Source of the DNA: a virus | Direction: 5' to 3' (one strand) | Length of the DNA stretch: 47,247 nucleotides | Virus record (IMG/VR): IMGVR_UViG_3300034025_000072 | Location: 1-47,247 of that record | Shown: piece after piece, positions 1-47,247 of the stretch | How positions within the stretch are numbered: the first letter of the stretch is position 1 | How the letters are laid out: the number at the start of each line of letters is the position of its first letter | Program-made: the position numbers and the translations under genes | The notes under the pieces: generated by a model | The model's input: the letters and a program-made list of their open reading frames with translations, nothing else | Told to the model about the DNA's origin: nothing | Database searches by the model: none

Positions 1-127
1 GAATTCGGGCGAATCTCGTTGTCGAGCGGCTTGAGCGAGTCGGCGTCGGTCGAGGTCATGTTCACGCCACCCTGCTCCGACTGGATACGAGTCTCGGCCG
101 GGGGCGTACCATCCACGTTCTGATTGT
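1..127. repeat. Left copy of the 127-bp terminal overlap, identical to 47121..47247. It closes the contig into a 47120-bp circle or permuted unit.
   Basis: Read directly: gaattcgggcgaatctcg...ccacgttctgattgt occurs at both ends. The repeat lies inside an ORF that continues across the junction. Confidence 0.95.
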
Positions 128-164
128 GCCCGGCTTGACGAGCTGCGAGTGCACCAAAATCCAT
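1..164 (-). CDS. 5' part of the junction-spanning gene; the rest is 46712..47120. The full product is about 190 aa, a virion-module protein of unknown function (possible head decoration or accessory protein).
   Basis: The ATG at 164-162 is preceded by gaaggaag 6-8 nt upstream. The frame is continuous with ORF 46712..47236 through the repeat (MDFGALAARQAGHNQNVDGTPPAETR...). The gene lies immediately downstream of the capsid gene terminator. Confidence 0.65.
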   Translation of the reverse strand, partial: MDFGALAARQAGHNQNVDGTPPAETRIQSEQGGVNMTSTDADSLKPLDNEIRPN

Positions 165-180
165 TATATCTTCCTTCACG

Positions 181-210
181 AAAAAAGGGGAGGGAGTTGA
201 TTCCCTCCCC
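181..210 (-). terminator. Rho-independent terminator downstream of the major capsid gene
   Basis: Perfect 9-bp stem ggggaggga (187-195) / tccctcccc (202-210) with a 6-nt loop. It is followed on the minus strand by a 6-U tract (aaaaaa at 181-186), 45 nt after the capsid stop codon. Confidence 0.8.
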
Positions 211-254
211 CAGGCTGCGGAATCTGCGGAGACTCCAAACTGGTGACGAGAGTC

Positions 255-1448
255 TTAGCCCGCCGTCGACTTGACCGCCCGCGTGACGTTACGCAGGATT
301 CCCATCGTGCGCGCGCCGCCGACCTCGATGCCGGCCTCCGTAGTGATGACGCCCTCGTCGGCATCCTTACCCTGGATTCGCTTGCCGTTCTCGTCGTACC
401 CTTCCTCGTTGGTTTCGCGGAGGGTACGCTTGCGAATCGCACCGGGGTGAAGCACGTACAGCTCCTTCTGCCACACCGGATTCTCGTTCATGAGCGGGTG
501 CGTCATGAGCTTCAGCTTGCCGAACGGCGTCATGATCTCCGTCACCGAGATTCCCACCTTGGTTTCGCCGACCGAGATGTTGTAGGTGCCGTCGAGCATG
601 GTCATCTGATTCAGCACCTGCACGACCTGATCGCCGCCCATCGCCATGCGCTCGTTGGGTTGCCCCTTGATGCTGGTGGCGAAGATTCGACGAATGAAGT
701 CCTCGAAGTCCACGCGCGAGTAGTCGCCGGGAGTCCCGCCGGTCGCAACCGACTCGACGACGCCGCCGTACTTCTCGACCTGGGCCACGATTCCGTCGGT
801 CATACGGAACTGCTTGTTGTTGTAGGTGCCGACGTGACTCCGACCCCAGACGAACGCGCGCTCCATATCCTCGGCGTGGAAGGAAGCGCAGTCCTTCTTG
901 TTCCGAGCCAGCTTGTTGCCAGTGCGAGTCGCGACCGCCTTGGCCGTGCCGGTGATCGCCCACGAGTTGCGGAAAATCTGCACGTAGTTGAATCGCGGCG
1001 CACCCTGCTGGACCTTGGCAACGGGCATTCCCGAGCCTTCCTCGTGCGCGTTACCGATCGCCTGAAAGTGCATGTCCGCCGTAACAGCCGTGATGGCCGT
1101 GCCGCCGAGTCCACGAACGACCGTGAGCTGATTCGCATTGGTGCCCGCGACGAGAACGTGCTCGCCGGTTTCCTCGATCATGGCAACGGTGCCCGGCACG
1201 TAATACGAGGCATCATCGAGCGTCAGAGTCGTGGTCGTGCCACCACCCGTCAGCGTCGAGCGGCCCGACTGATGCGAGTCCTCGAACCACGTGAACACCG
1301 TATCGGCGGCCGCGGCCTTGTTCATGCCGGAGGACAGCGCGAGGAAAAGCGCGGTGCCCGTCGGCTGCATACGCAGAATCACAGAGGAGAAGTCGCCGAC
1401 TCGGTCCCCCACGATGTTCTGGTTCGAAGCGAAGATACCCTGAATCAT
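255..1448 (-). CDS. Major capsid protein (HK97-fold type, podovirus-like)
   Basis: 397-aa ORF directly after the scaffold-like gene and before a strong terminator. RBS gagggag lies upstream. Size, position and sequence character (e.g. FEDFIRRIF...ERMAMGGDQVVQVLNQM) fit capsid proteins. The family call is from recall and was not searched. Confidence 0.8.
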   Translation of the reverse strand: MIQGIFASNQNIVGDRVGDFSSVILRMQPTGTALFLALSSGMNKAAAADTVFTWFEDSHQSGRSTLTGGGTTTTLTLDDASYYVPGTVAMIEETGEHVLVAGTNANQLTVVRGLGGTAITAVTADMHFQAIGNAHEEGSGMPVAKVQQGAPRFNYVQIFRNSWAITGTAKAVATRTGNKLARNKKDCASFHAEDMERAFVWGRSHVGTYNNKQFRMTDGIVAQVEKYGGVVESVATGGTPGDYSRVDFEDFIRRIFATSIKGQPNERMAMGGDQVVQVLNQMTMLDGTYNISVGETKVGISVTEIMTPFGKLKLMTHPLMNENPVWQKELYVLHPGAIRKRTLRETNEEGYDENGKRIQGKDADEGVITTEAGIEVGGARTMGILRNVTRAVKSTAG

Positions 1449-1483
1449 TGACTTCTAACTCCCTCTTCTGTTGTGAGTCCGGA

Positions 1484-2326
1484 CTATCCGCGACCCAGCA
1501 GTTCTTCTTCCCAGTTGGTCTGACCCACCTGATTATCGCCCGCGCCGCCCGGCGGAGTCGTGATTCCGAAGTCGCTGCCCAGTCGAGTCGCCTGGAACTG
1601 TAGCATCTGCTTCGTCATCGCAATCGCTTCCGGTCGCTTGCCCTTGGTCAGCTTGAGAGCCTGCACCATGAGTCCGTCGACGACAGGCTTGATGCCGGCC
1701 TTGGGGTCCCCGTAGCTGGGAATCTCGCGGGCCAGATCAGTCTCCGTATCGCGCTGCCCGAGTCGCCCCTCGATCATGGACTGGAACTTCTGCTCCAATT
1801 CCGTACCGTGGCGCTGCATGAGCTGCGCGGCCATTACGACGGCTTGCCGAGTCACCTCACGACCGAACGTGGTCATGTTGTTGTTGAAGGTGGTCGAATC
1901 GCCGTTGTTCATAGCCTCGACGGCTTCCGGTGTAAAGACTCCTTGCTGGCCGAAGGTCATGGAGTTCAGGGCGTTCGCGAAGGCATTGCCGCCACCGTTG
2001 CCATCCTGATTCCCCGGAGGATTCGTAGTGACGGAACCACCTTGATTCCCGGAACCACTCTCTTCCGCCTCGGGCTCATTCCAAAATGCCGCCGGATCGA
2101 AACCGCCGCCACTGTTATTTCCCGGATTCCCGGCATTGCCCGTGTCCGAGCCATTATTACCGCCGTTACCCCCGCCGTTATTGCCACCCCCGTTGGAGTC
2201 GCCGCCAGTGCCGCCGGTGTCCTGATGCCCATGCGCGCCGTCTGGGTCACGCATGGGATGCCCATGCTTGCCGAGTCGAACGCTGGGCCGATAGCCGGTG
2301 GAAGCCAGAAGCTGATACTTACGCAT
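1484..2326 (-). CDS. Putative scaffolding protein
   Basis: 280-aa ORF between the portal-side genes and the capsid gene, with strong RBS aaggaagga. The N-terminal half is Gly/Asn-rich low complexity and the C-terminal half looks helical. The call rests on position. Confidence 0.6.
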   Translation of the reverse strand: MRKYQLLASTGYRPSVRLGKHGHPMRDPDGAHGHQDTGGTGGDSNGGGNNGGGNGGNNGSDTGNAGNPGNNSGGGFDPAAFWNEPEAEESGSGNQGGSVTTNPPGNQDGNGGGNAFANALNSMTFGQQGVFTPEAVEAMNNGDSTTFNNNMTTFGREVTRQAVVMAAQLMQRHGTELEQKFQSMIEGRLGQRDTETDLAREIPSYGDPKAGIKPVVDGLMVQALKLTKGKRPEAIAMTKQMLQFQATRLGSDFGITTPPGGAGDNQVGQTNWEEELLGRG

Positions 2327-2327
2327 G

Positions 2328-2576
2328 TTACGAGTCCTTCCTTAGTTCGTCAGATAGCGCCTGTAGCGCGAGGAGACCATGATTCTGGCTACGATAATTC
2401 AGAATCCTGGCGGTTAACGTAGCCGGGTCCTCATCAACTGCCCCCGCGGCAACTGACTCAAATCCGGCTGCGATCTGTAGAGGGATGACCCCGGACAAGC
2501 CGAGCATCTTGATTCCTTCAACCGCAAGTATGCGACGTTCAGGATCAAGCTCCCTAAGAAACGATTTGTCGATCAC
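2328..2576 (-). CDS. Hypothetical small head-module protein (82 aa)
   Basis: The GTG start overlaps the portal stop (GTGA), and the stop lies 1 nt before the scaffold start, a tight translational-coupling arrangement. Confidence 0.6.
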   Translation of the reverse strand: MIDKSFLRELDPERRILAVEGIKMLGLSGVIPLQIAAGFESVAAGAVDEDPATLTARILNYRSQNHGLLALQALSDELRKDS

Positions 2577-4561
2577 GAGGGAATTGCCCCTTGAGCGCCA
2601 GCAGGATTCGTGGCAACCCCCGCAACCTCGGCCTGATTGGGTGCGACTCCCGCGGCTTCAGCCCCCGGCGCACCATTGGCTATACCGGCTTCCGGGCCAG
2701 TTTGAGTCGGCGCGGCAGGTTGCAGATGAAACTGCTTCATGTCCACGTCAATGTCGATCATGCTGGTCCAGTAATCGATGAGTCCGATTAGGTCGAGCCG
2801 TTGAGCCGCCATCGGATTCTGGATAAGCGCGAAGATCAACGTCTGAAGCGATTCGCTGGCTGCCTGACGATCGAGCGCTTTGAGTCCTTGCCCGATAATG
2901 AACGGGAGGTCCAGAGTCCGCAGCTTGGACAGATCGATTGTAACCTCGCGGCCGTAGAAGTCGTTAACAACCGCGTTGTCGGGCTGGAACTGAATGATGT
3001 TGTAGTACATGCTGAATCGCATACCACGGAACATCGTGTCATCCAGTAGCCGGGCCGTCTTGTGCATACGACGATTCGCACCTTGCTGCACAGCCGCAAC
3101 CTGACTGCCCACCGCTCGATCGATGCTGGCAATCTGACTCGGCAGACTCTGCGTTGGGAAGAACTGATTGATGATCGCCATCACCGAATCGACATCGCCC
3201 ATCGTCTGCTTGGTGTCGAGCGTCGCGTTGTCGCGCCAGACAGCCGTGCGAACATCCTTGCCGTAGCCAGCAGCTTTTAACGGGACTCGCGCGCTGACCT
3301 CACCGTCCTTCATGTCTCCGAGGTCCACCATCGTCGGGTCGTAGACCGTCAAGCCCCATACGTTCTTGCGATTCGCTTGAACATGAATGTTGAGCAGAAA
3401 GCTGGCGAAGTCCTGCAAGGGCATGATGATTTCGGAGACGGCCTTCTGACTCTGACCCATCAGATCATCGTTGACGACTCCGAGGTGGAAGGGCAGCATA
3501 CCATGAATATTGTTCATGTACGTGCACTCGATGATGCGCTCGTTGTTGGCGATTGTGAAACGCCAAGTCTCGTAACGATTCCGCTCCTGCTTAGCCGCTG
3601 CGTTGCCATCGATCAAGCCGAAGTCCACGGGATTGAGTCGAATGTGAATCTCGGTTAGCTCGAAGCCAGAGTTGTGCGCGAAGTCGGGAGTCTCCGAGAA
3701 CCACGACGCGTAATCCACACCTGCGCCAGCCAGCGATTCGTTTTCGTTCATACGGGCTGCGGTGGGCGGATGCCGGTAGTAGATGGTTTCGCTGATTCCG
3801 TTGTCGTTTGCCAGCAGGTCCTCGCAGTTGAAGAACACACCAGCCGCGCATTTGTTCTTGAGCCAGTAGTGACTCCTCATCATCGCGCGCCCGCACCACT
3901 CGCCCTCGTGATTCAACTTCGTGGGGTGAACGTGCGGGTCCCAGAAGGTGTTGTACATGTCGAGGGCTTCGACTCGATTGCCCTGCCACTTGGTTTCGGT
4001 CGTGACGATATCCGCACCCTGAGCGTTCTTGGACAGCTTGGGGCCAGAGTCGGTAGCCCAGTAACTATAGAATCCGCCGAGGTTATACTTCATGCAGTTG
4101 AACGTCGTCAGCAGTACCTCGCGATAATAGCCCGCGTAGATGGCATGATTGTTCATCAGCGTGATGATCTGATTCGCCTCGGACACCTCATCCGGCTTGC
4201 CAGTGTGGTAGAACATGCCACGATTCGGGCTGAACGTCGCCGCGAAGTACGTCATCATGTCGTCGAGGTGAACGTAGGTAAGCGGAAGCTTGATCGTGGT
4301 TGCGATGGGACTCCCATCCTCATCCTTCTTGCGTTGACGCTTCTTATCCTCGTCGGACAGTTTCATCCAGCCCGCGACGTCACGGTCGATTGCGGCCATG
4401 CGTTCGAGCTTCGAGTCACGTTGCTTCTTGCCGAGGTCGAGCCTCTGCTGAAGGTACTGCAAGAGCAAGTTGTGATTCGCATTGTTACGCAGCGGGTGCG
4501 CCGCGTGCACCGTGGGAGTCGGGAGCTTAATCTGCGGATGCCGCATGGGACCGTCAAACAC
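2573..4561 (-). CDS. Portal protein
   Basis: 662-aa ORF immediately downstream of, and overlapping, the large terminase gene and upstream of scaffold and capsid. Size and synteny are typical of portals. The start is GTG at 4561 or ATG at 4546. Confidence 0.7.
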   Translation of the reverse strand: MFDGPMRHPQIKLPTPTVHAAHPLRNNANHNLLLQYLQQRLDLGKKQRDSKLERMAAIDRDVAGWMKLSDEDKKRQRKKDEDGSPIATTIKLPLTYVHLDDMMTYFAATFSPNRGMFYHTGKPDEVSEANQIITLMNNHAIYAGYYREVLLTTFNCMKYNLGGFYSYWATDSGPKLSKNAQGADIVTTETKWQGNRVEALDMYNTFWDPHVHPTKLNHEGEWCGRAMMRSHYWLKNKCAAGVFFNCEDLLANDNGISETIYYRHPPTAARMNENESLAGAGVDYASWFSETPDFAHNSGFELTEIHIRLNPVDFGLIDGNAAAKQERNRYETWRFTIANNERIIECTYMNNIHGMLPFHLGVVNDDLMGQSQKAVSEIIMPLQDFASFLLNIHVQANRKNVWGLTVYDPTMVDLGDMKDGEVSARVPLKAAGYGKDVRTAVWRDNATLDTKQTMGDVDSVMAIINQFFPTQSLPSQIASIDRAVGSQVAAVQQGANRRMHKTARLLDDTMFRGMRFSMYYNIIQFQPDNAVVNDFYGREVTIDLSKLRTLDLPFIIGQGLKALDRQAASESLQTLIFALIQNPMAAQRLDLIGLIDYWTSMIDIDVDMKQFHLQPAAPTQTGPEAGIANGAPGAEAAGVAPNQAEVAGVATNPAGAQGAIPS

Positions 4562-6110
4562 TTGATACCTCCATTCCGAATCGTCCGCCGCCGAACGTAT
4601 CCATTTGTTGATTGAAACTGGCCATGATGAGATTCAGATAGAGTTCCATCATGGTAGGACCGTAGGCGCAAGAGTCGAGAATGTCGTCCTCCTGATCCTT
4701 CTTCTTGAAGCTGTAGGCGAGCGCCTGAGTCGTAATGTCAATGTCAGTGTCGGGAATGGCCCACTCGCCATTTGCCTGCAATGACATGAAGGCACGAATC
4801 CGGCCAAACTTGGGATCACCGCGACCTGCCATGAGGGGCATAATCTCGACGTGATGATTCAGCATGGCTTGCGCGAGGAAGATGTTGAACAACGGAATGA
4901 GAAGTCTCTGGGCTGCGACAGCTTCGATTCCCCAAACCCATGCACCCCAATATCGCGCGAGTGCCAGCGTGTTCTGGAACATCTGATTCTCATCAAAGTG
5001 CCCATGCACACAAGCCACCGTCATCGGGACTCCTTCCTCGGGAATCACATGCACGGAGATTGCCGTCTCATCATTGTGAAGATTCTGACCGAACGCGGGA
5101 TCGATTGTGATCCAAGCTGCCTTGATCGAGTCGGGGGTAGGAATCGGCTGATAGTTGAACTGGTCCTGCGTGAATCCGTTCTCGCCGTGGCCCGGCATGT
5201 TCATCATCTCGCACATCCAAGTCTCAACGAGTCCGAGGTCCTTGTACTCCTTAAAGTCCTCCTGCAACGCATCGACCGTCCACTTGCCGGGCCAGAGCGG
5301 GAGCATGTTGCCGGTACGCGAGTCTTTGACCAAGCACCCATAGACGACTGGGTTCCACTTGGGGTTACGACTCAAGCGCGCCAGCAAGGAAGTTTTTTGG
5401 AGCATGTTGCCCAGCCAGACAATCTTCTTGTGCCGAGCGAGCGCCTTGATGAACGGGCCGAATATCCACTTATCAAGTTTCTTCTGCAATGCAATCGAGT
5501 CGGTGTTCTCGTTGTCCTCCACGTCGTCAACCACCGCATGATCCGGCCGCTGATTGTCAATGTTGATTCCGCGCATCTGCTGACCTTGGCCAATAGCGCG
5601 CAGAATGATTCGCTTATACTTGCCACCCGGCATGGGCAGATCGTATATCCACAGCGACTCCATCTCCGACTCTTTGACCACTTTGACATGGCCAAAGGTT
5701 GCAATGAAGTTGGGATGTTTCAGGAACTCGACGATATCCTTGCACGCGCCCTTAGCGATGGCGTTCGTGTTGGACAGGTACACTGTGAATCGATGGCGCG
5801 TGAAGAGCCAGTGCCAAATGACACCCAGCTTAGCCAGAGTCGTCTTGGCATGATCGCGTGGAATCGCTAGGAGAATCCGCTCGGCGATCGAGGTAATCTT
5901 AGCCCACACGTCTTTGTGAAAGCTGGGCACCGGAAGATCGAGCTGGTCGGACAGAAAGAACTCGATGAAGAACTCCCCATCCTCTTTGAGTCGTTTGCGT
6001 ACCTCGGGCAGATCGGCGACAACATCTACCGTCTCCACCCCGTTGCCAACGGTGGAAGTCTCGAACGATTCTTCTAGCTCGTCCACATATGGTACGCGCG
6101 GCTCGGCCAT
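4554..6110 (-). CDS. terL: Terminase large subunit
   Basis: 518 aa with a Walker A-like PRDHAKTT, a Walker B-like VVDDVED and a C-terminal nuclease-like region (ITIDPAFG...DETAISV). It sits directly upstream of the portal gene. Confidence 0.85.
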   Translation of the reverse strand: MAEPRVPYVDELEESFETSTVGNGVETVDVVADLPEVRKRLKEDGEFFIEFFLSDQLDLPVPSFHKDVWAKITSIAERILLAIPRDHAKTTLAKLGVIWHWLFTRHRFTVYLSNTNAIAKGACKDIVEFLKHPNFIATFGHVKVVKESEMESLWIYDLPMPGGKYKRIILRAIGQGQQMRGINIDNQRPDHAVVDDVEDNENTDSIALQKKLDKWIFGPFIKALARHKKIVWLGNMLQKTSLLARLSRNPKWNPVVYGCLVKDSRTGNMLPLWPGKWTVDALQEDFKEYKDLGLVETWMCEMMNMPGHGENGFTQDQFNYQPIPTPDSIKAAWITIDPAFGQNLHNDETAISVHVIPEEGVPMTVACVHGHFDENQMFQNTLALARYWGAWVWGIEAVAAQRLLIPLFNIFLAQAMLNHHVEIMPLMAGRGDPKFGRIRAFMSLQANGEWAIPDTDIDITTQALAYSFKKKDQEDDILDSCAYGPTMMELYLNLIMASFNQQMDTFGGGRFGMEVSSV

Positions 6111-6331
6111 TACCTTTTCGTCTTACCCTGCAAGCCCAACATGAGTCGTTCGATGAACCCCAAAGGAGGTTCGGGCGGAGCCTTGTTTTGCTGCTGTTGC
6201 ATCGCCGCGCTCTTGGCTGCGTTGGCCCGAGTCGTGGTTGTGTTCCGTCGCAGGGATTCACTACGCTGACGATAGAACGCCACCATGGCTTCCTCTTGCG
6301 GGGTGAGTGGCTTGTTGTTCGGATTCGACAT
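6110..6331 (-). CDS. Hypothetical protein (73 aa from the ATG at 6331)
   Basis: The start lies 1 nt after the upstream stop, and the stop overlaps the terL ATG (TAATG). The longer ORF-track start at 6406 would overlap the upstream gene. Confidence 0.5.
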   Translation of the reverse strand: MSNPNNKPLTPQEEAMVAFYRQRSESLRRNTTTTRANAAKSAAMQQQQNKAPPEPPLGFIERLMLGLQGKTKR

Positions 6332-6332
6332 G

Positions 6333-6581
6333 TTAACCCCCCATTGCCCCCATAACCAGTTTGAGGATGTCTCCGAATCCCCCGCCCTTGTCTTGCTTTG
6401 GAGCACCCATCAATTCTTCCCCCAGATCAGCGCCAACTTGCTGTTGATTCCCAGCTGCGGCCGCACTGATAAAACTGCCAAGCACGTCCTCACTGCCCGA
6501 CTCGGTGCCCACTCCCAATCCAGTCATGGGGTCAAGAATATCCTTGCTTCGACTCAGGGGGCTTTGATTGATTCCGAACAT
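6333..6581 (-). CDS. Hypothetical protein (82 aa)
   Basis: ATG start with RBS gaggag 8 nt upstream. The gene is packed against the next gene. Confidence 0.55.
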   Translation of the reverse strand: MFGINQSPLSRSKDILDPMTGLGVGTESGSEDVLGSFISAAAAGNQQQVGADLGEELMGAPKQDKGGGFGDILKLVMGAMGG

Positions 6582-6679
6582 TAGCCTTACTCCTCGGCGG
6601 GATTCACTCTGCGGGTTTGATTCCTAGTCTGGTTCTGGCTGTTACGCGAGACCGTCCTTGGCTCCTTCGGAGCGTTGCG

Positions 6680-7324
6680 TTACCAGCCGCTCATTTCCCT
6701 TAGCATCTCATCCGGGTCCGGGTCAGCTTGAGTCGGATGCGCCTTGATCTGGACGGTCTTATCCATGAACGGCTTGGCGCTTACCGACAGCAAACTATCC
6801 ACGTCTGCGAAGGTAGGATTCTGTAACCTTGGGTCACCGATTCGCAATGTCTCCTCGGTGGCAGTCTCACCCGTGCCGTCCGCGTTGAACCTCTCGACTT
6901 GCCTACGAGTCAGAGTAAGCGGCACTCGAAGCGCGACGGCAGAAGGGTCCAACACATGGTTTGGCTTGGTGCGGCGCGTTGCTCGATTCGACATCATTGC
7001 CACCTTTAGCAAAAATTCGGCATCCCGTTCATGTACGACTCGCTCATACAGCTTGCTGACTGCCAATTCTTCCAATGAGTCATAAGTAAGGTCGACGCTG
7101 ACTCTGCTCTTTGCGTGCTCCACCTTCATCAGTAGCAAGACCTTCTTGTAGGTCTCGTCGCTGGCAACTGACTCAACGTCCTCGTTGCTTAGGCCCATGA
7201 GTTCGGCGATAACCTTGCGCTCGAATCCTTGGACCTCATGCTTCGCAATAATAACGTGCACGTCCTCCACGGGTTCCCCAAGGTCCCGCGACAACGACTC
7301 AGGAGTCATAGTGATGATGGACAC
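6680..7324 (-). CDS. Putative terminase small subunit or DNA-binding packaging protein
   Basis: This is the first gene of the late operon, upstream of terL. It is 214 aa with a helix-turn-helix-like N-terminal segment (ERKVIAELMGLSNEDVESV). GTG start at 7324 with RBS ggaaagg. The function is assigned from position only. Confidence 0.4.
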   Translation of the reverse strand: MSIITMTPESLSRDLGEPVEDVHVIIAKHEVQGFERKVIAELMGLSNEDVESVASDETYKKVLLLMKVEHAKSRVSVDLTYDSLEELAVSKLYERVVHERDAEFLLKVAMMSNRATRRTKPNHVLDPSAVALRVPLTLTRRQVERFNADGTGETATEETLRIGDPRLQNPTFADVDSLLSVSAKPFMDKTVQIKAHPTQADPDPDEMLREMSGW

Positions 7325-7934
7325 GGGATTCGCCTTTCCATTTACCTACTGTTCTACGCGATACGAGTCTGGTTAGCAAGGGGCTTGCCGCCGTAAGTTC
7401 GCGTAATCGGCTGAGGTTAGCGCGAGCCCTCTTGTTCCTACGGGAAGGAATCGTGCGAAACCCCTCTTGGCGCGCGGGATGTCTCCGCATTGCGGGAGTC
7501 GTTTTGTTTTCCGAATTTTTTGGTGGGGCACGCGGGACTCATATTAAGCCGGTTGCCATCGGGCTACGTATGGGGGGTAGTACCCCCGGCCTTCGGAATC
7601 TGAGGCTGGCTGTGTATTGGCTCGCGATTGCCTTCAGCTCCACAGACGATTCGATGCCCGCCGGAACCATGAGGATCAGTGATGTGAGTCAAGCCTGCCA
7701 CTCCCCCCACTTGCAAACTAACGCATCGCTTGCGATTCCTTTCAAAGCAACGCAGGCATTAACCATACCTGTTGAGTCGAGGCGTCATGTCTGCGCAGAA
7801 TCCCACAACGCCTCGCAGAGTCATTGAAAAGAAATCAATTGTGCGACTAGCACTCAACTCTACTAAAATCTGCGTAGCGTAGCGAAGCAGATTTTTTCGG
7901 GTATGGTTAACAAAGGTTAATGAGTCGCGGGCAT
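7325..7934. other. Long non-coding region upstream of the late operon. It may hold late promoter(s), a packaging site or a small RNA.
   Basis: About 610 nt without a convincing ORF; the track ORFs here have implausible composition and no RBS. The region contains several hairpins and palindromes (7572-7587 and 7865-7897; the 11-nt inverted repeat ttaaccatacc at 7759-7769 / ggtatggttaa at 7901-7911). Confidence 0.5.
7865..7897 (+). terminator. Hairpin with flanking A/T tracts (possible bidirectional terminator or RNA 3' end)
   Basis: Stem aaaatctgc (7865-7873) pairs with gcagatttt (7887-7895) across a 13-nt loop, and the T run extends to 7897. No annotated plus-strand gene ends here. Confidence 0.3.
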
Positions 7935-7968
7935 AAAAAAAACCCCCGCAACACAATGGCTGCGGGGG
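7935..7968 (-). terminator. Rho-independent terminator of the leftward early unit
   Basis: Stem cccccgca (7943-7950) / tgcggggg (7961-7968) with a 10-nt loop, followed on the minus strand by 8 U (aaaaaaaa at 7935-7942). It lies 22 nt after the stop of 7990..8952. Confidence 0.85.
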
Positions 7969-7989
7969 TCGAGTCGTTCAGAAGGAGGG

Positions 7990-8952
7990 TTAGGCGGCGG
8001 GCGCATCCTCCGTGGCCGTGGCGGGCGTCGAGTCCTCGGCGGTCAAGTCGGCCGTCAAATCATCGAGCGACAAATCGCCGTCGTCATCCTCGGTCTCGCT
8101 GACCTTCAAGGTCTGCTGATCGCGAGTCGCAAGCCACTTGTCGAAAATGGCAGCGTCGGCTCCCTTGTGCTTGGCGAGAATCTGCCCGAAGCGAAGGGCG
8201 GTGACGAACAGCGATTCGCGCGCCTTGCCTTCGCCGTCCGTGCCACGATCTTCGAGCGCAGGGAAATACTCGCTGGCGTAAGCCTTCGACTCCATCGCCT
8301 TTTTGAGGTCGCTCTTGATAAGGCGATTCTTGAGCCAAATCGGAGCCTTCTCGCCCATCTTCTTGTTGATGGTCTGATAGAGGTCGTTGAACGTGTCCAT
8401 GATTCCGCCCGCATCACGCGAGGACTCGATGAACGCTCCGACCGTGCGCGGCATCTGTTCGATGGCGGTCGCGATATTCTCCGCGTCACGCAACGGACGA
8501 ACCGCAACGTGATTCAGTTCCTTGTCCAGAACCTTGACGGTCCACGCCTTGCCCGCGGACTCGGGAAGGGCGTTCCAGTCGTCGGCGCTCATACCCAGAA
8601 TCGCCGCGATGGTGGGGACGGGGGTGACGACGATCGCCTTGATCGTGGTGGGCTCCTTCTTGCCGCCGACGGTGCGCGGGACATTTTTGAGCACCGCGAC
8701 TCGGACTCGCATTTCCTCCGTGTAAACCTCGGGGTCATATTCGCCCGAATCGTTCACGGCGTTGAGCGCGAAAGGCTGATCGTTGAAGTCGGAGAAGTCG
8801 GAGGCGCATTTCGCCAAGTACGCGGTCGCCTCGTCGGGAGTCGAAAAGGTGCGATACCCGGTCATGCCTTCGAGCGTCGTCACCGTCTTGGCGGGCTTCG
8901 AGTCGCTGGCGGCGGCGGTGGCGTTCGGGGCGGATACGGTGGTGTCGGTCAT
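7990..8952 (-). CDS. Hypothetical protein with an acidic C-terminal tail (320 aa)
   Basis: ATG at 8952 (MTDTTV...) with RBS aaagga 9 nt upstream. The ORF-track start at 9138 adds an implausible N-terminus. The C-terminus is ETEDDDGDLSLDDLTADLTAEDS... The gene has its own strong terminator. Confidence 0.7.
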   Translation of the reverse strand: MTDTTVSAPNATAAASDSKPAKTVTTLEGMTGYRTFSTPDEATAYLAKCASDFSDFNDQPFALNAVNDSGEYDPEVYTEEMRVRVAVLKNVPRTVGGKKEPTTIKAIVVTPVPTIAAILGMSADDWNALPESAGKAWTVKVLDKELNHVAVRPLRDAENIATAIEQMPRTVGAFIESSRDAGGIMDTFNDLYQTINKKMGEKAPIWLKNRLIKSDLKKAMESKAYASEYFPALEDRGTDGEGKARESLFVTALRFGQILAKHKGADAAIFDKWLATRDQQTLKVSETEDDDGDLSLDDLTADLTAEDSTPATATEDAPAA

Positions 8953-9162
8953 TGAGTCATTCCTTTGCAAAGGCGGCGTTGATGCCGCATTCAACGTCTC
9001 ACAAGCGAGGGCGTGAGACAAGCCCTTATCGCGCGAACCGGAATTGGTCGGCACGAATTGCGATGTCAGCGGCGCGATTATTCTGCGCCACGTCCAAAAG
9101 GGATTGCAACCTATTCGGTCGCGGGGTCGAACGCCCATACACGGGAGTCAGCGTCGGGCGGG

Positions 9163-9369
9163 TCAACGGTCGGACTCCGCAAGGCGCTTGCTAGCGGCAG
9201 TGATCCGGTAAGAGTAGGTTGCCACGCGATCAGAGAGTCCGGCGATGCGGTCATAGTCCACCACGGACGCGGGACGAACGGCATGAGTCGCAACCATGCA
9301 CTCCACTGCGCGGGAGAGTTGAGCAAGGTTGGATTCCAGCGCGGCGAGGTCGGAGGGAGAAGGCTTCAT
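9163..9369 (-). CDS. Hypothetical small protein (68 aa)
   Basis: ATG at 9369 (MKPSPSDLAALESNLAQL...) with RBS aaagga 8 nt upstream. This is the first leftward ORF next to the divergent control region. Confidence 0.5.
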   Translation of the reverse strand: MKPSPSDLAALESNLAQLSRAVECMVATHAVRPASVVDYDRIAGLSDRVATYSYRITAASKRLAESDR

Positions 9370-10131
9370 CAGATGGTCCTTTCGTTCGCGGGATCGTGCA
9401 TCGCGTCCCGAAGCCAACAAATAGGCGAGTCGAACGAATCCGGCAAGCGACCAACCGGCAGGATGCGACGAACCGAAGGATTCCTGCGACGAACCGAAAG
9501 TTGGGAGTCAATGGGTAGCAAATCAGGACTCGTTAAGTTGATCTGAATCAACAATTACAAACGTAATCGCCAAAAGCTCAAGCGGCAGAGTCAGCCGATA
9601 CCACGCGAGGCAAAAACCAAAAGAGAGAAAGTAGGTTGATTCCAGACGTTTCATAATTACCAACCTAACGCTAACCTAATTCCCTCTTGCAAGATTCAAC
9701 GCGACCGCTTCCCCCTCCCCGGTGCCGGGTGTGTGATGCCGGGAGTCGGGGTGTGAGTCGGTAGCTGGGTTGAGTCATAGGTGTAGTGGGTAGTAGTGAC
9801 TCCCCGTTCTTAGTTATATAGCTGATTTTTGGCGAGGGGGGTCAGAATAGAACTCTCCCAAGAGCTTGACTCTACCCACAACGACTCACAGACAACACTC
9901 CACCAACCCAAGGCGGTAGGGAGTCACCCACACAAGCAACGTGCATGTTGTAAGAGGGAAGTAGATTCGGGTGATGATATATGAAGGGGAAGGTAAGGTA
10001 AAGTTGGAATTACCGTTGATTACAATAGTTGGTAATGTCACTATGAAACTGCCCTAACTGACTGTAACACTCCGAAGGAGTCATCGGTTGGTTCACGGGC
10101 CAATGCGCTTACGAGTAGGAGTCAAAGTAAC
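9370..10131. promoter_or_regulatory. Divergent intergenic control region between the leftward and rightward early genes; candidate for early promoters and a replication origin
   Basis: About 760 nt without ORFs separates oppositely oriented genes. A G/T-rich stretch (9720-9805) is followed by an AT-rich core (9806-9835) and then a C/A-rich stretch (9860-9945). GAGTC/GACTC sites are clustered, and direct repeats lie at 9464-9498. Confidence 0.5.
9464..9498. repeat. Two direct copies of tgcgacgaaccgaa spaced 21 bp apart (possible operator or binding site)
   Basis: Read directly: 9464-9477 and 9485-9498 are identical 14-mers, about 95-130 nt upstream of the 68-aa leftward ORF. Confidence 0.6.
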
Positions 10132-10410
10132 GTGAAACTCAATGCAATGAAGTATTGGCGACTCATCAACGTAGGAAGGCCAGAGGAAACGGAAGAAGGG
10201 CAGGGAGACGCAAGGGAGTTTGGCCTCGCCGTCCTCAAGTATTGGCAACGAGTCGATATGGGTAAAAACCTACGACTCGAAATCTACCGCAGTGAGTTGG
10301 ATCGAGCACGTGGAATCAATCGCAAGGAGGAAGCGGCGAATCAAGCAATAGATGAGCTTGAGGCTTTCTTTGCAGAAATGAACAAGGAGACTGAAGATGG
10401 ACATGAGTAA
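10132..10410 (+). CDS. Hypothetical early protein (92 aa)
   Basis: First rightward ORF, with GTG start (alternative ATG at 10147) and aggag 14 nt upstream. Its composition is lower in GC than the genome average. Confidence 0.5.
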   Translation: MKLNAMKYWRLINVGRPEETEEGQGDAREFGLAVLKYWQRVDMGKNLRLEIYRSELDRARGINRKEEAANQAIDELEAFFAEMNKETEDGHE

Positions 10411-10915
10411 AGATGATTCGTGGTATGGCCAACTGGAAATCTATGGCGTCGCGCAACCCAAATCTTATAGGGGTTCCGTGCAGGGAATCATTCGGCAGGC
10501 CGTAACTGATTTGATGAGCGCCAACATACGAATCAGTCAGCAGGGTGTAAAGAAGTTCTCGCTTAGTTGGCAGAACGTCCCCTTTGATAAGAAGGCCGCA
10601 GAAAGGAGTCATTCGCTAGTTCCTCCCGAGTTGGAGGCTCAATGGGCTTCTGATCCCGACGTGCTCCGCGAATCCGAGAACCCCGAGGAATATGCTAAGT
10701 TTAGTGCCAAGGCTCCGTGGCAGGATGACGCTGACTTCATGCGCTTTCAGCATTACAACGCGACTCGTAGCAACTACGAAACTGCCATGCCCGGCGAGGT
10801 TGAGGAGTTGGTTACGACTCTTAACTTCCGCTTTGCCAACATTATCTGGCAATCTCCGCTTTATGGCCCGACGCGGATTGAGGACGTGACTACGATTCGG
10901 AAGTCCGTTCGATGA
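10397..10915 (+). CDS. Hypothetical early protein (172 aa)
   Basis: ATG start with RBS aaggag 6 nt upstream. It overlaps the previous gene by 14 nt. Confidence 0.65.
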   Translation: MDMSKDDSWYGQLEIYGVAQPKSYRGSVQGIIRQAVTDLMSANIRISQQGVKKFSLSWQNVPFDKKAAERSHSLVPPELEAQWASDPDVLRESENPEEYAKFSAKAPWQDDADFMRFQHYNATRSNYETAMPGEVEELVTTLNFRFANIIWQSPLYGPTRIEDVTTIRKSVR

Positions 10916-10998
10916 GCCCCGGAAGGAAACTGGCACTTTGCCTTCTCACAGCCATCACACTCTGGGGACTCATTCTGCTGCCCTTCATCCTAACATGA
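10912..10998 (+). CDS. Micro-ORF encoding a 28-aa hydrophobic peptide (MSPGRKLALCLLTAITLWGLILLPFILT)
   Basis: Its ATG overlaps the upstream stop (ATGA at 10912-10915). The product is a basic N-terminus followed by a single transmembrane-length hydrophobic run. It is below the 60-aa cut-off of the ORF track. Confidence 0.4.
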   Translation: MSPGRKLALCLLTAITLWGLILLPFILT

Positions 10999-11053
10999 CA
11001 TTCCAACCCTTTTTGAATCGATGAAGATAGTTGGTTGATTCCGTAATTAGGGG

Positions 11054-11082
11054 TTGACATTACACGATAAATAGTGTAAGAC
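11054..11082 (+). promoter_or_regulatory. Candidate sigma70-type promoter (TTGACA-17 nt-TAAGAC)
   Basis: TTGACA lies at 11054-11059 and TAAGAC at 11077-11082, in the intergenic gap about 70 nt upstream of the gene at 11153. The -10 element is weak. Confidence 0.3.
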
Positions 11083-11152
11083 TCAAGATGCTGATTCGGC
11101 TTTCCGGTCAGCATCCTCCCCGCTCTTCTGGAGCATCCTCGGAGTCAATCCT

Positions 11153-11932
11153 ATGAACATCTTTGCGATTCACGACAGCCCATACCTTGCCGCGCGGGAT
11201 CAACACGATAGGCACGTTATCAAGATGACTCTTGAGACTGCCCAGCTTCTCTCCACCGCCGTTTGGCATCAGCCTTGGATTCGTAACCTCTGGTCCACTT
11301 GCCATCGCTTCGACATTCGACCCGACTGGGATCATGTTGAGTCTGGCTCGCTGCGACTTTACCGATCCATCTCGAATCCCGGTCACGCTTCCGCCGTTTG
11401 GACTCGGGCATCCCGCGCTAACCTCGCGTGGACGATTTGCCACCTCGATGGACTCATCAGCGAATACTCTCGTCGCTTCGGGAAGGTTCATGCTTGCGAG
11501 ACGATTCGCATCAGCTTCCTGCCAGTCTTGGCCGCGCTTGCCGACGTTGATCGCGTTTGGATTCGCAATGAAGAGCGCAAGCTCATTGTGCATCCCGACA
11601 TTCTCGCTTTGGCTGACTCGCACGATGCCTTCGCTGTCTGTATGCCAGATATTTACAAATCCAGCGATCCCATTGACTCCTACCGCACGTTCTACCTTGA
11701 GGAAAAGATTTTCCAGTCCAACGTCAAATGGACCAAATGCGAGTCGATCCCGGCGTTCATCGCTGACATTGCCGACCCGGACACCATCGCTTCCGACCGG
11801 ATTCGTGCCCGAGTGATCGACTTGCTTCGTCACCACGCCATTCAGTCTGCACCAGCTCCGATTCGCGAGGTAGCCAAGCCTTTCGTGCCTACTGGCATGG
11901 GAGTCCCTGCTTTCCTTCGCCGTCCCGCGTAA
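11153..11932 (+). CDS. Conserved-looking phage protein of unknown function (259 aa)
   Basis: The N-terminus MNIFAIHDSPYLAARDQHDRHVIKMTLETAQLL looks like a recurrent phage/virus N-terminal motif that I recall as distantly endonuclease V (pyrimidine-dimer glycosylase)-like. That link is unverified. The C-terminus carries the VPAFLRRPA motif. Confidence 0.6.
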   Translation: MNIFAIHDSPYLAARDQHDRHVIKMTLETAQLLSTAVWHQPWIRNLWSTCHRFDIRPDWDHVESGSLRLYRSISNPGHASAVWTRASRANLAWTICHLDGLISEYSRRFGKVHACETIRISFLPVLAALADVDRVWIRNEERKLIVHPDILALADSHDAFAVCMPDIYKSSDPIDSYRTFYLEEKIFQSNVKWTKCESIPAFIADIADPDTIASDRIRARVIDLLRHHAIQSAPAPIREVAKPFVPTGMGVPAFLRRPA

Positions 11933-11960
11933 CTCCATAGCCCCCGAAAGGACTCTCGCT

Positions 11961-12875
11961 ATGACCACCATGACCACCGACTCGTTCAATCCCAAACTCG
12001 CCAGCCTTGTGACGTACATGCAGAATGAGATGGGAATCAACCCGCTCCGTCTGTATTGCCAAATCACTGGCAAGCCCATTGGTCGAATCGAAGCTGATGA
12101 GCTTACCCCATTCCTCAACAACAACCATGACGTTGACTCGATCGCCGATGATCTTTTTGTGCGAATCATTGCGTCGATGCGCCCGTCCATTCATTGGAAC
12201 GTGATGCGCGAGTCAACGCTTGAGGCCATGGCTAAGGCTCGCCCGATCGAGACACTTGCCTACCTCATGAATCGTCTGTTCCAGCCCACCGAGTTTTACA
12301 AGCTGCCGTTGACTCGCCGCCTCGACGATCAGCATCAGCGAATCAAACTCTACGCCTTCCTCGAAACCATGGATACGGCTAAGCTCGACTCGCTTTACAC
12401 CATGCTGATTGAAGTCGATGCCAAGATGAATCTTTCGCAGCAGCAGATCGACCTGCGTTGCGTTGACTTCATGCTCTTCCTTGACGAGTCGATGATTACC
12501 ATCAACCGCTGGTATCTAGATTGCATCAAGCGGTGGAATCGCACCCAGCAGCACAATGAAACGCAGGCCAATTGGTACAAGGGCAACACGGTCGCCAAGC
12601 CCGCATTCTTCCGCGACTTCATCGAAGCCAAGCCCGAATCCAAAACCGCCAAATCCAAGCGAGTCGCCAAAGCTAAGGACATGGAGCTGGACGCACTCTT
12701 TGACGCGGTGATGCAGCAGGCCGAGTCGGCAGACCCCATTCAGGCTGAAGTTGAGGCAATCGCTCCGACTCCTACCGCTTCGCCAGCCCCAACCTTCATC
12801 CGCAATCCCAAACCGACTCCCAAGCCCACCAGCTTTGCCGGTCGTGGCGCTCCCTCGTTCCTGAAAGGACGCTGA
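11961..12875 (+). CDS. Hypothetical protein (304 aa)
   Basis: ATG start with RBS aaagga. A proline-rich C-terminal linker ends in APSFLKGR. Confidence 0.65.
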   Translation: MTTMTTDSFNPKLASLVTYMQNEMGINPLRLYCQITGKPIGRIEADELTPFLNNNHDVDSIADDLFVRIIASMRPSIHWNVMRESTLEAMAKARPIETLAYLMNRLFQPTEFYKLPLTRRLDDQHQRIKLYAFLETMDTAKLDSLYTMLIEVDAKMNLSQQQIDLRCVDFMLFLDESMITINRWYLDCIKRWNRTQQHNETQANWYKGNTVAKPAFFRDFIEAKPESKTAKSKRVAKAKDMELDALFDAVMQQAESADPIQAEVEAIAPTPTASPAPTFIRNPKPTPKPTSFAGRGAPSFLKGR

Positions 12876-12878
12876 ATC

Positions 12879-15284
12879 ATGGTTGACTTCGCAGCCCTTC
12901 TTGCCCGCTCGCAAGCCGCTAAGGCCGCAGCGATTCCCACCCCTCGCATCATGACGAACAGCGAAGCCGACGATCGCGCCACGTTGACCGCCGTGCGCCA
13001 GCTTGAAGTCGAACGACTCGCTACCGAGGCCCTGATCGACAAGCCGACCCCGCACGTCGAACCAACCAGCAGCGAGTCCGAGCTTCGCGAAAAGCTGAAA
13101 CTGGACAAGCTCGTTGAGGATGACTTCCCCTTCGATGAGTCGCAACTTGAAATGATCGAGGGAATCCTAGCCCACCTCAACAACGGCGGGCAGGGTGCGT
13201 GTGCCACGGGTGCGGCGGGAACGGGAAAAACCACCAGTACCAAGAAGCTGGTGGACCGACTCATGGAAACCTCGACGCTCGCGGCGATCGACATGGAGAC
13301 CTACTTTAAGTCTGCCAAGGACTCCGAATTGAACGCTGACGGGGAGCAGTATGAGCGTACGAGTCGATTCGTCCCCAGCATTGCGCTTGTCAGCTTCACC
13401 GGCAAGGCGACTCAACAGATCAAGAAAAACTTCCCGCGCTCGTGGCATGGGAACATCATGACGATTCACCGTATGCTGGCATTCATGCCGGTTTGGGAAG
13501 AGATGTGGGACGACGAGTTGGGTGGCCTGAAGAATCGTATGCACTTCGAGCCGACCTACACCGCCTCGAACCTCTTGCCGTGGGATATCGTCATTGTTGA
13601 CGAGGCGGGCATGTTGGGACTCGACCTTTGGGAGCAGCTTCGCGCGGCGCTTAAACCTTCGGCCAAAATCATCATGATCGGCGATATCAATCAGCTTCCG
13701 CCCGTGCATGGTCGCAGCGTGTTCGGATTCGCAATGGCTCAATGGCCCGCGTGGGAGCTTAATCACGTTCACCGCCAAAAGGATTCGCAGGATCGAATCG
13801 TGGACAACGCATGGAGGATCTTGAAAGGTCAGCGTCCCGAGTCCGGCGGCAACTTCCAGATGGTCAAGTTTGATGATCTTGCGAACAAGGCGAGTCAGCA
13901 AGTCCGCAAGTTTATCCCCAATCTGTTCAAGCAGGGCATCTACGATCCGATTCGTGACACCACCATCACTGCCACCAACGGCGAGGATGGGCAGCGTGGT
14001 TTCGCTCTTGGCCAGAAGCCGCTGAATCGTGAGTTTGCGATCATCTTCAATAAGGACAATCCTCGCTACATCATCGATGCGGGACGTGAGCGCCAGAAGT
14101 TTGCCGTGGGTGACAAGGTGATGGCGACTCGTAACGACCACGAGCAGGGCATCACCAATGGCATGACTGGAATCATCACTGATATCACCGCCAACGGTGC
14201 ATGGATCGGGGATCGTCGTCGATTCGGTACTGTCGAGGAAGTCAACGCATATATGAAGGAGTTGGACGAGGAATCGCCCGACGACAACGACGACATGAGC
14301 CTCGACGATATGCTCGAATCCAGCTTGGCGCAAGAACAGGGTAAGAAGGATGCTAAGGAGTCCAAGGATCGTGGCCCGGCCAGCCATATCGTCACCGTCC
14401 GATTCGGAACAGGCGACAGCAGCTTCGAGCTTGCCTTTGGTACGCTGTCCGAGGTATCGAGTCTGATGACCGCTTACGTCGTAACTTGCCACAAGATGCA
14501 GGGCGGCGAGTGCCCGGTTGTGATCGTCATTCTGCATAGTGCCCATAAGGCGATGCACTACCGCGAGTGGCTCTATACGGCGGTGACTCGTGGCGCCGAG
14601 AAGGTCATCCTACTTTATACCGATCAGGCGCTGCGCGGAGTCTTGTCCAAGCAAAAGATCAAGGGTGCGACGCTCGCGCAGAAGGTCGAATCCTTCAACG
14701 CGTTGAGCAAGGAAGGACTCTTGGGTCCTGCAGTCAGGGTTCGATTGGCTTGGGGCAGCCACGCCAACGTACCGGCGATTCGTGAAGTGGGTAGCGAAAT
14801 GGCCAACCTCATGAATCATGACGACAACGCCAACCTACCTACCTTGAAGGGAGAGGAAGAGGCAAAGAATCTCGCCGAGTTCGAGCGCATGACGGAGGAA
14901 GCCCGACTCCATGAGAAGTACGCTCGCCAGCGCGAAGCCGAACAGGAAAGAATCGCCCGAATCGAAGCCGAGCGCATCACGCGTATTCGCCAAGCCGCAC
15001 TTGACGCCGCACTTGCCCGAATCTCGCAAATGATGTTCGCCATGAACATGCGCCCCGTTGAGACCAAGGACTACGGGACGTTGACCCCCGAGCAGCGGCA
15101 GAAAGCTGAACGAGTCGTGGAGATGCTGGCCCCGCCCAGTGTGCCTCTCCTGACCTTCAACCCCGGCTACTATGGCTGGCCCGCCGACGACTCGTTCCTC
15201 GATGAGCCGACCCCCACGCCCCCTGTCACGCCGATGCCAGCCCCGAAGCCTAGCCTCGCGTTCCTCATGAAGAAGAAAGGCTGA
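12879..15284 (+). CDS. SF1 DNA helicase, RecD/Dda-like
   Basis: Motifs read in the translation: GAAGTGKTT (Walker A), IVIVDEAGM (Walker B), IMIGDINQLPPV, TCHKMQGGE and LYTAVTRGAEKVILL. A coiled-coil and proline-rich C-terminal extension ends in SLAFLMKKKG. Confidence 0.85.
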   Translation: MVDFAALLARSQAAKAAAIPTPRIMTNSEADDRATLTAVRQLEVERLATEALIDKPTPHVEPTSSESELREKLKLDKLVEDDFPFDESQLEMIEGILAHLNNGGQGACATGAAGTGKTTSTKKLVDRLMETSTLAAIDMETYFKSAKDSELNADGEQYERTSRFVPSIALVSFTGKATQQIKKNFPRSWHGNIMTIHRMLAFMPVWEEMWDDELGGLKNRMHFEPTYTASNLLPWDIVIVDEAGMLGLDLWEQLRAALKPSAKIIMIGDINQLPPVHGRSVFGFAMAQWPAWELNHVHRQKDSQDRIVDNAWRILKGQRPESGGNFQMVKFDDLANKASQQVRKFIPNLFKQGIYDPIRDTTITATNGEDGQRGFALGQKPLNREFAIIFNKDNPRYIIDAGRERQKFAVGDKVMATRNDHEQGITNGMTGIITDITANGAWIGDRRRFGTVEEVNAYMKELDEESPDDNDDMSLDDMLESSLAQEQGKKDAKESKDRGPASHIVTVRFGTGDSSFELAFGTLSEVSSLMTAYVVTCHKMQGGECPVVIVILHSAHKAMHYREWLYTAVTRGAEKVILLYTDQALRGVLSKQKIKGATLAQKVESFNALSKEGLLGPAVRVRLAWGSHANVPAIREVGSEMANLMNHDDNANLPTLKGEEEAKNLAEFERMTEEARLHEKYARQREAEQERIARIEAERITRIRQAALDAALARISQMMFAMNMRPVETKDYGTLTPEQRQKAERVVEMLAPPSVPLLTFNPGYYGWPADDSFLDEPTPTPPVTPMPAPKPSLAFLMKKKG

Positions 15285-15287
15285 GTC

Positions 15288-15530
15288 ATGGCCAAACCTC
15301 CCATCATTCCCGTTGAGTTGATGAGTCTTATTTCGGACTACATGACCGCGCTCTACCCGAATCAGGAGTTGCAGCTGGTCATGCTCGCGGCCACCGAGGG
15401 ACTCCCGCCGAGCCTCATGGCGAACGTCTGCCCCGAGTGCGCGCACCTGCTCATGGCGTTCTGCGTCGATCACTACGACGGCGGCGAGGGTACGACTCAC
15501 GAAGCTCCGGAACAAGGGAAGCCCAACTGA
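15288..15530 (+). CDS. Hypothetical protein (80 aa)
   Basis: ATG lies 3 nt after the helicase stop, with RBS aaagg. Its stop overlaps the next ATG. Confidence 0.55.
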   Translation: MAKPPIIPVELMSLISDYMTALYPNQELQLVMLAATEGLPPSLMANVCPECAHLLMAFCVDHYDGGEGTTHEAPEQGKPN

Positions 15531-16042
15531 TGGCCAAGGGAATCACCAAAGCGCAGCGTGAACTCTACGCCAACGTGGAGGCTCGCCCCGAGCATGAGTT
15601 GGTTATGAATCGAATCCTCGCCGGCTCCGCCAAGTTCACGCTGACCAGCACCAAAACTGGCAAGCGACTCACCTATTGGATTCGCACCGGCGCGCAGGAT
15701 CGCCAGAAGAATTGGTCCACCAGTAATCAGAATCGTAGCTTCTACTTCGTTAAGCTCTTGACTGGGCCGGACAATACGGCAAGCTATGAGTGGATCGGCA
15801 GCTTGCGGCGCACCGACTCCGACTCCAAAGCCATCAGCTTCCAAGTCAGCAATGACAAATGGAAAACCGCTCCGGCCCGATTCGCGATCGAGTGGTGGCT
15901 CCACAAAATCTTCACTGTTGGGGTGATTCCAGACGACGTGGAGGTTGACTGGATGACCACTTGTGCCCGCTGCGGCCGAGAGCTTACGGTTCCCGAGTCG
16001 ATTCGTTCTGGCTATGGCCCGGAGTGCATCGCTCATGCGTGA
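15530..16042 (+). CDS. Hypothetical protein with a C-terminal zinc-ribbon-like motif (DUF6011-like), 170 aa
   Basis: The ATG at 15530 overlaps the upstream TGA. The C-terminal CARCGRELTVPESIRSGYGPEC matches the C..CGR.LT.P.S...G.GP.C pattern I recall for DUF6011. Confidence 0.6.
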   Translation: MAKGITKAQRELYANVEARPEHELVMNRILAGSAKFTLTSTKTGKRLTYWIRTGAQDRQKNWSTSNQNRSFYFVKLLTGPDNTASYEWIGSLRRTDSDSKAISFQVSNDKWKTAPARFAIEWWLHKIFTVGVIPDDVEVDWMTTCARCGRELTVPESIRSGYGPECIAHA

Positions 16043-16160
16043 TTATGGTGGACCGCGAGTGAGTCCGGGCTGCCTAATAGTTTGCATGTTTCCTTTGATG
16101 ATACTCATCAATGTGATTCCGTGGGGGGTGCGGTTCATCCTCGATTTGCTGGGATTTTAG
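16035..16160 (+). CDS. Micro-ORF encoding a 41-aa membrane peptide (MRDYGGPRVSPGCLIVCMFPLMILINVIPWGVRFILDLLGF)
   Basis: The ATG overlaps the end of the upstream gene by 8 nt, and the stop lies 1 nt before the next ATG. The core is hydrophobic. It lies close to the endolysin gene, so it may be a holin or antiholin. Confidence 0.4.
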   Translation: MRDYGGPRVSPGCLIVCMFPLMILINVIPWGVRFILDLLGF

Positions 16161-16161
16161 C

Positions 16162-16404
16162 ATGGAACAAAGAGCAAGGGAGTGGGCACAGAGTCGCCAG
16201 ATCGACAGCCTAAACTTCAAGATGACGATTATGCTCGTTCTCGTCATTATCGGAATCATGAGCAATGTTGCTCGCACCATCAACGACATAAAGGATGATA
16301 CCAAGCAGGCACGAATCGTCTACCTAGACAAGCGCATCATAGAGCTTGAACAGCGCATCGAGGACTATGAAACTGGTGTCCCGCGCCCTCAACAGAAGGA
16401 CTAA
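16162..16404 (+). CDS. Small membrane protein with one transmembrane segment and a coiled-coil tail (holin- or spanin-like candidate), 80 aa
   Basis: The transmembrane segment is MTIMLVLVIIGIMSNVA, followed by charged helical sequence. The gene is AT-richer than its neighbours and lies near the endolysin gene. Confidence 0.5.
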   Translation: MEQRAREWAQSRQIDSLNFKMTIMLVLVIIGIMSNVARTINDIKDDTKQARIVYLDKRIIELEQRIEDYETGVPRPQQKD

Positions 16405-16411
16405 ACGAGTC

Positions 16412-16762
16412 ATGGACCTGAACCAATACGCGCGTCTCTGCCACGAGGCCAATCAAAAGTGGTGGGTGAATCCCACTACCGGCGAGCGTATCGAGCGCAA
16501 CAAGGGTGAGCAGATCGCGCTGATTCACTCCGAGTTGAGTGAGGCGCTAGAAGGAGTCCGCAAGAATAAGGCAGACGATCACCTCCCGCACCGTCGCAGC
16601 GAAGAAGTCGAAATGGCCGACGCCATCATCCGAATCCTCGACTACTGCGCCGGGCACGGCCTCGATTTGCAGGGGGCCTTCGACGAGAAGATGGCGTACA
16701 ATGCGACTCGCGCTGACCACAAGCTCGAAGCCCGCATGGGCAACTTCGGCAAGAAGTTTTGA
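16412..16762 (+). CDS. MazG-like nucleoside triphosphate pyrophosphohydrolase (116 aa)
   Basis: Internal ATG at 16412. It carries the acidic metal-binding helix pattern LIHSELSEALEGVRK...EEVEMADAIIRILDY typical of small phage MazG-type NTP-PPases. Confidence 0.7.
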   Translation: MDLNQYARLCHEANQKWWVNPTTGERIERNKGEQIALIHSELSEALEGVRKNKADDHLPHRRSEEVEMADAIIRILDYCAGHGLDLQGAFDEKMAYNATRADHKLEARMGNFGKKF

Positions 16763-16775
16763 AAGGAAAGTGAGA

Positions 16776-17396
16776 ATGGACAGCAATCAGATCGTAGCTC
16801 GACTCACCGAGGCCCGTCGCGAGATTGACATCGCGATCGGAATCCTCACCCCCAACCCGCTTTCCGGTATGGCCCCGGAGTCCAAGCTGGCGCCTGTCAA
16901 CGAATCCAACGAGTCGGCACCTCGACTCATCACTCGCAACAACTTCAAGTTTGGCGCGGCCAGCTCCAAGGAATTGCTCGGAGTCAAAGCCGAGTTGGTT
17001 CAAACGGTTCGGCTTGCGCTCACGCTGTCGACCCAAGACTTCTGCGTCTACGATGGGATTCGTACCCTCAAGGAGCAGCAGCTTCACGTCACCAACGGCA
17101 CGTCCAAAACCATGAAGTCCAAGCACCTCGATGGACTCGCCGTCGATCTGGTCCCATGGATCAACGGCAAGCCCGTCTGGGACTGGAAGGGCTGCTACCG
17201 AATCGCACACGCCATGGACCTTGCCGCGACCGAGCTTGGATTCGCCGGCAACATTCGCTGGGGCGCGGCATGGGATCGAGTCTTGAGCGACTTCGGCGGC
17301 GACCTCGGCAGCTATGAGCAAGAGAGTCGTTTGTATGCCGAGCGTCATCCGGGCAAGGACTTCCTCGATGGCCCGCACTTTGAGTGGGTTAGCTGA
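16776..17396 (+). CDS. Endolysin, peptidase M15 family (L-alanyl-D-glutamate or D-Ala-D-Ala peptidase type)
   Basis: ATG at 16776 with RBS gaaaggaaag. The zinc-ligand motifs SKHLDGLAVDL and DGPHFEW are characteristic of M15 cell-wall peptidases. Confidence 0.8.
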   Translation: MDSNQIVARLTEARREIDIAIGILTPNPLSGMAPESKLAPVNESNESAPRLITRNNFKFGAASSKELLGVKAELVQTVRLALTLSTQDFCVYDGIRTLKEQQLHVTNGTSKTMKSKHLDGLAVDLVPWINGKPVWDWKGCYRIAHAMDLAATELGFAGNIRWGAAWDRVLSDFGGDLGSYEQESRLYAERHPGKDFLDGPHFEWVS

Positions 17397-17663
17397 ATGA
17401 GTCATAGCTGCGGCTCTTGCGGCAGCGAACTGGCTGTCCGTGTCACGTCCATGGGTGCGACTCTTTGTTGGCCTTGTGTGCGTGACACGGTAGCTTGGCT
17501 ACATCGCAACGACTGCCTAGACAATCCCTTCGGACTCGAACTGGTGCGAATGGCAGGGCAACGAGTCGATACTTGGCAGCACCATGGATTCATGATCTGG
17601 GCTGCGCCTACCTCGTCGGGCTATCCTTGGATTTATGTTGACGATTCGAGAATGATCTATTGA
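17397..17663 (+). CDS. Small Cys-rich (zinc-ribbon-like) protein, 88 aa
   Basis: The ATG directly abuts the endolysin stop (TGAATG). The translation contains CGSCGS...CWPC. Confidence 0.55.
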   Translation: MSHSCGSCGSELAVRVTSMGATLCWPCVRDTVAWLHRNDCLDNPFGLELVRMAGQRVDTWQHHGFMIWAAPTSSGYPWIYVDDSRMIY

Positions 17664-17717
17664 CAATCAACGTAAACTATGAGACAGTTTACTCCACCGT
17701 GAAAGGGCGGCTATGCC

Positions 17718-18044
17718 ATGAGACGACTCAATAACCTACCACTAGACCGAACCAAGGCAGCGATGGCGCAATTCATGCCGTTCGTCAAGCAGGGTGAACG
17801 AGTCATGTTCCTCGTTCCGGCGGGCGACGGGTTCAACATGGTCCAGCGTGTGCGCGTGGCGATGAGTCGCGCTAGGAAGGAACTACGGCGTAAGCAGAAG
17901 CCGATGATTCACTTCCGTCTGCACCACTCGATCATGCCTTGGACCGAGGCTGGCAAGCGCCATGATGCTGTGATTCTCTGGTCCACCCGCGACGAGACTC
18001 ACGAGGTCAACGAACTTCTAGAGGATGTATTCCGCAATGTCTAA
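17718..18044 (+). CDS. Hypothetical protein (108 aa)
   Basis: ATG-initiated ORF with protein-like composition. The next gene overlaps its end. Confidence 0.55.
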   Translation: MRRLNNLPLDRTKAAMAQFMPFVKQGERVMFLVPAGDGFNMVQRVRVAMSRARKELRRKQKPMIHFRLHHSIMPWTEAGKRHDAVILWSTRDETHEVNELLEDVFRNV

Positions 18045-18786
18045 GCTCGCCGAAATGCTGGCCAAGCAGAACGCCAAACCAGCGACTCCACCCGCCGAGG
18101 CACCCAAGCCTGCCGGACTCGCATTCCTGAACAAGAAAAAGGAAGAGGGAGCTACAGTATCTACCCCCGAGCCCGAAGGGCGAGGGCCAAGTGTGAATGA
18201 AACGGAGACCATCACGACTCCTAATTCCAACGCCGCTCCCAAAGCTGGACTCGCGTTCCTCAAGCAGCGGTCCGTCGCTGCCCCCGCGCCCCCTCCCCCT
18301 CCGGTTGCGACTCAACCCGACCCTACCCCGGCCGATGCCACGCGCGAGGTTGACCTTGACTCGCTCATGAACGACACCTCCGGCGGCACCGCTGCGAACA
18401 CGCTGGCATCTGGTCGTTCGAGTCGTTTCGCTGACGAGGTTCCGGCGCAGGGTCCGGTGCGCGAGTTGCCCGAGGACCTCGACAAGCAACAGCGCCACTT
18501 CATCGAGTCGCTGGACAGCATCTACCGAATCGTGCATAAGCCTGATCTGCTCGGCAACGTCGTCAAGTCGATCATGATGGAGCTGTCGCGCAGCCCCGAG
18601 TATCGCAAGATGATTCAGCCGATGGACGTGCATACCATGATTAAGGGTATGAGGGATTCGATGGGCATGGCGCGGATCAAGAAGGAAGAGTCCAAAGCCA
18701 AGCGGGCTGGCGGTGCCAAGAAGAAAACCAAAGAGATCGACGGGCTGGACGGCCTGCTCGACTCGCTCGATGCGGACTTCTCGTGA
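18037..18786 (+). CDS. Hypothetical protein with a disordered Pro-rich N-terminal half and an acidic C-terminus (249 aa)
   Basis: ATG at 18037 (gagga upstream) is preferred over 18025. It contains two copies of the GLAFL(N/K)(K/Q)(K/R) motif and ends in DGLLDSLDADFS. Confidence 0.6.
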   Translation: MSKLAEMLAKQNAKPATPPAEAPKPAGLAFLNKKKEEGATVSTPEPEGRGPSVNETETITTPNSNAAPKAGLAFLKQRSVAAPAPPPPPVATQPDPTPADATREVDLDSLMNDTSGGTAANTLASGRSSRFADEVPAQGPVRELPEDLDKQQRHFIESLDSIYRIVHKPDLLGNVVKSIMMELSRSPEYRKMIQPMDVHTMIKGMRDSMGMARIKKEESKAKRAGGAKKKTKEIDGLDGLLDSLDADFS

Positions 18787-19727
18787 TGGAGTACCTCCGA
18801 CTCAGCTACTCAAGCGGCAACACGTTCGAGTCATGCGCCCGCAAGTTCGAGCTGGACAAGCTCTTTCCTCATCGACTCAAACGCGAAGAGGCATACGCAG
18901 CGGACACTGGCTCGGCGCTGCACGCGGGCTATCAGCACTACCTCGCGAATCGCGATAAGGATGCGGCGACGTGGGCTTTCATGGAGGCGTTCCCCTACGA
19001 GTTGGAGTTTCAGCAGGACAACGACTACCGAGACTTCAATGCCTGTCTTGCTACGTTCGACGAAATGCTGGACTCGTTTGCGCTGGGTGACTACGAACTC
19101 GCCCAGATCAAGCGACCCGACGGACTCATCGTGCCCGCGACCGAGGTGCCGTTCGAGATTCGATTCGAGGGCATCGAGCTTCCGCCTTCGCCCAAGTACC
19201 CGAACGGATGCGGAGTCGCGTTCATCGGCTACATCGACGCGATCATGCGGAACCTGATGACCGATCTTTACCGGACGCTGGACATCAAGACTCACCGTGA
19301 CCGCACCATCGACCGCACGGGCAAGTACAAGTTCGACTCGCAGCAGGTGCCTTATGGCATTGTTGTCGATCATATCAGCGGCCAGCCTGTCGAGTCTTTT
19401 GAGGTGCTCTACCTCGATACCTACATCGACATTGTTGACCCACGAGTCAAGCTGTATCCTTTCCTCAAGTCGCGCGAGGATTTGCAGGAATGGCTGCTGA
19501 CTCGGGTGATGCAGTTTCAGCTCATGGAGAAGTATGGGCAGGGAGGATTCTGGCCGAGAACAAGTGGCGGTTGCATGTTCTTCAATCGTCCGTGCCGCTA
19601 TCTTGAGCCTTGCATCACACGCGATTCCAAGACCCTTGAGAATTGGTTCTTAATGGGCGAGCGTGCCGAATCGGAAAAACCCTTCGAGCCTTGGGTTACT
19701 GTCACTGTGAATCCTTTCGGAGGTTGA
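18786..19727 (+). CDS. PD-(D/E)XK nuclease, Cas4/RecB-like exonuclease (313 aa)
   Basis: The catalytic pattern is GYIDAI...TLDIKT. One N-terminal Cys (FESCARK) plus the C-terminal cluster GGCMFFNRPCRYLEPC resemble the Cas4/AddB iron-sulfur arrangement. Confidence 0.7.
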   Translation: MEYLRLSYSSGNTFESCARKFELDKLFPHRLKREEAYAADTGSALHAGYQHYLANRDKDAATWAFMEAFPYELEFQQDNDYRDFNACLATFDEMLDSFALGDYELAQIKRPDGLIVPATEVPFEIRFEGIELPPSPKYPNGCGVAFIGYIDAIMRNLMTDLYRTLDIKTHRDRTIDRTGKYKFDSQQVPYGIVVDHISGQPVESFEVLYLDTYIDIVDPRVKLYPFLKSREDLQEWLLTRVMQFQLMEKYGQGGFWPRTSGGCMFFNRPCRYLEPCITRDSKTLENWFLMGERAESEKPFEPWVTVTVNPFGG

Positions 19728-19728
19728 C

Positions 19729-19812
19729 ATGGACGAGCTGGTCGTAGCGACTCTTCTCGGAATCGTTTGGTGCGTTGCGATCTGCTACATGGTATGTAGG
19801 GAGAAGAAGTAA
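19729..19812 (+). CDS. Micro-ORF encoding a 27-aa membrane peptide (MDELVVATLLGIVWCVAICYMVCREKK)
   Basis: It starts 1 nt after the nuclease stop, and its TAA overlaps the next ATG (TAATG). The product is a single hydrophobic span with a basic tail. Confidence 0.45.
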   Translation: MDELVVATLLGIVWCVAICYMVCREKK

Positions 19813-20033
19813 TGAGACGAGATCATGTGGATTTGTCCAGCACCTTGAATCAAAAGATGTGGGCGGACATGCTTGATCGTGCGGCCGAGGGTTATGCTCG
19901 CGGCATGTTCAACAATGATTATGAGTCGGAGTTCGTCAAGCAGATGATGAAGCACGACGCCGAGGATCGACCCATTTGGAATCCCAGCGTCAAGCAATGG
20001 AATCTGTTGCACACGCTGACTCGGGGAATGTAA
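19812..20033 (+). CDS. Hypothetical protein (73 aa)
   Basis: ATG-initiated ORF, coupled to both neighbours. Confidence 0.5.
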   Translation: MRRDHVDLSSTLNQKMWADMLDRAAEGYARGMFNNDYESEFVKQMMKHDAEDRPIWNPSVKQWNLLHTLTRGM

Positions 20034-20034
20034 G

Positions 20035-20397
20035 ATGAAAGTCAGTTACAATTATCCGCTCTACACGGACCTTACCGTGGAGCATGGCGGGTTTCTGACT
20101 CGTGATCGTAGGACTCACGCTTGCTTTCACTACTACATCATGTGCCAGAAGCTGCTCGAAAAGGCAGGGTCCAGCATCGACGATCAGGTTCGCTACGACT
20201 CGGATGTATGGTGGGACAAGCCCTACGGTAACATTGCCAAGGGAATCGCCATGCAGTACGGGCTGGAGAATCCGGGCGAGTTCCTCAAGCCGGACATCAA
20301 GTACCTCGTCGAGCGGGAGATTCAGCGGCAGGAGTTTCCCGAACCTCACGCCGAATACTGGGGTGACATCAAGCCTCACACGCTGGTCACCGTCTGA
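20035..20397 (+). CDS. Hypothetical protein (120 aa)
   Basis: The ATG lies 1 nt after the upstream stop, and the stop overlaps the next ATG. Confidence 0.55.
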   Translation: MKVSYNYPLYTDLTVEHGGFLTRDRRTHACFHYYIMCQKLLEKAGSSIDDQVRYDSDVWWDKPYGNIAKGIAMQYGLENPGEFLKPDIKYLVEREIQRQEFPEPHAEYWGDIKPHTLVTV

Positions 20398-20642
20398 TGG
20401 TGAGTCGCACGACTCGTGGCCACCCGCGTCCCTACGCTGGGCAACGACTCCCCAAGGGAAAGGTAGCCTACCCCGCAACGCAGGTTAGGTACTTCGGTCC
20501 GAACGCTGACGTGCTACCTCGCTTGAATCCAAAGCCGGGCTTGACATACCGGCTGGAATCTGCTAAGCTCGTCCGTCACGATGGCGTACGAATCGAAGCA
20601 ACCTACCGAATCGAAAGGACTCCCGATGCCCCGAGCAAGTGA
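20397..20642 (+). CDS. Hypothetical basic protein (81 aa)
   Basis: The ATG overlaps the upstream TGA. The downstream gene starts within its last 17 nt. Confidence 0.5.
   Translation: MVSRTTRGHPRPYAGQRLPKGKVAYPATQVRYFGPNADVLPRLNPKPGLTYRLESAKLVRHDGVRIEATYRIERTPDAPSK
20541..20569 (+). promoter_or_regulatory. Candidate internal sigma70-type promoter (TTGACA-17 nt-TAAGCT)
   Basis: TTGACA lies at 20541-20546 and TAAGCT at 20564-20569, about 55 nt upstream of the ATPase gene start. It shares TTGACAT...TAAG with the site at 11054. Confidence 0.3.
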
Positions 20643-21684
20643 AGCGCCCGCAGAGAATCAAGTTGTCAAGCTCCTGCTGATCGGCGACGGCAAGGGCGGC
20701 AAGACCTTCTATGCAGGACTCGCGGCCGAGCAGGGCTTCAACGTCCTCTACCTCGACGGTGACGTGGCCGCTCCCACGATTCAGCAATTGCCCCCCAAGG
20801 CCAAGGAGAACATCTACCTCCTGCCCGTGGGCGATCGTTCGAATCCCACGCTGTCTCATGACTACATCGACTTCATGGTCAAGTTCACCAGCGAGTCGAA
20901 GCTGATCTGGGACGACACCAACATGCGTACCGCCGACCGCAAGACCGATCTCTCCGACTCGGAAGTCTGGACGATCCACCCCGGACGACTCGATCACAAT
21001 TGGATTTTGGTCATCGACTCGTGGACTTCGCTGGTTCAGTCCTGCATGTTGTGGGCGGCGCGCGAGCATGGAGTCGATCTGGCCGATACCAACTCCGCGC
21101 AGATGCGAAACGTCTATTCGTCGTCGGGCATGAAGCTCACGCAAATCCTCGTTATCATCCAGCGAATCAAGTGCAACGTCATTTGCATCGCTCACCCTGA
21201 CGAGTACGTGAAGCAAAAGCGTCCCGAGGGGCAGAAGATGGGAAGCATTGCCGAGAAGGACATGGTGGTCGAGTGGACCAAGATGATTCCCAAGTCGTCG
21301 TCCAAGCCCCACGCCATGACGATGGCCAAGTTCTTCACCGACGTTGCATGGATGACCTCGAATCCTTCTGGCACCGAGCGGCAGCTTGACTTCCGACTCG
21401 ACCCGTCCAAGATTTCTGGCGGTCACTTCAACGAGAAGAAGGCGATCGACGCCTACAGTTTTGCGAATCTGGTGAAAGCGATCGGTGGCTTCGTGCCTGC
21501 TGTTAACGCTCCCATCGATTCGGTCATCGAGATTGCGCCCCGTGGAACGTATGAGGCACCGGCTCCTGCCGCGAAGCTCACGCTCAATGGTGGCGCTAAG
21601 GATTCCACCCCGGCCAAGGTGGAAGTCGCTGCGAGTGGAGGGTCCAAAGGATTCGCTGCTCTCATCGGCAACAAGGCCAAGTAA
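20626..21684 (+). CDS. Sak4/AAA_24-like RecA-fold ATPase (recombination or annealing helper), 352 aa
   Basis: ATG at 20626 with RBS aaagga 7 nt upstream. Walker A is LLLIGDGKGGKT and Walker B is WILVIDSWTSL. The C-terminus is GFAALIGNKAK. Confidence 0.65.
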   Translation: MPRASEAPAENQVVKLLLIGDGKGGKTFYAGLAAEQGFNVLYLDGDVAAPTIQQLPPKAKENIYLLPVGDRSNPTLSHDYIDFMVKFTSESKLIWDDTNMRTADRKTDLSDSEVWTIHPGRLDHNWILVIDSWTSLVQSCMLWAAREHGVDLADTNSAQMRNVYSSSGMKLTQILVIIQRIKCNVICIAHPDEYVKQKRPEGQKMGSIAEKDMVVEWTKMIPKSSSKPHAMTMAKFFTDVAWMTSNPSGTERQLDFRLDPSKISGGHFNEKKAIDAYSFANLVKAIGGFVPAVNAPIDSVIEIAPRGTYEAPAPAAKLTLNGGAKDSTPAKVEVAASGGSKGFAALIGNKAK

Positions 21685-21714
21685 CGTAGCAACAACACAA
21701 CGAAGGAATGATTC

Positions 21715-22170
21715 ATGTCTGACTTTTCGCTCGCCGATCTCGCCGATCTGGACGTTACCGACATTCAGGAGATTCGATTCGAGACGCTCCCGCAGGGCAT
21801 CTTCGATTTCGTGGTGAAGAATCCCAAGCTCGACGAGGGCACGAACAAGGATCAGGAGAAGATTTTCATCTTCACTTGCGACTGCAACGTGGAGGAAGTC
21901 GTGGCGGTTCTCGACTCCAACTCGGACTCGGACAAGCTGGTCGGCAAGACCTACAAGCAGCGCCAGAACATCGACCCGTCGAATCCCGAGGAAGGCATCG
22001 GCCGCATTCGCGCGTTCGGTTCGGACATCGGCATCGACTCGACCGGCAAGCTCGGCGACGTGGTGGCGCGTATGGACGAGACGCGATTCCGCAGCAAGAT
22101 CGTTCACCAGAAGGACCGGGTCGATCCGTCGATCATCTACGCTCGGTTGCGCTTCGACAACAAGAAGTAA
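21715..22170 (+). CDS. DUF669-like protein, putative ssDNA-binding partner of the Sak4-like ATPase (151 aa)
   Basis: RBS gaaggaa. The N-terminal pattern FETLPQGIFDFVVKNPKLDEG...IFIF resembles DUF669 proteins, which commonly follow AAA_24 genes. This is recall-based. Confidence 0.45.
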   Translation: MSDFSLADLADLDVTDIQEIRFETLPQGIFDFVVKNPKLDEGTNKDQEKIFIFTCDCNVEEVVAVLDSNSDSDKLVGKTYKQRQNIDPSNPEEGIGRIRAFGSDIGIDSTGKLGDVVARMDETRFRSKIVHQKDRVDPSIIYARLRFDNKK

Positions 22171-22180
22171 CAGCGAGCTG

Positions 22181-22244
22181 GTGAGGGAGTGCGATTCCCT
22201 CACTTGCCCGGTAGCGAGCCAGCAAAGACTCCCTTCCGGGCAAG
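22181..22244 (+). promoter_or_regulatory. Two adjacent RNA hairpins without a U tract (possible processing or stability element)
   Basis: Hairpin 1 pairs gtgaggga (22181-22188) with tccctcac (22196-22203). Hairpin 2 pairs cttgcccgg (22203-22211) with ccgggcaag (22236-22244). Confidence 0.5.
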
Positions 22245-22268
22245 TGCCCACAACCTAAGGAGAGAATT

Positions 22269-22427
22269 ATGAGCACCACCGAAGGCGCGATTCCCGACGA
22301 GAACGTCACCGAGGTCGAAGGCGGCACGGTCGTCAATGCGGACCAGGATGACTCGACGGACACCGAGACGGAGGAGGTTGTCGAAGCCGAGGATACCGAC
22401 GAGTTGGACGCCGACAGCGCCCAGTAA
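22269..22427 (+). CDS. Hyper-acidic 52-aa protein (MSTTEGAIPDENVTEVEGGTVVNADQDDSTDTETEEVVEAEDTDELDADSAQ)
   Basis: ATG at 22269 with RBS aaggagag 6 nt upstream and TAA at 22425. It has 19 Asp/Glu and no Lys/Arg/His. It is not in the ORF track because it is shorter than 60 aa. Confidence 0.6.
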   Translation: MSTTEGAIPDENVTEVEGGTVVNADQDDSTDTETEEVVEAEDTDELDADSAQ

Positions 22428-22446
22428 CTTTCGATCGCCGGCAATG

Positions 22447-22474
22447 GGTAGGTAGGGTTGATTCCCTACCTACC
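22447..22474 (+). promoter_or_regulatory. Strong 11-bp hairpin downstream of the acidic ORF
   Basis: Stem ggtaggtaggg (22447-22457) pairs with ccctacctacc (22464-22474) across the loop ttgatt. No U tract follows. It lies 20 nt upstream of the next start codon. Confidence 0.6.
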
Positions 22475-22493
22475 TACTCTTGAAGGAAAGTTG

Positions 22494-22697
22494 ATGGCAG
22501 AGGTTAAGCTGCACAATGGAATGGTTGAAGGCGGTGAGCAGCCTCCGATTCCGCTGACGCGCTTCAATGCCACCATCTGGATCGAGACCAGCGCACAGGT
22601 TGAGATGACTCCCGAGCTGGTCATGCAAATCGAGAACGCAATTTGGGGATGCCTCCCCGCCGCCGAGGATGGCGATGTAGGATTCAGTTTGGTATGA
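22494..22697 (+). CDS. Hypothetical protein (67 aa)
   Basis: ATG at 22494 with RBS gaaggaaag. The stop overlaps the polymerase ATG (ATGA). Confidence 0.55.
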   Translation: MAEVKLHNGMVEGGEQPPIPLTRFNATIWIETSAQVEMTPELVMQIENAIWGCLPAAEDGDVGFSLV

Positions 22698-25333
22698 GCA
22701 CCTGCAAGATTCTTTTCTTCACGGACAAGTATAAGGTCAGCGTGGGCTACGAACCTGCGTTTACCAAGATGCTCAACAAGTCGGGAATCCGGCGCGGCGA
22801 TGTAGTCACCGTCGATATCTACGGACTCGTTAAAGACCCGCTTCGTAAGTACGGCAACGAGACGACGTGGAAGTACGACAAGGATAAGGTTGACTCGATC
22901 CAGAATGCCTTTCGCAATCGAGTCAGCATCATCAAGCCGCAGCTCATTGTGGTTGCTGACCCCGCGTGCCTTTGCCTGTTCACTCGCGAGATTCGTATGG
23001 CCACCCTTGACAAGATGAGGGGCGGAGTCTACGAGTACGAGGGAATTCCCGTCGTTATCACCTACCCCATCACTGCGATTCACCAGAAGATCGACACTCG
23101 CATCGTCAAGAACGAGGATGGTGAGGAGGACTCGCAGCAACCCTACCGGGTGCAACAAGGCAATTGGATTCTTGGTCAAGATTGGGCTAAGGTCGGGAGA
23201 TTCTTTCATGGCAAACAACGTAAGCTCCCACCGTTCGTCTACTCGATCTGCCGGACCATTGACGATTGCTTGGCGGCGGAGCGATTCCTCGCTGAATGTA
23301 CGATTATCGCTGCGGATATCGAGACGGGTTGTTATCCGGCGCAAATCACTTGTTCAGGATATACTGGACTCGGACGCGATGGCACCGTCCGTTCGTTTGT
23401 TATACCTTTCTTTGACGAGTATGCGCCGGGTGGTGTATTCTGGGATTCGCCGACGGACCACGAAGCGGCTTACGTTATCATGCGGCGTATCAACGATCTC
23501 CCCGTTCTAAAGACCTTTCAGAACGGAGCGTATGATTGCGCCTACTCGATTCGTGACCGCGCGCCGTACCGTAATTATCTTCTTGACTCGATGTTGATGT
23601 GGTACTCGCTTTATAGTGAGCTTCCCAAGTCGCTGGACTTTATCTCGTCGATTCTTCTGGATAACTTCCAGTATTGGAAAGATGATATCAAAGGTCAGGA
23701 GGACGAAGGAATCAAGGGTGACATGGAAATGTACTGGCGCTACAATGCGCTGGACTGCTACTACACCCTCTTCAACACACTGTACCTCTTGCGACTCATG
23801 CAGTCCAATGAGCAGATGCAGTTCAACTATAATCAGGTTTTGCTTCGCAACTTCTCGGGTATGCAAATGTCCATGCGAGGAGTCAAAGCTGACTTCGCCC
23901 GCCGGGAAGAACACCGTCGTGACCTTGAGGCCGAGCGCGAGGATGCGCTGGACAAGTTTCGGTACATGATCGACGACCCCGAGTTCAACGTCGAGTCGCC
24001 TACCCAGAAGTCGGCCCTGCTGTATGACTTCCTCGGAGTCAGAGAGCGCAACTCTCGCGGCAGGTATGTCACGCCCGGTGCCAAGGGCAAAGCCGCGAGT
24101 CGTTCCTCGGGAGCCTTCGCGCTCAAGCTAGCCAAGACTGACCATCCATTCTTTCGACTCATCATTGAGGCGATGGAAGCGGCAATGGAACCGGGCAAGC
24201 AAATCTCCAACGTCTGCAACATGCCCCTGTTCACGGATCGATTCCGAACCGCCTACAATGCGGCGGGCACGGAGACTGAACGATTCAGTTCCAAGAAGTC
24301 AAACTTTTGGGACGGCGGCAACAGCCAGAATATTCGCAAGAAGTATCGTGACTGGCTGATTCCCGACGAGGGCAACATCTTCCTCGATATCGACTATTCG
24401 CAGAGCGATGACGTGTTCATGGCCTACGAATCTCAAGACCCTGACAAGATCGCGGTCGTCGAGTCGGGTAAGGATGGCCATGCGGTCAATGGTGAATTGT
24501 TCTTCGGCAAGACTTACGACTGGATCGTGAGCGGCAAGAAGGCAGGACTCGACGAGGTGGTTCATCCCATCTTTGGAATCCGACAGCTTGCCAAGAAGGT
24601 CGTTCATGGCACCAACTTCCAGATGGCTGCTATGACTCTTTACGTCACGATGGGTCGCGAGGCGGTTGTTGCTGCCGCGATTCTGCTTGGCTACCTTGAT
24701 GCCGAGACATGGGATCAGGATCGACTCGTGCAGTTGTGCGGCATGTTGATGATGAAGTATCGCAAGAAGTATCGTCGACTCTCTGCCAAGGAGTTCTATG
24801 CGGAGATTGCCAAGCAGCTTCGGGAAACCTCCGTCATCACCAACGCCTTTGGTGTGGCCCGACGATTCCTGTCTGACGCCACCGATGGCGGGACTCAACG
24901 AGAAGCCACGGCCTTCATCGGGCAGAGTGATACCAGCAGCAACATGAATCGCGTGATGTACGAGGTGGATTGGGGCTATATTCCTGAGCGCTTTCGTGAT
25001 GGCCTGAACCCAGACCGCAACGAGACGCCGCTCCGTATGACTCACGAGTCGCACGGCTTTCGCTTTCATCTTCAGGTTCATGACAACTTTCTGAGTCAGC
25101 TCGACCTTCGTCACCCGCGCTGGAAGGAAGCAGCCCATAACTTGTTGCATGTAATGAACCGCCCTGTCATCATTCACGGGAGGGAGGTTCGTATCCGCGC
25201 AGAGGCTGAAGTAGGACTCAAGTGGGGCAAGGGCATGTTGGAGTGGGATGGCCGCGACGTGCATGACCTTGATCGAATCGCAACTTCCCTTATGACCGCC
25301 AACAAACTAAAGGAGATTGCACGTGGCCAATGA
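22694..25333 (+). CDS. Family A DNA polymerase with a 3'-5' exonuclease domain and an N-terminal degenerate UDG-like domain (879 aa)
   Basis: Exo motifs are AADIET, FQNGAYDCAY and YNALDCYY. Pol motifs are FLDIDYSQSDD (A), RQLAKKVVHGTNFQ (B) and LQVHDN (C). The first ~135 aa align by eye to the family 4 uracil-DNA glycosylase fold (ILFFTD...IKPQLIVVADPA...MRGGVYEYEGIPVVITYP) but lack the catalytic GExPG and HP motifs. Confidence 0.85.
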   Translation: MSTCKILFFTDKYKVSVGYEPAFTKMLNKSGIRRGDVVTVDIYGLVKDPLRKYGNETTWKYDKDKVDSIQNAFRNRVSIIKPQLIVVADPACLCLFTREIRMATLDKMRGGVYEYEGIPVVITYPITAIHQKIDTRIVKNEDGEEDSQQPYRVQQGNWILGQDWAKVGRFFHGKQRKLPPFVYSICRTIDDCLAAERFLAECTIIAADIETGCYPAQITCSGYTGLGRDGTVRSFVIPFFDEYAPGGVFWDSPTDHEAAYVIMRRINDLPVLKTFQNGAYDCAYSIRDRAPYRNYLLDSMLMWYSLYSELPKSLDFISSILLDNFQYWKDDIKGQEDEGIKGDMEMYWRYNALDCYYTLFNTLYLLRLMQSNEQMQFNYNQVLLRNFSGMQMSMRGVKADFARREEHRRDLEAEREDALDKFRYMIDDPEFNVESPTQKSALLYDFLGVRERNSRGRYVTPGAKGKAASRSSGAFALKLAKTDHPFFRLIIEAMEAAMEPGKQISNVCNMPLFTDRFRTAYNAAGTETERFSSKKSNFWDGGNSQNIRKKYRDWLIPDEGNIFLDIDYSQSDDVFMAYESQDPDKIAVVESGKDGHAVNGELFFGKTYDWIVSGKKAGLDEVVHPIFGIRQLAKKVVHGTNFQMAAMTLYVTMGREAVVAAAILLGYLDAETWDQDRLVQLCGMLMMKYRKKYRRLSAKEFYAEIAKQLRETSVITNAFGVARRFLSDATDGGTQREATAFIGQSDTSSNMNRVMYEVDWGYIPERFRDGLNPDRNETPLRMTHESHGFRFHLQVHDNFLSQLDLRHPRWKEAAHNLLHVMNRPVIIHGREVRIRAEAEVGLKWGKGMLEWDGRDVHDLDRIATSLMTANKLKEIARGQ

Positions 25334-25538
25334 ATCCAGCATCGGCATTCAGCCGCTCGCCGACTACACCGGCGGCACGGGTGCCCAGAAGATCGACAAG
25401 CTGCTCGCGCTGTTGCCCAATCCTGACTCGAAGTCGTCCTCGGGTGCCATCGCGGGCGGCGGCTTTCTGGACGAGATCAGCCCGGCTGCGGTCGCGCAGA
25501 TTCGTGTCGAGCTGACTGCCATGAAGGCCAGCTTCTGA
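25323..25538 (+). CDS. Hypothetical protein (71 aa)
   Basis: GTG at 25323 lies 7 nt after aaggag. The gene overlaps the polymerase end and is followed by a terminator hairpin. Confidence 0.5.
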   Translation: MANESSIGIQPLADYTGGTGAQKIDKLLALLPNPDSKSSSGAIAGGGFLDEISPAAVAQIRVELTAMKASF

Positions 25539-25545
25539 TTCATCG

Positions 25546-25578
25546 GGGGTGAGTCGTCATTGGCTCACCCCTACTTTT
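25546..25578 (+). terminator. Rho-independent terminator or attenuator
   Basis: Stem ggggtgag (25546-25553) pairs with ctcacccc (25564-25571) across a 10-nt loop, followed by tactttt. It makes the ORF-track start at 25549 for the next gene unlikely. Confidence 0.5.
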
Positions 25579-25593
25579 GCTAGGAATCGCGTA

Positions 25594-26232
25594 GTGAGTG
25601 ACAAGGCTCAATACATCATTGGCATGAACGGCCCGCCCAAAGTAGGTAAGGATACCGTCGGCCTTTGCGTTCGGCATCTGTTGGATTCGGTCACGAGTCT
25701 TTCGACGCACGTGGACTGGTTGGCCCGCCCGATGCGGCAGATGGCCATGGGACTCGTGGGCCTGAACCCGAACGACTTCAACCTCTACAACGTCGAGAAG
25801 GACAAGCCGAACCAGTTGCTTCGTCGGGCCATTCGCAGCAGCAACACACAAGTCGAAGCCAACGATTCGTTGCGAGAGCTGATGATCGCCACCAGCGAGG
25901 AACTTATCAAGCCCCGCTATGGCTACGACTTCTGGGGCCGCAAGTTGATCTACGATCAGAAGTGGCTCGGACTCGGTTATCCCGGCATTTTGATCGTTCC
26001 TGACGTTGGCTTCTCGCAGGAGGTTGATGCCTTCGACGAGCTGGAAGGAGTCAAAACACTGATCGTACAGTTGGAGCGAAACGGCGTGGGCTGGGCAAAC
26101 GACTCGCGTGACTACTGCTTCGGCAAGAACACGGAGCGGTTCGGCAACAACGGAACTCCGATGGATTGCGCGCGGCAGATTGTCACGCATATGACTCGGG
26201 AACTTGGCTGGTCATTCGACGAGGTAGCGTGA
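25594..26232 (+). CDS. Deoxynucleoside monophosphate kinase-like P-loop protein (212 aa)
   Basis: The GTG at 25594 lies after the terminator. The P-loop GMNGPPKVGKDT resembles T4 gp1-type dNMP kinases (..SGKDT). This is a recall-based assignment. Confidence 0.5.
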   Translation: MSDKAQYIIGMNGPPKVGKDTVGLCVRHLLDSVTSLSTHVDWLARPMRQMAMGLVGLNPNDFNLYNVEKDKPNQLLRRAIRSSNTQVEANDSLRELMIATSEELIKPRYGYDFWGRKLIYDQKWLGLGYPGILIVPDVGFSQEVDAFDELEGVKTLIVQLERNGVGWANDSRDYCFGKNTERFGNNGTPMDCARQIVTHMTRELGWSFDEVA

Positions 26233-26235
26233 TTC

Positions 26236-27564
26236 GTGGATGACTTCCAGTTCAACACGGCGTACCTGAACGACTATCTTGCTATGGTTGAGGACAGCGA
26301 GTCACCTCGCTTGTTCCATATCTGGCAGGCGGTGTTCAACATTAGCTGCTCGTTGGGCCGACGGTGCTGGTTTCCGTTCGGCCCAATGCAGCTGTACCCG
26401 AATCAATACGTTCTGCTCGTCGGCACTCCGGGGACTCGTAAGTCTACCGCAGCGTCGATGGGCAAACGAATCCTTAAGGCCAACACGGGAGTGCGAATGG
26501 CGCCCCAAGATACCGCAGGGCAGCGGCAAGGTTTGGTGACAGCCATGCAAGGCGAATCCCAAGCCGCCGAGTTTCTTAATGCCGCGAGGGTTGGGGGCAA
26601 CAATGGTGACTCGCTAAGCCTCGCAGACATAGCCGAGATTACAAACGATCCCGCCGAGGAAACGGCACAGTTTGTAAGCGAGGCCGACAAGCATCATATG
26701 GCCGTCATTAGCGGTGAGTTTTCCCGATTCATTGGGCAAAACAATATCAGCATGTTGGACTTTTTGGCGACGATGTGGGACGGGGATGATTATGACTATC
26801 AGCTCAAAACCTCCAAGATCACGCTCAAGAATCCACTTCTTAACGTCTTGGGTTGCACGACTCCCACTTCGATCAGCCACTCCATGCCTCCTGCCGCCGG
26901 GGGCCAAGGATTCCTGTCCCGAGTCATTCTTGTCTACGGGGCAAAGAAGTACAAGTCAGTCCCACGTCCCGGAGTCCCACCGCAGGATATGGTGGACCGA
27001 GTTGGGGATCGAATCAAGTCCTGTTACTACGATTTGGCAGGACCATTCGACGAGACTCCTCAAGCCAGAGCCTATAGCGAGGGACTCTACGACTACAAGA
27101 TTGATATCGCTGATTCGCGATTTGGCTACTATGCCGAGCGACGGTATACTCACCTCATTAAACTTGCCACCTGTTTGGCAGCAGCGGGAGGTCGCCGAAT
27201 CGTTGAGAAGGACGATTTTGAGGAGGCTCACCGAATCCTTCGAGCCACCGAACAAGGAATGCCCGACGCGCTAGGCGAGTTTGGTATGAATCCTTTAGCG
27301 GTGGTCAAGCAGGAGATTCTTGAAGAGCTTCGTGGCGCTTTGGGTCCCATTCCCATGAACGCCCTAATTTCTATGTTCACCCGCGACGCTCGGAGTCACG
27401 ACGTTGCCGAGGTGATTAACGACCTTAAGCGAGCCGGCCATATTCGTATGATACAAGGTACGGATGGCGGATTCAGCGTATCGGCCAACTTCAACAAGGC
27501 GTCTGTCGAGCAAGGAATGATGCGGATTTTGGCTAAGTTGGATAAAGTTAATGGCGATTCCTAA
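26236..27564 (+). CDS. DUF3987-like P-loop ATPase (putative replicative helicase or loader), 442 aa
   Basis: Walker A is LLVGTPGTRKST. The segments LDFLATMWDGDDYDY and GGQGFLSRVILVY match the ..lWdG.. and GFl.R patterns I recall for DUF3987. Confidence 0.6.
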   Translation: MDDFQFNTAYLNDYLAMVEDSESPRLFHIWQAVFNISCSLGRRCWFPFGPMQLYPNQYVLLVGTPGTRKSTAASMGKRILKANTGVRMAPQDTAGQRQGLVTAMQGESQAAEFLNAARVGGNNGDSLSLADIAEITNDPAEETAQFVSEADKHHMAVISGEFSRFIGQNNISMLDFLATMWDGDDYDYQLKTSKITLKNPLLNVLGCTTPTSISHSMPPAAGGQGFLSRVILVYGAKKYKSVPRPGVPPQDMVDRVGDRIKSCYYDLAGPFDETPQARAYSEGLYDYKIDIADSRFGYYAERRYTHLIKLATCLAAAGGRRIVEKDDFEEAHRILRATEQGMPDALGEFGMNPLAVVKQEILEELRGALGPIPMNALISMFTRDARSHDVAEVINDLKRAGHIRMIQGTDGGFSVSANFNKASVEQGMMRILAKLDKVNGDS

Positions 27565-27913
27565 GTATGGCCATACTCACGGGCATGAACCTTGCGCTTG
27601 TTGCAACAAGAATCCTAGAGCTTTACCTCGACCATATTGCCGTGATTGCGAACGACTCAAGCGGGCGGCAAATAATCGGGGTCTAAGTGTTCGTCAGTAT
27701 CGTGAATATTTTGACGAACAAAACGGCGAGTGCTACTTGTGTTTTAATCTTGCGACGGATTTAGACCACGACCATAGCACTGGAATCATAAGGAGGGCAT
27801 TATGTAGAAGCTGTAATCGAATCATCGGGAATCTTGAAAACGGTACAAACCGGCAGCCCCGATCAGAGAAGTTTCACAATTACATTAAGACATGCGGAGA
27901 CAGGTTATTATGA
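27551..27913 (+). CDS. Endonuclease VII-family (T4 gp49-like, HNH-related) nuclease, 120 aa
   Basis: The motif is CYLCFNLATDLDHDHSTGIIRRALCRSCNRIIGNLE, plus an N-terminal Cys cluster. The gene is visibly lower in GC than both flanks and overlaps both neighbours. Confidence 0.8.
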   Translation: MAIPKYGHTHGHEPCACCNKNPRALPRPYCRDCERLKRAANNRGLSVRQYREYFDEQNGECYLCFNLATDLDHDHSTGIIRRALCRSCNRIIGNLENGTNRQPRSEKFHNYIKTCGDRLL

Positions 27914-28503
27914 CTCAAGGTTCATACAAGCAGCCGACCATCGGTGCGATGACCGACATCGAATCGCTCGCGCTCGGCCCAAATGCCGTCGTGACTCAGA
28001 TCGCGTTCGTGTTCTTCCCGATCGCCGACCCGGAAACGGTTCTCGCGGAGACGGTGGTGCATCTGCCGATCGAGCCCCAGCTTACGTTGAAGCGGGAGAT
28101 CAGCGCGCAGACTCTCATCTGGTGGATGGGGCAGTCCGACTCGGCGCGCAAGGAGTTCGAGCGCAACGAGGGTGAGGACTTCGAGGAATTGCCCTCGCTG
28201 CTGCGTCACGTGAATCGTAAGTTCGACGAGGTGACGGACGGGCAGGAGTACGAGCTGTTCTCGCGCGGCCCGCAGTTCGATATCGTCAACATCGAGTCGC
28301 TGATGACCAGCTGCGGCCTCAAGCCCGCGTGGCGCTACGATCGAGTCCGTGACCTCCGCACTCTGATGGCGCTGGCAGGGCTGCGCACCGGCGATGTGCC
28401 GCGTGACACGACTCGCTACCCCGAGCATCAGGCGCTGGCGGACTGCCACTACCAGATTCTGTGCTACGCGGAGTCGATTCGTGCGCTGCGGTCGCGGTCG
28501 TGA
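27910..28503 (+). CDS. DEDDh 3'-5' exonuclease (Rv2179c-like), 197 aa
   Basis: The ATG at 27910 overlaps the upstream TGA (ATGA). Motifs are MTDIESLAL (DxE), GPQFDIVNIE and HQALADCHYQ. Confidence 0.7.
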   Translation: MTQGSYKQPTIGAMTDIESLALGPNAVVTQIAFVFFPIADPETVLAETVVHLPIEPQLTLKREISAQTLIWWMGQSDSARKEFERNEGEDFEELPSLLRHVNRKFDEVTDGQEYELFSRGPQFDIVNIESLMTSCGLKPAWRYDRVRDLRTLMALAGLRTGDVPRDTTRYPEHQALADCHYQILCYAESIRALRSRS

Positions 28504-28511
28504 GCGAGCCT

Positions 28512-28763
28512 ATGCGCTGGCACGGCTTGACTCGGGGCAATGTCCTCAAGTACGTGGCCAAGGACAAGCTGGTGTTTGCCACCACTGGCACTAAGCTCTA
28601 CGCTGGACGAGTCAACGAGGTAACGGACACCTACGTCGAGCTACAGAACGGCAACGACAGGCAATACTTGTACCACGCCCAGCGCGCGATCAAGTTTACG
28701 GTGCTTGACGTTCCGCCGGGATTCGACCTGCGTATGGGCGACCCGGAGCTGGGACTCGACTAA
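28512..28763 (+). CDS. Hypothetical protein (83 aa), last gene of the rightward arm
   Basis: The ATG at 28512 lies 8 nt after the upstream stop. The gene is followed by the convergent terminator. Confidence 0.5.
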   Translation: MRWHGLTRGNVLKYVAKDKLVFATTGTKLYAGRVNEVTDTYVELQNGNDRQYLYHAQRAIKFTVLDVPPGFDLRMGDPELGLD

Positions 28764-28789
28764 CCTACCTACCTACTAGGTAAGTTGAA

Positions 28790-28819
28790 GGGAGGGGCGT
28801 AGCATCCCCTCCCTTTTTT
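28790..28819. terminator. Terminator hairpin at the convergence point of the rightward and leftward arms
   Basis: Stem gggagggg (28790-28797) pairs with cccctccc (28806-28813) across an 8-nt loop, followed by tttttt (28814-28819) on the plus strand. Only a weak U tract follows in the minus direction. The T run overlaps the stop codon of the 1819-aa gene. Confidence 0.8.
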
Positions 28820-31800
28820 ATTGCGCCACCATCATGTCCGAGTCGCTTTCCATCGGAGCTTCCTCATCCGCAACGGCTAGGCTTTCCGAGTACGGTATGG
28901 TCCCCTCGTCCTCGTCGATCGACACGCCAGCGTCAAGGAGTCGCACGGCGTAGCTCATCTTATCCGGCGACTTGAGGGACTCGTTTAGCTGGCGCTCGCT
29001 ACGAGTTTCGGTCGCCGCTTCGTATTGACTCTTAAGCCAGCGCCGAGCGTCCGCCGGGTCGCCCCCACCCTCGATGTATTTTTCGAGAATCTTGGGCACG
29101 GCCTCAAAGTCACCTTTGCGGAATGCCGAACGAGTCGATTGCCGCATGATATCCATGCCCGAGAGACGAAGAGCCTGCTGATTCTTATTGGCATAGAACG
29201 CCTCGACGTCTTTAGCTTGCCGCATCGAGCGGACTCCGAGTCCCCGATACACCGTCTCCATCATCGAGAGATTGCTGCTCACCAGTTGCCCGATATCATC
29301 GGTATCGTTGCCGCCTGCGAGTCCTTCGACCATGCCAGCGATGGGCCGGTTTGGAATCATATTGGACAGCACCTCACCCAATTGAGTCGCCGTGAGGTGA
29401 GGGTTCTTGTCGCTGAACAGCTTGGCCGTGTTCCAGAGTCCCCCGAACACCTTCTGCGCCACCGTTACTGCCGGGGGTGCGTTGCCGATGATAGGAATCG
29501 CTGGCATCCTGAACGCCGTATCCGCGCGGGACGAAAGCGCAATGCCTTCTGCCCCGAACAGCTTGGGGATACTGCCAAGAGTCCCGTATGCCAGCAGGTC
29601 TCCGGTGGATTCTCCGAACTTAGCCTGAATCGATTCAAGTGGATCAACGTCACCCTTGCTGTGATCGAAGAACAACTGACTCGCCGCCGCCCAGCCCGGC
29701 ACGGTGGTTGCTCCGAAGAGTCCTGCCTGCGTGGCATACTGTGTAGCGAGTGCTCCGTAGTCTCCGGTTTCGGCATAGCGAAAGATTCGCTGGTAGTAGT
29801 TGATGATGAACGACTGAAACAGCCCAATGGGGGCACCCAGCGCACCTTGAAATACCTCCGGGCGATTCGCAGGGTTGTAGTTGGCGATCATCTTATTGGC
29901 CATGTCGTGCGCGAAGGTGTGCTTAGCCTCCATGCCCTTGATGCCCATCTGCTCGGCCAGCTCGACTCCTACCATGTGGCCCCAGCTACGCGAGAAATCT
30001 TCCGACTTATCGGTTAGAATCGACATCCAGCCCGCGATGCCCTTCTCGTGAATCTTGGCACGAATCTTATTGCCCGCCGCCGCATGATCCGCCGCCTTGG
30101 TCTTGGAGCCTTCGAGGAAGAACGAATCCCAATCGGCCTTGGACTCGATCGCGCCAAACTGCCGCTGAAACTCCGCTACCTCCTGAGTCAGGAAGCCGTT
30201 GCGTCGCATGTAATCATAGTCGGCTTCGCTAGTCTTGTTCCATGCGCGACGAAAGCCTTTGTTCATGAGCTTGCCCATGTTCAGGACTCCGACCGCAGGA
30301 CCCCCCTCGCGCGTGGGCGGCAGGACCGTTGCGATACCACCAACTCGTGCAGAGAATGCCTCCGCTGTCTCGCCCGCTTGCTGCTGCACATGACGAATCA
30401 CAGACGGCATGGCATTGACCATACCCGAGAGATTCATGAGGGCCATCACGGGTTCCATGACTCGGAGCATGACGCTTGCCGTAAACTTGTTCATCTGCCC
30501 GGCAATCTCGGCTGCGCGCGGAGGCATACCGCCCATACCCTGACGTTCGGCGTACTCGGCGGCTGACTTGAACGGCATGTATTCGCCAAGGTGGCTGCTC
30601 AATGAGTCGAAGTCACGACGCGCCCCCTCACCCTTTGACCATGGCGCGCTCCTATCGATGAACGAGTTGGTTGCTGCCCAGACTCGTTGGTAGCCGGGGT
30701 GCATGGAAGCCAACATCTGATCGGCCTTGCCTTCGACCCAGTTGTAGAGTCCGCCGTAGAAGCTGCCTTTGCCATGCAACGGCGATTGCCCGGTCAGATT
30801 CTCGATGTACATATTGTGGACCGATTTGTACTTCTGGTCCGCCGACGGATTCGCATTGTTCCGGCTCATGGCCGTGGCGATGTTGGCTCGCGACTCGGAG
30901 TTCTTGAGCTGATCCTTGAACATGGTGGACAACACGTCCTGCGCATGATTCATATACTGATCGCGCACCGTGTTGAGAATACCCTCCACGCCCCGAAGAT
31001 CAATCTCGCTACCCGCAAGGAGTCCTCGCTGCCGCTTGCCACCCTGAATGGCCGTGGTGCCGGGATCGATCATATCCATCTGCGCCCGATCCCAGATGTC
31101 TGCGAATCGCTTGATGTCCTCGCGCGTCCGAAAGCGGTAGCCGTTGAGTCCCTTCTCCTCGATCTGCTGCATGATCTTGGCCTGCTGCCGCGCAAAGTCG
31201 GACTCGGTATCCGCGATCACGCTCATGCCCCGTACGACATTCCCTTCGGCGTCCATTGTGAATCCGATGAACTTACCATTGAGATTCGACGGCGGTACGT
31301 ACATCGGCAGCTTCTCGATCTGCTTGAGACTCTGCGCGGTTAGCAGTTTGTTCTTGTTGGTGCGAATCGATTCGGTCATGTTGCTGAATTGAGTCATGAA
31401 CTCCATGCCAACATCATCCAGCACTACGTCTCGTCCATTTGCGCCACGCAACACCGCGCCCTCGGGCATGGCCTCGCCGAACATCTGCTGCCACCGCTCT
31501 TGATTCTGCTGGGTCGGCGCGAGGATGAACTTACGAACCTCCTGCCCATTATCCAACGATTCGAGAATGGTATCGACCTGCTTCTTCTTAACTTGCAAGT
31601 CCCAGCCCGGACGATAGGCGATGAACTGATTCAACAACAACTTGCTGCTGGCCGCGCGGGGCGAGTCGAGTCGCTGTACCACGTCCTGCAAGCCCATGGC
31701 TTCTCGCTGGAAGTTGTCTCGCGCGAGCCTCTGGACCATCTGCTGAATCCGGCTGGCGGCGAGCAGCGTCTTGTTGTCGCGCGCGATCCAGTCTTGATTC

Positions 31801-34277
31801 TTGAGCCCCTTGATCGCAGCCCCACCCGGCGTTAGGTGATTCGACCCAAGAACGCTGCCCTGAATCTGGGGCTCCATTAGCTCGTTCGTGCGGGCAACGG
31901 CATCCAGCTCACTCGACGAGTAGATTCCCTTGCTGATTTGCGCCGTAAGGTCATCGCCTTCGATCAAACGATTCACCATATACTCGCGCTGCGCTGCCAT
32001 GCGGTCAGCCAGGTCGTCGGGACTCCACTTGACCTCGTTGAGTGGGCGTGAGTACATCAGCACAGGCTTGGTCGGATTCCCCGCCTCATCCATCATGTAG
32101 AAGAAGCTGTTGCCACCGAGGTCCTTGAAGTCCGTAGGGGTAGTGGGAGCGAAATCACCGATTCGTTTGACATCGGACGCACCTTTCATCAGGTCCGAGT
32201 AGGTCATATTGCGAATCTCGTCCGGCGACCAGTTGCTCGCGCCACGCAAAAGCTGCTCGACGGGATGTTCGTCGGTGCCCAGAATCGCTCGCTCGTAGGC
32301 CGTCAGCTTGGGCAGGTTGAGCCTGACTCGCAGCTTGCTGGCTTCCACCGCCGGGTCGTACTCGTTACCCTTGCGCGCCTCGACCGACTTCTTCATCTGA
32401 CCTTTGCGCGACTCAGACTTGAGCACCTCTGCTTTTTGAGCGAAGGACTCAACCATAGCTTGCTCGCGCGTCATGCCCGCCGGATAAGCGATTTTGGTGT
32501 TGGGATTCTTACGCTGCAGCTGCTCGGCAAGATCGAGCTGAAACCACGTCGGCTTCTGGGGCAGGGAGATATCCAGCGCCGTCGATTCGGAATGCTTGAG
32601 CAGCTTGTTCCCGAGGCGATAGAGCCGCAGCATGTCGAAGTGATCGGCTTTGGCGAGGTCACGATTCGCAGGTAGGTAGGTTTGCAGATTGGTGTCCAAC
32701 CCCACGCGGCCCGTGATATGCTCGGCTTCCGTCTCAAAAAGAGTCGTTTTGTCGTCGATCTTCTTGCCCGGAGCAATCGTCGGTTCGACCCACTCATCCA
32801 GTGCGCGCAAGTCAGAAAGAGTCGCACGCTCACCGTCGATCAGTGGCTGTGGAATAAACTGTTGCTTCCACTTGTAACGACGAATGAATCCTTCGGCCCT
32901 CTCGAAGTCAAACTTGGGATCACCAGCTTCGATCGCGTTGTCGATCTCTTCCTGCTTCTGGCGGAGCAGTTCAGTGATTCGATTCTCACGGCCCTGATGC
33001 GTCACGAGCGCCATCTGCCCGTCTGGAACGACTCCGATTTCCTCGATGCCATGAAAGCCGGCGGGATCACGAGTCATAACCTGGTCGATATGGTTCATGG
33101 CGCCCGACGAATTGGCGGTTTTGTTGCCGAATCGCGTGGCACCGTTGCCCTCGACGCCCTTGGTCGTGACCTTCTGAATCTCCTCGCGAGCCAGTTGAAA
33201 GTGCTGCGTGGCGAGTCGATCCCGATTAGCAAACAAGCCCTGCCCGCCGATCGTTCCCTCCGTTGGCGTTGACCTCGCGCTCTTGGCGTTGGTCAAAAGA
33301 CTCGTTACTTCGTCCGTAAATGCGCCGCCAAGAAAGCCCTGACCCGCCGGAAGGTCGCTGATGCCAGCAAACGACTTGCCTTCGAGCTTGCGTCCGAAGA
33401 GTCCGACTCGTGCACTCTCTTCTCCGGCGGGATCGAGGGCGTTGGCATAGGTCCTCCTAATGTAGTCGCTGTTAACGAACTTGCGCGCGGAGTACCTTGT
33501 AGCCGCCGCGTCGAAGGCACCCGGAATCGCCAGACCAGCGGCCATCCACATGATGTTGTGCGACATATCATCGCTGTAGAGGAAGCCATTCTGGTTGAGC
33601 GTGACTCCCATGATGGCCTCGGTCACGGCAGCGTTGCGAGTCGTCCGCAGAACCCCCGTGCTAACCGCGCTACGCAGCGCAGCCTTGCGAGTGATTTCCC
33701 GCCCGGCCATGAGGCTGTTGGCAAAGAGTCCTTCGGTTGGGCGCACCACGGAACCCACGAACTGCTCGGCTCCCAGCGCACCCCGCTTGGCAAGAGTCGT
33801 GTCTACCGCTCGCAGCGTCCGCATCGCGCCTTCGTAGCGCGTATCCAGAGTCGCAATGCGTCGCGCCCACGGCAGAGTCTTGAGCCCCTGCATAAGTGCC
33901 CCGGCAGGAGCGGTGACACGACGGCTTACCAGCTCGGCAGCGATGACACCAGCGATTCCTGACCCGACTTCGATCGCACCCTTGTTGTCCTGATAAAAGT
34001 CGGTCAGGTTGGGCGAGTCGACAGCCCGCAGCATGGCGCTGTTGAAGTCACCCCGCTCGATGCCCAGTGACCGACTCACAACAGGAATCGACGAGGCCAC
34101 GGTATCCACGAGGTCAAAGACGCTGCCCCCGATCACACCAGCGGTCGTGGCAAAGACTCCTCGATCCTGCCGAGTTGTCGCGGCGGCCGCCCGTTGCAGG
34201 TCCGCGTTGTTCGCGTTGCCCATGGCCATGCGATTCGTGCTGGAACCTGCCAGCGGCTGCGAGGGAAGAATCGGCAT
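28818..34277 (-). CDS. Giant internal virion / DNA-ejection protein (1819 aa)
   Basis: This is the last gene of the late operon and abuts the SLT-domain protein gene with no gap. Its size and its position next to SLT-type and low-complexity internal proteins parallel the T7 gp14-gp16 cluster. I recognised no enzymatic motif. Confidence 0.6.
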   Translation of the reverse strand: MPILPSQPLAGSSTNRMAMGNANNADLQRAAAATTRQDRGVFATTAGVIGGSVFDLVDTVASSIPVVSRSLGIERGDFNSAMLRAVDSPNLTDFYQDNKGAIEVGSGIAGVIAAELVSRRVTAPAGALMQGLKTLPWARRIATLDTRYEGAMRTLRAVDTTLAKRGALGAEQFVGSVVRPTEGLFANSLMAGREITRKAALRSAVSTGVLRTTRNAAVTEAIMGVTLNQNGFLYSDDMSHNIMWMAAGLAIPGAFDAAATRYSARKFVNSDYIRRTYANALDPAGEESARVGLFGRKLEGKSFAGISDLPAGQGFLGGAFTDEVTSLLTNAKSARSTPTEGTIGGQGLFANRDRLATQHFQLAREEIQKVTTKGVEGNGATRFGNKTANSSGAMNHIDQVMTRDPAGFHGIEEIGVVPDGQMALVTHQGRENRITELLRQKQEEIDNAIEAGDPKFDFERAEGFIRRYKWKQQFIPQPLIDGERATLSDLRALDEWVEPTIAPGKKIDDKTTLFETEAEHITGRVGLDTNLQTYLPANRDLAKADHFDMLRLYRLGNKLLKHSESTALDISLPQKPTWFQLDLAEQLQRKNPNTKIAYPAGMTREQAMVESFAQKAEVLKSESRKGQMKKSVEARKGNEYDPAVEASKLRVRLNLPKLTAYERAILGTDEHPVEQLLRGASNWSPDEIRNMTYSDLMKGASDVKRIGDFAPTTPTDFKDLGGNSFFYMMDEAGNPTKPVLMYSRPLNEVKWSPDDLADRMAAQREYMVNRLIEGDDLTAQISKGIYSSSELDAVARTNELMEPQIQGSVLGSNHLTPGGAAIKGLKNQDWIARDNKTLLAASRIQQMVQRLARDNFQREAMGLQDVVQRLDSPRAASSKLLLNQFIAYRPGWDLQVKKKQVDTILESLDNGQEVRKFILAPTQQNQERWQQMFGEAMPEGAVLRGANGRDVVLDDVGMEFMTQFSNMTESIRTNKNKLLTAQSLKQIEKLPMYVPPSNLNGKFIGFTMDAEGNVVRGMSVIADTESDFARQQAKIMQQIEEKGLNGYRFRTREDIKRFADIWDRAQMDMIDPGTTAIQGGKRQRGLLAGSEIDLRGVEGILNTVRDQYMNHAQDVLSTMFKDQLKNSESRANIATAMSRNNANPSADQKYKSVHNMYIENLTGQSPLHGKGSFYGGLYNWVEGKADQMLASMHPGYQRVWAATNSFIDRSAPWSKGEGARRDFDSLSSHLGEYMPFKSAAEYAERQGMGGMPPRAAEIAGQMNKFTASVMLRVMEPVMALMNLSGMVNAMPSVIRHVQQQAGETAEAFSARVGGIATVLPPTREGGPAVGVLNMGKLMNKGFRRAWNKTSEADYDYMRRNGFLTQEVAEFQRQFGAIESKADWDSFFLEGSKTKAADHAAAGNKIRAKIHEKGIAGWMSILTDKSEDFSRSWGHMVGVELAEQMGIKGMEAKHTFAHDMANKMIANYNPANRPEVFQGALGAPIGLFQSFIINYYQRIFRYAETGDYGALATQYATQAGLFGATTVPGWAAASQLFFDHSKGDVDPLESIQAKFGESTGDLLAYGTLGSIPKLFGAEGIALSSRADTAFRMPAIPIIGNAPPAVTVAQKVFGGLWNTAKLFSDKNPHLTATQLGEVLSNMIPNRPIAGMVEGLAGGNDTDDIGQLVSSNLSMMETVYRGLGVRSMRQAKDVEAFYANKNQQALRLSGMDIMRQSTRSAFRKGDFEAVPKILEKYIEGGGDPADARRWLKSQYEAATETRSERQLNESLKSPDKMSYAVRLLDAGVSIDEDEGTIPYSESLAVADEEAPMESDSDMMVAQ

Positions 34278-37200
34278 TTAGTCCTCCGGGGTGTAGGTGG
34301 CGAAACGATCGATCGTCTCGTCCGTGATTTTGGTGTACTCGGTGAACTTAGGTATCACCTTGCGTCGAATCGCTTCGGCCTGCGGATCATTGAGTTTGGT
34401 GCCGGTTAGCGCACGTTGCAGCATGAAGAACTCCGACTCGTTCTCCCCGCCCATAGCGCCGGTGGCCTCGGTGGACGACCCGTACATGCCGCTCGACAGA
34501 TTGTTTTCCCAGCGATTCGTCGGAACCTGCGCGGTGATTGCCTTGAAGAGCAGCTCTTCCTCGGCTTTTGTCACGTCAGGGATCGCCCCAAGAATCGTAC
34601 GGAACCGCAGCTTAGGATCGGAGCCATAGCGATTGGTCTGTGCGACTCGCTCTTGCCCCTGCATTCCCTTCATTACGTGGTAGCTCTGACGAACCGCCTT
34701 GCCGAATTGCCCGACATTGGCCGCCATACTTCCGCCCGACGCACTCGATGCCACGTAGTCTCCGAATCCCATCTGGCCCTGCGCCGAGCTGATCCTCGCT
34801 GCCGAATCTGCGAATCGATCGTTAGCGAGCAGATTGCTGTAGACATCGCCAGCCGCAAACCTTCCGATCTTGGGATGTGTGGCGTCGAGGTGTTGCATGG
34901 TGGCCTGCATCTGAAGAGTCGATACTGCCGTCTCCCAGTCCGCATACGACCTGCCTTGCGCGTTCTCCTTGGCCTTTGCCCAGATTGGCGACGACTCGCC
35001 GGACGAGAACATCAACTTAGCCTCATCCGGCGTGATGCCCAGATCGGTAGCGACTCGTTGGAACCCCCGTTGATCGCCGATTGCCTGTGCCTGTTGCAAA
35101 ACATCGGGCTGAAGATTCTGGCCAAGATGACCGATCTGCTTGGCGATTGCGGGTGCGTTGTCCATAACGTAGTTGAACTGCGCCTGCGAGTACGCCTGAC
35201 CTACCTTGTTGGTGATTCGGCGAACCAGCTCTGCTTCCTTTTCCTTGGCATTTTGCTTGCCGCCACCAAGGAACGCCATGGCCTGACTCGTGCCGCCATT
35301 TTCACGGTCGAATGCAGCTACCTCTTCCTGCGCAGCCTGGTATGCAGCCGCAGCCTCGGGACTCACCTTGCCACCGAACCGCTGCCCGCCGCGCACCATC
35401 GCGATAAAGCCCCGCGCCGAGTCCTCTCCATTGAGCGGAGTCCCGGAAAGAAATGCCTTGGCCAGCGGCACGAGCGGCTTGTTATTGCCCGCCCATTGAC
35501 TCGCAATGCCGTCGATGACTCCCTGCCGTTGCTTGGCCATCTCGGCGAGTCGAGGCTGAAACTGCGCGGCCACCTGATCCTGTGTGCCATTGGCTGCTGC
35601 CGCACGAATCTTCTCGCGCATGGCGTTGACTTCGGGAGCCTGCGCGTTGATGATTGCCTGCAAGCCGTCAGCCTTGGCACCAGTCATCTGAAACGCTCGC
35701 ATGGCCCCAACTTGAGTCGCTGTGCCGATGCTCTGAGCAGTTGTCTCAAAGAGTTGAACGCCTCCCTGATTCATAGTGCCCTGCACCATCAGCTGGTCGC
35801 GCCCCATCGCACTCTGCAAACCAGCTCCGAGTCGATCCAGCGGCAATTGCTGCCCACCGAACTTACCTCCCTCGTTGATGGCCTGACGAATCTGGGCCGT
35901 GGTCATGCCTCCGATCAGCTTGTCGACCGACTCATCCCGAAACCTCATCGCCGCTTGACTCGCGTTCATACGAGTCACTTCCGTCGACAGAGCAACCTGC
36001 TGAAGCTGCAGGTCTTGCTCCCCGTACTTCTTGCCAAGAGTCAGAAGCTGGCCCTCGGTGAACTTCGCGCCGTTGACCGTGACCGTACCGTCGGACGACG
36101 CCTTGGCTTGATTCAGTGCCGACGTTACCTGACCAGGAGTCATCTGGGAAGCCACCTCGTCCGAAAGCCGAAGCCGCATGGCACGAACATTCTGATCGGC
36201 TTCCAGCCCAGCCATGTCACGATTCAGAATGGCATCGCCGAACGCCAGCGACTTGGCCGCCAGCTCGATTCCCTGCAAGCTGGAGTTTTGCTCCAAGACG
36301 TTGAGTGCCGTCTGACCTTGATGGGAAGCATCGACGATTCGCATGAGGTTTTGCTGCGCGCCCATAATCATTTCATATTGCCCGGCGGCAGCGGTGACTT
36401 GCGCGTCGATTCCTCCCTCGACCGACTTGAGGTGATCCTCGTCGTAGGTGGCGTCGAACAGGGACTTGAAGCCCTTGACTAGCGGGTTCATCCGAGTCAG
36501 TTCGGCTCGCCGTTCGGCCACCACACTCTTCTGGGCAAAGAGTGGCTTGACGTGATCCAGCAGCGCGGTGGTCTGACTCGCCTGCTCGTTGAGGACGTTA
36601 TCGACTCGTTCGTTGCGGGCTTCCTGTACACGAATCGCTTCCTGCGACAGTCCCTGCAATTGCCCGATCGCGCTGGTTAGTACCGAATCCGCTTCCCTCG
36701 CCCGAGTTTGCACACGATTCACGTCATCACTGATTGTGCCCGCCGCCTGATTAGGGTTCTGAATCTCGCTGACGATTCCGCCACCCTGCTCGCTTCGCCC
36801 CTGATCGCGTAGCACGTCTGGAATCGTAACATTCGGCAGATTGGGGTTCGTTGCCACGCCTGTTCCTCCCGAGCTTCCGCCCGCACCAACATATTCACGA
36901 CCATGGGGGCCGAGTCCCTGTACCCAATTGTCACCATGCTGACGAATCGCGCGGTCCACGTTGCCGGTGCCAGAATGGTACGCCGCCTTGGCTTTCCGCA
37001 GATCGCCCTTGTAGTATTGATTCAGGTCGCCCTGATGAAGATCCCCGAGCTGGAGATTGTAGTCGCGGTCATTCATCAGCCGCGCCTCATCCCACGGAAT
37101 CCCGTGCCGCTTGGCGGTTTCCCTCGCAGTTGCGACCTGAATCTGACTCACGCCGTAGGCTCGCTCGCTTGGCTTGGGCATGGACCCGTCGCGATACTTG

Positions 37201-37328
37201 CCCACCAGAGTCTTGCCGCTGGCGTCCTTTTGCTTGCCGCCCGACTCTTGCCGAATCTGTTCTTCTGGCAAGTTAGTTGGCTTGTACCCCGCCGCCGCTG
37301 CCGCCATGAATCCGTTAAGTATGCTCAT
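34278..37328 (-). CDS. Internal virion protein with an N-terminal soluble lytic transglycosylase (SLT) domain (1016 aa)
   Basis: ATG at 37328 (MSILNGF...). SLT motifs are IRQESGG, AYGVSQIQ and AAYHSGTGNV. The architecture is like T7 gp16. Confidence 0.8.
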   Translation of the reverse strand: MSILNGFMAAAAAGYKPTNLPEEQIRQESGGKQKDASGKTLVGKYRDGSMPKPSERAYGVSQIQVATARETAKRHGIPWDEARLMNDRDYNLQLGDLHQGDLNQYYKGDLRKAKAAYHSGTGNVDRAIRQHGDNWVQGLGPHGREYVGAGGSSGGTGVATNPNLPNVTIPDVLRDQGRSEQGGGIVSEIQNPNQAAGTISDDVNRVQTRAREADSVLTSAIGQLQGLSQEAIRVQEARNERVDNVLNEQASQTTALLDHVKPLFAQKSVVAERRAELTRMNPLVKGFKSLFDATYDEDHLKSVEGGIDAQVTAAAGQYEMIMGAQQNLMRIVDASHQGQTALNVLEQNSSLQGIELAAKSLAFGDAILNRDMAGLEADQNVRAMRLRLSDEVASQMTPGQVTSALNQAKASSDGTVTVNGAKFTEGQLLTLGKKYGEQDLQLQQVALSTEVTRMNASQAAMRFRDESVDKLIGGMTTAQIRQAINEGGKFGGQQLPLDRLGAGLQSAMGRDQLMVQGTMNQGGVQLFETTAQSIGTATQVGAMRAFQMTGAKADGLQAIINAQAPEVNAMREKIRAAAANGTQDQVAAQFQPRLAEMAKQRQGVIDGIASQWAGNNKPLVPLAKAFLSGTPLNGEDSARGFIAMVRGGQRFGGKVSPEAAAAYQAAQEEVAAFDRENGGTSQAMAFLGGGKQNAKEKEAELVRRITNKVGQAYSQAQFNYVMDNAPAIAKQIGHLGQNLQPDVLQQAQAIGDQRGFQRVATDLGITPDEAKLMFSSGESSPIWAKAKENAQGRSYADWETAVSTLQMQATMQHLDATHPKIGRFAAGDVYSNLLANDRFADSAARISSAQGQMGFGDYVASSASGGSMAANVGQFGKAVRQSYHVMKGMQGQERVAQTNRYGSDPKLRFRTILGAIPDVTKAEEELLFKAITAQVPTNRWENNLSSGMYGSSTEATGAMGGENESEFFMLQRALTGTKLNDPQAEAIRRKVIPKFTEYTKITDETIDRFATYTPED

Positions 37329-37329
37329 T

Positions 37330-38184
37330 CTATAGCCCCAAGCTGACGCCGCCACCCTTCTTGGTGTTGGTTCCGACGACCGTACCCGACGATTGATTCG
37401 TGCTGGCGATCAACTGGTTGATGATCTCCTCCACGGTCTGCGCGGTTTTGACGGTTTGGTCGGTGGTTTGAGTCCCGGATTCGACCGTGTTGGTTGTGGT
37501 GCCGCCCGTCGACGCCTCGGTGTTGGCGGTCTGCTGCGTGGTTTGGGACTCGCCGCCCTTGATGCTGTTCAGAAACTGCGCAAGAGCATTGGTTTCGCTC
37601 GTGCCGATACCCGCGATCGTCCCCGCGCGCTGATTCATAATGCCTTGCGCGGTCTGTGTTGCTTGGGCCTGCACACCTGCCAGATTCGCCGCCGTCTCGT
37701 TCGCCATCTTATTCTGCAAAAGCGCAGCCGCCGAGTTCTCGTTGGTGTTGCCGCCGACCAGCCCCACGATGCCACGAATCGTTTCACCCAGCTTGGTTTC
37801 GCCCGAGGACCTTGCCGCGCGCATCGTCGACTCGATGAACTGTTCCGGGTCGAAATCGCCAAGTGCGCCCATCGCTGTTCCGCCGTCCGCCTTGGACGAA
37901 AGAATCTTGTTGATGAACTGACTGGCGCCGTCCGCAATCGAGTCAAGAACGCCCGCGCCGAATCCGGTTGTGCCACCCGTTACAACTTGAGTGCCGGTGG
38001 TGGCCTGATTCGTGCCGGAGGTTTGGGTCCCCGTGTTGGTCGACGAGTTGGTGCCCGTCGTGGATTGAGTCCCGGACGTGGTACTGGTGTTGGTGCCGGT
38101 CTGGGATTGAGTCCCGGTCTCGGTCTTGTTGGCAGTCTCCTTGGACTTGCTCTTGTTGGTGCCGAAGCTAAGGCCGAATGCCAT
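37330..38184 (-). CDS. Low-complexity (Thr/Gly/Gln/Asn-rich) internal virion protein candidate (284 aa)
   Basis: ATG start 3 nt after the upstream stop. Both termini are T/G/Q/N repeats. The call comes from its position just upstream of the SLT protein gene. Confidence 0.5.
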   Translation of the reverse strand: MAFGLSFGTNKSKSKETANKTETGTQSQTGTNTSTTSGTQSTTGTNSSTNTGTQTSGTNQATTGTQVVTGGTTGFGAGVLDSIADGASQFINKILSSKADGGTAMGALGDFDPEQFIESTMRAARSSGETKLGETIRGIVGLVGGNTNENSAAALLQNKMANETAANLAGVQAQATQTAQGIMNQRAGTIAGIGTSETNALAQFLNSIKGGESQTTQQTANTEASTGGTTTNTVESGTQTTDQTVKTAQTVEEIINQLIASTNQSSGTVVGTNTKKGGGVSLGL

Positions 38185-38187
38185 GAA

Positions 38188-39288
38188 TCAATTCCCCTTC
38201 ATGATGTAGCAGAGGGCATAGTACGGCTGCACCACCTCCAGCTCATCGACTGTGATTAGGTGCGAGTGAGCGCCACCCAGCTCTTGAGTCAGGTCATGCG
38301 TGTGAGGCATACCTCCGCCAACTTGCGTGGTCTTGCCCTCACGAGTCCCGTTGCTGCTGTTGCCGTCGATCGAGTTCGCCAAGCCCGGCACCGCTGGGAC
38401 TCCGCCATGATTAAACAGGTTGTCGTTCTTGTCAACGACTCCGTTCATATGCTCATGCTGCGGAATCTGCTCGATGGTCAAAGTTGTCTCACCAACCGTG
38501 CCTTCGTGCGTATGCGCACCACTCTCGCTCATCGATAGCTCAAGAGTCACGCTACCCGGCGCGCTGTCACCAACAGCTAAAGTCCCACCCGCGCCCACAA
38601 CGAATCGGTCGCGAAGATCAGGAGTGCCGTTGGCCCCGTTGCATAGCCGGAATCCCGTGGGAATCGCATTGGCTGCCCCCGACCAAAGTAGAATGCAGCC
38701 AACGGGAACCAACCGCAGTCGAATCACTTCCTCCAACCAAGCCAGTTTTACTTGGTTCGCGGCGAGAGTGAGATTGCCGCCAGAAGTATCAACCGAGCCA
38801 GTGTGCTTGCCGGTAGAGTCGCCGGTAAGATTACCAGTGACATTGCCAGTAACGTCTCCATCCAAGTCACCGATGAATCCCCCCTTCCCCTGAACCATCT
38901 GCGTAAACTCATGGTCCCCCGACCACTTATGACTCGACTTAACCTCGGCAGCTAGGGACGCCTTCGGGTTGCCATCGTAACCCTTGGGATTCGTAAGCAC
39001 GAGGCTATCGGTGTTTACCTCGATCGTGCGAACACGATAGTCACTGGGTCCGCGACGTACCAGGAATCCTTTCTCCTGTGGCTCGAAGCCAAGTAGCCCA
39101 TCAAGCTCTTGACTCCGGGGCTGATACCGCTCGTCCGCATTGGCTCCCGAGTAGAACCTCCGCCCACCGACAGTTGCGCCGTCGTCCAGAATCAAATCCC
39201 AGTTCGACTCATCGACTCGCAGCTCTCCCGGCAGCCCGACGAACTTTCGAGCTACGTCGTAGATTTGCCGAAGGAGTTGCAGAGCCAT
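38188..39288 (-). CDS. Tail fibre protein with a phage tail-collar domain (366 aa)
   Basis: The tail-collar signature is GCILLWSGAANAIPTGFRLCNGANGTPDLRDRFVVGAGG. The start overlaps the upstream stop (TAATG). Confidence 0.75.
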   Translation of the reverse strand: MALQLLRQIYDVARKFVGLPGELRVDESNWDLILDDGATVGGRRFYSGANADERYQPRSQELDGLLGFEPQEKGFLVRRGPSDYRVRTIEVNTDSLVLTNPKGYDGNPKASLAAEVKSSHKWSGDHEFTQMVQGKGGFIGDLDGDVTGNVTGNLTGDSTGKHTGSVDTSGGNLTLAANQVKLAWLEEVIRLRLVPVGCILLWSGAANAIPTGFRLCNGANGTPDLRDRFVVGAGGTLAVGDSAPGSVTLELSMSESGAHTHEGTVGETTLTIEQIPQHEHMNGVVDKNDNLFNHGGVPAVPGLANSIDGNSSNGTREGKTTQVGGGMPHTHDLTQELGGAHSHLITVDELEVVQPYYALCYIMKGN

Positions 39289-41030
39289 TAGAGGAGTCGT
39301 CCCGCGCTGACAGCCGTGAGTTCAAGAGTCCGTAGATGAAAGGCTTCCCCGACCTCTCCGGCTCCTACCTCAATAATGTGCCAGATTCCCACCGCCGAAC
39401 AAGAGTAATGTCGCGCAGCTTTGCTGAATCCAACCACCACGGGGGTTACAGGCTCGCCAAACATCGTCACACCATCCACTGTGGGCAGAATCGTGAGCGA
39501 GTGATTGACGTAGTTGATTTCCTGAAAGCCATAATACGCCGACTCGTCAGGATTGTTGAAGTCCTGCGCGGGCGGGGGCGCCAGTGAATAGTTGTCGGCA
39601 CTACGAGTCGTCGGTCCAGTTGCGTTCGAGCGAACAAGAACCTGCGTAATCTCCGAAAGCTCGTCGTGCGACATTTCTTTGGTTGAGCGGAACAGCCCTA
39701 TCTGGACTCGTGCGTTAAGCGGCATTAGGCTGGGGGCCAAGACGGCGTTGGCATTCGTGAGGTAGTATCCCGCCCGCCCTGCCTTGGCAGGAATCGTACC
39801 CAGCGTCAAGCTACTCGAAAGAACGGTTCCCTCGTCCCCGCCGAGATAGTGAAACGGCTTCTGAATCGTAGGGTAGTGAAGGTCTGTAGTTCGATTGGAC
39901 GGTACACTCTCCCGACTCCCTGTTGGAAGCCAGACTCGTGCTCGACGTTCCGCATCGACAAAGCCGAAATAATCGTCCAGCCGGTCTCCCGATCCGATGC
40001 GGAATGGCAAAATCCCATAGTGCGACTCATTAAACTGACCCCATTTTTGCGTGGGAGGGTAAAGCACAAACGACTTCTCGTAGAGAGGGTCATACCGACT
40101 GAACGAGAAGCTAAGGTAAAGGAGTCGCTGTAGCTCGTCCCATTCCAATCCTACATTGTCCTCAAGATTGAGCTGATTCTCCTGAAGAAAGCCAATCAGG
40201 AACTCGTTGAAGAGCTGCGCGAAAGGCTGTGGTGCCTCACCCGCGCTGGCAAAGAGTCCTCGCTCATCGAGAATGACGACGGTGTTGTCATCCTGCTTGA
40301 AGATGCAGAACGAATTGATCGGACGATATTCCGTGTTGAGTGCGCGGTGCCGATAGACCTCTTGATCCCCGGTGTATTCGCTCCGAAGGACTCCGCCAGT
40401 AGTCCATGTCAGGACTCCGCGCGCATAGCTCGTGACCATGATGGGGTAGCCTGGGACTCGTGCCGCGAGCTTCTGGAACCCTGCGCCACCTAGCTTGGGC
40501 TCGAAGTTTGTGCCATCGCTGGGGTCACTCCAAAACAAGAACTCGGGCGTTACGGCTAGGAGTCGCCCGTTATCCACACAGATCGCGAGGGCATCCGTGG
40601 GCGTACCTTCCGTGTTGAGCACAAACGCCTGATCGGAGTCGAGGCCATACGCGATGATTCCAACCTGCGGACGGCAGAAGTACATGACTCCTGACAGAAA
40701 CCCATAGGTCCAGCGGTAAGGCTGGCTCGAAGTATCGTCGGTAACGTATACGACTCGCCAGCCACCCAAGTCCTCCCTCCACTCAAGAATGCCCTTGGTG
40801 GTGAAGGTAAAGACTCGGTCACCCGACCGCAGCTTGAGCCTCACGCCCTGCACCTGCTCGCAATCCACCAGCTTGTGCGACAACAGCAGCCGATTCCCAA
40901 AGGCACTCTTGGGACCGATCGCGTCGAAGATGTAGTTGTCCCCGTTCAGGACAAACTGCTCTCCGCTACGAGTCGGATCGACCGCAGGCGTGAGCCCCTT
41001 TACGTCGGCAAGGCGGTAGACTTCGCTCAT
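39288..41030 (-). CDS. Virion structural protein, putative tail or nozzle component (580 aa)
   Basis: RBS ggaagg. It sits within the tail gene block and reads as beta-rich. I recognised no specific motif. Confidence 0.45.
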   Translation of the reverse strand: MSEVYRLADVKGLTPAVDPTRSGEQFVLNGDNYIFDAIGPKSAFGNRLLLSHKLVDCEQVQGVRLKLRSGDRVFTFTTKGILEWREDLGGWRVVYVTDDTSSQPYRWTYGFLSGVMYFCRPQVGIIAYGLDSDQAFVLNTEGTPTDALAICVDNGRLLAVTPEFLFWSDPSDGTNFEPKLGGAGFQKLAARVPGYPIMVTSYARGVLTWTTGGVLRSEYTGDQEVYRHRALNTEYRPINSFCIFKQDDNTVVILDERGLFASAGEAPQPFAQLFNEFLIGFLQENQLNLEDNVGLEWDELQRLLYLSFSFSRYDPLYEKSFVLYPPTQKWGQFNESHYGILPFRIGSGDRLDDYFGFVDAERRARVWLPTGSRESVPSNRTTDLHYPTIQKPFHYLGGDEGTVLSSSLTLGTIPAKAGRAGYYLTNANAVLAPSLMPLNARVQIGLFRSTKEMSHDELSEITQVLVRSNATGPTTRSADNYSLAPPPAQDFNNPDESAYYGFQEINYVNHSLTILPTVDGVTMFGEPVTPVVVGFSKAARHYSCSAVGIWHIIEVGAGEVGEAFHLRTLELTAVSAGRLL

Positions 41031-41033
41031 GGC

Positions 41034-41498
41034 TTACCTTCCGTAGATGCGATACTTGAACCGGCGATCGGCCTGAATCGTGTCAGGAGTGATCGTGAGG
41101 TCTCCGGGCATCGCGCTAGACAATGCAAACACCGGACCTTCACGACTCACTGACTCGGTGGTAAGCATCAAGCGGCGAACTGGCTTGTCGAAGTTGCCCC
41201 CAACCGCAGCCCATTCCAGCCAACCCGACTCGAACCATGGCTCCCCGTTCAGCGTGCCCTCGCTGGGCCAGCCGACGGAGCTGCGTTGAATCTCTTGGCG
41301 CGCGTAACCGAACGCGAAATTCGGCTCCACGCAGTCCTCCATAAGAAGCTCGGGGTCCGGCATGGCGTCAACGAGTCCGACAAAGAACTCGGTGTCGATG
41401 TTGCAAAGTGCGGCGGCCAGCACTGTCCTCGCGCCGAAAAGCGTGATGTTGTTCGGAATCACCAAACCATCCGCCCGAATAAACTCACCCCGTAGCAT
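41034..41498 (-). CDS. Hypothetical structural-module protein (154 aa)
   Basis: Strong RBS aaggag 7 nt upstream of the ATG. Confidence 0.55.
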   Translation of the reverse strand: MLRGEFIRADGLVIPNNITLFGARTVLAAALCNIDTEFFVGLVDAMPDPELLMEDCVEPNFAFGYARQEIQRSSVGWPSEGTLNGEPWFESGWLEWAAVGGNFDKPVRRLMLTTESVSREGPVFALSSAMPGDLTITPDTIQADRRFKYRIYGR

Positions 41499-41509
41499 CT
41501 TACGACTCC

Positions 41510-42142
41510 TTAGTTAGGGCACTTGGAGAGTTGAGCTAGACTGACTCGAATGGCTCCGATTGCTGCCTCGCGCGCCACCGAGTCGATAATGGACTCGGCA
41601 CGGAACAGCGCGATATTGAGTCCCAGCCGAGTCTCGGGTGCTTTCGAGCAAAGGATGGGTTGCACCGCCATCATGGTCGTGCAGCCGCTCATCATCAGAG
41701 TCGCCAGAAACACCACAATGACCGTGACGAACCAAGGCGATTCGAGCCGATTCCGCTGGTAGCCCGGAAACAATGGCGGCAGCGGGGACGTTTCGTTCAT
41801 CTCCTGAGTCAATTCCTCGACCTTGGTGACGGTTCGCTGCTCTATGACCTGTCGTGCGAGATCGGCTTGCGAACAGCCATTGGTGACTCGATTCGAGAGG
41901 TAGAGCCCAAGAACCTTGGACACCTTACGAACGAATCCCCAGAACCCTACAGCGTCGTCGGGGATTGCCCGGCCGAGGAAGTTGAAAAGAAAGACCGCCA
42001 TCGGAATCAACAACGCAATCAGCGCTGGATCGATTCCAATGGCGGCCGCATACTGGTGTAAAATGTTGTCCACGAATCGTAACCTCCCTACCACCCCGCA
42101 TCGGGCTAACCAACGGTAGTGCGAGTTAGCATTACGATCCAT
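41510..42142 (-). CDS. Membrane protein with two hydrophobic segments, the second ending in a lipobox-like LMMSGC (210 aa)
   Basis: Segment 1 is PALIALLIPMAVFLFNFLG. It is followed by a charged helical linker and then PWFVTVIVVFLATLMMSGC. The gene is embedded between tail genes. Confidence 0.55.
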   Translation of the reverse strand: MDRNANSHYRWLARCGVVGRLRFVDNILHQYAAAIGIDPALIALLIPMAVFLFNFLGRAIPDDAVGFWGFVRKVSKVLGLYLSNRVTNGCSQADLARQVIEQRTVTKVEELTQEMNETSPLPPLFPGYQRNRLESPWFVTVIVVFLATLMMSGCTTMMAVQPILCSKAPETRLGLNIALFRAESIIDSVAREAAIGAIRVSLAQLSKCPN

Positions 42143-42154
42143 AGTTATTCAGCT

Positions 42155-43147
42155 TCAGCTTTGACTCAACGTCCAGTGACCGTAGTTACCGACGAGTCGA
42201 AACGGGTATTCGGCGCACACCAGGAAGATTCCGGCAAACGCAGGCTTTCCACCAAAGTAGGTGTCGGCGGTATCCTGCGCCATAAGAATCCATACCTTTC
42301 CCTCTACTGACACTTCAAAGTAGGTGATTCCAGCGGCGGCATCATACCGGATTCTAAACCAGTTAGGCGGCGCGCTAGCCCAAACTATGAGAGTTTCGAG
42401 TCCATCATAGCCAACATTACTGAATCGAACGTGATGCAGCCTCTCCCGTGTGTCCCAGCCCCAAGTAAGCTGCTTGGTTTTGCCGGCGTTTTGGGTTATG
42501 ATTCCTACGTTTGCGAACCGATTCGGCGAGCCAAGCATCTGATAATCGATGCGAGCAGTCGCAGTCCAATCTGCGTTAGGATTCGGGATGGCCTGCGATC
42601 TCCCACTTACCACCGGGGAAGGACCATCTGCGTACATTATGAGGCCATCATACGAGTCCTGGATGTACTGAAGGGGGTTCCCGAAAAGCTCGGGGAGTTC
42701 AGCAAGAATCGGGGGGTCGAACCAAGGTGGAGTGCTGCTGCCACCTCCACCAACCGACTCGGCTGCCCATGCACCATCTTTGCGAACGTACCCTACACCA
42801 TCCTCGGGAGCCTCCTCGATGCCAGCGGCTTGCGACTCGATGGCTACCCACGCCCCATCCTTACGCGCATATTGTGTGCCGTCGCTGGGTGCGTCCGGGA
42901 TTCCTGCTTCGGAGGGCTCGTACAAGACCCACTCACCGTTGGTGCGCAGGTACAATTCACTACCTTCTGGGGCGTCAGCGAATCCCTCGCCAATGGCCTC
43001 CCAGAGTTCGGAGTCCCAGTTGTACCTATACAGCTTCGACTCATCCTCTGCTTGAAAAAAGCAAAGAGCACCCTCTAGCCCCAACGGCACCAACGGACGA
43101 TCAGCTAGGAGTCCGCTATCCAAGTAGCTGGTCAGAAGGCCGGTCAT
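42155..43147 (-). CDS. Tail fibre / receptor-binding protein candidate with three (D/E)AP.DG..Y.R.DG.W repeats (330 aa)
   Basis: The repeats are ADAPEGSELYLRTNGEWV, PDAPSDGTQYARKDGAWV and EEAPEDGVGYVRKDGAWA. I recall this repeat from phage tail fibre proteins. Confidence 0.6.
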   Translation of the reverse strand: MTGLLTSYLDSGLLADRPLVPLGLEGALCFFQAEDESKLYRYNWDSELWEAIGEGFADAPEGSELYLRTNGEWVLYEPSEAGIPDAPSDGTQYARKDGAWVAIESQAAGIEEAPEDGVGYVRKDGAWAAESVGGGGSSTPPWFDPPILAELPELFGNPLQYIQDSYDGLIMYADGPSPVVSGRSQAIPNPNADWTATARIDYQMLGSPNRFANVGIITQNAGKTKQLTWGWDTRERLHHVRFSNVGYDGLETLIVWASAPPNWFRIRYDAAAGITYFEVSVEGKVWILMAQDTADTYFGGKPAFAGIFLVCAEYPFRLVGNYGHWTLSQS

Positions 43148-44535
43148 AGAGGAGTCTCCACAAAAACTAGATTGCCATCAGAGGTGTAGATAAGCTGCGG
43201 TGGAATCCCACCATCAACCATTGGAATCAGCGAAGTCTTGGGCGTGGTTTGAAGCTGGGCTACCGCGTACGCCAGTTGATCCATGAGTCCTGCGAGCCCG
43301 GCCGCTTTCTGCGCGGTTCTTTCGGCTGATTCAGCGCGCTCTTGGGCACGTGTAATGAGCTGCCGGAGTGCCCGATTGAGGGTTTCATTGTCCTCACGAG
43401 TCGTCTGCAATAACCCATCGAAGCCTCCATCTTTTTCCAGAGTCTTGAGCCGAGTCAGAATGTCCGGAATGTCATTGGTCCCGATGCCCTCAACCCTCTG
43501 GGAGAGCAGTTCGAGTCCTTCCATGACCTTGGTAAGCCCGGAAGTCAGCCCCGGCAAATCATACTCATTGAGCGATTCCTGAACGGTTTGTAGGTCCGCA
43601 AGAATCCCCTCAAACTCCGATCCCAGACGTGCTCGTAGCGACTCAAAGCTGGGTCCCTCTATGTCGATGTAAGCGCAACCAATATCAAGCTGATGTTGCA
43701 AGGCATGGACTCGGTTAACCGGCCCTCGCGCGCGCATGAGGATTCGACCTTGCCCCTTGGCTACAGTTTCAAAGCCAGTCCAAACTAGCTCGTCGTTGAC
43801 CTCCAGCTCGATGCCGGTTTCTAAAAGAATCGGAGCATGATTGGCACCTTGAGTCAGCACCCACCCGTACCATCCCGCGGGCGGAACCTTGTAGCTGCCA
43901 AGAATGCCAATGACCGAATCCGAGTCAGACTGGTCTAGGTCGTTTGTGACAACCCAGTCCACCTTCTGACTCGACTTTGGTCTCCCGACTGGACCATTTA
44001 ACCAGCCGGGAGTTCTGAATCTACCGAACTGCACGTACCTGGCCAGAATCAGGCCATGGTCATCGTGGTAGAATCGGCCTAAGCTGCCAAGCGTAAACTG
44101 GCGCTCTGGACCGACCTTTGTCAGTAGCTCCCAAGGGAACGTAGAGTCGCCCGCTTGAGTAGTGTTGTGTTGCTCGCGCTGAATCTCAACCTGCTCGCGC
44201 ATGAAGTCATAGAGTACGGGGTCAATGTCCTCAATTTCTTCGGGCAACGAGGGCCGGTAAGGATTCAATTCGCGGATTAAAACCTCTTGCCTTTGATTCA
44301 CAACAGGCTGGGGCGGGGCTGCTTCTTCGACGCTCATAAGGCACTGAACTTGAGCAAACGTCACACGAATCGGAAGCGTCTTATCCGACATTTGCAGCTG
44401 CACTTGTGCACGAGTCGCCCGAACCGGGTAGGACCTGTCAGAGAGCTGCAACTGCACTTGAGCGCGACTGACCCGCATTGGCGAGTCGGCGCTCAAAGCA
44501 ACATATGCCTGAAGTCGAGTGACCCGGTGAGTCAT
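43144..44535 (-). CDS. Tail-associated protein with four N-terminal 18-aa tandem repeats and a C-terminal coiled coil (463 aa)
   Basis: The start overlaps the upstream stop (TAATG). The repeats are HRVTRLQAYVALSADSP / MRVSRAQVQLQLSDRSYP / VRATRAQVQLQMSDKTLP / IRVTFAQVQCLMSVEEAAP. Confidence 0.6.
   Translation of the reverse strand: MTHRVTRLQAYVALSADSPMRVSRAQVQLQLSDRSYPVRATRAQVQLQMSDKTLPIRVTFAQVQCLMSVEEAAPPQPVVNQRQEVLIRELNPYRPSLPEEIEDIDPVLYDFMREQVEIQREQHNTTQAGDSTFPWELLTKVGPERQFTLGSLGRFYHDDHGLILARYVQFGRFRTPGWLNGPVGRPKSSQKVDWVVTNDLDQSDSDSVIGILGSYKVPPAGWYGWVLTQGANHAPILLETGIELEVNDELVWTGFETVAKGQGRILMRARGPVNRVHALQHQLDIGCAYIDIEGPSFESLRARLGSEFEGILADLQTVQESLNEYDLPGLTSGLTKVMEGLELLSQRVEGIGTNDIPDILTRLKTLEKDGGFDGLLQTTREDNETLNRALRQLITRAQERAESAERTAQKAAGLAGLMDQLAYAVAQLQTTPKTSLIPMVDGGIPPQLIYTSDGNLVFVETPL
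44310..44535 (-). repeat. Four tandem 54-bp coding repeats at the 5' end of the 463-aa gene
   Basis: The periodicity shows in both DNA (recurrent ...caagtgcag(c/t)tgca...) and protein (R..AQVQLQ.SD...P). Confidence 0.7.
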
Positions 44536-45614
44536 TACACGCCCGGCTCTTCCGGCATCACCAACTCATAGCCCATCTTCAGATTGTTGACTTTGGCCTT
44601 GGTCCAGGGACTCCCGTCTGGGGCCGTCAATGCCAGGGTACGATTCCACGTGTAATCTGTGGTTAGATTGTAGCCCGGCGTTGCAGCATCCAGCCCATCG
44701 AGGTTGAGCAGGTTACGAATCGTTCGCGTACCACTGTCCTCCTTGCGGGCCGCCGTGATTAGGCCAACCGCATGAATCGTCACGGGATTAACATCGACTT
44801 GAGTCATGTTGAACAAATCCCGTGCACCCTCAACCGCAGAGAAGTTGTAGGTAGCATCGTTATCCGTCGAGTCGTCGTCGATGTTACCAAAGTTGCTCGG
44901 GCCAGCCGATCTTTCAAAATCCACGTCAAAGTCCGAGACGGCTTCCAGCAGAAGAATACGTGATTCTCCGAGTCGAGTTGCTTGGTTGCTCATGCAATAC
45001 ATGTCGTCGTACTGCTGAATTCCCGAGTTGGCGATGACCGTCAAGCAGAATCGAGTGATGTTGCCATCCTCTTGCGACTTGGTATCGCCCACGAACTCGA
45101 ACTGTTGCTCGCCGTCTATATAGACTCGGATGTACCCGTTAGCATCTGCGATCAACAACTCGACCTCGATGTAATGCCAAGTGTTGGATGCCATGAGTCG
45201 AGGGCAAACACCCTTGACTTGCCCGGCATCATTCTTACCCAGACTCGCCTTGACCTCGCCGTACCCGGTGACGTTGAGCGAGAACAGCGTCTGCTCGGCG
45301 CTATTGTGGAGTCGAATGATGTCAGGCCCCGGATTTATGTTTGACCTTGAGCCCACGTTGGGGAGTCGGCAAGCGAATCCGAACGCCTTTTGGGCAGACG
45401 CCGGTACGATTCGCGCGCTACGACCTTCACCGAGCGAGTTAGGTGGGCCAAAGAGTTGGTAGGCTTTGCCGGGTGCGAATCGTCCGTCCACCAATCCTCG
45501 TGGCTGCTCTTCCTGCGAGCCAAAAGTAATCCACGTTGAGTGAACTCCGACTCCATTGGTGTTGAGACCATTGGGATAATAGTCGAATCCCTCAACGAAG
45601 TCGAACGTACCCAT
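44535..45614 (-). CDS. Virion structural protein, beta-sandwich-like (359 aa)
   Basis: The ATG directly abuts the upstream stop (TAAATG). It sits in the tail block. Function unknown. Confidence 0.55.
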   Translation of the reverse strand: MGTFDFVEGFDYYPNGLNTNGVGVHSTWITFGSQEEQPRGLVDGRFAPGKAYQLFGPPNSLGEGRSARIVPASAQKAFGFACRLPNVGSRSNINPGPDIIRLHNSAEQTLFSLNVTGYGEVKASLGKNDAGQVKGVCPRLMASNTWHYIEVELLIADANGYIRVYIDGEQQFEFVGDTKSQEDGNITRFCLTVIANSGIQQYDDMYCMSNQATRLGESRILLLEAVSDFDVDFERSAGPSNFGNIDDDSTDNDATYNFSAVEGARDLFNMTQVDVNPVTIHAVGLITAARKEDSGTRTIRNLLNLDGLDAATPGYNLTTDYTWNRTLALTAPDGSPWTKAKVNNLKMGYELVMPEEPGV

Positions 45615-45812
45615 TTATACCCCCATCAACCTACGATGCGCCCGCATTTGCCGCGCTACCTTGTCACTAACGATTCGCTCCGCAGTTGGTCTGTCAACCC
45701 GCTGCTTCCTCATTGTCATTTCGACCAGCATTTGATCGAGTCGAGCGTTGAGGCTTTCTACGCGTCGGGCTGACGTCGAAAAGCTCCGCGGGAATATCGA
45801 GCGAAGATTCAT
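45615..45812 (-). CDS. Small ORF (65 aa as drawn) whose C-terminal two thirds look coding. It may be the downstream frame of a frame-switching gene.
   Basis: Its stop abuts the next ATG. It overlaps ORF 45694..45990 by 119 nt in another frame. Its N-terminal third (MNLRSIFPRSFSTSA) looks non-native. Confidence 0.35.
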   Translation of the reverse strand: MNLRSIFPRSFSTSARRVESLNARLDQMLVEMTMRKQRVDRPTAERIVSDKVARQMRAHRRLMGV

Positions 45813-45990
45813 CTCGTTCTACCATCCTTATTTTGGTGAAGTACTGGATGATGTGAATCACCAGATCGCTGTACCGTTTTCTTTCCCGGACCTCTCGGAA
45901 CATCATAAAGATGAAGAGAATCCACCCGAGTCCGAAAATACCCCCCTCACCTACCAGCTTAGCTACAGATGCCGCACTGATTCCGTCCAT
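45694..45990 (-). CDS. Small membrane protein (98 aa as drawn; one transmembrane segment, GGIFGLGWILFIFMMF)
   Basis: The ATG lies 5 nt after the upstream stop. The N-terminal ~75 aa look native, and the remainder loses third-position GC by hand count. Confidence 0.45.
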   Translation of the reverse strand: MDGISAASVAKLVGEGGIFGLGWILFIFMMFREVRERKRYSDLVIHIIQYFTKIRMVERDESSLDIPAELFDVSPTRRKPQRSTRSNAGRNDNEEAAG

Positions 45991-45995
45991 CCCGT

Positions 45996-46688
45996 TCAGC
46001 CTCCAAGGGTCGGCAACTCGCTCAACCAGACTCCCTGACGCAGCTGCTGATACAGACTGTACGCGGTACGCTGGCGATCTTGGTCGCTGACTCGTTTGTA
46101 TATCTTGGCTCGCAGACCTTCAAGAAGGACGTCGGACCATCGCATAATCAGCCAATTGGTGCAAGCGAGTCGCGCCAACTCTCTAGCTTCTTCGGTGACG
46201 ACATCCGCCCGGTAGGTCCAACCCAACTCATCGTCGAAACTGGCCGGACGAATCGCCGGGGGATGATACTTGTGGCGGCGAGGGAACTCATGATATCCCA
46301 ATTGAATTCGAGACCCTGCTGCTCCGAAGCCACTGAAGGCATACGAGCCACCGACTGAATAATGGAAAAGATCGCCCACGCTGATTCCGCGGCCAGGCAC
46401 CTTTTCTTTCGACCAGTTGTCGCCGTCACTCCGATAAACATCGGGGTAGCGCACTGCACTGAGTCGTTGAAAGATAGCAGGGTTGGGAATATCCCACGTC
46501 GCCGACTCACTCAACGCGATGAACTGGAACTCCTTGAAGTTGCTCCGGTACAGCAGCGGCGCATTCAGATCAGGACGGAAGTGCATCTCCCGAATCGTCT
46601 GATTGGCGTAAGTGACGATCTCCGCCAGCATATCAGGGCGCTTGCACTCCTGAATCGCCGCATCGATCAACTGGCTGAACGTAGTCAT
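45996..46688 (-). CDS. Putative head-to-tail adaptor / gatekeeper-type protein (230 aa)
   Basis: ATG at 46688 with RBS ggaaggg. It is the second gene downstream of the capsid gene. The call rests on position only. Confidence 0.35.
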   Translation of the reverse strand: MTTFSQLIDAAIQECKRPDMLAEIVTYANQTIREMHFRPDLNAPLLYRSNFKEFQFIALSESATWDIPNPAIFQRLSAVRYPDVYRSDGDNWSKEKVPGRGISVGDLFHYSVGGSYAFSGFGAAGSRIQLGYHEFPRRHKYHPPAIRPASFDDELGWTYRADVVTEEARELARLACTNWLIMRWSDVLLEGLRAKIYKRVSDQDRQRTAYSLYQQLRQGVWLSELPTLGG

Positions 46689-46711
46689 TCCCAACCCTTC
46701 CGTCGAGTCGA

Positions 46712-47247
46712 TTACTGCTGCTTGACTTCGACGGCGTCGTTGTTGTCGCCCTGAGTCTTGGCGTGACCGATATCCTTGTCGCCGACCAGCCGGGCCTCGC
46801 CGATGGTCATGGACTGCCGACCTACCGAGGAATCGGTGGCGCCGGTGATGCTCGGCTCGGGGACGCGAACCAGCAGCTCGGCTGCCTTGACATCGATCTT
46901 CTTGATCTTCGACTTCTCGCCCGCCGGGAGTCGATCGAGCATCTTCTCGAACTCCTCGACCTCATCGCCTTCAAGCGACAGAATCGAGTTGGCGAACTGG
47001 AAGCGGCCCAGTTTGAATCGCGAGATCGGGTGCGACGAGAAGATGGTCTTGCCACCATTCAGCGACTCGCCCGTGACGATCTTGGCCGGCGCGACGGAGA
47101 GGGGCTCGGTCGCATTGGGCGAATTCGGGCGAATCTCGTTGTCGAGCGGCTTGAGCGAGTCGGCGTCGGTCGAGGTCATGTTCACGCCACCCTGCTCCGA
47201 CTGGATACGAGTCTCGGCCGGGGGCGTACCATCCACGTTCTGATTGT
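46712..47247 (-). CDS. 3' portion of the junction-spanning gene, truncated by the linear window end. Its 5' end continues at 128..164.
   Basis: The reading frame is open to the window edge. The stop is at 46712-46714. Joining through the 127-bp overlap gives one 190-aa ORF with a good RBS at 165-180. Confidence 0.65.
   Translation of the reverse strand, partial: NQNVDGTPPAETRIQSEQGGVNMTSTDADSLKPLDNEIRPNSPNATEPLSVAPAKIVTGESLNGGKTIFSSHPISRFKLGRFQFANSILSLEGDEVEEFEKMLDRLPAGEKSKIKKIDVKAAELLVRVPEPSITGATDSSVGRQSMTIGEARLVGDKDIGHAKTQGDNNDAVEVKQQ
47121..47247. repeat. Right copy of the 127-bp terminal overlap (identical to 1..127)
   Basis: Read directly; exact identity over 127 nt. Confidence 0.95.

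Follow-up and report, generated by a model that had tools for sequence, protein, structure and literature searches.

An evenly spaced lattice of GANTC palindromes along the chromosomes of a clade of tailed phages

Among the described systems that resemble the one reported here, the CcrM/GANTC system of the Alphaproteobacteria uses a double-stranded site that is read by a protein dimer. CcrM reportedly has a high specificity, with only a minor preference for the central base (PMC3287173). In Caulobacter its presence is confined to the late cell cycle, and its mode of methylation is distributive (PMC3287173, PMC5172544). In Alphaproteobacteria that carry CcrM, GANTC is depleted at least 2-fold and concentrated in intergenic regulatory DNA (PMC3973325). 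Some phages encode GANTC methyltransferases that mimic CcrM, such as PhiLM21 p027 and its relatives, which have an NPPY/F/W motif and are located beside replication genes (PMC5537653). The literature that we searched contains these phage-encoded CcrM mimics and reports of GANTC depletion in pelagiphages, and GANTC-dense phages are not described in it. We know of no phage of Alphaproteobacteria that multiplies GANTC; the others either deplete it, as does Caulobacter phage Kuura (observed/expected ratio, O/E, 0.31), or encode a GANTC methyltransferase. A high and fairly even motif density is found in the DNA uptake sequences of Pasteurellaceae and Neisseria and in Chi, where it arises by selection or molecular drive and a machine must meet the motif within a limited distance. 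These motifs span 8 to 12 nt, have an asymmetry or an orientation, and are found at most about once per kb in cellular genomes, where the machinery is known. In phage phi29, protein p6 forms a genome-coating array with a regular short period and recognizes the bendability of the DNA, not a defined motif.

The window analyzed here is the whole 47,247-bp stretch of a virus genome, complete and circularly assembled (47,261-bp contig of ERZ27253112). It has in common with the CcrM system the identical motif with a free central base, but the hosts of that system deplete GANTC, whereas the phage is ~5-fold enriched in it, equally densely in genes and at an even spacing, and has no recognizable methyltransferase. 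The PhiLM21 p027 type indicates that GANTC methylation matters to phages of Alphaproteobacteria; this phage, however, multiplies the substrate instead of encoding the enzyme. Genome-wide selection on short palindromes, as in restriction-site avoidance, is clear here for 6-bp palindromes, CCWGG and CTNAG, but GANTC shows the opposite, an excess at regular spacing, while relatives outside the clade show ordinary avoidance. Like uptake sequences and Chi, GANTC is over-represented and spaced more evenly than random, but it is a palindrome with only four specified bases, occurs about once per 55 bp, and is found in a virus. A coating protein such as p6 of phi29 was not identified in this phage. To our knowledge, no phage mechanism explains an evenly spaced GANTC lattice.

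Abundance and spacing of GANTC

The exact count over the whole window was 856 GANTC sites (1 per 55 bp), within the 800 to 1,000 that the original prediction had extrapolated from seven stretches counted by hand (64 sites claimed, 65 by exact count: 12, 14, 14, 8, 6, 7 and 4). All four central bases occur, as had been noted, and without bias (A 204, C 219, G 224, T 209). The several-fold excess proposed for coding and non-coding DNA was even stronger than stated, with O/E values of 3.0 to 4.8, well away from 1. Independent bases predict 178 sites (4.8x) and a dinucleotide null, based on the GA and TC frequencies, 274 (3.1x). Unrelated pentamers were not comparably enriched: the four GANTC pentamers hold ranks 1 to 4 of all 1,024 by O/E, and the next best of the 256 XYNZW patterns reaches only 1.54x. 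The enrichment is specific for the single-base spacer, since GA-Nk-TC gives 0.64 to 1.11x at k=0 and k=2 to 12, and all 12 one-mismatch variants of GANTC are depleted (0.57 to 0.87x).

The density is uniform over the window (positions 1 to 47247, 14 to 22 sites per kb), and every gene falls between 1/42 and 1/78. Synonymous-codon shuffling, which preserves protein sequences and codon usage, gave 244 ± 11 coding sites compared with the 737 observed (3.0x, z=45), distributed over the three frames as 155/256/326. Non-coding DNA is equally dense, with 115 sites in 5.7 kb (1 per 50 bp). The long non-coding stretch at 7325-7989, with 14 sites (1/48 bp), shows that the lattice is independent of coding, and the divergent non-coding region that separates the leftward from the rightward genes (8953-10131) contains 25 (1/47 bp). 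Codon usage thus cannot explain the excess, as had been argued before. The dinucleotides GA and TC show an enrichment of ~1.3x each, and the codons CGA and TCG are frequent, as would be expected if GANTC had no role as a DNA site and arose as a by-product of composition, codon or amino-acid usage, mutation or repair bias, or an RNA signal. Nevertheless, the excess survives both the dinucleotide and the codon-shuffle nulls and is as strong in non-coding DNA, so that the codon biases more probably result from it, and an RNA signal would need no dyad and would not be expected at equal density between genes. The counts largely refute the by-product explanation, which we consider very improbable.

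The motif does not seem to be part of anything longer. The flanks of non-coding sites carry no information except for an avoidance of A at -1, which speaks against GANTC as a piece of a longer repeat. An extended motif with C(-1)/G(+1) was discarded, as the preference vanishes at non-coding sites and is probably codon derived. A scan of the three long non-coding regions revealed no repeat families, and neither Rfam families nor tRNA genes were detected in the genome.

The spacing of the sites is more constraining than their number. The coefficient of variation (CV) of the gaps is 0.48, whereas 492 patterns of similar frequency have a median of 1.04 and a next-lowest value of 0.84, so that GANTC stands alone. 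Gaps have a mean of 55 bp, a median of 53, a mode of 40 to 80 and a maximum of 191; only 4 exceed 130 bp (~81 expected) and 77 are shorter than 20 bp (260 expected). Counts per bin of 500 to 2000 bp are correspondingly under-dispersed (variance/mean 0.17 to 0.26), which mutational drive could not produce. Second sites within ~20 bp of an existing one occur about once per 167 bp (77 gaps of 5 to 19 bp, 856 sites), i.e., at the neutral rate, given the ~1 per 170 bp of the codon shuffle, while stretches of more than ~130 to 190 bp with no site are nearly absent. The combination of neutral short-range density and missing long gaps means that each GANTC apparently serves ~25 to 30 bp to its left and right, and that coverage of the entire chromosome seems to be required. 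The gap distribution therefore sets a length scale of ~50 to 60 bp per site, with none above ~190 bp. There was no clear peak near 10.5 bp that would indicate helical phasing of the sites. These data show that selection maintains the lattice at about one site per 55 bp.

Distribution among relatives and turnover of sites

Comparison with relatives, which had been proposed earlier as a check, revealed a clade-wide trait. About 40 IMG/VR contigs at ≥46% TerL identity have one GANTC per 50 to 94 bp with gap CVs mostly of 0.44 to 0.65 (a few up to 0.80), and all relatives at or above this identity share the lattice except for one lineage. All contigs at ≤43% TerL identity have a GANTC O/E of 0 to 1.6 and a gap CV of ~1, and several of them are nearly devoid of the motif (0 to 1 site in 11 to 21 kb); together with Kuura, they agree with the assertion that phages normally deplete such palindromes. 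Apparent TGCA/TGNCA lattices in outgroup contigs were rejected, since they reach ~1.9x under a Markov-1 model, like non-palindromic words, with gap CVs of 0.76 to 1.09; this excess is ordinary composition, and the enrichment test can thus discriminate. Close cultured relatives were not found by megablast, the best protein-level capsid match being only 34% identical, and reference genomes contained no clade members or prophage copies.

Within the clade, orthologous genes hold their number of sites (20/19, 32/29/34, 27/27, 44/43 and 92/86), with only 11 to 59% of them at the same aligned position; at ~46% TerL identity, 31 of 250 are shared. Individual sites turn over while the density stays, which shows that the target of selection is the local density rather than particular positions.

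The exceptional lineage (L050+L110) lies inside the clade and has a GANTC O/E of 1.45, a gap CV of ~1 and a GC content of 48%. It retains every widely conserved gene that could be tested, in a comparison covering all but ~18% of its genome. A gene for a 253-aa protein (18025-18786) was considered as lost together with the lattice and was dismissed when a homologue was detected in this lineage (hhalign probability, 98.7%). The even spacing, the distribution over one clade with a single secondary loss and the turnover of sites go beyond the original prediction and constrain the mechanism.

Host methyltransferase and other candidate readers

That a clade of tailed phages has made its chromosome a regular palindrome lattice, as an epigenetic or protein-binding coat or as a mark of self-identity, in likely hosts that keep the motif rare, is a proposition to which we give slightly less than even odds. 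If true, it would be the reverse of restriction-site avoidance and amount to a new principle of how phage genomes are organized. Restriction pressure is known to deprive phage genomes of short palindromes, and the ~5-fold accumulation of GANTC in this clade, evenly spaced and kept up by constant turnover, implies a strong, unrecognized selective force acting on the whole chromosome.

A dyad with a free central base suggests a symmetric reader of double-stranded DNA, and the CcrM/HinfI family has exactly this specificity; both the single-base spacer and the unbiased central base match the reported specificity of CcrM. The statement that no ORF has a methyltransferase motif held up when the 38 main ORFs and 12 additional candidate ORFs were scanned with four HMM libraries (Pfam, PHROGs, NCBIfam and PADLOC): no methyltransferase, TGT/DpdA or thymidine-hypermodification domain was detected, and [DNS]PP[YFWH] occurs in no real ORF, only in short or out-of-frame ones. 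As the phage has no such enzyme, a CcrM-type N6-adenine methyltransferase of the host is the most likely reader, and we propose, with a probability of roughly one in three (0.35), that the lattice is a set of targets for this enzyme in a putative alphaproteobacterial host. The phage chromosome would then be marked by paired m6A at intervals of about 55 bp. Such a coat might make the DNA immune to HinfI-type restriction or, also speculatively, might block the loading or spreading of a host factor dependent on longer stretches free of marks; either way, dense m6A would presumably benefit the phage. A candidate for the blocked factor could be the alphaproteobacterial silencer MucR, which occludes GANTC from CcrM, while promoters repressed by MucR become more active under constitutive methylation (PMC5172544). 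The virus would thus exploit an essential cell-cycle methylase for protection or anti-silencing while encoding no enzyme. Given the late and distributive action of CcrM in Caulobacter, full methylation of ~860 sites on many genome copies is not assured.

The host hints come from the endolysin, whose 15 best genome matches (41 to 49% identity) are all from Alphaproteobacteria except for one unclassified Pseudomonadota MAG. DNA flanking these matches has a GANTC O/E of 0.39, in agreement with the at least 2-fold depletion in CcrM-bearing Alphaproteobacteria (PMC3973325), and the density in the phage is ~14 times that of this putative host DNA. However, the endolysin is about as similar (40 to 46%) to those of phages of Gammaproteobacteria, which makes the assignment of an alphaproteobacterial host weak. 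The lineage that lost the lattice but kept the testable conserved genes also points to a host rather than a phage factor, although point mutations in a phage-encoded reader could also explain a loss of the lattice with no visible loss of genes.

A host factor could also be the target in another way, with the lattice as a sponge for a GANTC-binding protein, CcrM or GcrA with RNA polymerase. The outcome would be an under-methylated host chromosome, a block of the cell cycle or division, or the concentration of host RNA polymerase on phage DNA; no RNA polymerase gene was found by domain scans of the phage ORFs. Each genome brings 856 sites, and since the benefit scales with the sites that can be occupied simultaneously and those within a neighbor's footprint add nothing, a sponge predicts the neutral short-range density and the filling of longer gaps that we observed. 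In the literature, CcrM levels are described as limiting and cell-cycle restricted, and its loss as lowering FtsZ and MipZ (PMC3708114, PMC5172544). Nevertheless, such an effect would take long compared with a lytic cycle, there is no precedent, and the strict exclusion of long gaps is left unexplained, as is the GANTC-free promoter-like region of one gene (see below), so that we regard titration as unlikely.

The original prediction had offered three meanings: dependence on host CcrM, a protein-binding array, and modification or nicking. A host factor is now mildly favored among them, while a global protective modification is disfavored by the strong avoidance of 6-bp palindromes (403 observed, 778 expected; 19 of 64 absent and 30 of 64 at or below 0.25x). 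This avoidance indicates that the phage DNA is exposed to restriction enzymes and not globally protected. A new covalent modification of GANTC or a strand-nicking activity, phage encoded or borne by the virion, is accordingly quite improbable. Many ORFs have no assigned function, and a dNMP-kinase-like gene (25549-26232) was detected only in this clade; in addition, distant relatives by the capsid, of the LUZ24/PaP2 group, carry sequence-specific nicks. However, this gene was the only match related to the pathways for 7-deazaguanine- or 5-hmdU-derived hypermodified bases, of which no DpdA/TGT, dUMP hydroxymethylase or 5-HMUDK-type genes were found, and the same HMM libraries and motif scan revealed no nickase or base-modification enzyme, nor were modification-pathway domains found in the ORFs. 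Nicks on both strands every 55 bp would also fragment the genome.

The largest site-free stretch and phage-encoded candidates

The largest GANTC-free stretch of the genome (8959-9144, 186 bp, flanked by sites at 8954 and 9145) is directly upstream of a leftward gene (7990-8952, minus strand) for a 320-aa protein, a family with more than 140 metagenomic members. The 25 sites of the divergent region mentioned above are all outside it. Inside it there is a conserved promoter-like element, TTGTCT...TGTGAGAC, with TGTGAGAC at 9003-8996 on the minus strand, and four relatives have their largest or joint-largest gap (180 to 217 bp) at the equivalent position.

This only conserved site-free stretch, at a promoter-like region, would fit a phage-encoded protein of unrecognized fold that reads the lattice, either a genome-coating or nucleoid protein or a self-recognition factor. 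The latter could serve nuclease sparing, replication or packaging by telling the GANTC-dense DNA of the phage from that of a GANTC-poor host, and the ~14-fold contrast would suit such discrimination. Even spacing and a redundancy radius of ~20 to 40 bp also fit the footprint of a bound protein with a parking-type distribution, the sharp phylogenetic boundary of the lattice coincides with one phage clade, and several conserved genes found only in the clade have no assigned function or fold (including 7990-8952 and 11961-12875). A reader of this type would represent a new kind of sequence-directed viral chromatin or self-recognition. On the other hand, domain scans, two structure models and the gene-content comparison gave no candidate for the cognate machine, and none of the proteins considered has DNA-binding features. 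The motif is constant in all sampled clade members, where a private pair of reader and site might drift, and it coincides exactly with a widespread host enzyme specificity. We therefore see a phage reader as possible but less probable than host CcrM.

Two families were considered for this role. The 304-aa clade-specific one (11961-12875) has a confident, all-helical model (pLDDT 81) with no PDB match and was set aside because the model was uninformative. The 320-aa family is unsupported as a reader, as its protein is acidic overall and, like the 253-aa family, it persists in the lattice-less lineage; its model, also confident (pLDDT 87), had no match in PDB or BFVD. We regard its gene only as context for the lattice. 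This gene has a promoter-like element of its own and a strong terminator (7970-7941), and is apparently monocistronic.

Excess and even spacing of GANTC

The window (G+C 56.8%) contains 856 GANTC sites by exact count, i.e., one per 55 bp, against 178 expected from independent bases and 274 from the frequencies of the GA and TC dinucleotides. The several-fold excess of the original prediction, which had been drawn from a hand count of 64 sites in seven stretches (65 by exact count), is therefore found over the whole genome, and the four central bases, all of which the prediction had said to occur, are in equal use. Unrelated pentamers show no comparable enrichment: the four GANTC pentamers occupy the first four places when all 1,024 are ranked by over-representation, and among the 256 patterns of the type XYNZW, GANTC reaches 3.12x and the runner-up 1.54x. 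Only the one-base spacer is special, with GA and TC separated by 0 or 2 to 12 bases found at 0.64 to 1.11x, and all 12 one-mismatch variants of the motif are depleted. The excess had also been said to be independent of coding. A synonymous-codon shuffle, which altered neither the encoded proteins nor the total codon usage, gave 244 ± 11 expected sites versus 737 seen in the 41.6 kb of coding DNA (z = 45). Sites are present in all three reading frames, at densities of 1/42 to 1/78 bp in 38 of 38 genes, and at one per 50 bp in non-coding DNA. The excess is real and specific, and no coding artefact.

The follow-up added a feature that was absent from the prediction, namely that the sites are evenly spaced. 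The coefficient of variation (CV) of the gaps is 0.48, while random placement would give about 1, and the gaps have a median of 53 bp, a mode of 40 to 80 bp, and a maximum of 191 bp. There are 77 gaps shorter than 20 bp (260 expected) and 4 longer than 130 bp (about 81 expected), and the variance/mean of the counts per bin is 0.17 to 0.26. Among the 492 four-base patterns occurring at least 150 times, GANTC is the lone outlier in gap CV (next lowest, 0.84; median, 1.04). The gap distribution gave no clear signal of helical phasing. A second site lies 5 to 19 bp from a given one about once per 167 bp (77 gaps, 856 sites), which matches the neutral rate of about 1 per 170 bp in the codon shuffle; close pairs are thus not repelled, merely not favoured. 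Since long gaps are missing and close pairs are neutral, selection acts on coverage: one site appears to serve roughly 50 to 60 bp, and long stretches with none are not tolerated. What the window carries is a whole-genome lattice of a dyad motif whose central base is free, kept by selection, and that it might be a non-functional by-product is hardly credible.

Conservation, turnover and loss among relatives

No cultured close relatives of the window were found. IMG/VR scans with the capsid, terminase, and polymerase proteins as queries provided about 170 loci, on which the comparison proposed in the original prediction could be made. All contigs whose terminase is at least 46% identical to that of the window (about 40) carry the lattice, with one exception, and a neighbour-joining tree of terminases groups them as one clade. 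This clade has one GANTC per 50 to 94 bp, an observed/expected ratio (O/E) of 2.7 to 5.2, a gap CV mostly of 0.44 to 0.65 (few up to 0.8), and a maximum gap usually of 120 to 250 bp. The lattice is missing from every contig at or below 43% identity (O/E 0 to 1.6, CV about 1). Four of these outgroup contigs show extreme avoidance of the very motif that the focal clade accumulates, with 1 site in 20.6 kb (L092), 0 in 12.4 kb (L120), 1 in 11 kb (L067), and 1 in 5.8 kb (L060). The O/E is 0.31 in Caulobacter phage Kuura and 0.74 in Aeromonas phage P5.

The number of sites in orthologous genes is nearly constant (20/19, 32/29/34, 27/27, 44/43, and 92/86), and 11 to 59% of them are shared at aligned positions, compared with 13 to 44% for control four-base patterns. 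Where terminase identity is down to about 46%, just 31 of 250 sites remain in common, yet the density is kept. It is the density that is under stabilising selection, with positions turning over continually.

Inside the clade, IMGVR_UViG_3300025018_000224 (loci L050 and L110), sister of a lattice-bearing contig, has lost the lattice (G+C 48%, O/E 1.45, CV about 1). It retains the helicase, nuclease, annealase, polymerase, primase, and giant protein, as well as the family of the 320-aa protein discussed below (hmmsearch E=9e-27) and, at an hhalign probability of 98.7%, the 253-aa protein (18025-18786 in the window) encoded upstream of the nuclease; among the 82% of its genome retrieved, no conserved gene vanished together with the lattice. 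Loss of the lattice without gene loss tips the balance slightly towards a reader on the host side and a switch of host. The rival possibility, to which we give somewhat less credence than to a host enzyme, is an unrecognised phage-encoded reader acting as a coat or in self-recognition, and a point mutation in such a reader could also have led to this loss. A 304-aa protein (11961-12875, +), whose gene directly precedes that of the RecD-like helicase, belongs to a family detected by BLAST in 15 lattice-bearing loci versus 0 in the outgroups; its all-helical model (pLDDT 81) had no match in the PDB. Further conserved proteins of unassigned function are encoded at 6680-7324 and by small early ORFs. 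In a second lineage, IMGVR_UViG_3300037424_002538 (L006/L042), the lattice is partly decayed (one GANTC per 94 bp, CV 0.75), and G+C is lower in both lineages (48 to 50%). The two are natural controls in looking for the reader or for a switch of host.

Gene content, restriction pressure and a conserved site-free stretch

The window is a complete, circularly assembled tailed-phage genome, and ENA assembly ERZ27253112 has the same sequence as a contig of 47,261 bp. The gene set is podovirus-like. Structure and packaging are represented by an SU10-type major capsid protein, portal, large terminase, tail-fibre proteins, and two large proteins of 1,819 aa and 1,025 aa (the latter with a transglycosylase domain); replication and recombination by a RecD-like helicase, PD-(D/E)XK nuclease, Sak4-like annealase, family A DNA polymerase, DUF3987 primase-helicase, dNMP-kinase-like protein, and Rv2179c-like exonuclease; and lysis by an M15 endolysin. 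Neither RNA polymerase, tRNA genes, nor Rfam families were found in the window, nor was any methyltransferase or base-modification gene, the former in agreement with the prediction, after profile and motif scans of the ORFs.

The same genome that accumulates GANTC has a classical signature of restriction pressure. Out of the 64 six-base palindromes, 19 are absent, including CCCGGG and GGGCCC, for each of which about 25 copies would be expected, and 30 do not exceed 0.25x; depletion extends to CCWGG (0.13 to 0.14x), CTNAG (0.34x), and CTAG (0.20x). This avoidance sharpens the contrast with the GANTC excess. The DNA evolves as though ordinary restriction enzymes could cut it, which speaks against a protective base modification of the whole genome. 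A new modification or nicking activity appears improbable as the explanation of the lattice. A small HNH/endonuclease VII gene (27551-27913, +) has a GC3 of 0.42, versus about 0.7 in the other genes, and none of the relatives has a homologue of it. It probably encodes a mobile endonuclease that arrived recently, and it nevertheless has 6 GANTC sites (1/60 bp).

The largest GANTC-free stretch (8959-9144) lies in the minus-strand promoter region directly upstream of a 320-aa gene (7990-8952, -). Four relatives have a gap of 180 to 217 bp at the same place, largest or joint-largest in each (L001, 2498-2684; L007, 2790-2970; L015, 2380-2584; L016, 9777-9994). It is the only conserved site-free stretch and is always directly upstream of the same gene. 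In the window it contains a conserved promoter-like element (TTGACA-like, then TGTGAGAC), and a strong terminator closes the gene (7970-7941, -). Metagenomes contain more than 140 homologues of the 320-aa protein, and the long contigs among their sources measure roughly 42 to 50 kb; three loci around distant family members (from two homologues) are also GANTC-dense. The 320-aa protein is acidic, with a C-terminal tail DDDGDLSLDDL (pattern DDDxDLSLDDL), and neither PDB nor BFVD gave a structural match to its confident AlphaFold model (pLDDT 87). An SSB-like or protein-interaction role is possible; no link to GANTC could be made. Four long stretches (7325-7989, 8953-10131, 16043-16700, and 21685-22642), at 0.66 to 1.18 kb unusually long for a 47-kb phage, gave neither a convincing ORF nor an Rfam family, and a scan of three long non-coding regions for repeat families found none; all four stretches have normal GANTC density.

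Host and candidate readers of the lattice

The only lead to the host is the endolysin, whose best matches among 185,579 reference genomes (41 to 49% identity) were in Brevundimonas, Novosphingobium, Sphingobium, Sphingomonas, Pleomorphomonas, Methylobrevis, and Henriciella, all Alphaproteobacteria, which carry the GANTC methyltransferase CcrM. This hint at an alphaproteobacterial host is weak, because endolysins of Gammaproteobacteria phages are about as similar (40 to 46%). The DNA flanking the matches has a GANTC O/E of 0.39 (one per 794 bp), in agreement with the at least 2-fold depletion in CcrM-bearing Alphaproteobacteria (PMC3973325); the phage density would be about 14 times that of such hosts.

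The lattice would be recognised by a symmetric double-strand DNA reader of CcrM/HinfI-family specificity, and, as the phage has no gene for a GANTC enzyme, host CcrM would be the most economical candidate. CcrM combines high GANTC specificity with little central-base preference (PMC3287173). We give a probability of roughly 0.35 to the lattice being a host CcrM-type methylation coat. Dense m6A would confer immunity to HinfI-type restriction and could oppose factors needing unmarked stretches, a candidate for which is the silencer MucR, which competes with CcrM at GANTC sites and whose repressed promoters are more active under constitutive methylation (PMC5172544). However, CcrM is cell-cycle restricted and distributive, the alphaproteobacterial host is only putative, and other phages of these hosts deplete GANTC or carry their own methylase (PMC5537653). 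That the sites are a sponge for CcrM or GcrA-RNA polymerase seems unlikely, and the weight left over from all these readings goes to an explanation not listed here.

GANTC is known to be depleted in some pelagiphages (PMC9516812), and phages are known to encode CcrM mimics (PMC5537653) and, more generally, to avoid restriction sites (PMC6286503); the full-text literature searched contained no description of phages accumulating or evenly spacing GANTC. The closest parallels are the motifs by which bacteria mark their own DNA (uptake sequences, Chi) and proteins that coat genomes, such as phi29 p6; both differ from the lattice in scale, symmetry, and carrier. We rate the lattice as new in kind, with a mechanism that is still a candidate one. 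Beside the sites, A at position -1 and T at +1 are scarce (0.12 to 0.13 versus 0.21 to 0.22) in both coding and non-coding DNA, the sole flank signal surviving outside genes, which may reflect a preference of the reader or a general scarcity of AG/CT.
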